NCBI GenBank assembly: GCA_964548275.1
Contig: CAZJQI010000016.1
Coordinates: 3,892-67,891 of the forward strand
Length of the DNA: 64,000 bases
From: an uncultured Gemmatimonadales bacterium
Lineage (GTDB): Bacteria > Gemmatimonadota > Glassbacteria > GWA2-58-10
Reading direction: 5' to 3'
In this document: piece by piece, positions 1 to 64,000 of the stretch
Position numbering within the stretch: the first letter of the stretch is position 1
Layout of the letters: the number at the start of each line of letters is the position of its first letter
Translations under genes and position numbers: made by a program
The notes under the pieces: model-generated
What the model was told of the DNA's origin: nothing
Databases searched by the model: none
The model's input: only the letters and a program-made list of their open reading frames with translations

Positions 1-2
1 AC

Positions 3-470
3 AGCACTCTTCTGGAAATAAAAGAGCCGCTCGCTGATAACGTTCTTCTGGTCAAACGGGCGGCCGCTATGAATTTTACTCCTTCTCACGAGGCAGGCTC
101 CAATTATGTCCGGTTGACAGTTTCTACCTCCGAGCAAGACCCGGCATTTCCAAGAATCGAGGCCGGTTCGGGCACCATTGCAAACTTGGATTTCAATATA
201 AAAACCCCTGTGCAGAGCGGAAAGACCACAACCCTGCAGGTAAAATTGAGTGATGAAACCGAGCTGGCTTCACTGACAATGACCGCCCGCGAGTTTACCG
301 GCCCGTCTGCGGATGTCAGCGGGGACGGGAAAGAGGATATTTTCGACCTGCTCGATCTCCTCAATGTGCTCGGCGGCAATACCCCCAAAAGTGTATTCTC
401 GGATGTTAACGATGACGGTAAGACCGACATATTCGATCTTCTTGAGATATTGAGGCAGTTGAGCGGTTAA
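3..470 (+). CDS. 5'-truncated secreted protein: cohesin-like domain plus C-terminal dockerin
   Basis: The frame is open from the window edge (STLLEIKEPLADNVLLVKRAAAMNF...). It has a cohesin-like segment (..IEAGSGTIANLDFNIK..) and ends in a duplicated Ca-binding dockerin, ADVSGDGKEDIFDLLDLL...SDVNDDGKTDIFDLLEIL. Confidence 0.85.
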   Translation, partial: STLLEIKEPLADNVLLVKRAAAMNFTPSHEAGSNYVRLTVSTSEQDPAFPRIEAGSGTIANLDFNIKTPVQSGKTTTLQVKLSDETELASLTMTAREFTGPSADVSGDGKEDIFDLLDLLNVLGGNTPKSVFSDVNDDGKTDIFDLLEILRQLSG

Positions 471-516
471 TTATAAAAATCTGGGCTTTGAATTCACTTT
501 TGATTGATTGAATACT

Positions 517-549
517 GCAGGCCGGGCCGTTTGATCCAGCCGCTTTTTT
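517..549 (+). terminator. possible imperfect intrinsic terminator
   Basis: Imperfect GC-rich hairpin (GCAGGCCGGGCC..GATCCAGCCGC) followed by T6, 47 nt after the stop. Confidence 0.35.
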
Positions 550-737
550 AACTCTCGCCAGGAATTCTTCATCTCGTGGTGAGTGAAAGCTGGGAGCCGC
601 CTTCCAGTATTTTATTTCGAACATTTGCGTGCATAACCGCACATTTTCGTGCATAATCGAACATCGGTTTGGCCTCCTGAAAATCAATAGCGAGCACAAC
701 GGCTTGATTTTATGGCAGTTATACAGCCCACGAAATA

Positions 738-753
738 TGGCATTTAATATGCT
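738..753 (+). promoter_or_regulatory. sigma54 (-24/-12)-like promoter
   Basis: TGGCAT-TTAAT-ATGCT with exact GG-N10-GC spacing. Confidence 0.45.
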
Positions 754-867
754 CTGAATTTATTCCACTAATATTGTCAGGTTATTTTCACCATCCGAAA
801 AGTCATAAAAATTACAATAATATCACAAAAAGGTTTCAGATTGAATGGCCGGATTTTGTGCAGTCTT

Positions 868-882
868 TGGCACGTGATTTCC
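868..882 (+). promoter_or_regulatory. sigma54-like site with a perfect -24 and a variant -12
   Basis: TGGCACG-TGAT-TTCC versus consensus TGGCACG-N4-TTGC. Confidence 0.35.
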
Positions 883-912
883 GGCTTTTATTGAAGAATC
901 TTAATTTAATCA

Positions 913-1025
913 GGAAGTAGGTTCATTGCCCAAGCGGCTTGCCCTGCAACCGAGTTCGGCTTGAGTTGATCGAATCGGTTTATCAAGGTTGGAGACCCCC
1001 GGTTCAGCTCAGAGTGAATCCTTCC
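913..1025 (+). ncRNA. candidate structured RNA or leader element
   Basis: Closing stem GGAAG-ta-GGTTCATT (913-927) pairs with AGTGAATC-CTTCC (1013-1025). Inner hairpin AACCGA-G-TTCG (948-958) pairs with CGAA-TCGGTT (971-980). No family recognised. Confidence 0.3.
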
Positions 1026-1034
1026 CAGCGGTAA

Positions 1035-1053
1035 TGTTACTTGATGAGTAACA
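1035..1053. promoter_or_regulatory. palindromic operator or UAS candidate
   Basis: TGTTACT-N5-AGTAACA perfect 7-bp inverted repeat, 85-100 bp upstream of a sigma54-like site. Confidence 0.4.
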
Positions 1054-1137
1054 AAAGTAGAGACTTTCAGCAAACGGTGCATTTCGTAACTGATTGAAAT
1101 TAAAAGTCTTACCAGATAATACACCAGAGCGAAATTA

Positions 1138-1153
1138 TGGCACAAAAATTGAT
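1138..1153 (+). promoter_or_regulatory. sigma54-like promoter for the 1191 gene
   Basis: TGGCAC-AAAAA-TTGAT (one mismatch at -12), 38 nt before the ATG. Confidence 0.45.
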
Positions 1154-1190
1154 CACAAAATATTGGTTTTTACTAATTTAAGGGGGTGGT

Positions 1191-4100
1191 ATGTCTTCTT
1201 GGAAATCTGTCCGTACTTTATTCCTCTCTACATTCTTTACTCTCGCACTGATCTCCACCGCCCGGGCTTTAGAGCAGGACCATACCTGGTTCTTGAGCGG
1301 TACCCTCAATATTGGGGTTGACAACGAAATATTTATCGCTGTCGCCAACGACACCGCTTTCTCCGCAGCCGTAGTTGAGGTGCACTATGACACAACGCTT
1401 CTTGAGATTGGAACCGCTAGTCCGTCTCTTCTTAGCGAAGGTACCCATTTTGTACGTGTCGGTGAGCGGATGGATAGCATTGCCGTTATGGGCTCCAAGC
1501 CGGCAGGAACCGAAGGAGTGGCTCGCTTTACCCTTTATTCCACCGCTCAAACGGACCCTTATTATCACATAGTGGCCGGTACGGGTGATATTATCAAGCT
1601 GATTATCAAGGTCAAACCCGGAGTAGAATCCGGCGCCACAACGCTCGAACTCACCAAAACTAATTCCGGGGTATCGCTCACTACCCTTCGACTGGATATA
1701 ACGGCTCCAGAGGGTAATGTAGCTCCGAGTTGGAGTGTGTCAGCAGTCACCCTGAATTTAACCGAGGGCTCGCTTTTCACCCATGTTTTCGATGCTCCGG
1801 TTGATCGCGACCCGGGCGATCAATATGAGCTTTCTGCCCCCAATCTTCCCGGAGATGCGCAGTTCGATCCACTTTCCCGTACTTTCACCTGGACACCGGG
1901 CTTTGAGGATGCCGGAACCTACGAGTTCGTTATCACAGCCACGGACCTCGAGGGTACAAAGGGCTACCTGACCGTAACCCTCATTGTCGAAAACGTCAAC
2001 CAGCCTCCTGTGCTGACTGTCGCCCAGGAATCATACGAATTGAACCAGGGCGAGCCTCTGAGCTTCAGCATCAAGGCCGAAGATCCGGACGGACAGCGGG
2101 TTACTGTAACCGCTGCCGGTCTTCCCGCCGGAGCCACTTTCGTCTATCCTGTGTTCAACTGGCTCTCCGCAAAGGCGGGCCAGCATACGGTTACTTTCAC
2201 CGCCGAGGACCCGGATGGTCTAACCGACTCCAAATCTGTCGCGATCACGGTTACAGCGGTTAACCGGGCGCCTGACTTCGCAGCCGTTAATGATACGACG
2301 ATTGAAACCGGCACAGCGTTGGTACTCACCCTGAGCGCCACAGATCCGGATGGAGATCAGCCGCTTACTTACTCTGTTGTGCTTGCCAGTGAAACGGATA
2401 ATATCCTCACCCGCGGGGCGACTTTGAGCGGCAACGTGTTCAGCTGGACACCCGCCGCCACGGATATCGGTCCGAATATCGTTCTTTTCAAGGTTGGAGA
2501 TCCCGGGGGTTTGAGCGATGAGCTCTCGGTGAAGATCACTGTCACTGTCACCGGGCGCAATGTAACCGCCCCGGTGGCCTTCGCCGATTTCGGTGAGATA
2601 GTGATCGATGAGGGAGCCGAATACAGCCTCCAGTTGCCGCTTCTCGATCCAAGCCTGGAGAACCTGACATACTGGGCGCTTGGCTTACCTGAAGGCTCAA
2701 GTCTGGATTCTGAGACCGGTCTTTTCGCCTGGACTCCCACTCTACTGCAGTCAGGAACCTACACTGTTACTTTCGGAGTCAGTGACGGCAGCTTCCAGGA
2801 TGAGGCGGAAGTGGTGATCACAGTCGCGGAGACGGACGTGCTTCCGGATCTTCATTCTATCGACGGTCTGCCAATCGGCAATCTGATAGTGAACGAAGGC
2901 GAGCTTTTATCTGTTGTGCTCGAAGCCGAGGATGCAAGCGGCGAACAGGTTACTTTTAGCGCCGCCGGACTTCCCGCAGGCGCTCAGCTTTTCACTCTGG
3001 GCCTTTTGACTTACGAGCCTGGCTACGATGCGGCCGGCGATTACACGGTGACTTTTACTGTGACCGACGCCTCCGGCAATATTGACGAAGAGACGATTAC
3101 TCTGACAGTGGTGGATGTCAACCGCGAGCCTGTGCTGGCTGCCCTGGATAATCGGGCTGTGCAGGAAAACCAGAGGCTTAGTTTCACTGTTACCGCGACT
3201 GACCCGGACGGTGATGATTTCACTCTCGGCTCGGGAGACCTTCCCACCGGCGCCTCTTTCAACCCGGCAACCGGCGTTTTCGAGTGGACACCAGGGCAGC
3301 AACAGAGCGGAAACTACGAGATCCTTTTCACTGCCGATGACGGCCTGGCAGGCGGTGTTGACAGCCTGGTGGTTATTGTCTCTGTCGGAAACGTGAACCG
3401 GCCTCCTAAGATCGACCCGGTGGGCAACCAGGTGGTTGCCGAGGGACAGAGCCTTTCTTTCCAGGTCACTGCCTCGGACCCGGACCTCGACGATGCACTC
3501 ACAATCTCGGCCACCGGCCTGCCGGTCACACCGCAGGTCTCTCAGAGCGGGACTAACCCGGCCTATGCCACGATCACCTTGACTCCCGGCTATCTGCATC
3601 AAGGTACATATAATGTGGTGGTGACCGCCACGGATAACGATACCCAGCCTTTGAGTTCTTATGCGAAATTCACCCTCGAGGTGATCGATGTAGATGTCGC
3701 CCCTGCGTTCACCGGTGTGCTTGCCGGAACCGGGCCTTACGAGGTGACAGTCAAGGAGAATGAACCTCTCCAGATCACTGTGACTGCAGTAGACCCGGGA
3801 GGCGACAGACTCAGCTTCTCTGCGACAGGGTTGCCGCAAAACGCGCGCCTGGATCTTTCCGGCACAGCGGCGGATGCAAATCTGATTTTTACTCCCAGCT
3901 TCACCCAGTCAGGTCTGCACCTATTCGACATTCTTGTAACTGACGGCAGCAAGGTGGTTACCAAGAGGGTCAGCGTTACAGTGGCGGATGTCAATCGGCC
4001 CCCGCGGGTGCCTCCGATTGAGGATCAGTCGGTAATTGAAGACAACATTATTACCTTTGCGGTTGAAGCCACCGATCCCGACGGCGACAGCTTCGAGTTG

Positions 4101-5396
4101 TTCACTGCCGGCCGTGTGCCGTTTCTGACCGAGGGTGTGCCGCCGCCGGCCTGGATCCGCGACGGCAACGTCTTTGTTTTTGACACGGACCTGGTACCGG
4201 AAGAAGAGCAGATCAAGTCCGCAGTTTTCCTTTTCTGGGCCGTAGATGCACGCGACTCCGTGAGCGACACGGTACAGGTCGAGATCGCGGTGATTCGTGC
4301 CGATTCGCAGCAGGTGACCGATTTATCCAGCGGACTTGTCCAGTTGGCAGCCACGACAACGCTGACCACTCCCGGAATGGGGTTGAGCATCAACCTTGAC
4401 AATAACAGCGGTAATACAGTCTCCGGGCCTTTAGATTATTTCGAGAAATCAGGATTTATAAATCCCCTGTCAGGGTCCACTATCCTGGCAGGCGCGGGCG
4501 AAAAACCGGTAAAGAGTAAAGGAGTCTATAACTTTACCTATCTGGCCGGGGAACTCACCAGCCAGTTCTACGGTATCCGCCGCGGCTGGGGTGTGGACCT
4601 CACCGCGTTCGCTGCCGCCACAGGTGCGGATTCACTCCTGCCTGGCCTGGGCGCAACTGTTACTATCAGCTATTTCCAGGAGGACCTCCCCACCGAAATA
4701 CCCAATTTCACCGAAGAAAGACTGAAAGTTTTTGGATATGATGGGTTGGCAGGTACCTGGGTCATGCTGGACAGCGCCTCGGTTGACACGGCGACAAACG
4801 TGGCCACTTTCAAACTGACAAATCCAAACTTTATCGATTACACTGTAGGCGCGGTGCTGGACGTGGTCGCTCCGCTGATCACCGACCTCGAGGTCAAGGC
4901 CGGCAATTTCACGGTCAGCTCCACCGGCGTGGATACTCTTTACAACCTGGAAGGCGCCTACGAATTCCGCGTCAATATCACCGATGATGAAATTGTCAAT
5001 CCCACTGACGCCAAGATCTTTTACGCGGTCGGCGCCGGGAGTTTCACCGAAGAGCCGCTTATCCGCTCCGGGCCGAACCTCTTTACTGCAGCTATCGAGG
5101 AGGGAACTCTGGTCAGCGGAACGGTTATCCGCTACTATGTGCTGGCAATGGATGAAATGAACAGCGTAACCTCCCCCCAGGGAGCCCCGGAGAGCTACTA
5201 CGAACTGGTGTTGCTGGAATACACCGGCCAGCCCGGAGATCTTGACGGCAACACCAAGGTGGATATTTTCGACCTGCTCGAACTGCTTAAAGTTCTGGGC
5301 GGGAGTGTGCAGCCAGGTGTTTTCTCGGATGTTGACCAAAACCAAAAGACCGACATATTCGATCTTCTGGAGCTTTTAAAAATTCTCGCAGGTTAA
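1191..5396 (+). CDS. large secreted adhesin/scaffold-like protein: signal peptide, cohesin-like domain, about 9 cadherin-like/He_PIG Ig repeats, further beta domains, C-terminal dockerin
   Basis: Signal peptide ending in ARA. Repeats begin N(V/Q/R)xP and carry DPDGD and LPxGAxF..F.WTP motifs. The protein ends GDLDGNTKVDIFDLLELLK...SDVDQNQKTDIFDLLELLKILAG. Confidence 0.9.
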   Translation: MSSWKSVRTLFLSTFFTLALISTARALEQDHTWFLSGTLNIGVDNEIFIAVANDTAFSAAVVEVHYDTTLLEIGTASPSLLSEGTHFVRVGERMDSIAVMGSKPAGTEGVARFTLYSTAQTDPYYHIVAGTGDIIKLIIKVKPGVESGATTLELTKTNSGVSLTTLRLDITAPEGNVAPSWSVSAVTLNLTEGSLFTHVFDAPVDRDPGDQYELSAPNLPGDAQFDPLSRTFTWTPGFEDAGTYEFVITATDLEGTKGYLTVTLIVENVNQPPVLTVAQESYELNQGEPLSFSIKAEDPDGQRVTVTAAGLPAGATFVYPVFNWLSAKAGQHTVTFTAEDPDGLTDSKSVAITVTAVNRAPDFAAVNDTTIETGTALVLTLSATDPDGDQPLTYSVVLASETDNILTRGATLSGNVFSWTPAATDIGPNIVLFKVGDPGGLSDELSVKITVTVTGRNVTAPVAFADFGEIVIDEGAEYSLQLPLLDPSLENLTYWALGLPEGSSLDSETGLFAWTPTLLQSGTYTVTFGVSDGSFQDEAEVVITVAETDVLPDLHSIDGLPIGNLIVNEGELLSVVLEAEDASGEQVTFSAAGLPAGAQLFTLGLLTYEPGYDAAGDYTVTFTVTDASGNIDEETITLTVVDVNREPVLAALDNRAVQENQRLSFTVTATDPDGDDFTLGSGDLPTGASFNPATGVFEWTPGQQQSGNYEILFTADDGLAGGVDSLVVIVSVGNVNRPPKIDPVGNQVVAEGQSLSFQVTASDPDLDDALTISATGLPVTPQVSQSGTNPAYATITLTPGYLHQGTYNVVVTATDNDTQPLSSYAKFTLEVIDVDVAPAFTGVLAGTGPYEVTVKENEPLQITVTAVDPGGDRLSFSATGLPQNARLDLSGTAADANLIFTPSFTQSGLHLFDILVTDGSKVVTKRVSVTVADVNRPPRVPPIEDQSVIEDNIITFAVEATDPDGDSFELFTAGRVPFLTEGVPPPAWIRDGNVFVFDTDLVPEEEQIKSAVFLFWAVDARDSVSDTVQVEIAVIRADSQQVTDLSSGLVQLAATTTLTTPGMGLSINLDNNSGNTVSGPLDYFEKSGFINPLSGSTILAGAGEKPVKSKGVYNFTYLAGELTSQFYGIRRGWGVDLTAFAAATGADSLLPGLGATVTISYFQEDLPTEIPNFTEERLKVFGYDGLAGTWVMLDSASVDTATNVATFKLTNPNFIDYTVGAVLDVVAPLITDLEVKAGNFTVSSTGVDTLYNLEGAYEFRVNITDDEIVNPTDAKIFYAVGAGSFTEEPLIRSGPNLFTAAIEEGTLVSGTVIRYYVLAMDEMNSVTSPQGAPESYYELVLLEYTGQPGDLDGNTKVDIFDLLELLKVLGGSVQPGVFSDVDQNQKTDIFDLLELLKILAG

Positions 5397-5519
5397 TTAT
5401 TTCCGAGGTTAAAATTTATGTTTTTTCAATTTTCAAAACTTATCAAGGAGGACTATGGAAAAACTGACTGGCAATGGTTTTACAATTTTTTTCAAAACTT
5501 GTTTCTTGACAGAAAATTC

Positions 5520-5548
5520 TTGACAAAAAATTGGCGGAACTGTATAAT
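5520..5548 (+). promoter_or_regulatory. perfect-consensus sigma70 promoter
   Basis: TTGACA (5520-5525), 17 nt, TATAAT (5543-5548). The -35 lies within a 14-bp tandem duplication TTCTTGACAGAAAA/TTCTTGACAAAAAA (5503-5530). Confidence 0.85.
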
Positions 5549-5836
5549 TGGTCTAATTTGGGGTTTTCAAGGTAATCGTAAATTTTTCAACAGTCCGCTA
5601 AGCCATTGCCATATCTACACTTAGATGCATTTTCGAGCTATAACGAAAATCAAAAGGAGGGGTGTGCATTTCTGACTATTTTCTTGTTTTCCGGATTGTG
5701 GTAAGACTTTTGTAACAGACTTGGTAACAAATGCTTAATTCATTTTAGTGGGGGAATGTCTATGAAGAAAAGCCGACTGCCTTTGCCATACGGCATAACA
5801 GAGTTATCAAGAAACATCAAAAGGAGGACATCACTT

Positions 5837-8800
5837 ATGAAGTCTCGTCTTTTGTCCAGTGCAACAGCATTAGTTCTGTTGCTTGGTTTTGTAAGCACCA
5901 ATCTCTTTGGTCAAATAACCAATGCGGCCTCGGTTGGATTCTTGGTTAAAAGTTTTTCCAGGACGGGTGTTGCCACCACGGAAGGCTCCCAGACTGCTAG
6001 TGCCGGTCTGGATACGGTTGGCCGCGGGATGGAGGTTTTCGCCCGTTGGGAAACGCCGAGTCAGTTTTTGACCTCTGTTGATTATACGATAACTTTCCCT
6101 AAGGGAACGGTGCTGTTTGCGAATGCTGAGGACAGCGTCTATATCAATTACAAGGACAATACCTCGGAAGTCCAGATCAAAGTCGATCCTGCGAACGTTG
6201 CAGTTGTCGCCAATGACACGGCGGGTTATTTGTCTGGCAAAACTCCTTCGATCAAGGTTACCGATTATAACACCTTCTCCGGCGACAAAGTTGTTACCGT
6301 GAAGATGCTTAAAGGTATATACATCGGTAAATCGCTGGGCGATGTCAATTCCGAGGGCACCGCGCCGAATAAGAGGATGAAGTTCTCGCTGGAGCATTCA
6401 GCCAGCGCCGGCACGGTGATCAGCGACGTCACCAACTTCTACGCTGTGAACGACCTGGTAGCCGGAGTGCAGGTCAACACGGATGTCACCGGCTACATTG
6501 ATAATGCCACTAACTGGTCGAACATCGACTCCCTGGCCTTTGTTGACCGTTTCGGCAACTACGTGCCCGATTTCATGTCCGGAGCGTCTCAGGAAGACAC
6601 ACTCACGATCGGCGTCCCTGAAGGTGCCGGCGCGTTTGCCGACAGTGCAGAGGCCGACAGTGCCCTCCTCCGAACCGCAGGTACTCTGTTGCCGCATACA
6701 AACGGATATATGGCGTACACCGGTGACCCGGACAGCACGCTGGAGCTTACGCTTTCCAGCGGCGGGGGTTTTGGAACAGGCGCTAACGTTATTTACCACC
6801 AGAGAACTGCAAGCAAGTCAGTGGTTATCTATCTCGGTGCGGTAACATTGAACAGTGATGGTGCTCTCGGCCTGACCTTTGATGCGCCCACCGGCGCGAC
6901 CGAGACCAAGTTTACATTTACGGTCGTTGGGCCGAGGGTTAACTCAGGTACAGTCCTGAACGTTGATGCAACGGCTGTGACCGAGGTTACTAGGGACATC
7001 CTGCCCGTTGAAGAGGAAAAGAAGATCGGAACTCTCGTTCTTGCTACCGCGGCCACAGGCACTAACTACAACGGTGAGGCTTTGAGCGGTGGCTTCACTC
7101 TCACCCTGAAGAACATATTCGGTGAGAGTTTCGACGGTGGTGCTGTCGGTACTATTTCCGATTCCGTGAGTCTTACTTTGAAGTATCGAAAAGGTACTTA
7201 CGACGTAGATGAGGAGGAGTGGTCGTATGCGATCGACCCAACGCTGACCGGGTTGCTGACTTCCGGCGGCCTTGTTACCAGCGTGTACACCAGGCCGGCT
7301 ACCGAGCTTACAGGGACAGGTATCAGCGATGCTATGAATGTGGTTGGCCTTACCCTTACAGCCGGCGTTTGCACCGTGGCTGCCCCGGTATATCTCGGCA
7401 CGACCTCGCATCCCATTGGCGACTCGATTTACGTTGTCGCCGCGGCCTTTAATAACCCAGATGTTCGCGACAGCGTGCTCATTTCGGTTGAGCCGAGCGT
7501 GCCGGTTGCCTTCGATCTGGATACCCTGAAAGTCAATCTGGCCATAGCCAATGCCGAGAACAATATCATAAAAGGCGAGCCGATTGCGATCAATCTGCCG
7601 ATGTTCGCTCTTGATACCGCATATAACCGGGTTTCTAATTTGAGCCTGGTTACAGAAGCCGGTTATCTGGATGCTCTCAGTGCATATCCTGCAGTTGACG
7701 GGATCAACTTCCTGATGGACCTGCGCGATCCTGTCGGTTACAGGAGTACGACGGAACAGGATTCGATCCTTTTTGCCACGGTTGGTTCTGCCCGTGAGGA
7801 CAGCTCGTATATTTATGACCTTACAGTGGCAAGAGATGACAGCAGCAAGATCAACCTCGGCGGCGTGGGGGATGATTCCCTGGGTATGAGCCTGTTATAC
7901 GCAGCAGGTATCAACTTCAAGATAAGCATTGTCTGGGATCCCGGTGCGGTTCCTGGCGGCGCCCTAACTTTTGCAGAGAGAAGAATTGATCTGGGCCTGT
8001 TCAACATCGCGCCGGTTGCTACCACCGACAGCGTGGAGAGTATTACCCAGGTATCTGATCCGGATACGGTGGGTGCGACGCACGATCTTATACTTTCCTT
8101 CGTGATACCTATGGATCCCGCGAACAGCATCGGTCCGAACCTGGATGAGAAGTTGTTCTACATCGACTTCCCCGATCTGCCGGAAGTCGATGTGATAGCC
8201 TGGGATACTATCAAGGTCTCCACGGACAATGTCAACTATTACGCGGCTCTCAGCGTGAGCCAGGCTGATGACTCGCTCTGGATCGCCACGCCGATCGAGT
8301 TGAACTCTATCCTTGCGGACTTGACCGTCTGGGTTAAATTCCTGGATTTCGTCAACCCGTCCGTTGCGGATACGATAGGTTACACTATTCAGATGAAAAC
8401 CGAGGCCTGCCCGGTACTGGCCACGAACCTCGATGCTTTGGTTGTATTGCCCGCACCCACCGGGCCGACACCAGGCGCACCTACTGAGTTTACTGTCGTA
8501 ACTCTGCCGGATTCGCTCACCCCGGATACACTAACCGCTCAGGATATAGCTATTAATGCGGTTGACGCCGACTCGATTAAAAAAGTGTACATTAATATCT
8601 ATGAGAGTACACTTACGCTTGACGAGACAACCCATTTGTTCGTCGAGTCCGATCCGGTCGTCACAGTGGATTCGCTCGTTTACACGACTTATCCGGAAAC
8701 CGTGGAGGTGTCCAAGAGCATACCGGCCAAAGATCTGGCAACGAAGATTGGGATCGATCTCACTGTGATCGATGCTACTGATGATACTGTGACTTCGGAT

Positions 8801-9733
8801 AAGAAGAGCTATCTAATCGCTCCGTTGCGCGGTAAACGGAAACTGAGCACAGATGCGGTAAACGTGGCCGACCTGATGCGTTGCGTTTACCTGGTGGCCG
8901 GAGTGGTCGAAACACCCAAGGTCGTAGACTGGTTCGGTCTCGATCTGGATCAGAGCGGTGCTTTCGATGCGCTTGACCTTCAAGCCGTGCTTGCGATCTG
9001 GAGAGGAACCGGAACGTTACTGGCCTCCGCTTCCGGGGAACTGGCCAGCGAAGCCAAAGTCGAGCTTTCTTACGAGGCAGTCGACAAGGCCAACGCGAAC
9101 CTCATGGTCAGCCTCGAAAACAACGGTATCTTGAATATGGGTGTATTCCGGGTCAAGTACGACACAGAGAAATACGTGTTAGGCGATGCCAGTGCAACCG
9201 GACGTCTTGAAGACCTTACTGTGGTCTCGCATAACAACGAGGCTGAAGGTGAGTACAGTATAGTGGTGGTCAACGTTAACGGCCGCCCGATAGTCTCCGG
9301 TACTGGTGTGATTCTGACCATTCCTGTCTCGGCGGTTGGGGAGAAGTTTGACGGCATAGGAGAAATCTCGCTGCTGAGTGCCGGTTTCGAGTCGAGCGTC
9401 ACGACGGAGTTGAGCCGCGAGGCTCTGGCCCTGAAGGTAGCGCTGCCGAAAGCCTTTGCCTTGAGCCAGAACTTCCCTAACCCGTTCAACCCCTCAACGA
9501 CAATTGCCTTTGATATACCTGAAGGCAAGGAAGTCAGTGTCCGGCTGAACGTTTACAACATGCGCGGACAGCTCGTACGCACACTGGTCAACGAGCTCAA
9601 GAGCGAAGGCTCTTACCAGATCCAGTGGGACGGCACGGACAATTACGGCCGCAGAGTTTCTTCCGGAGTCTACTTCTACCGGATTACAACCGGTGAGTTC
9701 AGTCAGACTCGAAAGATGGTGATCCTCAAATAA
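5837..9733 (+). CDS. large secreted surface (S-layer-like) protein with divergent dockerin, cohesin-like domain and T9SS-type-A/FlgD-Ig CTD
   Basis: AAGGAGG RBS before ATG 5837, followed by a signal peptide and an acidic Thr/Val/Asp-rich beta body. Then VNVADLMRCV..DLDQSGAFDALDL, a cohesin-like domain (FRVKYDTEKY..GTGVILTI) and the CTD LPKAFALSQNFPNPFNPSTTI...SGVYFYRI...RKMVILK. Confidence 0.9.
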   Translation: MKSRLLSSATALVLLLGFVSTNLFGQITNAASVGFLVKSFSRTGVATTEGSQTASAGLDTVGRGMEVFARWETPSQFLTSVDYTITFPKGTVLFANAEDSVYINYKDNTSEVQIKVDPANVAVVANDTAGYLSGKTPSIKVTDYNTFSGDKVVTVKMLKGIYIGKSLGDVNSEGTAPNKRMKFSLEHSASAGTVISDVTNFYAVNDLVAGVQVNTDVTGYIDNATNWSNIDSLAFVDRFGNYVPDFMSGASQEDTLTIGVPEGAGAFADSAEADSALLRTAGTLLPHTNGYMAYTGDPDSTLELTLSSGGGFGTGANVIYHQRTASKSVVIYLGAVTLNSDGALGLTFDAPTGATETKFTFTVVGPRVNSGTVLNVDATAVTEVTRDILPVEEEKKIGTLVLATAATGTNYNGEALSGGFTLTLKNIFGESFDGGAVGTISDSVSLTLKYRKGTYDVDEEEWSYAIDPTLTGLLTSGGLVTSVYTRPATELTGTGISDAMNVVGLTLTAGVCTVAAPVYLGTTSHPIGDSIYVVAAAFNNPDVRDSVLISVEPSVPVAFDLDTLKVNLAIANAENNIIKGEPIAINLPMFALDTAYNRVSNLSLVTEAGYLDALSAYPAVDGINFLMDLRDPVGYRSTTEQDSILFATVGSAREDSSYIYDLTVARDDSSKINLGGVGDDSLGMSLLYAAGINFKISIVWDPGAVPGGALTFAERRIDLGLFNIAPVATTDSVESITQVSDPDTVGATHDLILSFVIPMDPANSIGPNLDEKLFYIDFPDLPEVDVIAWDTIKVSTDNVNYYAALSVSQADDSLWIATPIELNSILADLTVWVKFLDFVNPSVADTIGYTIQMKTEACPVLATNLDALVVLPAPTGPTPGAPTEFTVVTLPDSLTPDTLTAQDIAINAVDADSIKKVYINIYESTLTLDETTHLFVESDPVVTVDSLVYTTYPETVEVSKSIPAKDLATKIGIDLTVIDATDDTVTSDKKSYLIAPLRGKRKLSTDAVNVADLMRCVYLVAGVVETPKVVDWFGLDLDQSGAFDALDLQAVLAIWRGTGTLLASASGELASEAKVELSYEAVDKANANLMVSLENNGILNMGVFRVKYDTEKYVLGDASATGRLEDLTVVSHNNEAEGEYSIVVVNVNGRPIVSGTGVILTIPVSAVGEKFDGIGEISLLSAGFESSVTTELSREALALKVALPKAFALSQNFPNPFNPSTTIAFDIPEGKEVSVRLNVYNMRGQLVRTLVNELKSEGSYQIQWDGTDNYGRRVSSGVYFYRITTGEFSQTRKMVILK

Positions 9734-9746
9734 GAGGATAACGGCT

Positions 9747-9786
9747 AAAGAGTGCCGGATTCTCAGAAGAATCCGGCACTCTTTTT
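9747..9786 (+). terminator. strong intrinsic terminator
   Basis: Perfect 17-bp stem AAAGAGTGCCGGATTCT-caga-AGAATCCGGCACTCTTT running into a T tract. Confidence 0.9.
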
Positions 9787-9928
9787 AAACAAAGAAACAT
9801 CATTGTTGTGTATTGTGTCCGTATTGTCGAGAATCTCCAACCAATCGGGATTACTTAATCATGGGATAGAAGCAGATGATAAAATCAACTCGTTATATCT
9901 GCTCGTCACGAGACGGGGAGGTTAAGAT

Positions 9929-12900
9929 ATGAAACTTAAGAGGCTTTTAAGCCTGACAGGATTTTTAACTGCAATACTGATGTTTACTGGTGGGAGTAGC
10001 CTGCATGCGGCGGATCTTATACGCATAGGGAGTGCCCAGGCTTTCGCTGGGGGTAATGATACGGTTAGCGTATATGTTACTACGGATGAGGCATATAACG
10101 CTGTTGAGATACTCCTTAGCTTTGATCCGGCTAAGTTCAGCTACGAAGAGGGAAGCCTTGTCTATGATCAGGAGGCTTGGAATCCTGCCTGGGGTGCTCC
10201 CGATGTACTAGCCGACAGCGTCAACGGGACGGTTAGAGTATCATTCGTTTCTCCAACAGTGCTGGATGCTGCGGTGCCCCAGTCTGCTGTCGCGCTTAAG
10301 CTTTTCTCGGTGGTCCTGAATGTTGCCGAGGGAGTTGCTACAGGCACGGAAACTATTACCCCGAGCGGAATGTTTGCCAGCCGGGACGAGGAATACAACC
10401 CGGTAGAGCACGTGGTTACAAATCTCACTGCCGGCTCTTTCCTCGTCCAGACCGCTTTTACGATTTCTGTAGAGGAGAACGTTCAGGCGAGTCCAGGGTA
10501 TGCCACGCCGGTAAATATTTATCTTACCAATGCTAAAGACGCTGTCGGTGTTCAGTTCACTTTGACTTTCGCCAGCGCTCAGCTCGAGTACGCCGGGACG
10601 GTTGAATTGAACCAGGAGGCCTGGCAGGACGGGACACCTCAGCCTGTGGAGGTGACACCTGCGGCGGGCGAGGTGCAGGTAGTCATTTACGCCTCTGCTA
10701 CTGCAAAGATTCCCGTATCGAACGATCCGCGCTGGATTGCCAAGGTCTACCTGAAAACCGCCGATGGCGCGGCTGAAACGGCAGTCAACCCGCTGACATT
10801 GTCTGAAGGCATGGTGGTTACTGTCGATGAATTTGAACCTATAGAAAATTCTGCCACGCTCGTTGACGGCAATTTTGAGATTCTGGCAAAACAAAGCCTG
10901 AAAGTGAGCACTGATGCGGCAGCGCCACAGGGTGGCTCCGATACGGTTAAAGTTTATTTGAAAACCGCCGAGACTGCTGTTGGGGTTGAAGCCGAACTGA
11001 AGTTCGACGCGGACCAGTTTACCGCCGACGAGAGCAGTGTCGTCTTTAACAAGGCGATATTCTCTGGCCTGGAAGCCAATGTAACTGTCGATGTGCTGGT
11101 CACTGATTCGACACTCAAGGTAACGGCCTTACCGGCGGCCCAGGACAGCATTGCGGGGAGTGATGTTGAGAAAGATCTCTTTTCCGTGGTGCTCCAGGTT
11201 AAGGAGGACGCTACACCCGCTTCCTATGACCTGGATATCAGTGGGATGCTGACGACCAGGGACGAGAATTACGATACTGAGGAATGGCCTATCACTTCTG
11301 TTACCAAAGGCGCGTTCCTTGTCCGCAGTCCTTTCGAGCTTCAGGTGCAGAGCATGACCGTCCTTCCTCTGACTAAACAAACGGTTAACATTCTGTTAAC
11401 TAATAGAGATATAGTTATCGGAGGGCAGGTCGTAGTCAAATTCAACTCCACTGAGCTAACCTACGAAGAGGGTTCGCTGGTAGTTAACAGCGATATCTGG
11501 AGCGCAGGGGCACCGACATCTGAAGTGGAGGCAGGTGCAGACAGCGTGGCGGTACGCCTTTACGATCTCACTGGACAGACAACGATTGCGGCCGGTGGAT
11601 CAGGCCAGGTACTGCTGTCCCTCGATTTAACTCTCAGCAGCGTCCTGGCGGTCGGTGACACGGCATGGATCAATGTGGAAGGTCTGGCTGCTGTCCCGGA
11701 CCCGGACGACCCATCCGATCCCCTGGAGCAGATCGCAACCGGTATTTCCGGATATATTGCCGTGAGCGAGGAAGTTGGGCCGACGGAGCCGGAGGACGTG
11801 ACATACCTCAAGGTCATGCCGGTTGTTGCCGCTGCCGGAGGAGCAGCGAATTCAACGAAAGTCATGCTCTACTCAGTGGAAAAGGACGTGGCTGGAGTCG
11901 GATTCAAGTTCAAGTTCGATCAAACGAAAATCCAGTTGACAAGTGTCGCGGAAGGCGCTGACGTCCCAGTGCCGTATGGGGTGGTCTACCCGATTGACTT
12001 GGATTCAGCCAATACGAACGGAGAGTTTATTCTGTCAGCAATCGACACTAGTTTAGCAAATCCCATCGCCGCCGGCACAGAGGCTGAAATTGTGGTTGTC
12101 GGTCTGCAGGTGCTGGAAGGTGTCGCAACTGGCCACATACCGCTAACTCTGGAAGAGGCTTCGCTGTCAGATCCGGAGGGACTGGATATACCCGTCACGG
12201 TGACTAACGGTTACGTCAGTGTGGTTATACCCACTGGAGCCGATCTGAACGGTGATGGCGTAATCGACGCCAGAGATTTGTGGTACTACCTGAACAACCC
12301 CATGACGGTGCTGATCGACGATCTTGCCGCATGTATCGCAACGCTGCTGGCACAACCGTTGCCCTCGACCATGCTTGCTTCGGCCCAGGATGCGGTCTAT
12401 ACAGCGAGCGCGGCGGATGGTGCAGCCTTGATCAACCTGAACACTGATTTCGAAATCATCCTTGCTCGCTTTACATTCAGCTATGACAATTCCTACGGCG
12501 TGGCGGATGTACAGTTGAGCCAGGCATTGGCGGGCAAAGTCTTTATCAAGAAGATGTTTGTGGAAGGTAAACTGGTTGTTGATATAATCAGTCTTACCGG
12601 CCTGGTTCCCGCTGAGCTGGGAAGCGAAATGTTCAGTGTTGCTTTCCGTGACGCGAGTCATCAAGAGGTTGGCCTTACTCTGGAAAAAGTCGAGGTGGCT
12701 GACCGCAGCGGAAAGGTTTACATTGAGGCTGCCAAGGTAAACGTGGCGAAAGCTTTGCCAAAGGTTTTCTCCCTGTCCCAGAACAGCCCCAACCCGTTTA
12801 ACCCCTCGACAACGATCTCTTACGAGATTCCAGAATCGAGCGGTGCGGCTAAAGTTGTGGTGGCTGTTTACAACATTCGTGGACAGAAAGTTATTACCCT

Positions 12901-13048
12901 GGTAGATGAGCTCAAGGAAGCCGGACAGTACTCTGTTAACTGGAATGGCCGGAATGAAAACGGCCGGAGAGTATCTTCCGGTGTTTACTTCTACAGAATG
13001 AGTGCCGGCGATTTTACGGCAGTTAGAAAAATGGTAATTGTGAAGTAG
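9929..13048 (+). CDS. scaffoldin-like protein: 5 tandem cohesin-like domains, dockerin-like motif, degenerate cohesin, T9SS-type-A/FlgD-Ig CTD
   Basis: Signal peptide, then about 145-aa repeats with pattern (G..dTV.V.L......GVqF.L.FD...L.Y). Then ADLNGDGVIDARDL and the CTD LPKVFSLSQNSPNPFNPSTTI...RKMVIVK. Confidence 0.85.
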   Translation: MKLKRLLSLTGFLTAILMFTGGSSLHAADLIRIGSAQAFAGGNDTVSVYVTTDEAYNAVEILLSFDPAKFSYEEGSLVYDQEAWNPAWGAPDVLADSVNGTVRVSFVSPTVLDAAVPQSAVALKLFSVVLNVAEGVATGTETITPSGMFASRDEEYNPVEHVVTNLTAGSFLVQTAFTISVEENVQASPGYATPVNIYLTNAKDAVGVQFTLTFASAQLEYAGTVELNQEAWQDGTPQPVEVTPAAGEVQVVIYASATAKIPVSNDPRWIAKVYLKTADGAAETAVNPLTLSEGMVVTVDEFEPIENSATLVDGNFEILAKQSLKVSTDAAAPQGGSDTVKVYLKTAETAVGVEAELKFDADQFTADESSVVFNKAIFSGLEANVTVDVLVTDSTLKVTALPAAQDSIAGSDVEKDLFSVVLQVKEDATPASYDLDISGMLTTRDENYDTEEWPITSVTKGAFLVRSPFELQVQSMTVLPLTKQTVNILLTNRDIVIGGQVVVKFNSTELTYEEGSLVVNSDIWSAGAPTSEVEAGADSVAVRLYDLTGQTTIAAGGSGQVLLSLDLTLSSVLAVGDTAWINVEGLAAVPDPDDPSDPLEQIATGISGYIAVSEEVGPTEPEDVTYLKVMPVVAAAGGAANSTKVMLYSVEKDVAGVGFKFKFDQTKIQLTSVAEGADVPVPYGVVYPIDLDSANTNGEFILSAIDTSLANPIAAGTEAEIVVVGLQVLEGVATGHIPLTLEEASLSDPEGLDIPVTVTNGYVSVVIPTGADLNGDGVIDARDLWYYLNNPMTVLIDDLAACIATLLAQPLPSTMLASAQDAVYTASAADGAALINLNTDFEIILARFTFSYDNSYGVADVQLSQALAGKVFIKKMFVEGKLVVDIISLTGLVPAELGSEMFSVAFRDASHQEVGLTLEKVEVADRSGKVYIEAAKVNVAKALPKVFSLSQNSPNPFNPSTTISYEIPESSGAAKVVVAVYNIRGQKVITLVDELKEAGQYSVNWNGRNENGRRVSSGVYFYRMSAGDFTAVRKMVIVK

Positions 13049-13058
13049 AAATCAGGCA

Positions 13059-13089
13059 CCGGGCTCCCGCTCCTCGAGCGGGAGTCCGG
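13059..13089 (+). other. intergenic GC-rich stem-loop without a U-tract (RNA-stabilising or processing element?)
   Basis: CCGGGCTCCCGCTC-ctc-GAGCGGGAGTCCGG, a 14-bp stem with one G-U pair, lying between co-oriented genes. Confidence 0.7.
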
Positions 13090-13134
13090 CACTGAACCTG
13101 ATTATAGATAAACCAGCTCATCAGGGGGAACGAT

Positions 13135-14931
13135 ATGAAAATATTTAAGATACTATTCCTTGGAATAGTACTTGTGCTTTTCAACTTGGCGTATCTGGCG
13201 GCGCAGACCGAGTCTGATACCGTATCCATCAGTCCGGGGATTGGTCAGCCCGGTGGTACACTGGATATAACTGTTGATGTAGCGATTAACTCGGAAAACG
13301 TCGGAGGATTGGTCATCACCTTTGCTGTACCGTCCGAGTTGGATACCTCAGCGGGTGCATGGTATGCATTCTCTCCTGGGTATGGTGAAGCGCTTTCTCA
13401 ACATCTTGAAACATTGGTCAGTAAGACTGATTCATTGATAGCCGTTGCCCTGTTTGGGCTTACCAGCTTCGATGATCTGATAGTATTAGGGAAGATACCC
13501 TCCAAGTCAGGTGAATTGATAACTTTTACACTCAATGTTCCTGAGGACATGGAGGAGGGTTCTTACGAGATTACGGCTGATCCGGAAGCAAACCAGATCA
13601 CGTCAAGTGTTATAGGAGAAACTCCATGGAGTTTCACGCTAGAACTTGGGCCAGTCGTAATCTCCATCATCCCGGACGACAATACCCTGCGACTGGATGC
13701 CTCCCTCACTGCCATGAGCGGCGGAACGCTCTCGCTGCCGGTCTATATTGCGAATAAGGATACGGTGGATTCCGGGAGCTTTAAGCTTACCTATCCCTCC
13801 AGCACTCTGACTTTCTCCAGCGTTACAGCGGGAACCCGGGCTGGCGGGATGACCTTCAGCAGCGGTGTTGCCCTTGCAGGTACCGCATTAAGCGCTGTTG
13901 GTGATAAAGTAGCCACTATCTCCTTCACCGGCGGTGAGATACCCACAGGCGGACTTGGCGATATGTGCACGGTTGCGTTCAGTGTTGCCTCTGTCGGCGC
14001 AGGTGTCACTGCTTCTGTGGTTCTGAGTGACGTAGTGCTGAATGGCGGCGCTCTGACAGTCGCCACTTCGCCACAGGCCACAGCAGACTTAAGTTTCGCC
14101 TTTGGCGATACGTTGGCTATCGCTGTCCAGACCGGTACTGCCGATAAAGGTGTCCCGTGGGAGGGAACCGGTATTGCTCCCATTATCGATGGGCAGCTTC
14201 ACCTGCCGATCCGGTTGAAAAACAGCGTGCCTGTGCAGAGCCTCATTTTCTATGTTACGGAAGGTCCGGTGGATAAAACCGGCGTTCTCTCGGCCGACAC
14301 TCTGGTGCCGGTCACGACTCTCACCCCGACATCCGGTTGGGTGGCTACTGCTGTAGATTCCGGCTCCTTTGTTAAGGTGGTTGCTTATGCTGCTACACCT
14401 GCTGACGGCATACCAGCCGGAGACAATGTTGTTCTTCACGTGGTCTATGATATCACTCTGGCTGAGGGAGAGATACCCGGGGTCGATGATCTAGGGATCG
14501 ATATCAGTTTTGCGCTGGCGGGCGTTCAGGTGGTTGACAATACCGGCAGCCTTGTCGGCATTGAAAAAGTGGGTGCTACAGCTACGATTGACTGGCGCGT
14601 GCCTACCTCGGGTGAGGGCGTTGGCCCTGGCGCCGCGCTGCCCAAGGCTTTTGCACTGGCCCAGAACTATCCGAACCCGTTCAACCCGTCCACTACGATC
14701 AGTTACCAGATCCCCGAGGACGCAGGTAACGTATCTTTTACTCTCAACGTGTACGATATCCGCGGACGCCTGGTAAAGACACTGGCCAAAGGTATGAAAG
14801 GTTCAGGTTTCTACTCGGCATTCTGGGACGGTTCTGATTCTAACGGCCGTCAGGTAAGCAGCGGAGTTTACTTCTATCGCTTCACTTCCTCCAAGTACAG
14901 CGCCACGAGGAAGATGATCCTGCTGAAGTAA
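13135..14931 (+). CDS. mini-scaffoldin-like protein: 3 cohesin-like domains plus T9SS-type-A/FlgD-Ig CTD
   Basis: Signal peptide, then three cohesin-like units (GQPGGTLDITVDV.., SGGTLSLPVYIAN.., DGQLHLPIRLKN..). CTD LPKAFALAQNYPNPFNPSTTI...RKMILLK. Confidence 0.85.
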   Translation: MKIFKILFLGIVLVLFNLAYLAAQTESDTVSISPGIGQPGGTLDITVDVAINSENVGGLVITFAVPSELDTSAGAWYAFSPGYGEALSQHLETLVSKTDSLIAVALFGLTSFDDLIVLGKIPSKSGELITFTLNVPEDMEEGSYEITADPEANQITSSVIGETPWSFTLELGPVVISIIPDDNTLRLDASLTAMSGGTLSLPVYIANKDTVDSGSFKLTYPSSTLTFSSVTAGTRAGGMTFSSGVALAGTALSAVGDKVATISFTGGEIPTGGLGDMCTVAFSVASVGAGVTASVVLSDVVLNGGALTVATSPQATADLSFAFGDTLAIAVQTGTADKGVPWEGTGIAPIIDGQLHLPIRLKNSVPVQSLIFYVTEGPVDKTGVLSADTLVPVTTLTPTSGWVATAVDSGSFVKVVAYAATPADGIPAGDNVVLHVVYDITLAEGEIPGVDDLGIDISFALAGVQVVDNTGSLVGIEKVGATATIDWRVPTSGEGVGPGAALPKAFALAQNYPNPFNPSTTISYQIPEDAGNVSFTLNVYDIRGRLVKTLAKGMKGSGFYSAFWDGSDSNGRQVSSGVYFYRFTSSKYSATRKMILLK

Positions 14932-14951
14932 ACTAAAGATTGTCTGGAACT

Positions 14952-14994
14952 AAATAAAAAAGCCGCTGAAAGTTTTTCAGCGGCTTTTTTATTT
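14952..14994. terminator. bidirectional intrinsic terminator
   Basis: AAATAAAAAAGCCGCTGAAA-gtt-TTTCAGCGGCTTTTTTATTT between convergent genes. Confidence 0.92.
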
Positions 14995-15020
14995 CCCTGC
15001 AGTTAATTCGAGCTAGATGA

Positions 15021-15428
15021 TCAAGCTTTGGCTCCTCGTTTCTTCTTTGCAGCCAGTTCTTTCTCCAGAGCGGCCATTTCTTCCTTGACCGTTTTCTTGA
15101 CCGATTCCTTGCTTTCCTCCACGAATTTTGAGACCTCGCCACGGATACTGTTGAGCGATTTCTTACCCTCGTCCACGACTTTAGACATTTCACCTTTAAG
15201 GGAATCCACGGTCTTTTTACCTTCCTCAACTAGCTCGGTGCTTTTTTTCAGAACTTGGCCGGTGGTATCTTTCACCGCTTTTCTGGCGTCATCGGTTTTC
15301 TCTGCAATCTTTTTCCGTGCTTCTTCTCCGGAATAAGGGGCAAACAGCAGGGCCAGCCCGGCACCGGCCACTGTTCCAAGAAGAAAAGCCTTGATAATCG
15401 CAAGTTTGCCATAATCGTTGTCAGACAT
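15021..15428 (-). CDS. YtxH-domain protein
   Basis: FLLGTVAGAGLALLFAPYSGEEARKKI motif followed by amphipathic helical repeats. Confidence 0.85.
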   Translation of the reverse strand: MSDNDYGKLAIIKAFLLGTVAGAGLALLFAPYSGEEARKKIAEKTDDARKAVKDTTGQVLKKSTELVEEGKKTVDSLKGEMSKVVDEGKKSLNSIRGEVSKFVEESKESVKKTVKEEMAALEKELAAKKKRGAKA

Positions 15429-15470
15429 AAATCCTCCTTTTCGGTTGAATAATAAACCGCTGTCTGTTAT

Positions 15471-15845
15471 TCAGAGCCAGCGAGTTACCTTTTGGGAAAA
15501 AACTTTCAGCGCGGAAACAAGGTTAAGTAAAGGGTTCCTCAGTTTTTCCTGCACAAGGTCAAGCAGGTCAACAAGCTCCTCCATTTTTTCTCGAATCTCC
15601 GGGATTACCTCAGTCAGGTCCTCTACTTTACGGGTAGTGCTGGTGGAAAGATCTTCCAGGCTGACAGTTATATTCTGAAGGTGCTCCAAGGCAATCTCAA
15701 GCCTCTCTTTCAGGATTTTTTCCAGATACCTTTGGAAAACGCGCAGCTTGAGATATGCGATGACAGTTAACACGGTTAACAGAAGAAAGTAGATTGCGAT
15801 AATGACCAGAGAAACTGCAATGATAATTTGAAGTGTAGTAGACAT
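15471..15845 (-). CDS. DUF948/YtxG-like membrane-anchored coiled-coil protein
   Basis: N-terminal TM helix then coiled coil, located directly upstream of the ytxH-like gene as is typical. Confidence 0.65.
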   Translation of the reverse strand: MSTTLQIIIAVSLVIIAIYFLLLTVLTVIAYLKLRVFQRYLEKILKERLEIALEHLQNITVSLEDLSTSTTRKVEDLTEVIPEIREKMEELVDLLDLVQEKLRNPLLNLVSALKVFSQKVTRWL

Positions 15846-15874
15846 GGATCAATCACCAAGGGTTAAAGAAGGAA

Positions 15875-16717
15875 TTAAAGATCCCAGTCTCCGGGGAACC
15901 GGAAATCGCGGTTGATCTTTCTATTGCTTGATTTTGCGATCAGAGGCATGTGCCTTTTGTACTGGGTTTGCTGCACCATGCGCATGATATTATCGACAAC
16001 TTCTCGGGGGTAGCCTTGCTCGGCCACCTGCTGTGGGGTTATCCTCCTGTCGATAAGCATTTCAAGCAAGATGTCGGCATCCTCATAAGTGAACCCAAGT
16101 TCCTCTTCGTCGGTCTGCCCAGCCCAGAGATCCGCGCTCGGCTTTTTATTGATTATTTTCTCAGGCAGACCGAGATACGCAGCCAGGGTCCTGACCTGGT
16201 TCTTGTAAAGGTCTCCCAGCGGATTGAGAGCACAGGCGCTGTCTCCCCAGAGTGTGGAATAGCCGAGAAGATACTCGGTTTTGTTACCGGTGCCCAGTAC
16301 CAGGGCTTTTTCCGCGGCGGAGATATCGTAGAGCACTATCATCCGCATTCGCGCCATGACATTGCCCCGGCGCAAGACGTCCATTTCAGGACTCATTTCA
16401 AAAAAAGGCTTGACCATCGGCGTTATCTCGACCAGCCGATGGGGAATGCCCAGTCTTTTGGCAAGCATTTCTGCATCTGCCAGGCTCTCGGGGTTGGATG
16501 TCTCGTAAGGCATCATCACCCCGATCACATTCTCGGCTCCAAGCGCTTTGGTGGCCAGGGTGGCGGAAAGGCTCGAATCGATCCCCCCGGACAGACCTAC
16601 GACAACCTTCTTGAAACCCGTTTTGAGAACCTCGGTGCGGATGAAATTGGTTAATACTTCGACCACCTGTTCGCAATTAATGGCCAGAGGTTTTCTTTCC
16701 GATTCTTTTGAGTTCAT
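15875..16717 (-). CDS. nadE: NAD+ synthetase (synthetase domain only)
   Basis: VVGLSGGIDSS, GNVMARMRM, GTGNKTEYLLGYSTLWGD, KKPSADLWAGQTDE. Start taken as MNSKES (the ORF track extends to 16744). Confidence 0.95.
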   Translation of the reverse strand: MNSKESERKPLAINCEQVVEVLTNFIRTEVLKTGFKKVVVGLSGGIDSSLSATLATKALGAENVIGVMMPYETSNPESLADAEMLAKRLGIPHRLVEITPMVKPFFEMSPEMDVLRRGNVMARMRMIVLYDISAAEKALVLGTGNKTEYLLGYSTLWGDSACALNPLGDLYKNQVRTLAAYLGLPEKIINKKPSADLWAGQTDEEELGFTYEDADILLEMLIDRRITPQQVAEQGYPREVVDNIMRMVQQTQYKRHMPLIAKSSNRKINRDFRFPGDWDL

Positions 16718-16961
16718 GGAGACTCGAAATGAATTATTCATCACACAGGATGGAAGAACGGATACGCGCCTTCGGAAGTTCGTCCATCTCGATCTTGATC
16801 GTCGCCTGACCTTCCTCGAGCAAAGGCAGGCTTTCGATTACTACTCCGTGGGGATCGATGATATGCGAACATCCGCTGAAGATTATACCATCCTCACAGC
16901 CTGCACGGTTTGCTTCTAAATCCCCCAGGCGTGGAGCTGTTTGTAGTATTCTGACAAGCAT
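16677..16961 (-). pseudogene. internally deleted carbon-nitrogen hydrolase (nitrilase/glutaminase-type NadE partner) with a premature stop
   Basis: The N-terminal motif MLVRILQTAPRLGDLEAN is fused directly to the C-terminal motif NRAGCEDGIIFSGCSHIIDPHG..LPLLEEG. TAA at 16734-16736 is followed in frame by FISSLHELKRI. Confidence 0.75.
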
Positions 16962-17276
16962 TCCAAATTCTATGAGTATGATCCGAGGCAAAAGATATCT
17001 GGATCAAAAGGAAAAAATTTGATCGAAGCTGTTCCGAAGAAGCAAAGATTACTTGAATCCTCAACAATTAGACGTATTCAATGATAATACAGCCTTAACT
17101 GATTTGTCAATAACCACCACATTAAAGTGTGTCGAAAACGAGGTTTAGATTGCGTTTGTCCGGACGGTATATTATAATTGTAACCTGATTTCGAAGTTTG
17201 TTTATAGTGTATCTTACTATTGCCTGGAAAAAACTGCCTTGTTTGCGGTTTTAATTAAAGAAAGGTGGGTAAAATT

Positions 17277-17612
17277 GTGTCTGAGAATAAACCACAGGCA
17301 GTTGACGATATTTCCTTCGAGCAGCAAGTCCTGCAGGCTGAAAGTATTGCTGTTGTGGATTTTTGGGCACCCTGGTGTGGACCCTGTTTGTTCATGGCTC
17401 CGGGGATGGAAACTTTTGCCAAAGCCAATGCGGGCAAGGTGAAAGTCTTCAAACTTGATGTTGATGAGAATCCTAAAACAGCACAAAAGTACGAAATAAG
17501 AAGCATCCCCACAGTCATATATTTTGAGGCCGGAGAGCCGGTGGACATTTCCATTGGAGCGGTTTCTGAGTCAACTTTGCAGAGTAAATTGGATGTTTTG
17601 TTAGAGGGCTAA
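17277..17612 (+). CDS. trxA: thioredoxin
   Basis: VVDFWAPWCGPC and IRSIPT. GTG start at 17277 (alternative 17265). Confidence 0.95.
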   Translation: MSENKPQAVDDISFEQQVLQAESIAVVDFWAPWCGPCLFMAPGMETFAKANAGKVKVFKLDVDENPKTAQKYEIRSIPTVIYFEAGEPVDISIGAVSESTLQSKLDVLLEG

Positions 17613-17620
17613 AACCACAG

Positions 17621-18232
17621 ATGAGATTTGTTCCGAAATTAATCAAATACTGGTACATTGACCTCATCAGCCCGATAATCCGCTTTTGCATTCGCCGTCG
17701 CGTCCAACCGAACTTGATAACCACGATCGGTTTTGTTTTTTCTGTTGGCGCGGCGCTGGCTTTTGCGAGCGATAATGTGCAATGGGCTGGAGCAATCCTC
17801 CTGTTCAGCGGCACCTTTGACATCATCGATGGAAAAGTGGCACGAGCCACGGGTATGAGCAGTAAATTCGGCTCGTTCTTCGATTCCACGATGGATCGGC
17901 TGTCAGACATGATCATCTTTCTGGGTCTTTTGTACATGTACCTGGGAAAAGGCCATCAGGAGATGATCTGGGTGATTATGCTGGCTGTTATCGGTTCGTT
18001 GATGGTGAGCTATGCGCGTTCAAAAGCGGAAGCTCTCGGGATCAACTGCAGCGTGGGATTGTTTCAGCGCCCAGAGCGGGTCGTTTATCTGGGATTCGGC
18101 GCCATTCTGGGACATATGACACTTTATTACGTAATCTGGTTTCTGGCGATTGCGTCCAATCTAACCGTAATTCAAAGAATCTTCCACGTTTACTCAGTTG
18201 CCCACGGCGTGCCGCTGGACAAAGAAGAGTAA
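17621..18232 (+). CDS. CDP-alcohol phosphatidyltransferase (PgsA/PIP-synthase-like)
   Basis: DxxDGxxAR...GxxxDxxxD motif (FDIIDGKVARATG..FGSFFDSTMDR), plus SLMVSYARSKAE and GLFQRPER. Confidence 0.9.
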   Translation: MRFVPKLIKYWYIDLISPIIRFCIRRRVQPNLITTIGFVFSVGAALAFASDNVQWAGAILLFSGTFDIIDGKVARATGMSSKFGSFFDSTMDRLSDMIIFLGLLYMYLGKGHQEMIWVIMLAVIGSLMVSYARSKAEALGINCSVGLFQRPERVVYLGFGAILGHMTLYYVIWFLAIASNLTVIQRIFHVYSVAHGVPLDKEE

Positions 18233-18263
18233 TTATTGTCGTGAGTAACAGAGCTAATCTCTT

Positions 18264-18908
18264 ATGAAAAAAGGAATCTTTGTCACGATAGAAGGGTGCG
18301 AGGGAACCGGCAAAACTACCCAGGCCAAACTTCTGGCGGATTACCTCACCACTCAGGGATACCAGGTGCTGGTTACCCGTGAGCCGGGTGGTACGGTGAT
18401 TGGTGAGAAAATCAGGAAAATTCTTCTTGACCGGAACCACCGGGAACTCGCCCCCCGCGTCGAACTCCTGCTTTACCTGGCAAGCCGTTCTCAATTAGTA
18501 AGCCAGGTGATCAAGCCAGTCCTCGAGGAGGGGAAGATCGTTATTTCCGACCGCTTTCATCATTCCTCTCTCGCCTATCAGGGAGGGGCAAGGGCTCTGA
18601 ATATGCTTCTGGTGCAGCAGATCAATGAATTCGCCACAGAAGGTGTCCTTCCAGATATAACCTTCCTTCTGGATTTACCGCCTGAGATTGGGATGGAAAG
18701 AAAGGGATCATATGATGAAGACAGGATGGAAGGGCAGGGCATCGAATTTCACCAGAAAGTCCGTCTAGCTTTTCTCTCTCTCGCCAGCCAGGAACCTGAA
18801 CGAATCGTTGTGCTCGACGCGGATCAGCCGGTGGAACAAATCTCCACTTCGATCAATAAGCACATGAAAGCCCTACTGGACAAACACTCTCCCGAGCGCA
18901 GTCGATAA
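18264..18908 (+). CDS. tmk: thymidylate kinase
   Basis: FVTIEGCEGTGKTTQ, TREPGGT, SDRF..SSLAYQG. Confidence 0.96.
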   Translation: MKKGIFVTIEGCEGTGKTTQAKLLADYLTTQGYQVLVTREPGGTVIGEKIRKILLDRNHRELAPRVELLLYLASRSQLVSQVIKPVLEEGKIVISDRFHHSSLAYQGGARALNMLLVQQINEFATEGVLPDITFLLDLPPEIGMERKGSYDEDRMEGQGIEFHQKVRLAFLSLASQEPERIVVLDADQPVEQISTSINKHMKALLDKHSPERSR

Positions 18909-18940
18909 TCCAATCTGATATCTTAACTTTTTGCTTCCCC

Positions 18941-21106
18941 CTAGCCCCGCACGCACCGCAGGACCTCCTCCATGGAAGTAATCCCCTTGGCCGCCTTTTC
19001 AAGACTGTCCCTGAAAATCGGCACCATCCCGTTCTTGAGCGCCTCTTTTTTGATCTCCTCGCTGGATGCGTTGCGCAGCACGGCCTCTTTGATCGCGTCG
19101 TTCATAGTGAGAATCTCATGCGAGCCGATTCTGCCCTTGTAGCCGGTGCCGTTGCAGGTTTCGCATCCTTTGGCCTTGAACAGCGTGGCTCCCTTGGCTA
19201 AATCCTCCAGCAGTTGAATCTCTTCCTCGCTGGGATTATAAGACTCCTTGCATTTCGGGCAAAGCCGCCGAAGGAGGCGTTGGGCGCAGACAAGAAGCAG
19301 AGAACTGGAAACGAGAAACGGCTGGATACCCATGTCGAGGAATCTGGTAACCGTGCCCGCAGCGTCGTTGGTATGCAGAGTGCTGAAAAGAAGGTGTCCG
19401 GTGAGCGAGGCCTCGATTGCGATTTCGGCGGTTTCCAGGTCCCGGATCTCACCCACCAGGATCACATCCGGGTCCTGGCGCAGATAGCAGCGAAGAGCGT
19501 TGGCAAAGGTCAACCCGATTTCTTTGCGCATCTGCATCTGGTTGATACCAAAAAGCATGTATTCCACCGGGTCTTCTGCTGTCTGGATGTTGATAGCCGG
19601 ATCGTTGATATGGTTGAGCGCTGCATAAAGGGTTGTGGTTTTACCGCTACCTGTAGGCCCTACATGAAGAATCATCCCGTAGGGGCTTTTGAGAAGTTTT
19701 TCATAGATCGCCAGGTTGTACCCGGAAAAACCCATCATCTCCAGTCCAACCGTTGTGCTGGATTTATCCAGGATACGCATCACCACCTTTTCGCCGAAAA
19801 CCATCGGACCCATGGCCACGCGTAGGTCGATATCGATCCCGGTACGGGTGAACTCCTTGAACTTGATCCGGCCGTCCTGGGGCAGGCGCCGCTCGGCTAT
19901 GTTCAGTCCGGCCATGATTTTGAGCCTGCTGATCAGGGCTTTGAGAGAATTTGGCGGAAGCTTGAGCGCTATCCGGCAGACCCCGTCCACCCGGTAACGT
20001 ACAAGCACCTCTTTTTCGAACGGCTCGACATGGATATCACTCGCACCGCGGGTATAAGCGTCCTCGATGATCCGGTTGGCGAGCTGCACGATCGGCGTGC
20101 TTTCCTCGTCCACATCCTCTCCAAACTCCAGCGACTCGACATTCTCACCGTACTCGCTGCCCACCAGGGCTGCTACCTCGTCGATATCAGTCGAATCAGT
20201 CTTGAAAAAGCTTTCTATCACCTTTTTAATCCGGCTTTCGGCCGACACGACTATTTTGGCTGCCTCAAGCTTGGTTGCCCAGCGGAAACTGTCTATGCGG
20301 TCGAAATCAACCGGGTTGGAGATGGCAATTTCAACCGACTGGGTGCCGACTTTTTTAATCGGCAGAATTAAAAACTTTTTCAGGTTCTTTTCACCCACCA
20401 GGTTCATCAGTTTCTCATCCGCAACGAAATCCTCAGCGATATCGTAATAATCGTGGTCTGTGAGCCGGCTCAGGTAATAGGCCAGCTCGGCATCGGTCAT
20501 TTTTACATCCGGCTGATGGACTTTCTGGATGATCTTTGCCGAGTAGTCGGAAACTTCCTCGAGAAGCTGACGGTCCTTTTCGGTGAACAGCTCGGGGCTG
20601 CCCGGAGGATTTTTGTTTATTATCTGAATTGCGCCAATTACCTCATCGGTCACCAGTGGCACGGTGATCATACTCTTGGTCTGGAAGCTGGTTTCCTCGT
20701 CAACTCCGCTGAAAAAGTTGGGATCGTTCTGGGTGTCCAGGGAGATATAGGTATCGCTGCTTTCGATTACCTTGCCCACTATTCCCTGACCCCTTTTCAG
20801 AGTAATATTGCGCAGGCGTTCGACCTTTTTCTGGTAGGCTTCTTTCAGTTTGTCGCTGTTCTTGTATAGTTCCTCGCTGAAATAGGCGTGGGTAAAATGG
20901 ATCAGGTTGTCCCCGCCCACCGAATAAATCGTGATCGCCTGCGCCTGCACCAGCTCGACAAGTTTCTGAAAAGTGATTTTGAGAACGGTCTCCAGGTCCT
21001 TTTTTGTTATTTCTCGCTTGGACACGAGAATCTTGAGCAGATTGTTCAGAACCTGCTTTTCATCAGCCGTGCTTTTTAGTTTCTTCTCAGCGGCGGCTTT
21101 GCTCAT
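18941..21106 (-). CDS. GAF-domain-fused PilB/GspE-family secretion ATPase
   Basis: N-terminal GAF (GQGIVGKV..D.NF..GVD..TSFQTKSMITVPL...IGAIQIINK). ATPase motifs ASDIHVEP, ERRLPQDG, GPTGSGKTTTLY, TAEDPVE, LRQDPDVILVGEIRD, GHL..STLHTN and CPKC/CETC. Confidence 0.92.
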   Translation of the reverse strand: MSKAAAEKKLKSTADEKQVLNNLLKILVSKREITKKDLETVLKITFQKLVELVQAQAITIYSVGGDNLIHFTHAYFSEELYKNSDKLKEAYQKKVERLRNITLKRGQGIVGKVIESSDTYISLDTQNDPNFFSGVDEETSFQTKSMITVPLVTDEVIGAIQIINKNPPGSPELFTEKDRQLLEEVSDYSAKIIQKVHQPDVKMTDAELAYYLSRLTDHDYYDIAEDFVADEKLMNLVGEKNLKKFLILPIKKVGTQSVEIAISNPVDFDRIDSFRWATKLEAAKIVVSAESRIKKVIESFFKTDSTDIDEVAALVGSEYGENVESLEFGEDVDEESTPIVQLANRIIEDAYTRGASDIHVEPFEKEVLVRYRVDGVCRIALKLPPNSLKALISRLKIMAGLNIAERRLPQDGRIKFKEFTRTGIDIDLRVAMGPMVFGEKVVMRILDKSSTTVGLEMMGFSGYNLAIYEKLLKSPYGMILHVGPTGSGKTTTLYAALNHINDPAINIQTAEDPVEYMLFGINQMQMRKEIGLTFANALRCYLRQDPDVILVGEIRDLETAEIAIEASLTGHLLFSTLHTNDAAGTVTRFLDMGIQPFLVSSSLLLVCAQRLLRRLCPKCKESYNPSEEEIQLLEDLAKGATLFKAKGCETCNGTGYKGRIGSHEILTMNDAIKEAVLRNASSEEIKKEALKNGMVPIFRDSLEKAAKGITSMEEVLRCVRG

Positions 21107-21269
21107 TTAAACCTCGTGTTTTTAGGAATGTTACCGAGTGGAAAAATTTTCTTTTATTATTATAATATAAGCATCCGCCTGACAGGTGACAAGACGTTAT
21201 TTCCATTTTAGAGAAGCTTATTGGCTTGTTGATAATAATAAAATTCATGCCAGAACTTGTTTTTCCTTA

Positions 21270-21285
21270 TGGCATGAAGATTGCA
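21270..21285 (+). promoter_or_regulatory. sigma54 promoter
   Basis: TGGCAT-GAAGA-TTGCA, a near-perfect -24/-12 with GG-N10-GC. The -24 half is mirrored by TTCATGCCA at 21244-21252. Confidence 0.75.
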
Positions 21286-21328
21286 TTTCTTGTTAAAAAC
21301 AACTGAAACTCTATCATAGGAGATTAAA

Positions 21329-21484
21329 ATGCCGCTAGATCCTGAAATCGTGCTAAGCTGCGTCCACCTATATTCGATGATCGGTGAGCGGAAAAAGTCG
21401 CGGTTCTACGACAGGTTGTTTGTCCACATGATGAAACGCTCGATCAGAAACTCACGGCTTGACAGCCAGAGCCCTTTAGAATAA
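21329..21484 (+). CDS. small 51-aa protein absent from the ORF track
   Basis: AGGAG RBS 6 nt before the ATG, directly after the sigma54 site. Translation MPLDPEIVLSCVHLYSMIGERKKSRFYDRLFVHMMKRSIRNSRLDSQSPLE. Confidence 0.6.
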   Translation: MPLDPEIVLSCVHLYSMIGERKKSRFYDRLFVHMMKRSIRNSRLDSQSPLE

Positions 21485-21571
21485 AATATTTGTTGAAGCT
21501 ATAAGTAAATATTTGAAAAATAAACAAATTGTAGCGATTATCTTTCCTGGTTCTGGCGATTTTCCGAGGCG

Positions 21572-24151
21572 ATGTTACCAGAATATCTCAAATATTGGGG
21601 CCTGTCCAAACCGCCGTTTTCACTGACTCCCGACCCTGATATGCTCTATATGAGCAAGTATCATCAGGAGGGGCTCATTCGCCTGAAATACGCTGTGGTC
21701 TCCAACAAAGGGGGAGCACTGCTGGTCAGTGAACATGCTGGTGACGGCAAGACAAGCCTGCTGGCAAGGCTGCGCCGGGAATTGGACCACCAGTATCAGG
21801 GAAATTGCAGGACGGTTTTCATCGACCATCCCACCCTGACCGCTAACCAAATGATAGGCGAGATCACCCGCCAGTTCGGAATGCGTTCGAACACCACTGA
21901 TAAGCTCACTTTGCTCAACGATCTGCGCCGCTTTCTGCTTGAAAGCCACGGCAGGAATGAAAAGTGCGTGGTAATGCTTGATGAAGGGCAGATGCTCTGT
22001 AACCGCCCGGACCTGTTGCAGGAACTTCGGATACTACTGAATTTCTGTGTTTCTGACGCTTTCCTGATTACTTTCATCTTTTCCGGACAGAAGCCGCTGG
22101 ATGAGGCGATTCGCGCCATGCCGGAATTTTACCAGCGCCTGCCGGTACGTTTTTTCCTGCGAAACCTGAATCTCGACGATACCCGAGAACTGATCCGATA
22201 CCGGCTGCACATGGCCGGGAATTCGCCCGACAGAGAGATGTTCAGCGAGGATGGCTATTCCGGTATCTACAATTTTTCCGAGGGCTGTCCGCGTATAATC
22301 TGCTCAGTAGCCGACCTGGCGCTGGTCATCGCCCACAGCCGTTTTTCTTCCCAGGTGGATTTCGTCTCAGTGAGCCATGCCTGCAGCGACATGAACCGCA
22401 CGGACGGAGCTTACCACTATTTCCATTTTCTCAAAAGTTTCAATGCGGATCAGGAGCTTGCCCCCGATCAAGTCTCTGCAAAAGAGGCTGCCCTGAGCTG
22501 TCCCGGTTGCGGAGGGGGTGTTCTGGCTAAGGCCAAATTCTGCCAGCATTGTGGAATGAACCTTGTTGATTCAAAGACCGTGAGTGCAGAGCAAGCCCCG
22601 GAACCCAGCGAACCGGCCCAGGCTGAAACGCCTGTCCAAAAGGCGGAGTCAAGTGCGCCGGTACAGTTAGAGGAAGCATCGGAGAAAGAGACGGAGGAGA
22701 CACTGGAACTACAGCAGCGGGCATCGGAGAGTCTAGTTGAGCATCTCCCACCCTCAGCCAGCGGTAAGCCGGCACCACCTGAGGCTGATCAATCCCCGGA
22801 GCCAAAAGCAGGCGAGGAGTCGGTTGAAAAGATCGAGCAAGCCCCGGAAGCCGGGTTTCAAGCGAAAGAGAGCGTAAAAATCTGCCCGGATTGCGGCGGA
22901 GGTGTTCCAGAGAATGCAAAGTTCTGCCAGCATTGCGGCACTAATCTGGTCGCCTCGGAAAGCGCGGCTTTCGAAGAGATTGTCATGAAAGGCGACCAAG
23001 ACCAGGCAGAAAAAGCCCCAGCCCCAGAAGAAATACGCCCGTCAGAGGAACCTGCTGAATCAGTGACTGAGGCGGGAGAAAAATCAACAACACTGGAAGA
23101 AAAGGCTGCCTCCGGTCAGGTTTCTCCGGATAACCGGTCTTTGAAATTCATGCTTGAATCAGAAGAGCCGCCTCAGGATGCTGAAGAGGATATGCCAGGG
23201 GATCAGGAGGAGTTTGAAGCAGCTGGGGCAGAGCGGCCAGCAGAGGAAACGAAAGAAGTCCGGGATAAAGAGCCTGGCGAGGAGGAGCTTGTCGCGGCCC
23301 CGGAAGAGAAGCCCTCGGAGGAGCCTGAAGAATCGCAAACAGCTGAAGAGCCTGAACTGGGAGAGGCGGAAGAGATTGAGAAATCCCCAGAGCCTCAGCC
23401 TGAAATGATCAAGTGCTCGTTTTGCGGGCTTGATTTAAGCGCCGAAATTCTTGAATGCCCCAATTGCGGCGAAAAATTGCAGAAGTCGGATGAAGAGGAA
23501 CCTCCCCAAGAGGAGGGAATTATCTCTCTGGCCACAACTCCGCAAGCAGGCCAGCCGGAAGAAGTTGCCGCAGGCGGAGTGATCGAGGCTAACGGCTCTG
23601 CTGGAAAAGAAGAAGAAAAAATACAGGGGGAGCCCTCTCTGGAGCAGAATTTGCTCAGGGAAGTGGAGGAACTCGATCTTTACAAGTTTATCCTGAGCGA
23701 AAGCTACCTTCAGGATCGCCGAGTGCCTGATCCGCTTGATGAGGAACTTCTTGTTTTCCCGCTGCGCCGGTTCTGTGGCCAGACCCCGGTTGTAAAGTTT
23801 ACGGATGGAGACCGGCAGGAATCTTTTACCACCCGCTGCGGGCTGGTATTTACCGGTTCGAGTCTCCGTTTCATTTTTAGCAATGGTCTGAGAGAAATAA
23901 GTTACCGGATCATCGAAAAGGTGGATGTAGAGGAGCTAGCTAAAAACGATAAAGCATTGCTTTATCAGCTTATCCTCTCCACATCAACCGGGAGTTACCA
24001 GATCACGCTGCCTTTCAAGGCCTCTGTTGCCAAGCGGCTGGGGGAAACACTCCAGCGTTATCTGGCCGAAAAAGTAGGGGGCCTGGCCGGCGCTGCCGAA
24101 ACCTCTGGTGTAAACAGCAACAAAGAAGAAAGGGAAGAGGATGCCGGTTGA
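21572..24151 (+). CDS. ExeA/GspA-like AAA ATPase with three zinc ribbons, long acidic linkers and a C-terminal globular (PH-like?) domain
   Basis: YWGLSKPPFSLTPDP, Walker A HAGDGKTS, MLDEGQ, FSGQ..L, SEGCPRII. Three CxxC-x10-CxxC ribbons in a Glu/Pro-rich region. Confidence 0.9.
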   Translation: MLPEYLKYWGLSKPPFSLTPDPDMLYMSKYHQEGLIRLKYAVVSNKGGALLVSEHAGDGKTSLLARLRRELDHQYQGNCRTVFIDHPTLTANQMIGEITRQFGMRSNTTDKLTLLNDLRRFLLESHGRNEKCVVMLDEGQMLCNRPDLLQELRILLNFCVSDAFLITFIFSGQKPLDEAIRAMPEFYQRLPVRFFLRNLNLDDTRELIRYRLHMAGNSPDREMFSEDGYSGIYNFSEGCPRIICSVADLALVIAHSRFSSQVDFVSVSHACSDMNRTDGAYHYFHFLKSFNADQELAPDQVSAKEAALSCPGCGGGVLAKAKFCQHCGMNLVDSKTVSAEQAPEPSEPAQAETPVQKAESSAPVQLEEASEKETEETLELQQRASESLVEHLPPSASGKPAPPEADQSPEPKAGEESVEKIEQAPEAGFQAKESVKICPDCGGGVPENAKFCQHCGTNLVASESAAFEEIVMKGDQDQAEKAPAPEEIRPSEEPAESVTEAGEKSTTLEEKAASGQVSPDNRSLKFMLESEEPPQDAEEDMPGDQEEFEAAGAERPAEETKEVRDKEPGEEELVAAPEEKPSEEPEESQTAEEPELGEAEEIEKSPEPQPEMIKCSFCGLDLSAEILECPNCGEKLQKSDEEEPPQEEGIISLATTPQAGQPEEVAAGGVIEANGSAGKEEEKIQGEPSLEQNLLREVEELDLYKFILSESYLQDRRVPDPLDEELLVFPLRRFCGQTPVVKFTDGDRQESFTTRCGLVFTGSSLRFIFSNGLREISYRIIEKVDVEELAKNDKALLYQLILSTSTGSYQITLPFKASVAKRLGETLQRYLAEKVGGLAGAAETSGVNSNKEEREEDAG

Positions 24152-24782
24152 TGACGTGCAGGTAAATGTGCTGACCGCTATTGTTGTTCTTTTGCTGTTC
24201 GGCTATATCTGGCTTCGCAGAATCCAGTATAAAAACAAGCTGGAACGGCAGCGGAAACTTCGCTGCAAGGACTTGATCCTGGATAACCGGCTGAAACTCG
24301 CCAATGCCGGGGTCGATTTCGATAGGCTTGTCGACCTGGTCAAACAGAAAATCCTTCCCGAACATCTCGAGGCGGTAATCGGCATACTCACCGCGCAACC
24401 GGTGTTCTATAATATTGATGATCCGGATGACCCCGAAAGCCTGGGAATCGATCTCGATTTTGACAGTGAGCCTGCTTCCTCCAAGAAAACCGCAACTGAT
24501 TTGGCTGAAGAGGAAGAAAAGCAGCCTGAGGTATTCGAAAAAATGGGGCCGGAACAGGAGAAAAAGTGGATGCGCGTAGCCCACAATCGTTTCAGGCGTG
24601 CTGTGTGTGAAAGAGAAATCACCGAGCGGCAAGCTAAGCTCAGGTTGCTGGTCAAAATGGTCGAATTGGGTAAAAAAGCGGTGGAAGAAAACCCGGAGAA
24701 AGATGTTGCCCGCAGGGAATACGAACTTTCCCTTTGGGACCGTTTCTACGAAAACGAATATCTGGATTTGCAATCCGAATAA
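24141..24782 (+). CDS. hypothetical single-pass membrane protein
   Basis: N-terminal TM helix, overlaps the exeA-like stop by 11 nt, followed by helical and acidic segments. Confidence 0.7.
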   Translation: MPVDDVQVNVLTAIVVLLLFGYIWLRRIQYKNKLERQRKLRCKDLILDNRLKLANAGVDFDRLVDLVKQKILPEHLEAVIGILTAQPVFYNIDDPDDPESLGIDLDFDSEPASSKKTATDLAEEEEKQPEVFEKMGPEQEKKWMRVAHNRFRRAVCEREITERQAKLRLLVKMVELGKKAVEENPEKDVARREYELSLWDRFYENEYLDLQSE

Positions 24783-24798
24783 GGAATGAAGGCTGATA

Positions 24799-26679
24799 AT
24801 GGAAACCGGTGTGAAAAAATGGGGTAAATTCCTGCTGATCCCGTTGCTTATGGCCATGATCCTGGTTCTCCAGGAACAGCTTCCAGCCGGCAGCCGGCTC
24901 GGAAGGGTTACCGGTGTGATGGACGAGGTGGTGGCTGTCAACCTGGGCAGGATTCATGGCGTAAGGCAGGGTTTGCGGGGCAGGATATTCAAGTTTGATG
25001 AAGAAAAGAAAACGGTAAATGTCGCTGAAATACAAGTTATCGGTGTGTCTGAAAAAAGCTGCCTTGCCCGGATAACCGTACTGACGGACAGCCTTGAGGT
25101 CGACCAGTACGTCGATATCGAGGGTACGCTGAGTCCACATACCTTGGAAAAGATAGATGTCATAAGCGAACTGGAGGAAAACGCCAGAAATTACTTTGCC
25201 ATCTACCAGTACACTGAACCGGACAGCGCAAACTGTCTGGCTGAATGCCGGGAAATTCTTCAACGTGACCCCGATAACCGCCTGGCGAAAGAACTGATAA
25301 AGCAGATGGTGCGCAACTACTTTGGTTGGGCGGAAAGGGAATGGGACAACGGCAACTTTGCTTTTGCCCTGATTTACTACTTCCGGATCCTGCGCATCGA
25401 TGATAGAGACGAAAGGGTGTATGAAAACGTCTGGGAACTGTTTGATCTGATAGATGTCGAGTCGGAAATACCTCTTGAGCCGATCACCGGGGGAAGGCCT
25501 CCCGATTACTACTATACAATTGCAGAGCAGTATTACATGAATGGCCAGTTCGAGAAATCCAAGGCATACTTCAACTTCCTCCTTGAGAATTTCGTCCCAG
25601 ACGACCCGGCCGTTCTCGAGGGAGTCAAAAAAAATGACCGGATGCTTGCTCTGCTTGATCACCTGCGCCAGTTCCGTATAGAACAGACTAGGAGAGCGGC
25701 CCAAGAACAGCAGGAAAGGCTTGATGAGGAACAGGAACGCCGAAAAAAACTCGAACAGATCCGCTTTTTCAGAACAGTGGCCGAGGATCTGTTTAATAAA
25801 AAGGATTATACAGGAGCTCTGGTTTATTATCTCAAGCTGCTGGATCTGGTGCCGGATGATTCTCTGGCTCTGGCTCGGCGCGAATTTATTTCCTACGCCG
25901 ATATGATTTTGATTCCGGAAGGTGAATTCAGCCGAGGCAGCAGCAACAGGGAAATCGGCGAGGTCAGGGTGGATTTCGGAGGTAACAATATGCTTTTCCG
26001 CGAACTTCCCAAGAACTGGGTTTACCTGGATTCCTTTTATATCGACCGCTGTGAGGTAACCAACCGCCAGTACAAGCATTTCTGCGAAAGTACCGGGCAC
26101 AGCCCCACGCTCCAATGGCAGAACGGCACATACCCCGAGGGGTATGACGGTTACCCGGTGGTCTATGTGAGTTGGCTGGATGCTAATGCCTATGCCCGCT
26201 GGATCGGCAAGCGCCTGGCTACCGAGGAGGAGTGGGAAAAAGCTGCCCGTGGATCCAATGGCTACCAGTGGCCCTGGGGTGACCGTTTCTATCCCCACCG
26301 CGCAAATATCAAGGAGAACAGGAAAAATAACCCCATGCCGGTCGGGAGTTTCCCGAATGGGGCGAATGAGTTCGGCGTGCTGGACCTTGCAGGAAACGTC
26401 TGGGAATGGGTCGGCACTAACCTGAGACCCTATCCGGGCTATGATGAGGACCTGTTTTATTTCCCGAAAGGATATAGGAAAGTTTTCCGCGGCGGCTCTT
26501 TCAAGGAAACCGGGGATTATGCCCGGGGTGCTTTCCGTGGGGATGGTGCCGTGGATCAGATATATTACAACGTGGGTTTTCGCTGCGCCAATGATGTTCC
26601 CGGCCGGCGGGAAAACCTTGTTATTAAAAATATAAATCCGGAGGGAACCCTCAAACACACTTCAGTTTATAATAAATAG
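24799..26679 (+). CDS. exported FlgT-C-like/TPR/FGE-sulfatase(SUMF1)-domain protein
   Basis: N-terminal hydrophobic segment, VAVNLGRIHGVRQG..AEIQVIGVSEKSCLARI barrel and TPR-like helices. FGE motifs EVTNRQY, YPVVYVSWLDANAYARW.GKRLATEEEWEKAARG, DLAGNVWEWV and GFRC. Confidence 0.85.
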   Translation: METGVKKWGKFLLIPLLMAMILVLQEQLPAGSRLGRVTGVMDEVVAVNLGRIHGVRQGLRGRIFKFDEEKKTVNVAEIQVIGVSEKSCLARITVLTDSLEVDQYVDIEGTLSPHTLEKIDVISELEENARNYFAIYQYTEPDSANCLAECREILQRDPDNRLAKELIKQMVRNYFGWAEREWDNGNFAFALIYYFRILRIDDRDERVYENVWELFDLIDVESEIPLEPITGGRPPDYYYTIAEQYYMNGQFEKSKAYFNFLLENFVPDDPAVLEGVKKNDRMLALLDHLRQFRIEQTRRAAQEQQERLDEEQERRKKLEQIRFFRTVAEDLFNKKDYTGALVYYLKLLDLVPDDSLALARREFISYADMILIPEGEFSRGSSNREIGEVRVDFGGNNMLFRELPKNWVYLDSFYIDRCEVTNRQYKHFCESTGHSPTLQWQNGTYPEGYDGYPVVYVSWLDANAYARWIGKRLATEEEWEKAARGSNGYQWPWGDRFYPHRANIKENRKNNPMPVGSFPNGANEFGVLDLAGNVWEWVGTNLRPYPGYDEDLFYFPKGYRKVFRGGSFKETGDYARGAFRGDGAVDQIYYNVGFRCANDVPGRRENLVIKNINPEGTLKHTSVYNK

Positions 26680-26989
26680 CCCTGGCTTAAATCAATATCG
26701 ACAACGCCTGGAACCTCACAAAGGTATTTTATTCAAACAAATCGAAATACAGGCCGTTAGGCAGGCATATCAGTTGTTTTTTCCCCGGCTTTTAATTATT
26801 CTGATTTGATTTGAATAAATTAGATATCTTCCGATAGATTCCTTTCCAGTTCCGAATGTGAAAGTTATCTTGGCTGGAAAATATCTCCAGGCTCATTTTT
26901 CAAGCGGATTCAACCTCAAGGTTGATTTACTGGTTACCGTGGCCGGGTTTTAGTTTTCCCACAATGATTCAAGGATATTTGCTGAGGCT

Positions 26990-28162
26990 ATGCACTGTCG
27001 TCCCCCTTTTACCAGAGTTTTCTCCTCTATAGTCTTTTCCCTTCTTTTTCTTGCATTTTCTCATCCAGCACATGGAGATACCTTCCTCAGTAGTACGATC
27101 AATGAACTTATCTGGCTGAATTATTCAGGAAGGTCCACCGAAAGTTTTGAGCGGGTCGGGTCTCTTCTGAGTAGTGAATCCGACAATTACGGTGCTTATC
27201 TTATTAGAGCCAACTGTTACGGCTGGTTTATCGCTCGCAATCCGGGGAACCGGAGGTACGACAGCCCTCTCCAGGAATCGCTGGAAGCCTGTATTGATAT
27301 CGCCAGGAGGATTGACTCGGATTCACCAGAGTACGGCCGTGCGCTTTATTTCAAGGCCCTTGCCCGGGTGCTTATTGCCAAGTTCAAAGCAATCCGGGGA
27401 TATGACTTCTCTGCCCGCTGGTCAACCCGCGGGGCCAAGGATGCTGCCGAGGAGCTTTTCGAGCGATACCCGGATGAAATCGACGCGGCCCTTCCGCTGG
27501 CGATATTCGACGCAACCTGGGGCGGAAGCCCGCTGTGGCAGAGGGTGGCCCAGTTCGCATTATTGCTCCCTCGCGGCCAGCGCCAGAGGGGAATCCAGAT
27601 GCTGGAGAGAATATCTACCGAAGGCGATGACAGCAGTCTCTGGGCAAGTCTCGTTCTACTGGATGTCTATAGAAGAAACCCCGGCGCTTTAGAAAAGGCG
27701 CTCCAAACCGCTGAACGTCTGCATAACCTGTTCCCTGACAACTCAGTAATCCAGATCGAACTGGGAGAGTGCTACCGTGGAATGGGACGCTGGGTGCTGG
27801 CCGAGGCAGTTTACCGCAGCATTATCGCCAAAGTTGCAAGCCGCCTGCCAGGCTATGATGAGGTTATTTTCGAAATCAGCCGCCTGCACGCAGTAGAATG
27901 CCAGGTGAACCTGGGAAAAATGGATGAAGCTTTCGACGGGATGAGGGGAATTTTGGTCTCCAACCCGATCAACCCGGAATGGGTCGTGCCGTGGGCCCAT
28001 TTTTACGCCGCGCGGATTTATCGGCATCGCAGGCAACCGAAAAGGGCGGAGCGTGCCCTGAAATATGCCCTGGAGGGAAAGGATTACGCAAACCTTCACG
28101 ATACTGCAAAAAAAGAACTCGAGGTGGTAAAAAAGATCATGAAGGAGGAAACAGAGCAGTAA
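26990..28162 (+). CDS. exported TPR-like protein
   Basis: Signal peptide ending in AHG, then all-helical TPR-like repeats (LGECYRGMGRWVLAEAVYR). Confidence 0.75.
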   Translation: MHCRPPFTRVFSSIVFSLLFLAFSHPAHGDTFLSSTINELIWLNYSGRSTESFERVGSLLSSESDNYGAYLIRANCYGWFIARNPGNRRYDSPLQESLEACIDIARRIDSDSPEYGRALYFKALARVLIAKFKAIRGYDFSARWSTRGAKDAAEELFERYPDEIDAALPLAIFDATWGGSPLWQRVAQFALLLPRGQRQRGIQMLERISTEGDDSSLWASLVLLDVYRRNPGALEKALQTAERLHNLFPDNSVIQIELGECYRGMGRWVLAEAVYRSIIAKVASRLPGYDEVIFEISRLHAVECQVNLGKMDEAFDGMRGILVSNPINPEWVVPWAHFYAARIYRHRRQPKRAERALKYALEGKDYANLHDTAKKELEVVKKIMKEETEQ

Positions 28163-28182
28163 CCTTTCCGCCTGCATAAGCT

Positions 28183-29982
28183 TTAAGTCCCCGGGGAAAC
28201 GACTTCCTGATCCTTGTACTGCAACTGGTAGAGGTTATAGTAAATTCCTTTATGCTGAAGAAGTTCCTCGTGTGAACCGGTCTCTGCGATCCGGCCGTGA
28301 TGCATCACGATAATCCGGTTTACATGGCGGATTGTGGAAAGGCGGTGAGCGATTATCAGGCTCGTGCGGCCTGCGATCAGCCGCTCCAGAGCCTTCTGGA
28401 TCAGGTATTCGGTATGGCTATCCACGCTGCTGGTTGCCTCGTCCAGCACCAGGATTCTCGGGTTCTTGTACATCACGCGGGCAAATGACAGCAACTGTCT
28501 CTGGCCGGCGCTGAGTGTGGAACCCCTTTCGGTCAATTCGTGATCGTACCCGCCGGGCAGCCTCTCGATAAACTCGTCCGCTTCGATCGCCTCCGCTGCC
28601 TCAGTTATTTTCCCCATTCCCGGGTTGTCCTCACCCAGTGCAATGTTGCTTTTTACAGTACCGGAAAAGATAAACACATCCTGAAGCGCTGTCCCGATAT
28701 TTTGCCTGAGCCACTTTTTGTCGAAATTCCGGATATTTATCCCGTCGATCATGATCTCTCCCTCCTGGGGGTCGTAGAATCGGGCCAGAAGGTTGATAAT
28801 AGTTGTTTTGCCTGCTCCGGTGGAGCCCACGACCGCAATTTTCTCGCCCGGCTCCACCTCGAAATCTATCCCCCGAAGTACAGGTTCATCCTGATTGTAA
28901 GCAAAGTGCACGTCCCTAAAGCTCACTCGTCCCTCTATACGGTCGCGCCAGGTGGGTGCCGGGGTGTCGGGGATAATATCTTTCATATCGAGCAGCCTGA
29001 AAATGCGTTCTGAGGAGGCTGCCGCTGCCTGGAAAATATTGTACTTTTCGCTCAGGTCGCTGATCGGCTTGAAAAATTTCTCCACATACTGGATAAATGC
29101 CACCAGTACACCGAAAGTCAGTGTGCCTTCCATCACGCTCAAGCCTCCGTACCAGAGGATTATTGCCAGAGCGATCGTGCCGATCAGTTCGATCAGCGGG
29201 AAGAAGAGCGCATAGTAGAAGATCGTCTGAAGGTAGGCGTCCATGTGGTCGAGGTTGAGAGTGTCGAATCTTTTCCGTGTGCGCTCCTGGCGGTTGAAAA
29301 GCTGAATGATACTCATCCCGGAAAGTGCCTCCTGAAGGAAGGCGTTGATACGTGCGAGCCGGGTGCGCACGAGCCGGAAAGCTTCCCTCATTTTCTTTCG
29401 GAAATAAAAAGTAATGACCAGCAGCACAGGCAGAATGGAGAAAATGAGCAAGGCGAGTTTCAGGTTCATCCAGAGCATGACGATCATGATTCCTGCGATC
29501 ATCGCCAGGTCGCCGATAACGGTCACAAGACCAGTGGAAAATAGCTGGTTGAGCACCTCCACATCGCTGGTGGCCCGGGTGACCAGCCTCCCCACCGGGT
29601 TCCGGTCGAAAAACCTGAGCGAAAGTCTCTGAAGGTGGCTGAACAGGTCCATGCGCAGATCGTACATCGTTTTCTGGCCCAGGTAGTTCATAATATATAT
29701 CTGTGCGCAGCGGGAAATAAAATCGCCCGTGATCGCCAGCAGATAGATAATGATCAGGGTGAGAAAACCCTCGAGCTTGCCTGGGACAATGTACTTGTCG
29801 ATACCTACCTTGACCAGGTAGGGCCCGGCTAACTGGCAGGCAGAGCTGGCCAGCAGGCACAGCGTACCAAGAACCACGAGTATCAGATACGGTCGCAGGT
29901 ACTGGAAAAGGCGGCGCGCCAGCCAGACGTCGTACGCCTTGCCGGTAACCTCATCCTCCATCATGAAACTTCTGCTTTTCAA
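28183..29982 (-). CDS. ABC exporter, fused TMD-NBD (MdlB/YheH-like half of a heterodimer)
   Basis: GKAYDVWLARRL start, GSTGAGKTT, LSAGQRQL, LVLDEATS. Confidence 0.93.
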   Translation of the reverse strand: MKSRSFMMEDEVTGKAYDVWLARRLFQYLRPYLILVVLGTLCLLASSACQLAGPYLVKVGIDKYIVPGKLEGFLTLIIIYLLAITGDFISRCAQIYIMNYLGQKTMYDLRMDLFSHLQRLSLRFFDRNPVGRLVTRATSDVEVLNQLFSTGLVTVIGDLAMIAGIMIVMLWMNLKLALLIFSILPVLLVITFYFRKKMREAFRLVRTRLARINAFLQEALSGMSIIQLFNRQERTRKRFDTLNLDHMDAYLQTIFYYALFFPLIELIGTIALAIILWYGGLSVMEGTLTFGVLVAFIQYVEKFFKPISDLSEKYNIFQAAAASSERIFRLLDMKDIIPDTPAPTWRDRIEGRVSFRDVHFAYNQDEPVLRGIDFEVEPGEKIAVVGSTGAGKTTIINLLARFYDPQEGEIMIDGINIRNFDKKWLRQNIGTALQDVFIFSGTVKSNIALGEDNPGMGKITEAAEAIEADEFIERLPGGYDHELTERGSTLSAGQRQLLSFARVMYKNPRILVLDEATSSVDSHTEYLIQKALERLIAGRTSLIIAHRLSTIRHVNRIIVMHHGRIAETGSHEELLQHKGIYYNLYQLQYKDQEVVSPGT

Positions 29983-31766
29983 GAATACCTCTCTATCTTT
30001 TCCTGCAGGAGTTGTTTCTCATACAGCGAAAAATAGTATCCCGGCTCTTCGAGCAGTTCGTTATGCGTGCCGCGCTGGGTGATCCGGCCGCCCTGGAGAA
30101 CCACGATCTGGTCTGCAGCCTTGATGGCGCTGATTCTGTGACTGACAATGATTGTCGTCCTTTCGGCTGAATAGGCTCTCAGATTCTTGAGAATCGTTTC
30201 CTCGGTTTGTGTATCCACGTTCGAGAAGCAGTCATCGAGCAGAAGGATCGGCGCATTGACAATCAGGGCCCGGCTGATCGTTGTACGCTGTTTCTGCCCC
30301 CCGGAAAGGTTGATTCCCCGCTCACCGAGCAGTGTATCGAGCTTGTCCGGGAATCCGGTGACATCATTGTGCAGACCGGCCATTTTTACCACCCTGGCGA
30401 TTTCATCCTCTTCCACGTTCCTTTCCAGGCCGTAGAGGATGTTATCCCGGATACTCTCGGAAAACAGGAACGTATCCTGGGGCACCATGGCGATTGCGCC
30501 CCGAAGCCGTGCGACCGGCCAGTCGAGCACGTCCACCCCGTCAACCAGCAGACAGCCAGGCCGGGGGTTGAAAAGCCTGGAAACCAGGTTCAGGAGCGTA
30601 CTCTTGCCGCAGCCCACAGGCCCCACAACCGCAATTGTACTGCCTGGCTGGATTTCGATACTGATATTGCGCAGAACCGGCTCGTTACTGCCAGAATAAG
30701 CGAAAGAAAGATCCCGAAAAGAAATACTGCCCTCCACAGCAGTTTTACTCGCAAGAACGGGCGAGGGCTGCACAGGGTCAGTTATATCGCTTTTTACCCT
30801 GAAAAGTTCAATGATCCGTCCCAGGGAGGCCCGCCCGCGCTGGATCACATTGAGTACGAAACCCACCGCAATCATCGGCCAGTACATCATTCCAAAGTAG
30901 ATGAAAAACGCGGTAAGATCGCCCAGGGTGATCGAATTCCGCACCACCAGGATTCCACCGTAGGCCAGGATGATCAGCGCCGAAAGCCCGCTCAGGAACG
31001 CCATGAATGGATAGAGAACACCTGAAACCGTAACCAGGCGCATGTTTCGCTGGAGGTAGTCCCGGTTCATCCGCTCAAACCGCTCGATTTCGCTTTCCTC
31101 GCGCGTGAACGACTTGATAACCCGGATCCCGGCCAGATTTTCCTGCACCTTTGCTGTGATATCGCTCAGCCGCCTCTGCACCTCCATTGACCGGTCGTGG
31201 ATTATCCTGCCGATCTTCCTGTAACTGGCGCTGACCAGCGCCAGCGGCAGAAAAGCAAGCAGTGCCAGTTTTAAATCGAGATATATCATCACCGGCACTG
31301 CAAAAAGCACGGTCACCACGGTCTGGAAAGAGTACATGATCGCCGGCCCAAGGAGCATGCGCACCTCGTTGAGATCGTTCGTAGCGCGGCTGAGAATATC
31401 GCCGATACGTGTGCGCTGGTAAAAGGAAAGCGGCAGGGTTTCGAGATGCTCGAACAGGTCTGCCCGGATCCTGTACTCGATTTTCCGGCTGGTCCCGATC
31501 AGTATCTTGCGCATGAGAAAACGGAACAGGCCCACTAAGAGCTTCAGGCCTACCAGCCCGAGAATGCTTAAAGTTACTATCCGCGCCTCAGCGCCCCTTT
31601 CAACTGCCTCGATGCTGTATTTGATAACCAGGGGCACCAGCATTCCTATAGAGTTGGTCAGAAAAGCGCAGCCCAGCCCCACTGCGAACATCCGACGCTG
31701 TGGCGCCAGGTATTTACCCAGCGGTTTGAGTGATTTCCAGAAGCCGTTTTCAGAATTATCTGGCAT
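29979..31766 (-). CDS. ABC exporter, fused TMD-NBD (MdlA/YheI-like half with a degenerate site)
   Basis: GPVGCGKST, LSGGQKQR, and LLLDDCFS (Walker B Glu replaced by Asp). 4-nt overlap with its partner. Start taken at MPDNSE. Confidence 0.92.
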   Translation of the reverse strand: MPDNSENGFWKSLKPLGKYLAPQRRMFAVGLGCAFLTNSIGMLVPLVIKYSIEAVERGAEARIVTLSILGLVGLKLLVGLFRFLMRKILIGTSRKIEYRIRADLFEHLETLPLSFYQRTRIGDILSRATNDLNEVRMLLGPAIMYSFQTVVTVLFAVPVMIYLDLKLALLAFLPLALVSASYRKIGRIIHDRSMEVQRRLSDITAKVQENLAGIRVIKSFTREESEIERFERMNRDYLQRNMRLVTVSGVLYPFMAFLSGLSALIILAYGGILVVRNSITLGDLTAFFIYFGMMYWPMIAVGFVLNVIQRGRASLGRIIELFRVKSDITDPVQPSPVLASKTAVEGSISFRDLSFAYSGSNEPVLRNISIEIQPGSTIAVVGPVGCGKSTLLNLVSRLFNPRPGCLLVDGVDVLDWPVARLRGAIAMVPQDTFLFSESIRDNILYGLERNVEEDEIARVVKMAGLHNDVTGFPDKLDTLLGERGINLSGGQKQRTTISRALIVNAPILLLDDCFSNVDTQTEETILKNLRAYSAERTTIIVSHRISAIKAADQIVVLQGGRITQRGTHNELLEEPGYYFSLYEKQLLQEKIERYS

Positions 31767-32056
31767 GACCTGCTGATAAATCGTTAAAAGTGAAAATCTC
31801 AAGCCAATACGGGGAAGTGGGCCGGGGCTTGCGGAGAATAAGCGCAGGATTCCAACTGCTCTTCTGGGTCTGGCTTGGATTTCGGACAGGCCGGGCGGCG
31901 AAAAGTCTCGATGGGTGATTGAATATATGAATGTGGTGCAATCCAAACTGCTGAAAAGAGAAATTCAGCAGCCGCGTTGTCAAGGACTTATCCTGCAAGA
32001 CATCAAGGCTCCTGCGGCCCTGCTTTCCAGGTTGGAGATTTTTCTCTCCAGGGAGA

Positions 32057-32947
32057 TTAAAGCCCCAGCCTGCTTTTTACTGTGGCGATATACTCCGGCG
32101 TGGTTCCACAGCAGCCGCCCAGGATTTTTACCCCGGCCGCTTTGAACTCCCCGGCCACTGCCGCCATTTGCTCCGCTGTTTCCGGATAAAAAGTTTCCCC
32201 GTTGCGCATCTCGGGAGCCCCTGCGTTGGGCTGAGCCGCTACTGGCAGAGATGTGCCCTTAACCATTTTGCTTGCCACCCTGAGCATGTCCCGTGTACCC
32301 ATCCCGCAGTTGGCTCCCACGGCGTCTACCCCCGCCTGTTCCAGCTTTTGGGCCACCTGTTCAGGAGCCAGACCCCACATGGTACGCATCCCGTTGGGGC
32401 CAGCCTCGAATGTCATCGATGCGATAACCGGCAGCTCAGAAAGCTTCCTGGCCGCCTCGAATGCAAGTAAAAGTTCCTCCACGTCCATGAATGTTTCTAA
32501 GATTATAAGGTTCACCCCGCCTTCAACAAGACCCGTTACCTGGCGCTCGTATCCTGTTCGGATTTCCTCTCTGCTGCGCGTTCCGCCCCAGTGCTCGAGA
32601 ATATCCCCGGTCGGGCCGATATCCCCGGCAACCAGAGCCTCATCCCCGGCAGCTTCGCACGCCAGTTTGGCTCCCTCCCGGTTCAACTCCTCCACCCTCT
32701 CGCTTGTCCCGTAATGGGCGAGCTTGATCGGATTCGCACCGAACGTGTTGGTAATTATAATGTCACTGCCCGCCTCGACACAGGATCTGTGAAGTTGAAG
32801 TACTTTATCCCTGTTGCTGTCCGTGTTCCAGAACTCTCCGCATTCCTCCCCGCTTTTCAGACCGGCCTTTTGAAGGTTGGTTCCCATCGCACAGTCGAGA
32901 AGAAGAATGTCTTTTCTTTTCAGTTTCTCGGCAAGTTTTTCTTTCAT
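32057..32947 (-). CDS. homocysteine S-methyltransferase domain protein (stand-alone MetH N-terminal domain)
   Basis: LLDCAMGT, AGSDIIITNTFGAN, VAGDIGPTG, ETFMD, GANC, PNAGAP, GGCCGTTPEYI. Confidence 0.9.
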   Translation of the reverse strand: MKEKLAEKLKRKDILLLDCAMGTNLQKAGLKSGEECGEFWNTDSNRDKVLQLHRSCVEAGSDIIITNTFGANPIKLAHYGTSERVEELNREGAKLACEAAGDEALVAGDIGPTGDILEHWGGTRSREEIRTGYERQVTGLVEGGVNLIILETFMDVEELLLAFEAARKLSELPVIASMTFEAGPNGMRTMWGLAPEQVAQKLEQAGVDAVGANCGMGTRDMLRVASKMVKGTSLPVAAQPNAGAPEMRNGETFYPETAEQMAAVAGEFKAAGVKILGGCCGTTPEYIATVKSRLGL

Positions 32948-32957
32948 GGCTTGATTC

Positions 32958-33190
32958 AATAACCGGTTTAAAGCGTATAATTCATGAAACCCGGACATTG
33001 ACAGGGCTGATCACTTATTTTTGGTTTTTTATCAGCCACCGAGGGAGGGGGCGGCGGCTGGGCGACTGAAGTCGCACAGACCGTTGCGCTTTTGCGCAAC
33101 GGCGCGCATTTCATGCGCCCGCCGCCCCCCCAAGCCCCGGGGAAACATAACATCTTACTAATTTATGAATAACCGGTTTAGAGCGTAAAA
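32958..33190. repeat. 23-bp direct repeats (210-bp period) flanking a GC-rich four-way-junction palindromic element
   Basis: AATAACCGGTTTAAAGCGTATAA (32958-32980) versus AATAACCGGTTTAGAGCGTAAAA (33168-33190). The inner segment 33047-33129 folds into a closing stem plus three hairpins. Confidence 0.8.
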
Positions 33191-33269
33191 ATTATTTCTA
33201 TAATTTTAAAAAGCTAATATATTGAGTGATCAAATGCAAGGCTGTCCCATATACCAGGAGTTTCAAGCG

Positions 33270-34313
33270 ATGAAAGGCAAGCAGGTTTCAAACTTTATTT
33301 CAACTCTTCCAAAAGTGGAGCTTCATATTCATTTGGAGGGTTCGGTGTGGCCGGATTTGCTGGCCGGTATCGTTGAGGATCGGGGAATATCGTCAGGTGA
33401 GCAGATTAGAGCGCTTTACCGATTTGGAGATTTTCCCGGCTTTCTACAGGCATACAGGAGAGTGAACGAGCTGTTGAGCCGGCCGGAAGATTTCTATCAC
33501 ATCGCGCTCGCAATTGCAAGGCGACTGGCCGGTCAGAGGATCTTCTACGCGGAGTTGACCTATAACCCGCTGCTCCACACCAGGCAGGGTCTCGACCATG
33601 ACGAAACAATGGGCTGTATCCTCGAGGGGTTTAAAGCGGCACGCTGCGAGGGAAAATGCCCCAGGATAAACTTTATTTACGATACTGCGCGCCAGTGGGG
33701 GAGCGAGGCAGCACTTGAAACCGTTGAACTTGCAGCAGGCGATCTTGCAGCGGGTCTGCCTGTGGTCGCTTTTGGAGTGGGTGGGGACGAATTGAGCGCT
33801 CCGGCCCGGGAGCTGGAGGAGGCGTTCCGTCTGGCGGAGTCCCGGGGCCTGCGGAAGTTTGTCCACGCAGGCGAGCTTGGGGAGGCAGGACCCATATGGG
33901 AGGCGGTCGAAATTCTCGGTGCGGACCGTATAGGCCACGGGATAGCAGCGGTCAAGGATAAAAAACTGATAAAAATCCTTGCAGAGCGCCAGATTGCGCT
34001 GGATATCTGCCTCACCAGTAATGTCATGACCGGAGCGGTGAGAAGTTTCGACAAGCATCCATGGATGGAATTGGTTAAGGCCGGCGTACCCGTAACCCTG
34101 GGAAGCGACGATCCAGGATTTTTCGGGGTCTGGTTGGAAGATGAGCTTAAAAAGGCTGTACAAACATGGAACCTGGAGGCTGGATTGGTCAGTCAACTGA
34201 TGGAGAATGGCGTGCGGTATTCATTCCTGAGTGCAAAGGAGAAAAAAAGCCTGGAGGCCAGGCTAACACCAGAGGCTGCGGAGGAAACGGGAATTCAGGA
34301 CAGCGACTGCTGA
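33270..34313 (+). CDS. add: adenosine/adenine deaminase family protein
   Basis: LPKVELHIHLEGS, VHAGE, ADRIGHGI, CLTSN and GSDDPGFF. AGGAG RBS before ATG 33270. Confidence 0.92.
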   Translation: MKGKQVSNFISTLPKVELHIHLEGSVWPDLLAGIVEDRGISSGEQIRALYRFGDFPGFLQAYRRVNELLSRPEDFYHIALAIARRLAGQRIFYAELTYNPLLHTRQGLDHDETMGCILEGFKAARCEGKCPRINFIYDTARQWGSEAALETVELAAGDLAAGLPVVAFGVGGDELSAPARELEEAFRLAESRGLRKFVHAGELGEAGPIWEAVEILGADRIGHGIAAVKDKKLIKILAERQIALDICLTSNVMTGAVRSFDKHPWMELVKAGVPVTLGSDDPGFFGVWLEDELKKAVQTWNLEAGLVSQLMENGVRYSFLSAKEKKSLEARLTPEAAEETGIQDSDC

Positions 34314-34316
34314 AAT

Positions 34317-35240
34317 TCACGCTTTCAGGTGATTTGTTGGCTCGATCCAGGTATCCGGCTGAATAGCGCTTTTCAGTATATCGAGAAAAGCGATAGTGGA
34401 TGGCGAGAAAAATTGACCCTTGCGGTAAATCAGGCCCAGGTGACGCTCGAAACGGATCTCTCCGGTGGGCATGGATATCAGTGTACCCTCCTCCAGTTCT
34501 TTGATAACTGACATCTCAGGCAGAATTGATACTCCGAGACCTGCCTCTACCAGCTTTTTCATCGCCTCCGGACGGTCGATTTCCATGTCTGGCATGAGTG
34601 TTCTGCCCTCCTTCTCGAATATCCCTTCGATTATTTTCCTGGTAACAGAGCCTTTTTTGTAGACAATTACTGTGGTTTGCTCAAGGTCGGCCAGGCTGAC
34701 AACTTTTTTGCTGGCGAGTGGGTGCCCAGCCGGCGCGATTACCAGCATCCGGTCCTGGTAAATCGGGATCGAGACCAGATTTTTATCCTCAACCGGCAGG
34801 GTGACAAATCCCAGGTCGAGCTCCCCTTCCAGCACGCCGCGAGAGATACTGGTTGAGTTGTCCACCTCGATCGAGATCTCAACCCGCGGATATTTCTCGT
34901 GAAAGTCCCGAAATATTTTCGGCAGCACGTAAATACTGATAACATCCACCGTGCCGAGAGAGAGGCTTCCTGTCTCAAGGCTTTTCAGGTCTTCCAGGAT
35001 GGCTTCCGCTTCCCGCAGTTGCTGGAATATCTTCCGCGTGTGGGCATGGAGAATCTCTCCGGCCCGTGTGAGCTGAATCCGTCTCCCCTGCCGCTCGAAA
35101 AGTTTCTGGCCAAGGGCTTCTTCCAGTTTCTTGATCTGGTTGCTCACTGCCGGCTGTGTCAGCAGCAGCTCCTGCGAGGCGCGGGTAAAGCTGCCGGTTT
35201 CAGCAACGGTGTGGAAATAACGAAGTTGCTCGACATACAT
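34317..35240 (-). CDS. LysR-family transcriptional regulator
   Basis: QLRYFHTVAETGSFTRASQELLLTQPAVSNQIKKLEEALGQKLFER HTH, followed by a substrate-binding domain. Confidence 0.95.
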   Translation of the reverse strand: MYVEQLRYFHTVAETGSFTRASQELLLTQPAVSNQIKKLEEALGQKLFERQGRRIQLTRAGEILHAHTRKIFQQLREAEAILEDLKSLETGSLSLGTVDVISIYVLPKIFRDFHEKYPRVEISIEVDNSTSISRGVLEGELDLGFVTLPVEDKNLVSIPIYQDRMLVIAPAGHPLASKKVVSLADLEQTTVIVYKKGSVTRKIIEGIFEKEGRTLMPDMEIDRPEAMKKLVEAGLGVSILPEMSVIKELEEGTLISMPTGEIRFERHLGLIYRKGQFFSPSTIAFLDILKSAIQPDTWIEPTNHLKA

Positions 35241-35452
35241 CGGAAACCTCGAATCAGAAAAGATTATCGAAAAAACCTTTAATCGAAAAGAATTCCTCGG
35301 AGCTTGCTTCGGGGTAAATTGCTTGATGGTTTTATCCCTGTTTTCATAGAGTTGCCGTGTGACACATACAATATTAACTCTCATCCTTCACGATTTGGAA
35401 AGAAGGGGATTAAACCTGGTGATTTTATTTCAGATCGTGCTTGAGAGCCACC

Positions 35453-35617
35453 ATTCCCCCCTATCAAGGGGGGACATTCCAAATTCCCCCCTATCAAGGG
35501 GGGAGACAGGGGGGTGTTATATTAAACAGTTGGGGTTTAGTACCCGAAATCGGGATCACGGATTTCAGGGATTCACAAACGGATCACACGGATACCCCGC
35601 AGTTCTGCCGCGGAGTA
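35453..35617. repeat. cluster of short REP-like palindromic repeats
   Basis: Two copies of ATTCCCCCCTATCAAGGGGGGA (35453-35474, 35483-35504) plus CAGGGGGG. CACGGAT-type iterons at 35551-35593. Hairpin TACCCCGCAGTTCTGCCGCGGAGTA at 35593-35617. Confidence 0.75.
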
Positions 35618-35645
35618 GTCCATTAAATATAAGATAGATCTATCT

Positions 35646-35660
35646 ATAAGTCAAACTTAT
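35646..35660. promoter_or_regulatory. candidate LysR box
   Basis: ATAAG-N5-CTTAT (T-N11-A), next to the palindrome AGATAGATCTATCT and upstream of TTGACA at 35683. Confidence 0.4.
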
Positions 35661-35890
35661 GAGACCCATAAAAATAATAAATTTGACAAATGCTGAAGTG
35701 GCATTATAGATTAAATCAAATATGAATTAATTCTCTTCTCTTATATTTTTCTTGCGCTTGGTTCGGGTTCGACGGCTTTCCTGGAACCAAACTTGTTACC
35801 CAAGCTTGCTGATTCAGGTGTAAAAGATCTCTCTTCTAAAAATTTATCAATATCAAAATTTTTCGTCTGGTTGAGTAACAGGAGGCATGG

Positions 35891-37024
35891 ATGGATAAAA
35901 AGGTAAGGGTTGCGATCATCGGTGTAGGCAACTGCGCCAGTTCTCTTGTGCAGGGAGTCGAATTTTATAAGGACGCTCCCGAGAACGAATTTATTCCCGG
36001 CCTGATGCATACGAACCTGGGCGGGTATCATGTAGGCGACATCGAGTTCGTTGCCGCCGTGGATGTCAATAAGACCAAGGTTGGCAGGGATCTTTCCGAG
36101 GCCATCTATGCCGAACCCAACAATACTTACCGTTTTTGCGATGTACCGGGTACAGGTGTCAGGGTGATGAGAGGCGAGGTCCTGGACGGGATCGGCAAGT
36201 ACCTCTCTGATGTGATCGAGATGTCCGATGAGCCGGAAGTCGATCTGGTCAGGCTCCTGCGCGAGACCAGGACCGATGTTGTGGTCAGTTACCTTCCCGT
36301 GGGAAGCGAACAGGCCACCCGGAACTACGCAGATAAGGCGCTCGAGGCTGGCGTGGGGTTTGTCAACTGCATCCCGGTATTTATCGCCAAGGACAATGAG
36401 TGGGCAGAGCGTTTCCGCAAGCGCGGTGTGCCGCTTATCGGCGATGATATCAAGAGCCAGGTCGGGGCGACTATTCTCCATCGCGTAATTACCAAACTGT
36501 TCCGGGACCGCGGAGTTAAACTCATGCGCACCAGTCAGCTCAATGTTGGCGGCAACACGGATTTTCTCAACATGCTCGAAAGGGAGCGCCTGGAAAGCAA
36601 GAGAATCTCCAAGACCAATGCGGTGACCAGCCAACTCGACTACGATATCGGCGCCAGAAACGTCTATATCGGCCCCAGCGACTATGTAAGCTGGCTCGAT
36701 GACCGCAAGTGGGCGCACATTCGTCTTGAAGGCCAGACTTTCGGCAACGTGCCTCTGAATATCGAGCTCAAACTCGAGGTCTGGGACAGTCCCAATTCCG
36801 CCGGCGTGGTAATCGACGCCGTACGTTGCTGCAAGCTCGCTCTGGATAACGGTGTCGGCGGACCGCTCTACGGCCCTTCGGCTTATTTCATGAAAAGCCC
36901 GCCGTTCCAGTATGCGGATGAAGAAGCCTGCCGGATGGTGGAAGATTTCATCTGCAACATGACCGGCAGCCAATCGCAGGAAAGCAGCGAGGAAGTGGAA
37001 CTGGCCTCGGCCAGGAAAAGCTGA
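35891..37024 (+). CDS. ino1: myo-inositol-1-phosphate synthase
   Basis: [64 protein letters not shown]. Confidence 0.97.
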
Positions 37025-37053
37025 AGTAATAATCTCACGCACCAGCAAAGCTT

Positions 37054-37095
37054 GAAAACCCCGTCCCTGAATCCACCGGACGGGGTTTTCTTTTT
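37054..37095 (+). terminator. intrinsic terminator
   Basis: GAAAACCCCGTCC-N11-GGACGGGGTTTTC followed by TTTTT. Confidence 0.88.
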
Positions 37096-37189
37096 GTGGC
37101 TGTCCTTGATCAGTTTTATTATTTTTTAAATAGTAAAAGGCAATTCGGATTTAAACTCGGGCAACAACGCAAAACTTACGGATGATAAA

Positions 37190-40177
37190 ATGATTCATCG
37201 CATCGAGGTAGGGTTCAAACTGGATGTTACAGATGCTCTGGGAGATTCTGTCGCCCGCTCCGTGGCCGAAGACCTGGGGCTGAAAGCCGACAGGGTGAGA
37301 ACTGTTTCGGTCTATACGATAAATATCGATTTTTCGGCTGAGGAGCTCCTCCGGCTGGGAAACGAGCTTTTCGCAGATCCGGTTATCCAGCATTTCAGCC
37401 TGAATGAGCCTCTTTACCCGCACGGCGATTTCGACTGGCTGCTCGAGGTAGGTTTCCGTCCCGGGGTAACCGATAATGTTGGCCATTCTGCAGCGCAGGG
37501 GATGCAGGATATGCTGGGGAGGGAGCTCCAATCCGGGGAGGGTTTTTTTACCAGCCGCCAGTACCTTTTTCACGGCGAGCTCATGCGGGCGGACGTGGAG
37601 CATATCGCCTCCGGCCTTCTGGCAAACGATCTGATAGAACGCTGGCAGATTATCAGTCGGGACGAATGGCGCAGCGGAGCGAGAATAGAGCCTTCCGCAC
37701 CGGTGGTTATCTCCTCGGAGGCCGCCCAGATGAAAGAATACGACCTCGAGGTAGCCGACAGCGAGCTGATACGTATCTCGGAAGCAGGTGTTCTTTCCCT
37801 AACTCTTGAAGAGATGAAAGCGATCCAGGCCTACTATCGGCGCTCTGACGTGCGCGCAAAACGCGCCGCGCTGGGCCTGGGCCCCAGGCCCACGGATGTC
37901 GAACTCGAAAGCATCGCCCAGACCTGGAGCGAGCACTGCAAGCACAAGATATTCAACTGCCTGATCGAATATGCCGAGGAGGGCAAGCCTCCGCTGAGTG
38001 TGGACAGCCTGTTTAAAACCTATATCAGCAAAGCGACCAGAGAGATCGCAAAAAAAATTGACTGGCTGGTCTCGGTGTTCCACGACAATGCCGGCGTGGT
38101 GGCATTCGATGAAAATTACTGCCTGTCCATGAAAGTGGAAACCCATAACAGTCCCTCGGCGCTCGACCCCTACGGCGGGGCGATAACCGGCATTGTAGGG
38201 GTCAATCGCGATATCCTCGGCACAGGCATCGGCTGCCGGATGATATTCAACACGGATGTGTTCTGCTTTGCGCGGCCGGACTACAACGAGCCGCTGCCCG
38301 GGCGGCTTCTGCATCCCAAACGTATATTCAAGGGCGTGCACCGCGGCGTGCGGGACGGCGGAAACCAGAGCGGGATCCCCACGGTCAACGGAGCGGTTGT
38401 TTTCGATCACCGCTACCGGGGCAAACCACTCGTTTTCTGCGGCACCGGCGGGATTATCCCGCGCGTTGTCGCCGGAAGACCGAGCCACGAAAAAGTGATC
38501 CTGCCTGGGGACCGCGTGGTAATGGTGGGTGGTAGAATCGGCAAGGACGGGATCCACGGCGCCACGTTCAGCAGTGTCGAACTCGATGAAAGCAGCCCTG
38601 CCTCGGCTGTGCAGATCGGGGATCCGATCACCCAGAAAAAGATGGCCGATTGTCTGATCGAGGCCCGTGATATGGGGCTGATCCGTACCCTGACCGACAA
38701 CGGAGCAGGAGGCCTGAGCAGCTCTGTGGGTGAACTGGCTCGCCTTTCCGGCGGCGCGGAACTTCACCTGGAAAAGGCCCCTCTCAAGTATGCCGGGCTC
38801 TCGCCCTGGGAAATCCTGCTCAGCGAGGCACAGGAGCGCATGACAGTGGCTGTGCCTCCTGAAAGTGTCAAAATTTTCATAGACCTCTGCCGCAGGAGAG
38901 AAGTAGAGGCCACAGACCTGGGCAATTTCACCGACTCAGGCATTTTCCACCTCCTGTATGATAGCCGAACTGTCGGGGCCCTTGACCTGGAGTTCCTTCA
39001 TGAGGGACTGCCCAGAATGAGGCTCCAGGCGAAATGGAAAAAGCCTCATTTTCCCCGGCCAGAATTGCCGCCTGATGGCGGCCGCCTGGACCAGACCATG
39101 CTTGATCTGCTGGCGCGCTTCAATATCTGCAGCAAGGAGGCGATAGTCCGCCAGTATGACCACGAGGTCCAGGCGATGAGCGTGGTCAAGCCGTTTACCG
39201 GCGCCCGCAACGATGGACCATCTGATGCGGCAGTGCTCAGGCCCGTACCGGGATCCAAACGCGGTGTGGTGGTCGGCTGCGGGATAATTCCGCGCTACAG
39301 CGATCTTGATACCTATAGTATGGTAGCTTGTGCGATAGACGAGGCTTTACGCAACGTGGTAGCCACTGGTGCCCGACCGGATAGGGTGGCAGGTCTGGAT
39401 AATTTCTGCTGGCCCGACCCGGTCCAATCGGAAAAAACCCCGGACGGGCATTATAAGCTGGCCCAGCTTGTGCGTGCCTGCCAGGCTCTTTATGATTATT
39501 GCATCGCCTTCGGGGTGCCCTGTATCAGCGGCAAGGATAGCATGAAAAACGATTACGGCAGCGGTGTGGATAAAATATCCATCCCGCCCACACTGCTTTT
39601 TACCGCTGTGGGTATCATCGATGACATCGATCTGGCGGTTACCGTGGATTTCAAGCGCCCCGGAGACATTGTCTATGTTGTGGGCGAAAGCTTCGGGGAA
39701 CTCGGAGGCAGCGAGTACTTTGCCATGCTCGGCGCAGTCGGACAGGGAGTGCCGGAAGTGGACGCCGTCCGTTCGCGAACTGTGTTCGAATGCTTGCATG
39801 AGGCGATAAAAGCCGGCCTTGTCTCCTCCTGCCACGATATATCAGACGGCGGGCTGGGCGTTGCCCTGGCCGAAAGCGCGATTGCCGCAGACCTGGGTGT
39901 GGAGGTGAATTTGTCGGATGTGCCGGGCGCACAGAATTTCGAGCGGGATGACTTTCTTCTTTTCAGCGAAAGCCAGGGTCGGTTCGTAGTCAGTGTCAGT
40001 CACGGCAAGCGGAAAGAATTCGAAAGGGTAATGTTCCCTGTGGCTCACCGGGCGGTGGGTGAGGTTACCGCGGAGGGGATATTCAAAATCAGGAGCATCA
40101 AACCGGGTAGTCCGGAAATAATCAGCCTGCAGGTGGACTCTTTGCGCAGATCGTGGAAAAAGCCGCTGGACTGGTAG
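37190..40177 (+). CDS. purL: phosphoribosylformylglycinamidine synthase subunit L with a fused PurS-like N-terminus
   Basis: QTWSEHCKHKIF, KVETHNSPSALDPYGGA, DNGAGGLSSS, SEAQERM, ISGKDSM, CHDISDGGL. Confidence 0.96.
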   Translation: MIHRIEVGFKLDVTDALGDSVARSVAEDLGLKADRVRTVSVYTINIDFSAEELLRLGNELFADPVIQHFSLNEPLYPHGDFDWLLEVGFRPGVTDNVGHSAAQGMQDMLGRELQSGEGFFTSRQYLFHGELMRADVEHIASGLLANDLIERWQIISRDEWRSGARIEPSAPVVISSEAAQMKEYDLEVADSELIRISEAGVLSLTLEEMKAIQAYYRRSDVRAKRAALGLGPRPTDVELESIAQTWSEHCKHKIFNCLIEYAEEGKPPLSVDSLFKTYISKATREIAKKIDWLVSVFHDNAGVVAFDENYCLSMKVETHNSPSALDPYGGAITGIVGVNRDILGTGIGCRMIFNTDVFCFARPDYNEPLPGRLLHPKRIFKGVHRGVRDGGNQSGIPTVNGAVVFDHRYRGKPLVFCGTGGIIPRVVAGRPSHEKVILPGDRVVMVGGRIGKDGIHGATFSSVELDESSPASAVQIGDPITQKKMADCLIEARDMGLIRTLTDNGAGGLSSSVGELARLSGGAELHLEKAPLKYAGLSPWEILLSEAQERMTVAVPPESVKIFIDLCRRREVEATDLGNFTDSGIFHLLYDSRTVGALDLEFLHEGLPRMRLQAKWKKPHFPRPELPPDGGRLDQTMLDLLARFNICSKEAIVRQYDHEVQAMSVVKPFTGARNDGPSDAAVLRPVPGSKRGVVVGCGIIPRYSDLDTYSMVACAIDEALRNVVATGARPDRVAGLDNFCWPDPVQSEKTPDGHYKLAQLVRACQALYDYCIAFGVPCISGKDSMKNDYGSGVDKISIPPTLLFTAVGIIDDIDLAVTVDFKRPGDIVYVVGESFGELGGSEYFAMLGAVGQGVPEVDAVRSRTVFECLHEAIKAGLVSSCHDISDGGLGVALAESAIAADLGVEVNLSDVPGAQNFERDDFLLFSESQGRFVVSVSHGKRKEFERVMFPVAHRAVGEVTAEGIFKIRSIKPGSPEIISLQVDSLRRSWKKPLDW

Positions 40178-40280
40178 TATGCGGGAGGCGATAAGAAAGG
40201 AAAAAATATCCTCTTTTCCAGGGAAATATTTACCATTGGCTTGACAAAACAAGGGCGGATGATTGCCCCCTGGCAGGCTC

Positions 40281-40466
40281 TTAAAGCTGGGGATATGAAA
40301 AAGAAAGGGCCAGTAAAAAAAGTCCGAGCAGGATGAAGAAATACAGGAGAGTTGCCAGGCTGTCGGCACTCTCGTTTTTGAAATCCTGCCAGACCTCTCT
40401 GAAAAACTTGCCGATTATTGCTATATGTTTTCGTTTTTTTGGGTTCATGATTTGATTCACTAACAT
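40281..40466 (-). CDS. possible small membrane protein
   Basis: 61 aa with a basic/amphipathic N-terminal half and a C-terminal TM helix. It fills the purL-purQ gap on the opposite strand. Confidence 0.4.
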   Translation of the reverse strand: MLVNQIMNPKKRKHIAIIGKFFREVWQDFKNESADSLATLLYFFILLGLFLLALSFSYPQL

Positions 40467-40527
40467 GGCAAGTACCGTTCCAGTATATATTTGCGAATTA
40501 TAAAGCGGGATCCGGAAGGAGATTCAA

Positions 40528-41310
40528 ATGGCGGAACCCCGGGCTGTGGTTTTAACCGGTTTCGGTATCAACTGTGATTACGAGACCCAAGATGCGTTCA
40601 TCCTGGCCGGGGCTGAGGCTGACCGGGTACATGTCAACGACCTGATAGAAAGCTCTACGATTCTAAGCCGTTACCAGATTCTCGCTGTGCCGGGTGGCTT
40701 CTCATTCGGCGACGATATCGCCTCCGGCAAGGTGCTGGCGAACAAGCTGAAATATCGTATGGGAGAGGCCTTTCTGAAATTCTTGCTGAAAGACAGCCTG
40801 GTGATCGGTATCTGCAATGGTTTTCAGGTGCTGGTGCGCCTGGGAGTCCTTCCCGGCGGAGAAGAGGGAGTCGCCGAACAGAAAGCCACATTGACCTATA
40901 ATGACTCTGGAAAATTCGAGGACCGGTGGGTCAGACTCGAGGCAGTGCAGGAAAGCCCCTGTGTTTTTACCCGGGGCCTGAAACGGATCGAACTGCCGGT
41001 GCGTCATGGGGAGGGCAAGTTTTGCACCGACGACAGCGCCTTTCTGGCTCAGCTCAACTGCAACGGCCAGGTAGTGCTGCATTACACCGATGCTGACGGC
41101 AGCCGACCCGCACCGTATCCGGCAAACCCCAACGGTTCCGAGGAAGATATCGCCGGGATCTGCGACCCTAGCGGGCGGGTTTTCGGTCTGATGCCCCACC
41201 CGGAAGCCTTTATCCACCGTTACCATCACCCGCGCTGGACAAGGGAGGATGGAGCCGATGAGGGTCAGGGACTGGCGATATTCCGTAACGCTGTGGATTA
41301 TTTCAATTGA
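40528..41310 (+). CDS. purQ: phosphoribosylformylglycinamidine synthase glutaminase subunit
   Basis: GFGINCD, PGGFSFGD, IGICNGFQ, HGEG, PANPNGS, GLMPHPE. Confidence 0.96.
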   Translation: MAEPRAVVLTGFGINCDYETQDAFILAGAEADRVHVNDLIESSTILSRYQILAVPGGFSFGDDIASGKVLANKLKYRMGEAFLKFLLKDSLVIGICNGFQVLVRLGVLPGGEEGVAEQKATLTYNDSGKFEDRWVRLEAVQESPCVFTRGLKRIELPVRHGEGKFCTDDSAFLAQLNCNGQVVLHYTDADGSRPAPYPANPNGSEEDIAGICDPSGRVFGLMPHPEAFIHRYHHPRWTREDGADEGQGLAIFRNAVDYFN

Positions 41311-41342
41311 TTTATTGAACTACTTGCGCCAAAAAGAGAACT

Positions 41343-42110
41343 TTGACCATGCCGTTTCCTCAGTGGTTTGACAAAAAATTCGGCCCCCATACGATTGAAC
41401 TTTACCAGGATGAAATTCGCCACACTCCCAGGCAACTGGAAACCCTGAAAGCCTTTCTCGGCCCGCCCGGTGAAAAGCAGGTGCTCGATATCTGCTGCGG
41501 CTGGGGGAGGCATGCCTTGCCGCTTGCCAGGATGGGTTATACGGTGGTTGGACTGGATGGCTCGAGTTATTTCCTGGAAAGGGCCCGGCGCGAGTTAAAT
41601 GACCAAAAAAAGACGCGGCTTTCTCTTCTGCGGGGTGACATGTGCATCCTTCCCTTTCAGAAAGGCTCGTTCGCCGCCGCGATACAGATGTACACCTCAT
41701 TCGGCTATGGCACCGATCCGGAGGACGATCGCCGTGTGCTTAACGAGTTAAATCGGATCCTTCAGCCCAGGGGCACCTACCTGCTCGACCTGATTAACTG
41801 GACCCTTGCGCGTAAAGCATTTGACGGCCGCTATGAGGAGTCATACCCGAATTTCGATCTGGTCGAGCAATGCAGGATCGATCCGCAAAGAAATTTTCTG
41901 AAAGTGAAACGAGCCCTGCTTTACCGGGACGGCCGAGAGCCGCATCTCTACAATTTCGAGATTCGCATGTTTGACCGAATGAGCCTTACCCGCCTGCTGG
42001 AGGAAACCGGCTTCGAGGTCCTGGATGTGTGGGGTAATTTCGATTGTTCGCCTTACAGGCCGCGGAAATCTTACCGGATGATCACTGTCTGCCGGAAGAG
42101 GAGTGACTAG
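41343..42110 (+). CDS. class I SAM-dependent methyltransferase
   Basis: VLDICCGWGRH, GDM and YTSFGY motifs. Confidence 0.9.
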   Translation: MTMPFPQWFDKKFGPHTIELYQDEIRHTPRQLETLKAFLGPPGEKQVLDICCGWGRHALPLARMGYTVVGLDGSSYFLERARRELNDQKKTRLSLLRGDMCILPFQKGSFAAAIQMYTSFGYGTDPEDDRRVLNELNRILQPRGTYLLDLINWTLARKAFDGRYEESYPNFDLVEQCRIDPQRNFLKVKRALLYRDGREPHLYNFEIRMFDRMSLTRLLEETGFEVLDVWGNFDCSPYRPRKSYRMITVCRKRSD

Positions 42111-42955
42111 TGGCGGATCGGAGCATACTTATTACCGGCGGAAGCGGGTTTCTCGGCAGTGTTTTGGCGCGCGAGGCCGCGAGACAGGATTACGAGGTGT
42201 GGGCAACATACCTGCATAACTCTCCGCCTGAGGCTGAAATGGTTCGGCAGGTACATCTCGACATTCGGAACGAGAGTGCAATCGCCAGTCTTTTAAACCT
42301 GGTTAATCCTCAGATTGTGATCCATACTGCTTACAGTCAGAATGACCGCGAGGTGACTTTCGGAGGCACTGCAAAGCTGGTCTCTTGCTGCCGCAGGCTG
42401 CAGGAGACACCATATTTCATATTTATCTCGACCGACCTTGTATTCGAGGGGAAAAAAGGCAACTGCACCGAGAACGATCTGCCTGTGCCTGTGATGAACT
42501 ACGGTCGGGACAAGCTCGATGCCGAAAGGCTGGTCGCCGAGGAGTTGCCGGGAGCATTGATCGCCAGAAGTTCTCTTTTTTACGACCTCGAGCGTGTACC
42601 TACCCACCTTCAGTTTGCAGTGGATGCAGCCCGCTCAGGCCGGGAGTGCGTATTTTTCCAGGATGAGTACCGTTCGCCTGTCCTGGTGGCGGAGCTTGTC
42701 GATGCGCTGCTCAAGCTGGCAGAAATCAGGTGCAGCGGACTGCTTCACATGGCAGGCGCTGACCGGGTAAGTCGCTGGTGGTTCGGCCTGAGGCTCCTTC
42801 GGGCTCTGGGTTTCCCGACCCGCAAAGTGAACGCAGGGTCTGTAAAGGATATTCAGTCACCAAGGCCGGCAGACTGTTCGCTTGACAGCTCGAGGGCTGA
42901 AAAGCTGCTTGGGATGCGTTTCCGAGGTGCAAAAGCTGTCTTAGGCGATATGTAA
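42110..42955 (+). CDS. RmlD-like extended SDR (dTDP-4-dehydrorhamnose reductase family)
   Basis: ITGGSGFLG, ISTDLVFEG, YGRDK, DEYRSP, RPADCSLDSSRA. Confidence 0.85.
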   Translation: MADRSILITGGSGFLGSVLAREAARQDYEVWATYLHNSPPEAEMVRQVHLDIRNESAIASLLNLVNPQIVIHTAYSQNDREVTFGGTAKLVSCCRRLQETPYFIFISTDLVFEGKKGNCTENDLPVPVMNYGRDKLDAERLVAEELPGALIARSSLFYDLERVPTHLQFAVDAARSGRECVFFQDEYRSPVLVAELVDALLKLAEIRCSGLLHMAGADRVSRWWFGLRLLRALGFPTRKVNAGSVKDIQSPRPADCSLDSSRAEKLLGMRFRGAKAVLGDM

Positions 42956-42971
42956 AAAAGAGGGAGAGCAC

Positions 42972-43574
42972 ATGAACCCGCTGGAGTTCAAACCCATAGG
43001 GCCCAAGGCACGGAAAGAAATTATCGACTATATCAAGTCGCGTATCGATGAAGCCGACCCCGGGAAACTGCGTGAGGCCCTTTTGAGTATAGGCTGGGTC
43101 GAGGATGCTGAGGAGCTTGCCGGGCCGCTGATGGTGCTGGTTACCGAGGGAAAACCGGAGGTTGCCCTGGCTGCGCTCGAGGGCCTGGCGCAACTGGGAA
43201 TCCGGGCAAGCGAAAATCCCCTCGCCAGGCATATAGTGGATCTTTTCAAAGGGGGCGATCCCGCTTACAGCCGGGTTCGCACCGAGTGTATCCGTGTGAT
43301 GGGCAAGGTGGGCACGAAACATTGCGTGGGCTTTCTGGCCGAAATCGTGAAAAAGCCGAAACCGGTAACTCCCGAGGACAAGGAGGCCGCGGTCGAGGCG
43401 CTTGTCTCCATGGCAGAAAGGCGGGTACACGGTATCAGCAATATACTCGAACAGTTGCGCACACTCACTGAGGACAGAATTGTCAGGAAAGCGATTCACT
43501 GTGCGCTCAAGGAAATCAATCTCCAGAGGTGGGAGGAGCAGGGGTACCTGACAATCGAGGCCGAATTCGATTAG
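42972..43574 (+). CDS. HEAT-repeat protein
   Basis: Helical repeats EVALAALEGLAQLG, RVRTECIRVMGKVG, IVRKAIHCALKEI. Confidence 0.7.
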   Translation: MNPLEFKPIGPKARKEIIDYIKSRIDEADPGKLREALLSIGWVEDAEELAGPLMVLVTEGKPEVALAALEGLAQLGIRASENPLARHIVDLFKGGDPAYSRVRTECIRVMGKVGTKHCVGFLAEIVKKPKPVTPEDKEAAVEALVSMAERRVHGISNILEQLRTLTEDRIVRKAIHCALKEINLQRWEEQGYLTIEAEFD

Positions 43575-43788
43575 CAAGACAACTCGAACCAATGAAAGAA
43601 GAAATACAATTCGGTCCGCAGGTTTTTTGGACCTTCGGTGACGCTACTCTCCTTCAAGATAAGATAGTCGTCTTTGCCCGCCGTGATTCGGGTTGGTACA
43701 AATATTGCCAATTTAAAAAACCGTAACAGGACGGAATTTTTATTTGGTAGGAGTTCAAAATCTAAACCTTTCAAAAGTGATACAGAAC

Positions 43789-44769
43789 ATGGATCTGAAC
43801 GGAAAAAGCATTCTTGTCACAGGGGGTACCGGTTCGTTCGGCCAGAGGTGCTGCCTGACACTCGCCCGGAGGTACGATCTGGAAAGATTGATAATTTTCA
43901 GCCGGGATGAGGAAAAACAGTTCGAGATGATGGCCAGGTTCAATGGGGACAATCTGAGTTACGTTATCGGGGATGTGAGGGACCGCAGAAGGCTGCTGGA
44001 GGCTGCCGAGGGCGTACATGTGATTATTCATGCCGCCGCCCTGAAACAGGTTCCGCAAGCCGAATATAATCCCTATGAGTACGTGAAAACAAATATTATG
44101 GGAACCCAGAACGTAATCGAGGTTGCCTGTGAAACAGGTGTGGAACGGGTGATAACCACAAGCACGGACAAGGCGGTAAACCCGCTGAACCATTACGGGG
44201 CCACAAAACTATGCGCGGACAAACTCTTTATCGCTGCAAATTATTCCAGATCCAAACGCAAAATAAGATTCGCCTGTGTGCGGATGGGCAATCTTATCGG
44301 CAGCCGGGGCAGTGTGATCCCGATTATCAGGAAGATGAGCGAAAGCGGTAAGGTGACAGTAACCGATCCCCGGATGAACAGATTCTGGCTTACCCTGGAC
44401 AAGGCGGTGGATTTCGTGCTGGCGCGCGTTCAGGATATGCAGGGAGGCGAGGTGTTCGTACCCCTGACTCCCACGATGAAATTAACCGATCTGGTGGAGG
44501 CTGTAGCCCCGGGATGCAAACTGAAGGTTTCCGGGATCCGCTCGGGAGAGAAACTGGACGAGATCCTGATCTCCAAACATGAGGCCAGGCAGACTGTCAG
44601 GTTCAAGGATTATTTCGCGGTCCTTCCGGATTACGCCGATGTCGCCGAATATGCAGCCTCCACCGGCTCTACACCGGTTGAGGAGGATTTTGAGTACTCC
44701 AGTACAGATTTCTCACTTGAGATGGGTATAGAGCAGATGAGAAAGATTTTGCAGAAAGAAGGCATATAA
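43789..44769 (+). CDS. pseB: UDP-N-acetylglucosamine 4,6-dehydratase (PseB/FlaA1-like)
   Basis: LVTGGTGSFG, SRDEEKQ, HAAALKQVP..EYNP, STDKAVNP.N.YGATKL, GSRGSVIP, GEKLDE. Confidence 0.85.
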   Translation: MDLNGKSILVTGGTGSFGQRCCLTLARRYDLERLIIFSRDEEKQFEMMARFNGDNLSYVIGDVRDRRRLLEAAEGVHVIIHAAALKQVPQAEYNPYEYVKTNIMGTQNVIEVACETGVERVITTSTDKAVNPLNHYGATKLCADKLFIAANYSRSKRKIRFACVRMGNLIGSRGSVIPIIRKMSESGKVTVTDPRMNRFWLTLDKAVDFVLARVQDMQGGEVFVPLTPTMKLTDLVEAVAPGCKLKVSGIRSGEKLDEILISKHEARQTVRFKDYFAVLPDYADVAEYAASTGSTPVEEDFEYSSTDFSLEMGIEQMRKILQKEGI

Positions 44770-45039
44770 TATCCATAATTAACTATTTGCAAAGAAGTTA
44801 GTTTGAAAAAACCAAAAATGATCTATCTTTTCTCAAAGGAATAACCGGCAAATTCTCCCACCCTGATTTACCCGGATATTTCATGACAACGCAGTCAAAT
44901 GTTGCTTGATACCCTGCTAAGCTCTCGCGCTAAAGTATATACTATTAAAATAGATAAATAATGTTGTAGCGCGAGTTATCGCGTTTATGTATATATTGAA
45001 GAGATCTTTCAATCCTTACTTTTTAGCAATGAAAAACAA

Positions 45040-46077
45040 ATGAACAATAATGTGAAATCTGAAAAAATGCCCCGGGTTAGCGTGCTGATGTCGGTTTACA
45101 ACGGTGAGCGGTTTTTGAAAAGCGCGATTGAAAGTATTCTTGACCAGACATTCACTGATTTCGAATTCCTGATCCTCGATGACGGCTCGACCGATTCGAC
45201 CTGGGAGATTCTCGAAAAATATGCAGACAAAGACGAGCGGGTCCTCCTGGTTCGCAATGAACATAATATCGGCCTTACCAGATCTCTTAATAAAGGCCTG
45301 AGACTTGCCCGGGGCGAGTACCTGGCCCGCCAGGATGCGGATGACATATCACTGCCGAAACGTCTGGAATTGCAGGTAAAATTCTTGGATATGAATCCGG
45401 AAGTCGGTGTGGTGGGCACAGGCATGGAGATAATTGATGAGAATGGCAAGATTTTAAGACTGCAGCAGCCGCCTACCGATCACGAATCAATAACAGCAGA
45501 ACTACTCCTGAAAAACCATGCGATAGGCCACTCAACAGTTATGGCCAAGCTTAGTGCTCTGAAAGAATTCGGAGGATATAACGAAAGATTGCCTTATGCA
45601 CAGGATTATGATCTCTGGTGGTGCCTGAGCCGAAAGAGAAAAATCGGCAACCTGCCGGAGATTCTTGTCCAGTGGCGGGATACTCTAGGGAGTATTTCAA
45701 GAAAGCGCAGAGAAGAGCAGCTTGAATGTATTTTTACTGTTTCTCTAAAAGCTATCAGGGAGAGCCTGAAAGATAAAACTCTGGATGAGGAGGCTTATCG
45801 CAGGTTCTGGTGGGCATATCACGGATATATTGATAAGCTTCAAAAAGGCGACATACAGTGTCTTGAGCCTCTCTGGGCTCTGCTGGCTTCCCAAAAAACC
45901 AAAATTACGAACATTTCTCTGGGATTGAAAGGCCTGTTTTATAACCTTGTCAGACACAGAAAATGGAAAGAGGCTCTGGCACTGATAAGAGTCCTGCGCA
46001 AATGTTTAAGTTTACAGTTGAGCTGGCTTCAGATCGTAAGAAGCCTCACTGCATCCCTGGTTATGCCTGAGAAATAG
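45040..46077 (+). CDS. glycosyltransferase family 2
   Basis: VSVLMSVYNGE, DDGSTD, ARQDADD, QDYDLW. Confidence 0.93.
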   Translation: MNNNVKSEKMPRVSVLMSVYNGERFLKSAIESILDQTFTDFEFLILDDGSTDSTWEILEKYADKDERVLLVRNEHNIGLTRSLNKGLRLARGEYLARQDADDISLPKRLELQVKFLDMNPEVGVVGTGMEIIDENGKILRLQQPPTDHESITAELLLKNHAIGHSTVMAKLSALKEFGGYNERLPYAQDYDLWWCLSRKRKIGNLPEILVQWRDTLGSISRKRREEQLECIFTVSLKAIRESLKDKTLDEEAYRRFWWAYHGYIDKLQKGDIQCLEPLWALLASQKTKITNISLGLKGLFYNLVRHRKWKEALALIRVLRKCLSLQLSWLQIVRSLTASLVMPEK

Positions 46078-46165
46078 CAGTTTTATTCCAGCCCGCAGAA
46101 AAAAGCCGGATTTTTTTTGTCGGATAGTCCAGTCGCTAAGCACATTTAAGGTTTTTCGAGCTGCG

Positions 46166-46981
46166 ATGAAAACATATTACGACAGGAAACAAAAGCGCTT
46201 GATTTATTTCGGCAAAAAGCCCTCCCGCCAATTCTGGGACTCTCATTGGGACAGGGTCGAGACTGATGTTGCCGGGATAGTTGAAACCACCAGGACGTTT
46301 GCCACCCTGATAACACAGAGATATCTGAAGCCCGAGCACGGGATAATCCTCGAAGGAGGATGCGGGAGGGGCCAAAACGTAGCAGCCCTGGTCAACAACG
46401 GTTACAGATGCATTGGAATAGACTGGGCCGAAAAGACTGTATCAATCCTTAACAAATACGCTCCAGAACTGGATATCAGGCAAGGTGATGTAAGAAAACT
46501 GTCGTTTCCGGATAACTATTTTGCAGGTTATTGGTCGGTGGGAGTGATTGAACATTTCTGGGAGGGATACGAGCCGATCGCCAGGGAGATGGCCCGGGTG
46601 ATCAAGCAAGGAGGATTTCTCTTTCTATCATTTCCCTATATGTCCCCACTCAGGAAATTGAAAGCGGTATTGGGTTTATATGAATCGTGGGAGGGTGAGC
46701 AGGCAGAGGGCGGATTTTATCAATTTGTCATTGAAAAGAACGGAGTGGCCGCTTATTTCGGGAAATTTGGTTTCAGCCTGGTCAGGACCTATCCCCATAG
46801 CAGCGTCAAGGGACTCAAGGACGAGGTTTCCCTGCTCAAACCCTGGTTACAGCATCTTTACGATTACAGTGGAAACAACCGCATGATAAATTTTCTCAAG
46901 AGTTATCTTTCGATTGCCCTGGCTCCGGTTACCAGCCACTGTATTTTGCTAGTTCTGAGAAACGCTAACAGCAATGGATAA
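46166..46981 (+). CDS. class I SAM-dependent methyltransferase
   Basis: ILEGGCGRG, GDVRKLSFPD, SVGVIEHF. Confidence 0.9.
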   Translation: MKTYYDRKQKRLIYFGKKPSRQFWDSHWDRVETDVAGIVETTRTFATLITQRYLKPEHGIILEGGCGRGQNVAALVNNGYRCIGIDWAEKTVSILNKYAPELDIRQGDVRKLSFPDNYFAGYWSVGVIEHFWEGYEPIAREMARVIKQGGFLFLSFPYMSPLRKLKAVLGLYESWEGEQAEGGFYQFVIEKNGVAAYFGKFGFSLVRTYPHSSVKGLKDEVSLLKPWLQHLYDYSGNNRMINFLKSYLSIALAPVTSHCILLVLRNANSNG

Positions 46982-47285
46982 TTGCTGCAAGTTAATTGCC
47001 GACGAGCGGGGATAAGATTCCGCCTCATGCCGGGTTAGCCCTTAGCTTTTTGTCCCCCCAGCACACAGGACCGCCCAGGTCTGATTTTTGCGGTCAATCT
47101 AACATAAAGACGGTTTACACAGTATCTTTTCTTTCGACTTAAAGATGTGTGTTGATTTGCTTTCAGCACAGATTAACCTTGACGTTTCTCGAGGCTGATT
47201 TCTAAATTATATAATACTTGGGACTTTCTGATATTCTGACATTCCAGGAATTTGCTGGAAAACTCTGCCTGAAAATAAATCCAGA

Positions 47286-49166
47286 ATGAACAAGAAAAAC
47301 AAACATAAAGAAGAACTACTCCCGAAAAAGATCTTAGGATCTGGGATTACCAGATTTATAACCGGCCTGCTACTTGAGAACCCGCTGGGCCTGGGAGCGG
47401 TCATTGTCTTCGGAATTGTAGCAGCAGGTTCGGAACTGTTGAGTATTGCCCTGCTCATGCCGTTTATCGAAAGCCTGCGCGGAAACTCCTCCTCTCTGTC
47501 CTCTTTTTCACAGCAGTATCCGGTAGTCGGTTTCCTGTCCCCCTACTTCCAGGACATGGATCTGATTACCAAGATAAGGCTGATCGCGGTATTCCTGCTG
47601 GCTGTGGAGATTATCAAGGGCTTTTCCCGCTTCATAAGCACTCTCTACAGCAACAAGCTCCAATTCAAGATCAACGCAGACCTTCAGATGAAAGTGATGG
47701 ACCAGCTCCTGACAGCGGGCAGGAGCTTTCTGCACAGAGAGAAAACAGCCAACCTGTACACGATCCTGAACAACTTTACCCATAACACGGGCTTTGCGGT
47801 GCTTTCCATTACTAGCATTGTTCCGGACATATTCATGACTCTGATCAGTATCGTAATACTGTTTTCAATATCTACCCCGATGACCTTGATAACACTGGTC
47901 CTTGCGGTCTTTGTCTCGCTCATGCTCACCCGCCTCACCCGCCTGTCTCATCTGTACGGCAAGAGGAACATTCAACATCAGATCTCAATCAACCAGCTCG
48001 GCATGGAAATACTGAGCGGTATGGACGTGATAAGGCTGTTCGGCAGGCGGCGGGATGTGAAGGAACACTATGGCAGAAATGTGGATAATCTGCGGGATAC
48101 GCGATATCATCAGGGAATGCTGAATGCGGCAATCAGTCCGCTTACTACAGTTTTCCTGGCTCTGACCGTAATGGTGATCCTGATCGCCTCCACTTATTTG
48201 CTGCACCGGGAGGCTGGGTTCTGGGTTGGCATATTGCTTATTTTCCTGGTAGTATTCGCCCGTCTGGGAGGCCCGATGGCCAGAATGAACCTGTCCCGCT
48301 CACAGTTGATGACACTCCTGCCTGCCGTGCAGTCGCTTCAGGAGTTCCTGACCAACTCGGACAAGGAGCACATAGTCGAAGGAGACCAGGATTTCGAGAA
48401 ACTCGAGCAGGGAATCAGATTCGAGAATGTCAGTTTTCGCTACGGAGGGCAGGAAAATTACGTTCTGAAAGACCTGAATTTCGATATTCCCCGGGGAAAG
48501 ATGACCGCAATAGTGGGAGGCTCCGGCGTGGGCAAATCGACGATTGTCGTTCTGCTGGGCCGTCTGCATGACCCGACTTCAGGCCGGATCCTGGTCGATG
48601 GAAGAGACCTGAGGGAGATCGAATCCTCCAAATGGCATAGAAAAATCGGAGCGGTGAGTCAGAATATCTTCCTGTTCAACGATACAATCAAGAGAAATAT
48701 AATGTTTAGCAAGCCGGAAGCCACCGAAGAGGAGATTGATGCTGCAGCGCGCAAAGCAAACGCTCACAACTTTATAGCCGAAATGCCCGAAAGTTATGAA
48801 ACGCTGGTCGGCGATCGCGGCGTTCGTCTCTCCGGAGGCCAGGCGCAGAGAGTAGCGATCGCCCGGGCCATACTGGTAGAACCGGAACTCATGATTTTGG
48901 ACGAAGCCACCAGTTCGCTCGACTCCAAAGCGGAAAAGCTCGTGCAGGATGCCATAGACAAGATCAGCGGAGAGTGCACCCTTCTGGTTGTCGCACATCG
49001 CCTTTCCACAGTTCGAAACGCGGATAATATAGTGGTTCTGCACGAAGGTCAGATCGTGGAACAGGGTACCCACCGGGAGCTTATGGAAAAGAAGGGATAC
49101 TACTGGCGATACGCTCGGCTGCAGGACCTTAATCACACACAATCCCGGGTCCATACTGAAGATTGA
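47286..49166 (+). CDS. ABC transporter TMD-NBD, PglK/Wzk-like glycan flippase
   Basis: 6-TM domain with a long first external loop, GGSGVGKST, LSGGQAQR and ILDEATS. Embedded in a glycan locus. Confidence 0.85.
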   Translation: MNKKNKHKEELLPKKILGSGITRFITGLLLENPLGLGAVIVFGIVAAGSELLSIALLMPFIESLRGNSSSLSSFSQQYPVVGFLSPYFQDMDLITKIRLIAVFLLAVEIIKGFSRFISTLYSNKLQFKINADLQMKVMDQLLTAGRSFLHREKTANLYTILNNFTHNTGFAVLSITSIVPDIFMTLISIVILFSISTPMTLITLVLAVFVSLMLTRLTRLSHLYGKRNIQHQISINQLGMEILSGMDVIRLFGRRRDVKEHYGRNVDNLRDTRYHQGMLNAAISPLTTVFLALTVMVILIASTYLLHREAGFWVGILLIFLVVFARLGGPMARMNLSRSQLMTLLPAVQSLQEFLTNSDKEHIVEGDQDFEKLEQGIRFENVSFRYGGQENYVLKDLNFDIPRGKMTAIVGGSGVGKSTIVVLLGRLHDPTSGRILVDGRDLREIESSKWHRKIGAVSQNIFLFNDTIKRNIMFSKPEATEEEIDAAARKANAHNFIAEMPESYETLVGDRGVRLSGGQAQRVAIARAILVEPELMILDEATSSLDSKAEKLVQDAIDKISGECTLLVVAHRLSTVRNADNIVVLHEGQIVEQGTHRELMEKKGYYWRYARLQDLNHTQSRVHTED

Positions 49167-49427
49167 ACCACCACAGCGTAGGGTCGTGATTTGACATGGG
49201 AAGAAAGCTCAAACTCGGTTTTTGTTTTACGATTTTGCCAGTGAAATGAGCAAGGATACACAGTATCTTCCCGATGGCAGACATGTGAACCAGAAAGGCT
49301 CCGACCTCAAAAGAGATTTACTGTTCTCCTATTTTACCAGTAACCAGATCATTCCCGCTCTACTAAGCGAAAGATCCATCGGAAACTGAACCGATTTCTT
49401 TTCAGACCGCCGTGAACGGGGTCTGAA

Positions 49428-50534
49428 ATGCCGCAGGGAACAAAGATGAAGATTCTCTGGATAGGACACGGAACTCACCGGCCTTCGCCTGAGTTCCCTT
49501 TCTCCATAAGCGACGATCTTTATTGGCACTATCTGTTCTCAGGTAAAAGCTCTCTTTATGATTTTCTGCTGGAAAGTGGAGACAATGTAATCGGGGAGTT
49601 GCATGAGTTCAGCCTCAGGGACGAGCTATTCTACAGGGGAGCACCTGTCGATTTGCAATCAGTTGATTTAGCCCTGTTTACCTGGAATTGTCTGGGCCTG
49701 AACGAGGGTGAGATAAAACAGTGGCTGAAAATAGAATCTTACCTGAAAGAGAAGAAACCATCAATTGCAGTAATGAATTCCATCGAAGAGTTCCCGATAA
49801 TAAATTTCAAATCTCTCTTTTTTGATAGGCTGAGAGACCTGGGGTATTCCAGTTATGTTCCCAATTATGAAGAAGTTAACAGCGTGTTTTCCCTCCTGTC
49901 GACTTCACTTCCTTATCCGTTAATCGTACGTTCCAATCTGGATACGGGCGGCAGAAATACTTACCTCTGTCGAAATATGCTCGAGTCTCTGGTGAGATTC
50001 AGGTTCATTAAACAAGACTTGACCGCAGGCCGTCAAAATCGCCTCGAGGACTTCAGGGCACCGGAAATAATCAAAGTCAGATATTATGACAATTATTATC
50101 CCGACTTCAACTGCCATGCCAGTTTTCGCATCATTTTCATCAACAGGCGCCTTGCCTTCATCTACCCCCATATTTCCGTGTCAGACTGGTGCATCCATAC
50201 GGACATGGAGGATCACAGCCCCGCCAGAGAATCTTTCCTGGCTGCCTGTGAATTCATATATGACTTTGTCCGCAGAAAATACGACATTTTCAGGGATCTG
50301 GTAAATTCATTGAATATTCATACTCTAACGATAGATTTCCTGGTCCACGATGATAAACCGATATTTTTGGAGGTCGAGTTGAAATACGGTTGTGATATTA
50401 ATTTTGTTAAGGGTCCGTTGCGTCTGTATGATCTCGACCTGAGTTACTTCAGGGCTAAAAATAAGGAAATCGAAGACGTTCCAGTGTCGTTCGATTCATT
50501 TTTCAACCGGAAGGAAGTTCGGAACGGCTTCTGA
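49428..50534 (+). CDS. divergent ATP-grasp-like protein
   Basis: YPLIVRSNLDTGG, SFRIIFIN and TIDFLVHDDKPIFLEVELKYG resemble RimK/TupA-type motifs. Alternative start MKILWIG at 49446. Confidence 0.55.
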   Translation: MPQGTKMKILWIGHGTHRPSPEFPFSISDDLYWHYLFSGKSSLYDFLLESGDNVIGELHEFSLRDELFYRGAPVDLQSVDLALFTWNCLGLNEGEIKQWLKIESYLKEKKPSIAVMNSIEEFPIINFKSLFFDRLRDLGYSSYVPNYEEVNSVFSLLSTSLPYPLIVRSNLDTGGRNTYLCRNMLESLVRFRFIKQDLTAGRQNRLEDFRAPEIIKVRYYDNYYPDFNCHASFRIIFINRRLAFIYPHISVSDWCIHTDMEDHSPARESFLAACEFIYDFVRRKYDIFRDLVNSLNIHTLTIDFLVHDDKPIFLEVELKYGCDINFVKGPLRLYDLDLSYFRAKNKEIEDVPVSFDSFFNRKEVRNGF

Positions 50535-50650
50535 TCACCCTCCTTGTAGTTTAAGTAAATCACCTTGGGAAAATAAATTAGCTAAAAGAAAGACTATCAG
50601 ACTCTGTCGAGAATTTTATTTTTACATAAATAAAATATGGAGGAGGGAAT

Positions 50651-51610
50651 ATGCACCCCAAGGCTGTACACTTGGAGGGAGGTAATAATTTTGACAGGAT
50701 GAGGATAAACATAAATCAATCCCTGAAATTACAGGATGAGTGGCTGAAAAGCGTGGACAGAAAATCGCTGCGGGGCAGCAGGCTTTTCAACCGGATCAGC
50801 TTGAAACTGCTCTCGTATCAGATGAAGTTAAATCTATACCAGCCGTTTGTTCTTAACGGGCTGCGGAAAAAGTGGTTCGATGAATTCCATGAATACTGGA
50901 AAGATTGCCTTCAGGGACATCCTCTGACAGTGATGGATTTCCACCATTTGTATTTTCACTACAGAACAAAATCACTTTTCAAGTCTGACAAAGAACTCGA
51001 ATGGGGTTCACCAGCAGAGCATATTGCTCACTGGCAGGAGCCCGATAATATCTCCCTGCTGTTTCACTACGTACTCAAATATGCATTGAGACCGGTTTGG
51101 GAAGCGAGACTGGGTGAATTCCTCAAGCCAGGGTTCAGAATACTGGAATTCGGCTGCGGCTTGGCACCTATTTACCGAACCTACAGGTGCTATTTTAATC
51201 ATATCGAAACCCAATGGTACCTTGCCGATATACCTATAATTACATTTCATTATGACCGTTATACATACGGGAGGGAACAGGGCGTTGATTTCATCTGCAT
51301 AACGCCGGACTCCATGGATGATCCCCTCCAGGATATTAAAGTCGATTTTGACCTTATTATCATGTTGGATGTTTTTGAACATTTAAGCAGACCAATGGTC
51401 ATAGCCGAAAAATTGTTAGACTATCTTAAGAAGGATGGTTATTTCTACTTCAATTATATTAATTCAGCCGGAAAGGGACTTGATACCACAGATGGAAGTA
51501 AAGAGAGAATCTCCACACTGGATTTTCTATCCCGGAAGCTTAGGATGATCAGCGGAAATTTCGCTGTTACGGATGAAAACATACCCGTATGTATCGGAGT
51601 CAAGACTTAG
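50651..51610 (+). CDS. class I SAM-dependent methyltransferase
   Basis: ILEFGCGLA, FDLIIMLDVFEHL..P, LKKDG. Confidence 0.85.
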   Translation: MHPKAVHLEGGNNFDRMRININQSLKLQDEWLKSVDRKSLRGSRLFNRISLKLLSYQMKLNLYQPFVLNGLRKKWFDEFHEYWKDCLQGHPLTVMDFHHLYFHYRTKSLFKSDKELEWGSPAEHIAHWQEPDNISLLFHYVLKYALRPVWEARLGEFLKPGFRILEFGCGLAPIYRTYRCYFNHIETQWYLADIPIITFHYDRYTYGREQGVDFICITPDSMDDPLQDIKVDFDLIIMLDVFEHLSRPMVIAEKLLDYLKKDGYFYFNYINSAGKGLDTTDGSKERISTLDFLSRKLRMISGNFAVTDENIPVCIGVKT

Positions 51611-51793
51611 TGATCGGATATTATTTCATATTTACTACACCGACTCCTATCATCTCAAGGTGGGAGGATTTCCGGGCAGCCAAGATATCGAAGATTTAAT
51701 TGTGATTTATTTTAAGGTTATCTTTTTGATTCGATTTTTGACTTGGTTTATTTTACCTCTGTTTTTTGTTATAGGATATTTTCAGGAGGCTTG

Positions 51794-53134
51794 ATGAAGC
51801 TATTCGGAAACAAAGTTTTTCTCCTGTTGATAATAGCTATAGCAGTGAGAATCTTTTTTTCGATACGGTGCGACCTGAGGACTTTTCCTGATTCAAAACT
51901 ATATTTCGAAACAGGCAGACAGCTTGTAACAGGAGATTATTCCGATTACAATGGAAAGCGTGCCCCGGTCTATCCTTTGCTGATCGCCGCTACAGGCTTT
52001 AACAGAGAAGTCACAGTATTTTTTCAAGTCGCTATGGGTGTCGGCATTAGCCTACTACTCTATCTTATCTTTTCCAAGCTGACAGGTTCCTCCATGGCAG
52101 GGTTTCTCGCAGGATTGGTTCATGCCCTTAACCCGGCCATGATTGGCTATGAATTCACTCTCTGCTCTGAGACAACCTGCGCCTTTTTTTTAATTCTATC
52201 CATTTTCCTTCTTTTCAGATTTATTGCCCAAAAGAGAATCCCCTCAGCGGGAGAACTAATTATACTTGGGATAGCATCCGGCCTCTGCCTGCTTACCCGC
52301 CCCATGTATCAATTCTTTCCTGTATTCCTTACTGCAGCTCTTATCTTTTATTTGAGCCGCAGGAAGATGGCAGTCTGGAAAGTGGTTTTGTTTATTGTAC
52401 CGGTAATGATAACGACAATTCCCTGGGGCATATTTCAGTACAAAAGAATCGGCCAGTTTGTTATCACTCCTGATATAGGTTATGCTATAATGTACCATAC
52501 GGTGAGGTTCATCGAGGAAGCCCCGGATGAATATGATGATATCAAGCAAGTCCTGATCAAGCACAGGGAACATAAAATTCGAGCCGGGGCAAAGAGCTAT
52601 GATAGCTGTCTCGAAGCCTCAAGGGTCGAACTGCAGGAACTGACCGGCTTGCCTTATGCCGAGCTCTCCCGGAAGCTGGCCTGGATTTCCATCAAGACAA
52701 TAACTGAAGAGCCCATTCTTTATCTGCGTGGCGTGGTCCGGGCCTTTTTCAGATTCTTCAAACCCTTTTGGCCCGGACACTTGTACGGCGTCCGGCCTGC
52801 CGTGATGGAGGGAGGGTGGCTTTTAAGATCAGTGATAGCTACTTACGCGGCATTTTTTCTTTTCAGCCTGGCAATTTTACTATTCCTCCCTGTTTTGACA
52901 ATCATTTCTCCGTCGTGGAGAAAAGCATTCCGGTGGCATTTCAATACTGTGTTTTTTTATTCTCTGTTACTGGTTACAGCAGGATTTCCGGCTTTTTTGA
53001 CCTTCTCGGATAATGCCAGGTTCCATGCTTCTATCGAGCCGGTCATCTTGGGTTTTGCCATATCGATCTTTTTTACCGCCTGGCGGAAAGGGCTGCTCAA
53101 TCTGTATACTCTACTCAGACAAGCGCGCAAATGA
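51794..53134 (+). CDS. GT-C-fold (ArnT/PMT-like) polytopic membrane glycosyltransferase
   Basis: FPDSKLY, RAPVYPLLIA, LCSET, LTRP and a C-terminal ARF motif, with many TM helices. AGGAGG RBS. Confidence 0.75.
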   Translation: MKLFGNKVFLLLIIAIAVRIFFSIRCDLRTFPDSKLYFETGRQLVTGDYSDYNGKRAPVYPLLIAATGFNREVTVFFQVAMGVGISLLLYLIFSKLTGSSMAGFLAGLVHALNPAMIGYEFTLCSETTCAFFLILSIFLLFRFIAQKRIPSAGELIILGIASGLCLLTRPMYQFFPVFLTAALIFYLSRRKMAVWKVVLFIVPVMITTIPWGIFQYKRIGQFVITPDIGYAIMYHTVRFIEEAPDEYDDIKQVLIKHREHKIRAGAKSYDSCLEASRVELQELTGLPYAELSRKLAWISIKTITEEPILYLRGVVRAFFRFFKPFWPGHLYGVRPAVMEGGWLLRSVIATYAAFFLFSLAILLFLPVLTIISPSWRKAFRWHFNTVFFYSLLLVTAGFPAFLTFSDNARFHASIEPVILGFAISIFFTAWRKGLLNLYTLLRQARK

Positions 53135-53435
53135 AACTGTCCCGCAAAGCAAGAATATATTCCACCACCAACGGGTAATTCTGCCTGATGGCATTTGACC
53201 TGTTTTTGAAAACAGTTTCATTAGCCTGTCCTTCGAAAAAGTCCAGTTTTTAGAGGAGTTGCGCGATATTTAAGTTTTATTTTTAATGGCAAAAGGCTGG
53301 TCAATTTTAGTCTGAGCTTGAATTTTTGTATTAATGGTATACTGTTACGGGTGCCGGACAAGCCTGGTGGATTCCTGGCGTGAATGTTGCAAGACATCCT
53401 GGGAGTAATATTTCGGCTTATTCGAGGATTCTATC

Positions 53436-54920
53436 ATGATGAGGAATAACAGAGAAAAAGCCATCAGCAAGTCGAATCCTTCCGATTATTATTCAACAGC
53501 CCAGGAAAAATACAGTAGAGAACGTATTGAACACTGGGACAAATGCGCATATTGGCTTGGAAAATCCTTCGACTTAGGTAAATATTATCGCAGGAGGGTA
53601 GCCGAGGTCTACCAAGTGATCATCCCTCCAGGTCAGCGTGTTCTGGAGTTGGGATGCGGCATGGGAGATTTATTGCATGCTCTCATGCCATCGATGGGAG
53701 TAGGGATTGATTCCAGTGCTGAAATGATCAAGTCAGCCAGGTCAAAATATCCTGACCTGCAGTTCTATCAAGCCGATGCTCACGATTTCGAGCTGGACGG
53801 GAAGTTCGATTACATCGTGCTTTCAGATTTGATCAATGATTTGTGGGATGTCCAGTTCGTTTTGAACAATATCAGGCACGTTTGCACGCACAACACGAGA
53901 ATCGTCACCAATTTTTACAGTCGGCTGTGGCAGATCCCTCTCGATATAGCCCGTAAGCTGGGACTTGCCAAACCCATCCTTCCGCAGAACTGGTTCACCC
54001 GCCAGGACATTGAAGCCTTGTTGAAGTTAAGTGGTTATGAGATAATCCGTTACAATAGTGAAATACTATGTCCTCTGCCTGTTCCTTTTATTGGCCCTTT
54101 GCTGAATCGATTCATCGCCAAGCTCTGGCCTTTCCGAATCGCCGATCTCACGAATATTATCGTGGCACGTCTCTTGGTAGCAAGGGAAGATGTCCCGGAA
54201 AAACTTGTTGTTTCTGTCATTGTAGCGGCAAGAAACGAGGCGGGGAACATCTCGAAAATCTTTAAGAGAATTCCACAGATGGCTGGCGGCACAGAGCTGA
54301 TTTTCGTGGAAGGGGGTTCGACGGATAACACTTATGAGGTGATTGAAAGAGAAATGGCGAAGTATCCGGAGATCGACTGTAAGCTGTTCAGGCAGACGGG
54401 AACCGGCAAAGGTGACGCGGTAAGGCTGGGTTTCGAAAAGGCGACAGGCGACATCCTGATGATACTGGATGCGGACCTGACTGTTCTGCCGGAAGTCCTG
54501 CCCCGTTTTACGGAAGCCCTTCTGTCCGGCAGGGGCGAGTTCATTAACGGCGTGCGGCTGGTATATCCCATGCAGAAACAGGCTATGAGGTTTTTTAACC
54601 TGATCGGAAACAAGTTTTTCAGTATGGCCTTTTCCTGGATGCTGGGGCAGCCGATAAAAGATACATTATGTGGAACGAAGGCCCTGTGGAGAGACCGGTA
54701 TGAATTGATCTGTGCAAACCGTTCCTATTTCGGTGACTTCGACCCGTTCGGCGATTTTGACCTGATTTTCGGCGCGGCGAAGCTGAACCTCAAGATTATT
54801 GACCTTCCGGTGAGATATCAGGAACGAACCTACGGGACCACGAATATTCAAAGGTGGAGGCATGGCGTCCTTTTGCTCAAGATGTTTCTTTTCGGGATGA
54901 AGAAAATTAAATTCTTGTAA
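53436..54920 (+). CDS. bifunctional SAM-methyltransferase-like / GT2 (polyprenol-phosphate glycosyltransferase-like) protein
   Basis: VLELGCGMG N-domain, then VIVAARNEAGNI, EGGSTD, GKGDAV, ILDADL, DTLCGTKA, RY..RTYG. Confidence 0.9.
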   Translation: MMRNNREKAISKSNPSDYYSTAQEKYSRERIEHWDKCAYWLGKSFDLGKYYRRRVAEVYQVIIPPGQRVLELGCGMGDLLHALMPSMGVGIDSSAEMIKSARSKYPDLQFYQADAHDFELDGKFDYIVLSDLINDLWDVQFVLNNIRHVCTHNTRIVTNFYSRLWQIPLDIARKLGLAKPILPQNWFTRQDIEALLKLSGYEIIRYNSEILCPLPVPFIGPLLNRFIAKLWPFRIADLTNIIVARLLVAREDVPEKLVVSVIVAARNEAGNISKIFKRIPQMAGGTELIFVEGGSTDNTYEVIEREMAKYPEIDCKLFRQTGTGKGDAVRLGFEKATGDILMILDADLTVLPEVLPRFTEALLSGRGEFINGVRLVYPMQKQAMRFFNLIGNKFFSMAFSWMLGQPIKDTLCGTKALWRDRYELICANRSYFGDFDPFGDFDLIFGAAKLNLKIIDLPVRYQERTYGTTNIQRWRHGVLLLKMFLFGMKKIKFL

Positions 54921-54923
54921 TTT

Positions 54924-55709
54924 ATGGTGTTAAGAACGCTAAAAAGAATACTTGCGCATCCTTTAACCAGGGATCTCAATCTCGACGATCCTCGCACTAC
55001 CGCATTGCGGCAACGAATCATTCGTGAAAACAGATTTTTAGAAAAACTCTATGTGGAGTGGTACAAATCCATAGTCAGGTCATTGCCAGATACAGAAGGG
55101 CCAATTGTTGAATTGGGCGCTGGGGCGGGGTTTATGAAGGAATACATTCCGGAGCTTATAGCATCTGACAAGTTGATTGTTCCTGAAATATCGATTGGCC
55201 TGGATGCCCATCAATTGCCATTTGATAAAGGCAGGTTAAAAGCGATAGTAATGATCGATGTATTGCATCATTTATCAAGACCTCACATTTTTTTTTCAGA
55301 TGCAGCCGAATGCCTTAAGACCGGTGGAGTAATTATAATGATCGAACCTTGGGTAAGCGGGTGGTCGCGCTTTGTATACCGCAGGTTGCATCACGAGCCT
55401 TTCGATCCGGATATCTCTGATTGGGGGGTTCCTGAAAGGGGACCGCTGTCAGGGGCCAATAGTGCAATGCCATGGGTTATTTTCGAAAGAGATTTACCAA
55501 TATTCGTAAAAGAATTCCCACAGTTGAAAGTCAACAGTATAAAACTGCTAACCCCATTCAGGTATTTTTTATCCGGAGGTGTCTCTTTTAGGCCTTTGAT
55601 GCCCGCATGGAGTTTTGACACATTTAGAAGGTTTGAAAATATTTTGAAGCCCTGGTTTCGACACCTGGCGATGTTCGCTCAGATAAAGATCGTGAAGGTG
55701 AAAAATTGA
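54924..55709 (+). CDS. class I SAM-dependent methyltransferase
   Basis: IVELGAGAG, DAHQLPF, DVLHHL, IEPW. Confidence 0.88.
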   Translation: MVLRTLKRILAHPLTRDLNLDDPRTTALRQRIIRENRFLEKLYVEWYKSIVRSLPDTEGPIVELGAGAGFMKEYIPELIASDKLIVPEISIGLDAHQLPFDKGRLKAIVMIDVLHHLSRPHIFFSDAAECLKTGGVIIMIEPWVSGWSRFVYRRLHHEPFDPDISDWGVPERGPLSGANSAMPWVIFERDLPIFVKEFPQLKVNSIKLLTPFRYFLSGGVSFRPLMPAWSFDTFRRFENILKPWFRHLAMFAQIKIVKVKN

Positions 55710-55733
55710 GAGAAAAACATTAGGAAACTGGAA

Positions 55734-56480
55734 ATGATTTGGAAAGAATACCACCATTTTCAGAGGGAGATAAATCACAGCAGAAAGATATCAGAAGGCG
55801 ATCCCGCTGAAATCTGGGGGTGGGGTACTCCAGCCGGGAAAATACGCGCTGAAAGAAGAGGAGAACTCATTGCCGCCGGAGCGAGACTTCAGCCGGGGAA
55901 AGTGGCCCTGGAAATCGGCTGTGGCACCGGCATTTTTACAGAGATATTTGCCCTCTCGAAGGCACGAATAATAGCTGTCGATATCTCTCCGGAGCTTATC
56001 GAAATAGCCAGGAAAAAAGGACTGCCGGAGAAGGAAGTTATCTTCCTCGAAAAACCTTTCGAAGAATGCGATGTGGAGGGGCCTTTCGATGCTGTTATTG
56101 GCTCTTCCATTCTGCATCATCTGGAACTTGAAGTCGCTATGAAGAAAGTGTTTGCCTTGCTTAAGCCAGGGGGAAAATTATCATTTGCAGAGCCTAACTA
56201 TCTGAATCCCCAGATTTTTATCGAACGCCGGTTCCGCAGGTTTTTTGTGAGTGTATCTCCAGATGAAACGGCATTTATCAGGTGGAGTCTGAAATCGCTT
56301 TTGGAAAGGCTCGGTTTCACAAATATTAGGATAACTCCTTTCGATTGGCTGCACCCTTATACACCGGAATCACTGGTTGGAATGGTGAGCGTCTTGGGCA
56401 GATGGGTGGAAAAAGTTCCCATATTTAGGGAGTTTTCAGGATCATTATTAATCGAAGCAGCACGCCCGAAACAAAAATAG
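55734..56480 (+). CDS. class I SAM-dependent methyltransferase
   Basis: ALEIGCGTG, VDISPE, SILHHL, LKPGG..FAEPN. Confidence 0.9.
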   Translation: MIWKEYHHFQREINHSRKISEGDPAEIWGWGTPAGKIRAERRGELIAAGARLQPGKVALEIGCGTGIFTEIFALSKARIIAVDISPELIEIARKKGLPEKEVIFLEKPFEECDVEGPFDAVIGSSILHHLELEVAMKKVFALLKPGGKLSFAEPNYLNPQIFIERRFRRFFVSVSPDETAFIRWSLKSLLERLGFTNIRITPFDWLHPYTPESLVGMVSVLGRWVEKVPIFREFSGSLLIEAARPKQK

Positions 56481-56565
56481 CTGTTTCGGTCGAAATTATA
56501 ATATCTTAGAATCTAAATGGATGAACGAGAAACTGAGCAAAAAATATCTTCTGAGAGGAAATTAA

Positions 56566-57567
56566 TTGAAAAAAGCCCTTATTACAGGCATCACGGGCCA
56601 GGACGGCTCATATCTGGCCGAACTCCTCCTGGAAAAAGGATACAAAGTCCATGGGATCATCCGCAGGGCTTCGACGTTCAATACCAGCCGGATAGATCAC
56701 CTGTACAAGGACCCTCATCTCAACGGCGTCAGGTTGTTTTTACATTACGGCGACATCGCCGATTCCACCAACCTGATCAAGCTACTTTACAACATTCAGC
56801 CGGATGAAATATATCACCTGGCCGCCCAGAGCCATGTCCGTGTCAGTTTCGATATTCCGGAATACACGGGGGACGTTACCGGGCTGAGTACCGTGCGAAT
56901 ACTCGAAGCGGTTCGGGAGACGGGCTGCAAAGCCAGGTTCTATCAGGCGAGCAGTTCGGAGATGTTCGGGAAAGTACAGGAAGTACCGCAACGGGAAACA
57001 ACGCCATTTTGGCCGAGGAGTCCCTATGGGGCGGCGAAAGTGTACGCCTACTGGATAACGGCCAACTACAGGGAAAGCTACGGGATATTCGCCTGCAACG
57101 GCATTTTGTTCAACCATGAATCCCCACGCCGGGGCGAAACATTCGTGACACGTAAAATAACCCGGGCCGTGGCACGTATCAAAGAGGGCCTTCAGGACAA
57201 GTTGTATCTCGGTAACCTCAAGGCGAAACGAGACTGGGGTTACGCAAAGGAATACGTGGAATGCATGTGGCGAATGCTGCAACAGGATAAACCGGACGAT
57301 TATGTGGTCGCTACGGGGGAAACCCATTCGGTGAAAGAGTTTCTGGAAGAGGCTTTCTCCTACGTGGGGCTGGACTGGAAAAAATATGTTGAAATCGATC
57401 CCAAGTATTACCGCCCGGCAGAGGTCGATATGCTGGTGGGGGATGCGAGCAAAGCGAGAAATGTTCTGGGATGGGAACCCAAAGTGCGTTTCCGTGACCT
57501 GGCGCGTCTGATGGTGGATGCTGACATAGAGGACTTGCACCGCGGGTCTGCGAAATCGGAAGTATAG
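56566..57567 (+). CDS. gmd: GDP-mannose 4,6-dehydratase
   Basis: [68 protein letters not shown]. Confidence 0.98.
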
Positions 57568-57591
57568 GTTATTCCAAGGCGAAAACGAGAG

Positions 57592-58557
57592 ATGGAGATG
57601 GATTTATCAGATAAAACTGTCGTGGTTACCGGGGGAGCGGGTTTTCTCGGTTCGTTTCTGATAGAAAAGCTCAGGTCGGAAAGATGTGCAGATCTTTTCG
57701 TACCACGCTCGGCAGAGTACGACCTGCGTCAGGCGGATTCTATCATCAAGCTTTTCGAAGATACCAAACCGCAGGTGGTAATTCACCTGGCCGCAGTCGT
57801 GGGCGGCATCGGGGCCAATCGGGCAAACCCTGGACGCTTTTTCTACGACAACGCAATCATGGGAATTCAGTTGATAGAATACGCCCGGCAATTCGGCGTG
57901 GAAAAGTTCGTGGCAATCGGAACGATATGCGCCTACCCCAAATATTCACCGATTCCGTTTAAAGAGGATAATCTCTGGGACGGTTATCCTGAAGAAACCA
58001 ATGCTCCGTACGGTCTTGCTAAAAAGATGATGCTGGTGCAGGCACAGGCTTACCGGCAGCAGTATGGTTTCAACGCAATCTACCTGCTACCGGTAAACCT
58101 TTACGGGCCCCGGGATAACTTCGATCTGGAAACTTCTCACGTGATACCGGCTATAATTAGGAAATGTGTGGAGGCGAAAGAGAAGGGAGAGGACAAGATA
58201 GTCCTCTGGGGTGACGGCTCCCCGACACGGGAATTCCTCTACGTGGAAGATGCAGCAGAAGGAATCGTTCTGGCCACCCGGAATTATGATGGAGAGCAGC
58301 CGGTCAACCTGGGTTCGGGTGAAGAAATTTCGATTCGGGAACTGACAAGACTCATAGTGGATGAAGTGGGTTACGAGGGCGAAATAGTGTGGGATACAAC
58401 TAAACCCGGTGGCCAGCCAAGACGCTGTCTGGATGTGACCAGAGCGAGAGAATATTTCGGATTCAAAGCAAGAACCACTCTACGGGAAGGGATATCCAGA
58501 ACTGTCTCCTGGTTCGTTGCCAACCGGGAGAAAATCAAAGAAATCAAATTCGATTGA
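57592..58557 (+). CDS. fcl: GDP-L-fucose synthase family epimerase/reductase
   Basis: [48 protein letters not shown]. Follows gmd. Confidence 0.92.
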
Positions 58558-58744
58558 TAAGGCAAATCGGGTCTCTTGCGAAGATTGTCCGGAACCTGAG
58601 AGTTCGTTGTGAAGAGCAAATTCAGGGAATAAGATAATAACAACCCTTTTCTGATTTATCCGTTTGGGCTTCAATTCTGCCAATTTTACTGGCTTCAGCC
58701 GGTAGTAGTTGAGTGGAAAAACGAACCAGCCGAGACGATTTCGA

Positions 58745-59884
58745 ATGAAAAACTCTCTGGAAGATATAAAATTAACTCTGTTTTTTACCGGTGGAATGAG
58801 CCTGGGAAAATGGAAAGAAATCGGGAATCTGGACAGGGAACTGGCTATTTATCACCGGATGGCTGGGAAGATCAAGAAAGTGAACCTGGTGACTTACGGC
58901 GGCAGCAACGACCGGAAATTCGCAGGCGAACTCGGCCGGCTCGGCCTCATCCCGGCCAAATGGCACAACCGTCCAAAACTTACCGCCATGCATTTGATCC
59001 TTAGATATTTTCCGGTATTAATCGGCTCCGATGTGTTGAAAACCAATCAGATTCGCGGGGCTCAGATACCTGTTTGGTTAAAAAAAGCTTTCAAAAAGAA
59101 ACTTATAGTGCGGTGCGGTTTTTTACACAGTTATTTTACCAGGCAGCAGACAGGGGATGAAAAGCGAATTGAGGACGCTGCGGCCCTTGAAAGACTGGCG
59201 TTCAAGGAAGCCGATCTGGCTGTAGTTACCTCGGACTGGCAACGCGATCTGATAGTAGATGACCATGATCTGGACCCTGCCAAGGTAAAAGTCATACCCA
59301 ATTATGTTGTGTCGGATGTTTTTAAGCCGGATCCCGGGGCGGAGAAAAAATATGATCTTCTTTTTATCGGCAGAGGAGACAGGCAGAAAAATTTAATGAA
59401 TCTGTTGAGAGCTCTCGAGCAACTTTATAAGGACGGAAAAACAGTCTCCTTGATGTTGGTCGGAAGTTGCAGCCGAAATATCGAATTAAGGCGGTTCATA
59501 GAAAAGAAAGGGTTGGAAGTTCAGTTTCAAGATCATTTGCCGAATTCTGAATTGCCTAGGGTGATTAACCAGACAAGGATATTTATCCTGCCTTCTCTTT
59601 ACGAGGGCCATCCGAAGGCGCTGCTGGAGGCGATGAGCTGCGGTGCGGCGTGTATTGGCACGAAAGTTGTAGGGATAAGTAATGTAATAGATCATCTTCA
59701 GAATGGCTATCTCTGCCGAACCGATTACCAAAGCCTTGCCAGGGCGATAACTGAAGTTTTAAGTAACAGAGATTTACGAAAAAAAACAGGCCGGAAAGCT
59801 AGAAAATATATTGTTCGCAACTTCGATATTGAAAAAATCCTACAGAAAGAGCTTGAAGCTCTTGAAGAGGTGTTATCTGTTTGA
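58745..59884 (+). CDS. glycosyltransferase family 4
   Basis: VIPNYV, FIGR..QKN, PSLYEGHPKALLEAMSCG. Confidence 0.92.
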   Translation: MKNSLEDIKLTLFFTGGMSLGKWKEIGNLDRELAIYHRMAGKIKKVNLVTYGGSNDRKFAGELGRLGLIPAKWHNRPKLTAMHLILRYFPVLIGSDVLKTNQIRGAQIPVWLKKAFKKKLIVRCGFLHSYFTRQQTGDEKRIEDAAALERLAFKEADLAVVTSDWQRDLIVDDHDLDPAKVKVIPNYVVSDVFKPDPGAEKKYDLLFIGRGDRQKNLMNLLRALEQLYKDGKTVSLMLVGSCSRNIELRRFIEKKGLEVQFQDHLPNSELPRVINQTRIFILPSLYEGHPKALLEAMSCGAACIGTKVVGISNVIDHLQNGYLCRTDYQSLARAITEVLSNRDLRKKTGRKARKYIVRNFDIEKILQKELEALEEVLSV

Positions 59885-59958
59885 AATAAAAATTTTTTGT
59901 TGCTAAGATCCGATAAAAAAAGCTGATTCTCACAACTTATATTAAACGGAATACAAAG

Positions 59959-60921
59959 ATGCAGAAAAACTTCGCTCTGATCGGTGTGGCCGGTTATATC
60001 GCACCCCGGCATTTGGCAGCTATTCATGAAACCGGCAACAGGCTTGTTGCCGCGATTGATCCGCATGATTCGGTCGGTATCCTGGACAGCTATTTTCATG
60101 AGGTGAGTTTTTTTACCGAATTCGAACGTTTTGACAGGCATATCGAAAAGCTACGCAGACAGCCCGACCGGGAACGCGTTCACTATGTTAGTATCTGTTC
60201 TCCCAACCACCTTCATGATGCCCATATCCGTTTTGCGCTGAGAGTCGGTGCAGATGCAATATGTGAAAAACCGCTGGTATTGAATCCATGGAACTGCGAT
60301 TTGCTTCAGGAACTTGAAGAAGAGTCCGGCAAAAGGATCTATCCGATTCTCCAGTTGAGACTTCACCCCCTGATACTGAAACTCAAGGAATCACTCGATA
60401 AGGAAACAAGGCGCGGCAAACACGATATCAGCCTGACATACATTACTGCAAGGGGAAAGTGGTATCACTATTCGTGGAAGGGTATCCGCGAGCGCTCAGG
60501 AGGGTTGGCGACAAATATCGGGGTCCATTTTTTTGATCTTCTGATCTGGCTGTTCGGTCCGGTGGCAAAAAGTGAACTTCACTACGATGATCAATGGAAG
60601 ACCTCAGGCTATCTGGAACTTGAAAGGGCCAGAGTCAAATGGTTTCTATCCATTGACAGGAACGATCTCCCTTTCGATCCGGACCTCGAGAAAAAAAGTA
60701 CCTTTCGCTCGATGGTGATCGATGGTGGGGAGTTCGAGTTTTCCGAGGGTTTTCGCGATCTGCATACACTCTCTTATGAGAGGATTCTCGCTGGAGAAGG
60801 ATTCGGAATCAAGGAAGCGCGGCCTTCGATACAACTTTGTCATGATATTCGCATTGCTGCACCTGCCGGATTACCCTCAAATTCGCATCCATTTCTCGAA
60901 GCAGCTTTAAAAGGGACATAA
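59959..60921 (+). CDS. wbpB: Gfo/Idh/MocA oxidoreductase, UDP-GlcNAcA 3-dehydrogenase-like
   Basis: FALIGVAGYIAPRH, DSVGILDSYF, ICSPNHLHDAH, ICEKPL, GGLATNIGVHFFD, EFSEGF.DLHT.SY. Confidence 0.88.
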   Translation: MQKNFALIGVAGYIAPRHLAAIHETGNRLVAAIDPHDSVGILDSYFHEVSFFTEFERFDRHIEKLRRQPDRERVHYVSICSPNHLHDAHIRFALRVGADAICEKPLVLNPWNCDLLQELEEESGKRIYPILQLRLHPLILKLKESLDKETRRGKHDISLTYITARGKWYHYSWKGIRERSGGLATNIGVHFFDLLIWLFGPVAKSELHYDDQWKTSGYLELERARVKWFLSIDRNDLPFDPDLEKKSTFRSMVIDGGEFEFSEGFRDLHTLSYERILAGEGFGIKEARPSIQLCHDIRIAAPAGLPSNSHPFLEAALKGT

Positions 60922-60988
60922 AAACCCTTGTGAGCTGACTGACCACTCAATCTACCAGAGAACAGGTATAACCTGGCAATTGAAATAA

Positions 60989-62398
60989 ATGAACACCGAA
61001 TACAGACAATTTTTCCCATGGACCGGCTTCCCTGCCCGGTCAATCGCTGTGGCCGCATTCGCATTGATCATTGCGCTTTTCTGGCCCGGGGAATTGATAG
61101 GCATCTTTGGAATGGTTTCCCTGCTACTTTATCTGAAAAAGGTATCCAGCCGGTGGGGTGATACGCGGCCTTTCAAGATCTTTGCCGTTGGAATTGCAAT
61201 TCGCTTCTTTTTTCTTATACTGTTCGCTGTCATTTCTGCAATCAAAGGAAAAACGTTTACCCTGTTCGGGGATAGCAGCCTCAGCTTTAGGTCGGCAGAC
61301 GTTGCTCTTCAAGTCTTTTATGGTACTCGGGATTTTTACTCTCAGGGTAGCTCTCTTATGCCTGGGATTTACGGTTACACGATATATCACTGGATTAATG
61401 GAGCCTTATATTTAATTGCCGGCTATTCTCCTTTTCTGCTCAAGCTTGTCAATGTTGTTGCCTCCTGTCTGGCGGCCTGGATCGTTTATCTTATCTCTTT
61501 CAGGGTTACCGCTCATCGCACCGTCTCCGCCTGGGTCATGGGATTGTGCACCTTCTGGCCATCCAATATGCTATGGTCTATAGACTTTCTCAAGGAGCCG
61601 ATGATTCAGTTCTATGTTACAGTGATTATTTATCTTTTCGTGGACATGATAGTGCGGCGAAAATGGATTAATTTACTTTTACTGGGCTTGATCTGGTATC
61701 CTATCGGGCATTTCAGGGACGGATTCCAGTGGGTCATACTGGCGACCCTTTTGATCTCAAGCCTGCTGTTTATTCCCCGCCGTCTTGCGGTCGGTATTTT
61801 CATTATTTTTACTCTGGCAATAGCCGGTTTTATAAAAATGGGCCCCACGAACATTAAAAACAGGTTCGATAATTTTCAGGAGCGTGTGATCGGTGCTCAA
61901 ATAGGTTTTATTACCACAGGCGGATCCTATTACGTCTTTCTCCCTGGTCGTTTCAGAAACCCGGTCGGTAAAAAAGCACCGTTGACAGTGAAAGAAATGC
62001 TGACATCATATTTAAAGGCAATTTATTATTACCTCGGCACGCCCAGACCATATGCCCGGCTGAGCTTGAACAAACTTCCGGCTTTGCCTCAGATGATTAT
62101 CTGGTACTTGATGCTGATCCTGTTTTTACCTGCGGGCGTATTGTATTTATTGCAATACAGGTGGCGTGAGGCGGGTGTTGTTCTTGTCTTTCTGGCGGTG
62201 GCTACATCGGCCGTGGCGTTGTTTACAGCTAATGAGGGAACCGCTTTCCGACACAGGGATGTGCTTACACCGTTTTATTTCATACCCATAACAATCGGGA
62301 TGTTTAATATCCGCGGCTGGCTTGCCGAAAAGTACAGAAGACTGATGTCGGTATCAGTACAGGTGGCCGGAGCGCCCGAAACCCACCCTTTTTCTTGA
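60989..62398 (+). CDS. polytopic membrane protein (GT-C or Wzy-like)
   Basis: About 11-12 TM segments, GDS, WPS..LWS..LKEP and a C-terminal NEGTAFRHR motif. At the end of the glycan locus. Confidence 0.65.
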   Translation: MNTEYRQFFPWTGFPARSIAVAAFALIIALFWPGELIGIFGMVSLLLYLKKVSSRWGDTRPFKIFAVGIAIRFFFLILFAVISAIKGKTFTLFGDSSLSFRSADVALQVFYGTRDFYSQGSSLMPGIYGYTIYHWINGALYLIAGYSPFLLKLVNVVASCLAAWIVYLISFRVTAHRTVSAWVMGLCTFWPSNMLWSIDFLKEPMIQFYVTVIIYLFVDMIVRRKWINLLLLGLIWYPIGHFRDGFQWVILATLLISSLLFIPRRLAVGIFIIFTLAIAGFIKMGPTNIKNRFDNFQERVIGAQIGFITTGGSYYVFLPGRFRNPVGKKAPLTVKEMLTSYLKAIYYYLGTPRPYARLSLNKLPALPQMIIWYLMLILFLPAGVLYLLQYRWREAGVVLVFLAVATSAVALFTANEGTAFRHRDVLTPFYFIPITIGMFNIRGWLAEKYRRLMSVSVQVAGAPETHPFS

Positions 62399-62467
62399 AT
62401 TCGTAATTGCCTCAAATATTCCTCTGGCCCGGATGGTATAAAAAGGGCGAAAAGAGTGCTCTGCTTC

Positions 62468-63706
62468 TTAATTATCGTCATAAGACAGGAGCCTTCTTTC
62501 ACCCTCCAGCTTTCTAAGCGGTGTCAGATCCTGGGTAACCTCAAGGGTACCGAGATACTGGCCATCCTCATCGCGAACGGCAAAATAACGGATGTAGATA
62601 AACTTACCCTGAGACTGAATCCAGAACTCGGCTACATCCTGTGTTCCGGTGCGGAAATCGTTGATAATTCTCTCCACTGTATCCACGCTTTTCGGCGGGT
62701 GGCAATGCTGCACCTTGCGGCCGATAATGGTTTTACTGCGTGGGAAAATCCTTTTTTCCCCTTCGGAAAAGAAAGCCACCCGGTCCTGGTTGTCGACAAA
62801 AGTGAGATCCACAGGCAGAACTCTGAGCATACCGCGAAGCTGTTCGAATTTCAGGCTGCCCGTATTGAACATGATCGCCTCGCTGCCTCCCGGCTCAGCG
62901 ACCTTTTCCGGAGCCTCGGGTTCCGGCGGCTTGTAATCGGTTTCTGGCTCGACCAGGCACCAGCCGTACTCGGGAGACTGGCTCCAGATCTCCCCCCAAT
63001 CATCCTCGGTCAGAGTTTTCAGGGACATGGGAAAGAGGATTTCTTTCTCCTTGAAAACCATTTCCTCCACTGCATCTAAAGCGGGCGCGACAACTGTATC
63101 AGCGACGATTTTCCATTCACCGGATTTGGCCTTGGTTTCCCCCAGGGCTTCGCCAAGAGCTTTGAGCAGCTCGCGAACCTCGTCATCCTTGCCCCACATC
63201 ACTTTGGACGGGCCGGTGACACCGTGGCGCTCCAGGCAGGGGAAAAGCAGGTTTTCCTTGCGCTGGTAATGTTTCTCCACATCCATCAGGTTGTTGTAAT
63301 GTCCGCGAAGCCTTTCCAACAGCTTGGTCATATCCGCATCATCCTTAAGAGCTTTGGTTTCAGCCAGAATGCCACGCATTTCAGCCACCAGTTCGGTCAA
63401 CGCGTCGTTTTCCCTGCGCATGGTGTCGATCGGGTGGCCGGGAACGATTTCCAGGGGGCTGGATTCGACAATCAAATCGCGAAGAACCTGGGAGTGAAGG
63501 TCGCACATGGCCTGAACTTCCTCTACCGGCATCCCTTCAGCTATCAACTCCTGTTCCATGGCAGCAATTTCAGTGGAGTCGGTCTGGCGCACCAGTTCGG
63601 TCAGCTCCTGCTTGACCTCCTCAGGTGGATGGCCGGCGTGCAGCTTTTTGATAATTTCTTTCAGAACTTTGATTCGCTGGGATTTGTCGTCTATTATTTC
63701 ACTCAT
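62468..63706 (-). CDS. DUF438 / hemerythrin / PAS-domain protein
   Basis: LKEIIKKLHAG..EI...EQELI.EG...MCDLH, GHPIDTMRREN, HYQRKENLLFP, VMWGKDD, and PAS_10 (LPVDLTFVD...GRKVQHCHPPKS...LEVTQD). Confidence 0.93.
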   Translation of the reverse strand: MSEIIDDKSQRIKVLKEIIKKLHAGHPPEEVKQELTELVRQTDSTEIAAMEQELIAEGMPVEEVQAMCDLHSQVLRDLIVESSPLEIVPGHPIDTMRRENDALTELVAEMRGILAETKALKDDADMTKLLERLRGHYNNLMDVEKHYQRKENLLFPCLERHGVTGPSKVMWGKDDEVRELLKALGEALGETKAKSGEWKIVADTVVAPALDAVEEMVFKEKEILFPMSLKTLTEDDWGEIWSQSPEYGWCLVEPETDYKPPEPEAPEKVAEPGGSEAIMFNTGSLKFEQLRGMLRVLPVDLTFVDNQDRVAFFSEGEKRIFPRSKTIIGRKVQHCHPPKSVDTVERIINDFRTGTQDVAEFWIQSQGKFIYIRYFAVRDEDGQYLGTLEVTQDLTPLRKLEGERRLLSYDDN

Positions 63707-63965
63707 TTGTACTCCAAGGGTTGGGATGCGAAATTATTAAAGATAATACTTATTCTACATTATATAACGTTTGAAAATAAAAAAGTAGCACGTTCTCAAT
63801 AATAATTTTTTTCTGGGGTTTTTCAACGACGAGAATGTGCAATAAGGAAAATACTGTCAAAGTGGAATTCTACCCGGGGAAAGGACACTCTTGACATGCA
63901 GATCGTGATAGAGAATCTTTTAGGTGACAGTCAACAGGATCAACCTGGCTCGGAGGTGAAATAAG

Positions 63966-64000
63966 ATGAGAAATCGAGTTCTACGGCTGCCCACTCTGCT
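63966..64000 (+). CDS. start of a 3'-truncated gene (MRNRVLRLPTL...)
   Basis: GGAGGTG RBS 7 nt upstream. The frame is open to the window end and begins like a signal peptide. Confidence 0.5.
   Translation, partial: MRNRVLRLPTL

Follow-up and report, generated by a model that had tools for sequence, protein, structure and literature searches.

What would a bacterium do with a set of secreted proteins full of cohesin- and dockerin-like modules, none of which is a hydrolase? The question is raised by one end of a 64,000-nucleotide stretch of DNA (the window) from a sediment bacterium related to Glassbacteria, a diderm of the FCB group. The original prediction read the locus as a cell-surface lattice or adhesion complex. 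Module and domain searches support the modular surface system, one that combines cohesins and dockerins with T9SS sorting domains in a diderm FCB-group bacterium, but favor enzyme display over an enzyme-free lattice. Sequences and structural models together make it fairly probable that the locus encodes a hierarchical scaffold, anchored by the T9SS, that displays enzymes acting on proteins and glycans rather than on cellulose.

Genes of the locus and their conservation

As predicted, five consecutive, co-oriented open reading frames (ORFs; g0-g4, all on the + strand) encode secreted modular proteins (Table 1). The g0 gene is cut by the window edge and starts 649 nt upstream of it (C16:3243 in the contig). 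We set the start of g2 at the 5837 ATG; its longest ORF begins at 5756, and the homologue consensus starts MKSRLL. The promoter-like site between g1 and g2 may be a separate promoter of g2-g3-g4, in a consensus scan that returned 16 sites in total against 11.0 +/- 4.0 in shuffles. In RNA-Seq data, two libraries of one study gave only short contigs (90-97% likeness), which may be DNA carry-over.

The earlier 'candidate-phylum' framing does not hold in the sense of an orphan phylum: among named organisms, 'Latescibacteria bacterium DG_63' and MAGs of Candidatus Glassbacteria/Gemmatimonadales are the closest relatives. In related Glassbacteria/Gemmatimonadales MAGs the cassette is conserved, with the order g1-g2-g3-g4 kept in L040, L043 and L046, g2-g3-g4 in L042 and L045, and g3-g4 in L041, L044 and L047, which end at contig ends. 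Syntenic proteins share 40-64% identity, and the relatives too have cohesin-cohesin-dockerin ORFs of about 380 aa. In a sample of the phylum, 11 of the 12 other genomes from this bacterium's family have cohesins (2-14 matches each) versus 20 of 288 elsewhere, and all 12 have strong dockerins (3-20 matches) versus 11 of 288 (1-2 matches). This co-expansion is a single evolutionary event within one family and not an independent replication.

Table 1. Features of the locus in window coordinates, with the structural alignments of individual modules.
Feature	Position	Strand	Details
g0	3..470	+	in window: C-terminal 155 aa of 372-aa protein; signal peptide - cohesin - cohesin - class A dockerin
g0 class A dockerin	about 303-467
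g1	1191..5396	+	1401 aa, adaptor or rod
g1 cohesin	1314-1658		aa 42-156, after signal peptide
g1 Ig-like He_PIG/Big_9 repeats (9)	1752-4292		aa 188-1034
g1 stretch without domain assignment			about 300 aa, between Ig-like repeats and dockerin
g1 class A dockerin	5229-5393		aa 1347-1401
Promoter-like site TTGACA-17-TATAAT	5520..5548	+	12/12 consensus match, between g1 and g2
g2	5837..9733	+	1298 aa from ATG at 5837; signal peptide, then about 1000 aa lineage-restricted region without known domain
g2 single Ca-loop helical segment	about 8858-8998	+
g2 conserved module	about 9038-9451	+	135 aa, fold unverified
g2 T9SS type A CTD	9473-9724	+	44.9 bits
g3	9929..13048	+	1039 aa, predicted anchored scaffoldin; signal peptide
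g3 cohesin 1	10010-10456	+	residues 25-175: Z 16.1, rmsd 2.3 A, 143/173 aligned
g3 cohesin 2	10457-10888	+	residues 174-321: Z 16.3, rmsd 2.2 A, 131/135 aligned
g3 cohesin 3	10889-11323	+
g3 cohesin 4	11327-11776	+	residues 468-617: Z 12.5, rmsd 3.4 A, 140/184 aligned
g3 cohesin 5	11795-12232	+	residues 623-768: Z 19.0, rmsd 1.8 A, 138/144 aligned
g3 single Ca-loop helical segment	12236-12382	+
g3 sixth, divergent cohesin-like module	12425-12745	+
g3 T9SS type A CTD	12788-13039	+
g4	13135..14931	+	598 aa, predicted anchored scaffoldin; signal peptide
g4 cohesin 1	13210-13671	+	residues 26-179: Z 15.9, rmsd 2.2 A, 138/144 aligned
g4 cohesin 2	13672-14106	+	residues 180-322: Z 15.1, rmsd 2.3 A, 129/143 aligned
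g4 third cohesin-like module	14107-14604	+	probable
g4 T9SS type A CTD	14668-14919	+

Cohesin and dockerin modules

The cohesin model PF00963 scored over its cut-off in g3 (83.4 bits, four stretches), g0 (41 bits) and g4 (27.9 bits) and reached 24.5 bits for g1 in the whole-genome scan, where seven of the eight matches sit in the g0-g4 locus. An HMM built from the locus gave clear matches in g3 (five), g0 (two), g1 (one) and g4 (one), and very weak ones in g4 (two), g3 (822-934) and g2 (1105-1193). The two g0 cohesins are related to each other (34% identity, E 1e-11), and the first shares 68.5% identity with that of g1. We aligned AlphaFold2 models of g3 (pLDDT 78.7) and g4 (pLDDT 78.1) to 48,161 PDB representatives. 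For each model the top 20 rows were solved cohesins, which modules 1, 2, 4 and 5 of g3 and modules 1 and 2 of g4 matched at Z 12.5-19.0 (rmsd 1.8-3.4 A). Module 3 of g3, which had no separate structural match, is related to module 1 (hhalign 99.7%). Sequence identity in the structural alignments was only 10-23% and phmmer searches with the locus cohesins found no PDB cohesin, indicating that they are very divergent from the solved ones.

The five-cohesin scaffoldin proposed at 9929 is thus present in g3, together with a sixth module that resembles module 5 by profile (residues 800-942; 96.7%, E 3e-10). In the three-cohesin mini-scaffoldin proposed at 13135 (g4), two modules are secure and the third is a probable cohesin (hhalign 71%; a single alignment spanning two domains reached Z 13.6, though at rmsd 12.5 A). 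Counting Pfam, paralogy and AlphaFold2 evidence, the locus has 10 firm cohesins, 12 with the probable ones and 13 with a g2 candidate, one and a half of which fall upstream of the window; the g2 module is unsupported.

The dockerins of g0 and g1 have duplicated Ca-loops and score 24-26 bits in the genome scan (g1, 26.2 bits with Pfam) and 68 and 81 bits, respectively, on an HMM of the genome's own dockerins, whose seed included g1. With its cohesin, nine Ig-like repeats and dockerin, g1 (1191) has the rod architecture originally described. These two account for the real members of the four dockerin-like modules claimed; those of g2 (3.9 bits on the same HMM) and g3 (1.0 bits) are degenerate segments with a single Ca-loop plus helices. 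The g2 'cohesin' likewise found no support (hhalign at most 13%, BLASTP E no better than 0.26), and of the 'dockerin+cohesin+CTD' proposed for g2 (5837) only the CTD, which is over cut-off, was confirmed. A sequence search of 1.84 billion entries gave 22 representatives for g2, and domain, Atlas and PDB searches, the last two with no match, lend no support to the label 'S-layer-like'. Kept in the cassette, g2 would be co-anchored by the same CTD type as g3 and g4.

Cargo, export and alternative readings

A domain search of the five locus proteins found no GH, CBM or SLH family at E <= 0.01. 'Hydrolase-free' thus describes the locus, but not the genome, in which a scan gave 42 dockerin-like ORFs, 29 of them over the Pfam cut-off. 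Domain scans of 38 that lie outside the locus gave five peptidases (S8, M14, M6), seven polysaccharide-lyase/GH-like proteins (two below the Pfam cut-off) and three FGE-sulfatase-domain proteins; the dockerin-tagged set includes heparinase-II/III-like, beta-helix, and adhesin-like Ig and FG-GAP proteins. Eighteen further ORFs share the dockerin class of g0 and g1, while about 20 of the 42 form a second or divergent class, many below the Pfam cut-off. Consistent with the claim that this is not a cellulolytic machine, neither the locus nor the 39 dockerin ORFs scanned had a CBM3, SLH or cellulase family listed. The dockerin-tagged peptidases, lyase/GH-like and FGE proteins therefore make enzyme display likelier than an enzyme-free lattice or a pure adhesin.

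The T9SS-type sorting domains were confirmed by TIGR04183 and PF18962, over cut-off in g2, g3 and g4. The genome encodes PorU (552 bits) and SprA (473 bits), each over cut-off, with a PorV-like ORF adjoining PorU, and 24 CTD ORFs. Of the ring and motor, GldK gave only partial matches below cut-off, on FGE-domain paralogues, and GldM had no match in the genome, but its control likewise matched nowhere.

From the modules, folds, sorting domains, census and synteny we infer binding, anchoring and substrates as follows. The type A CTDs would direct export of g3 (5-6 cohesins) and g4 (2-3 cohesins) via T9SS, and PorU sortase, by analogy with characterised T9SS cargo, would fix them on the outer-membrane surface. 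The adaptors g0 and g1 would plug into the anchored cohesins by their class A dockerins, thereby placing their own cohesins further out from the cell, and about 40 dockerin-tagged proteins encoded elsewhere in the genome would be held on the scaffold as cargo. The outcome would be a surface machine that both attaches to and degrades the proteins and glycans of sediment detritus rather than cellulose. Overall, the sequences most likely point to a cellulosome-like holding of dockerin-tagged proteases and glycan-degrading enzymes, without cellulases.

The shared dockerin class also bears on the strongest rival, in which the g0-g4 modules bind each other only, for example as head-to-tail g0/g1 chains on g3 and g4, to form a coat or adhesive fibrils unrelated to the other dockerin enzymes. 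The lack of a catalytic domain within the locus, the nine-Ig rod of g1, typical of adhesins, and adhesin-like dockerin ORFs (the FG-GAP L001, the 2431-aa Ig-rich L002) suit this idea, and self-polymerisation is conceivable since g0 and g1 each have a cohesin and a dockerin. However, the g0/g1 class is also found on S8, M14 and M6 peptidases, FGE-sulfatase-domain and GH-like proteins; a cohesin binding g0 or g1 therefore probably binds enzyme dockerins too. As the 42 dockerin ORFs also far outnumber the locus proteins, we regard a self-contained lattice as unlikely. Slightly less likely still is that the modules do not pair, the EF-hand repeats and jelly rolls each having a role of their own, such as stabilisation by Ca2+ or the binding of glycans or minerals. 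Separate action is suspected for many non-cellulosomal cohesin and dockerin homologues, and the divergence of the cohesins and the many sub-threshold dockerins would agree with it. Against this stand the expansion of both modules in the same family, their joint occurrence in g0, g1 and L003, the conserved cassette, and fold matches that include cohesins solved as dockerin complexes.

Enzyme display itself meets a difficulty in the route of dockerin proteins to the cell surface. Thirty-five of the 42 dockerin ORFs, including g0 and g1, show no CTD, and the only two secretins found belong to pilus gene sets, one of type IV (PilMNO-PilQ) and one MSHA-like (MshL/M/N-like). The dockerin might instead be a secretion tag in trans, by which CTD-less proteins dock on the scaffoldins, every one of which has a CTD, in the periplasm and cross via T9SS. 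We know of no precedent for such trans-export, and a branched multi-enzyme complex is perhaps too bulky for the translocon. Moreover, the genome is 93.8% complete and the search used GspD/secretin models only, so that the search may have missed a T2SS or some different route; a GspE/MshE-like ATPase is encoded within the window. We consider export in trans as improbable as modules that do not pair.

Comparison with known systems

Among the top fold matches of the g3 and g4 models are 6kgc, 5nrk, 3kcp, 4uyp, 3ul4, 4dh2, 1ohz, 5lxv and 2zf9, solved cohesins of clostridial and ruminococcal cellulosomes. Such cellulosomes include those of C. thermocellum (CipA with OlpA/OlpC/SdbA), A. cellulolyticus (ScaA/ScaB/ScaC) and R. 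flavefaciens (ScaA-E). The modeled jelly roll (Z up to 19.0), the duplicated F-hand dockerins and the tiers, from anchored scaffoldins through adaptor scaffoldins with dockerins to enzymes tagged by a dockerin, are alike. Unlike cellulosomes, which are anchored by SLH or sortase on a Gram-positive wall, the present system would use T9SS CTDs on a diderm outer membrane, and here there is no CBM3 and no cellulase or hemicellulase family is listed among the dockerin ORFs scanned.

Cohesin and dockerin modules outside cellulosomes were reportedly described by Peer and colleagues in 2009 (cited in PMC8542988). The top fold matches also include 2xdh from Archaeoglobus fulgidus and 2vo8, 2w1n and 2o4e, GH-borne cohesins of Clostridium perfringens (Z 13.8-16.7), which have the same fold although their hosts are not cellulolytic. 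Most such modules occur singly, on an enzyme or a small protein, whereas here multi-cohesin scaffoldins accompany a large dockerin complement.

Among named homologues, the closest to g3 and g4 (89-90% identity) carry the label 'Latescibacteria bacterium DG_63'. This lineage may therefore already be covered in part by work on Latescibacteria, for which a passage in PMC7081726 cites 'cellulosome-affiliated enzymes' (Farag et al., 2017); in the literature searched, 'dockerin' co-occurred with 'Latescibacteria' or 'Glassbacteria' in no paper.

The concept itself was already proposed, in silico only, for another phylum: Williams et al. (2021; PMC8542988) describe a putative cellulosome-like complex in Candidatus Stygibacter, a member of the Cloacimonadota. 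Signal-peptide enzymes there also carry dockerins, an S8 peptidase among them, and degradation of polypeptides and polysaccharides, not cellulose, was inferred. The cargo reported there includes GH18, GH57 and C25, versus M14, M6, heparinase-like and FGE-sulfatase-domain proteins here. Where Stygibacter is described with one giant 3,755 aa scaffoldin bearing CBM2/CBM3, the present system, with no CBM listed, has a conserved cassette that combines three CTD proteins (g2, g3 and g4) with two adaptors bearing dockerins, and its dockerins fall into two sequence classes.

The locus and its five proteins

Five consecutive co-oriented ORFs occupy the start of the window, as originally predicted (see table), and their translations all begin with a signal-peptide-like hydrophobic N-terminus. 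They encode a cohesin-cohesin-dockerin protein (g0), a cohesin protein with nine Ig-like repeats and a dockerin (g1), a protein ending in a T9SS C-terminal sorting domain (CTD; g2) and two CTD-bearing cohesin scaffoldins (g3 and g4). The window spans positions 3892-67891 of contig C16, and its edge truncates g0, whose full protein on the contig is 372 aa long and lies downstream of efp, accB and accC. Two hairpins resembling terminators are found downstream of g0, and the g1-g2 spacer contains a perfect sigma-70 consensus, which suggests that g2-g3-g4 may form a transcription unit of their own.

Coordinates of features in the window, in the rest of the genome and in related loci
Feature	Sequence	Position	Strand	Remark
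Five co-oriented ORFs, g0-g4	window	3-14931	+	g0 truncated by window edge
Hairpins resembling terminators	window	589-608; 691-706		downstream of g0
Sigma-70 consensus	window	5520-5548	+	TTGACA, 17 nt, TATAAT; 12/12
g2, longest-ORF start	window	5756
g2, favoured ATG	window	5837
g2 N-terminal region	window	5837-8875		~1000 aa
GspE/MshE-like ATPase, GAF and MshEN domains	window	18941-21106	-	downstream of cassette
AAA_22 and zinc-ribbon ExeA/MshM-like protein	window	21572-24151		downstream of cassette
FGE-sulfatase and TPR protein	window	24799-26679		downstream of cassette
TPR protein	window	26990-28162		downstream of cassette
Secretin region L048	contig C7	53511-58300		pilus-type gene set
Secretin region L049	contig C26	33841-38735		pilus-type gene set
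g4 homologue	related locus L040	14329-16081		split over two frames or ORFs
g3 homologue	related locus L045	1590-5416		split over two frames or ORFs

We used two tests for cohesins, a PF00963 match above the gathering score and a nine-stranded beta jelly-roll superimposable on solved cohesins. PF00963 was matched above its gathering score by g3 (83.4 bits over four stretches), g0 (41 bits) and g4 (27.9 bits). Scanned in all six frames, the genome as a whole gave eight cohesin matches. Seven of them (24.5-35.3 bits, all above the cut-off) lie in the locus, the N-terminal module of g1 among them, and the last is on contig C4, in a 267-aa protein with a cohesin and a dockerin. With an HMM built from the locus, g3 shows five clear modules, g0 two, and g1 and g4 one each, and signals elsewhere are very weak. 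Module 4 of g3 (27 bits only on this HMM), modules 1 and 3 of g4, residues 800-942 of g3 and the g2 module do not individually pass PF00963. Comparison of homologue alignments with hhalign links g3 modules 1 to 5 to one another at 95-99.7%, and connects to g3 module 5 both g3 residues 800-942 (96.7%, E 3e-10) and g4 module 2 (96.3%); g4 modules 1 and 3 are weaker at 75% and 71%. By BLASTP the cohesins fall into three groups, namely both g0 modules with that of g1 (34-68% identical), g3 modules 1 to 4, and the remainder.

Since phmmer searches of g2, g3 and g4 against PDB sequences reached no cohesin chain (FlgD/PorU-like proteins matched the CTD only), the fold was tested directly on AlphaFold2 models of the full-length proteins g3 (pLDDT 78.7, built on 33 aligned rows) and g4 (pLDDT 78.1, 21 rows). 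Foldseek was uninformative on the multi-domain g3 model, returning multi-Ig proteins only (PrgB, axonemal proteins, alpha-2-macroglobulins), and we therefore used VIA-align against 48,161 PDB representative chains. Cohesins, cellulosomal and non-cellulosomal, occupy all top 20 rows for both models. Module 5 of g3 superimposes on 6kgc_A with Z 19.0 and an rmsd of 1.8 Å over 138 of 144 residues; modules 2, 1 and 4 of g3 align to solved cohesins with Z 16.3, 16.1 and 12.5, and modules 1 and 2 of g4 with Z 15.9 and 15.1. These six modules of g3 and g4 are thus modelled with the cohesin fold, the jelly-roll on which the original prediction depended. Our tally is ten firm cohesins, twelve with the probable sixth module of g3 and third of g4, and thirteen only if g2 is counted. 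The cohesin attributed to g2 is not supported: profile comparison gives at most 13% and BLASTP nothing better than E 0.26. We regard it as a conserved 135-aa module, fold unverified.

Dockerins were recognised by PF00404 above the gathering score (22.9) together with two tandem Ca-binding loop/helix segments. In the genome scan g1 scores 26.2 bits and g0 24.3 bits with neighbouring stretches, and hmmscan of whole g1, or of the C-terminal 155 aa of g0 encoded in the window, gives 19 bits each, below 22.9. Both dockerins contain two D-x-[DN]-x-[DN]-G...IFDLL repeats. Four dockerin-like modules had been proposed for the locus: those of g0 and g1 are real, and those of g2 and g3 are degenerate, with 3.9 and 1.0 bits respectively on the genome-own HMM and a single conserved Ca-loop with helices in each. 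In g1, predicted to be a rod, the cohesin is followed by nine Ig-like repeats (He_PIG, Big_9, cadherin-like; residues 188-1034), ~300 aa without an assigned domain and the dockerin.

For g2, the predicted ATG is favoured over the longest-ORF start because the homologue alignment begins MKSRLL. Its N-terminal region is lineage-restricted, rich in T/V/A/D/S/G and Cys-poor; a search of 1.84 billion representative proteins gave no more than 22 relatives. These 1000 residues gave no Pfam family, Atlas match or credible PDB profile match, leaving the label 'S-layer-like' unsupported; stomatin, the best PDB profile match outside the CTD (E 0.002, ~65 residues only), was disregarded.

Secretion genes and dockerin-bearing proteins in the genome

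The CTDs of g2, g3 and g4 exceed the cut-offs of both TIGR04183 (44.9, 44.8 and 37.2 bits; cut-off 23) and PF18962 (36.7, 30.8 and 31.7 bits; cut-off 27), identifying them as T9SS type A. No SLH family was found for the five locus proteins (E <= 0.01), the C-termini of g2, g3 and g4 being T9SS CTDs instead. The census of T9SS core genes suggested in the original proposal found PorU at 552 bits against a cut-off of 420 and SprA at 473 bits against one of 200; all nine PorV matches lie under the cut-off of 250, one of them adjoining PorU. The GldK model gave partial sub-cut-off matches only, 23 in number, on paralogues with an FGE-sulfatase (SUMF1-like) domain, which is strongly expanded genome-wide. 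The GldM model gave no match, and its control gave none anywhere either. The genome encodes 24 CTD-bearing ORFs, and most dockerin ORFs, g0 and g1 among them, are without a CTD.

The GspD model matched two secretins, both below cut-off and both in pilus-type gene sets: one, in a PilMNOQ set, comes after PilM, PilN and PilO, and behind the second (an MshL/M/N-like set) lie AAA_22/SPOR and TPR proteins. Neither of these two lies in a classical T2SS context. The genes downstream of the cassette in the window are listed in the table; three related loci (L041, L044, L046) likewise have, downstream of g4, a thymidylate kinase and an ExeA-like ORF whose N-terminus is the same.

Genome-wide we counted 42 dockerin-like ORFs, of which 29 were flagged above the cut-off. 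With the genome-own HMM about 20 of them group as class A, marked by D-x-N-x-D-G-x-V-N-I-F-D-L-L repeats; g0, g1 and most of the peptidases and FGE-domain proteins belong here. The other ~20 are more divergent, many with S/T-I-x-D-A/V instead. The two dockerin classes may correspond to different cohesin groups. A complex prediction for g3 cohesin 1 (residues 28-176) with the g1 dockerin scored 0.02 (mark 0.32), the partner's own fold being uncertain, and counts neither for nor against pairing.

Pfam was run on 39 of the 42 dockerin ORFs, namely g0 and 38 outside the locus; g1 and g3 were scanned separately and a 35-aa contig-end fragment was excluded. Five of the 38 are peptidases (two S8, one M14, two M6) and seven resemble polysaccharide-active proteins: two with a Heparinase II/III C-terminal domain (one below cut-off), a GHL15, a GH123-like, a PcRGLX/GH127-like, a Pel9A-like beta-helix and a weak GH39. 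Three combine N-terminal dockerins with an FGE-sulfatase domain (L005, L009, L013), three have Sortilin/BNR domains (L022, L027, L032), and an FG-GAP protein and a 2431-aa Ig-rich protein are adhesin-like; the remainder include several DUFs and seven ORFs without any other domain. No CBM or cellulase family was found for the five locus proteins (E <= 0.01) or the 38 other dockerin ORFs (E <= 0.001). Since dockerin-tagged enzymes are encoded elsewhere, the description 'hydrolase-free' is true of the locus and untrue of the system.

In six of the dockerin ORFs (L020, L023, L029, L031, L035 and L038, on contigs C44, C71, C57, C51 and C8) a dockerin-like module lies ~100-250 residues before a CTD and is joined to it by a helical linker. 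Such proteins would be both anchored and dockerin-bearing. We rejected a 'dockerin-module-CTD' tail common to g2/g3 and other CTD proteins, since the others have a full dockerin and helical linker before the CTD.

Conservation and environmental occurrence

The closest named homologues belong to 'Latescibacteria bacterium DG_63' (89-90% identity). We found eight related loci in Candidatus Glassbacteria and Gemmatimonadales MAGs: three of the eight keep the order g1-g2-g3-g4, two keep g2-g3-g4, and three, cut by contig ends, keep g3-g4. The g0 architecture recurs in relatives as ~380-aa ORFs with two cohesins and a dockerin. One g4 homologue and one g3 homologue are split (see table), which could reflect frameshift, assembly error or real decay.

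Within a phylum sample of 301 genomes, we set 12 others from the same family as the window against the 288 from elsewhere. Cohesins occur in 11 of the 12 (2-14 matches each) and in 20 of the 288; strong dockerin matches occur in all 12 (3-20 each) and in 11 of the 288 (1-2 each). Cohesins and dockerins have expanded together in this family, which counts as one event because it concerns a single lineage.

Several studies have metagenome runs with near-identical DNA, from marine sediment, sediment, subsurface and marsh. Four runs were aligned to the locus. Two of them, labelled metatranscriptomic (X6 and X8), are probably DNA. The other two, RNA-Seq runs from a single study (X19 and X20), yielded 9 and 8 short contigs with 90-99% likeness to parts of g2, g3 and g4 and none over g0 or g1; nothing follows from a part left uncovered. 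The small number and the divergence of these contigs keep them from serving as evidence of transcription, and they may represent DNA carry-over or relatives.

A candidate surface scaffold and its relation to known systems

Cohesin-dockerin assemblies are a textbook case of programmable extracellular protein assembly, and experimental work on them has, to our knowledge, been confined almost entirely to cellulose degraders that are Gram-positive. The most economical reading of the locus is a hierarchical surface scaffold, every binding step of which we infer. The scaffoldins g3 and g4 would be anchored at the surface through the T9SS, g0 and g1 would act as adaptors docking onto them, and the g1 cohesin would be held out at the end of the nine-Ig rod. 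The cargo would then be the proteins with dockerins that are encoded elsewhere in the genome, among them peptidases, enzymes active on glycans and proteins resembling adhesins.

An enzyme-free lattice, as originally proposed, agrees with the content of the five genes themselves; it is the less likely reading because the dockerins of g0 and g1 are of a class that enzymes also carry. The cassette also raises the question by which route dockerin proteins that lack a sorting domain get across the outer membrane. It is conceivable, and in our estimation rather improbable, that the dockerin is a trans-acting export tag. In the periplasm, CTD-less proteins would attach to the cohesin scaffoldins that have a CTD and would cross the outer membrane together with them, with g2 as a dedicated partner. 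If this were true, the cohesin-dockerin pair would serve as an adaptor for secretion in addition to its part in assembly.

Read as a hierarchical scaffold, the locus would be a compact and conserved cassette that places cohesin and dockerin modules on a diderm surface via the T9SS, comprising two anchored scaffoldins, two adaptors and the partner g2, with peptidases and glycan-active enzymes as apparent cargo. This suggests how uncultured Glassbacteria/Gemmatimonadota sediment bacteria may attack detrital protein and glycans. The divergent cohesins, ~13 in number, and the two sequence classes of dockerin also offer candidate orthogonal binding pairs for use as tools.

In the library searched, no paper has either 'Latescibacteria' or 'Glassbacteria' together with 'dockerin', and papers pairing Gemmatimonad with dockerin and cohesin contained, by title, nothing on this system. 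According to a citing passage (PMC7081726), Latescibacteria were reported by Farag et al., 2017 to have 'cellulosome-affiliated enzymes', and that paper or its supplements could already list these genes. We set aside Youssef et al., 2015 (PMC4454575) as a source on Latescibacteria cellulosomes, as the words cellulosome, cohesin, dockerin and scaffoldin are absent from its text.

A cellulosome sensu stricto has dockerin-borne cellulases or hemicellulases, a CBM3 scaffoldin and SLH or LPXTG anchoring, a description that the present system does not fit. The nearer parallel is Candidatus Stygibacter (Cloacimonadota), for which, in the passages of Williams et al., 2021 (PMC8542988) that bear on it, a cellulosome-like complex was inferred from a tandem-cohesin scaffoldin with a conserved CTD and from dockerin-tagged peptidases and GHs. 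Here, likewise, g3 and g4 have tandem cohesins and a CTD, and the genome encodes dockerin-bearing S8, M14 and M6 peptidases and lyase/GH-like proteins. As far as those passages describe it, the Stygibacter proposal is essentially the same concept, and for this reason we claim no new principle: the general idea is already published for Cloacimonadota, and the present locus adds to it a well-defined, conserved and testable system.
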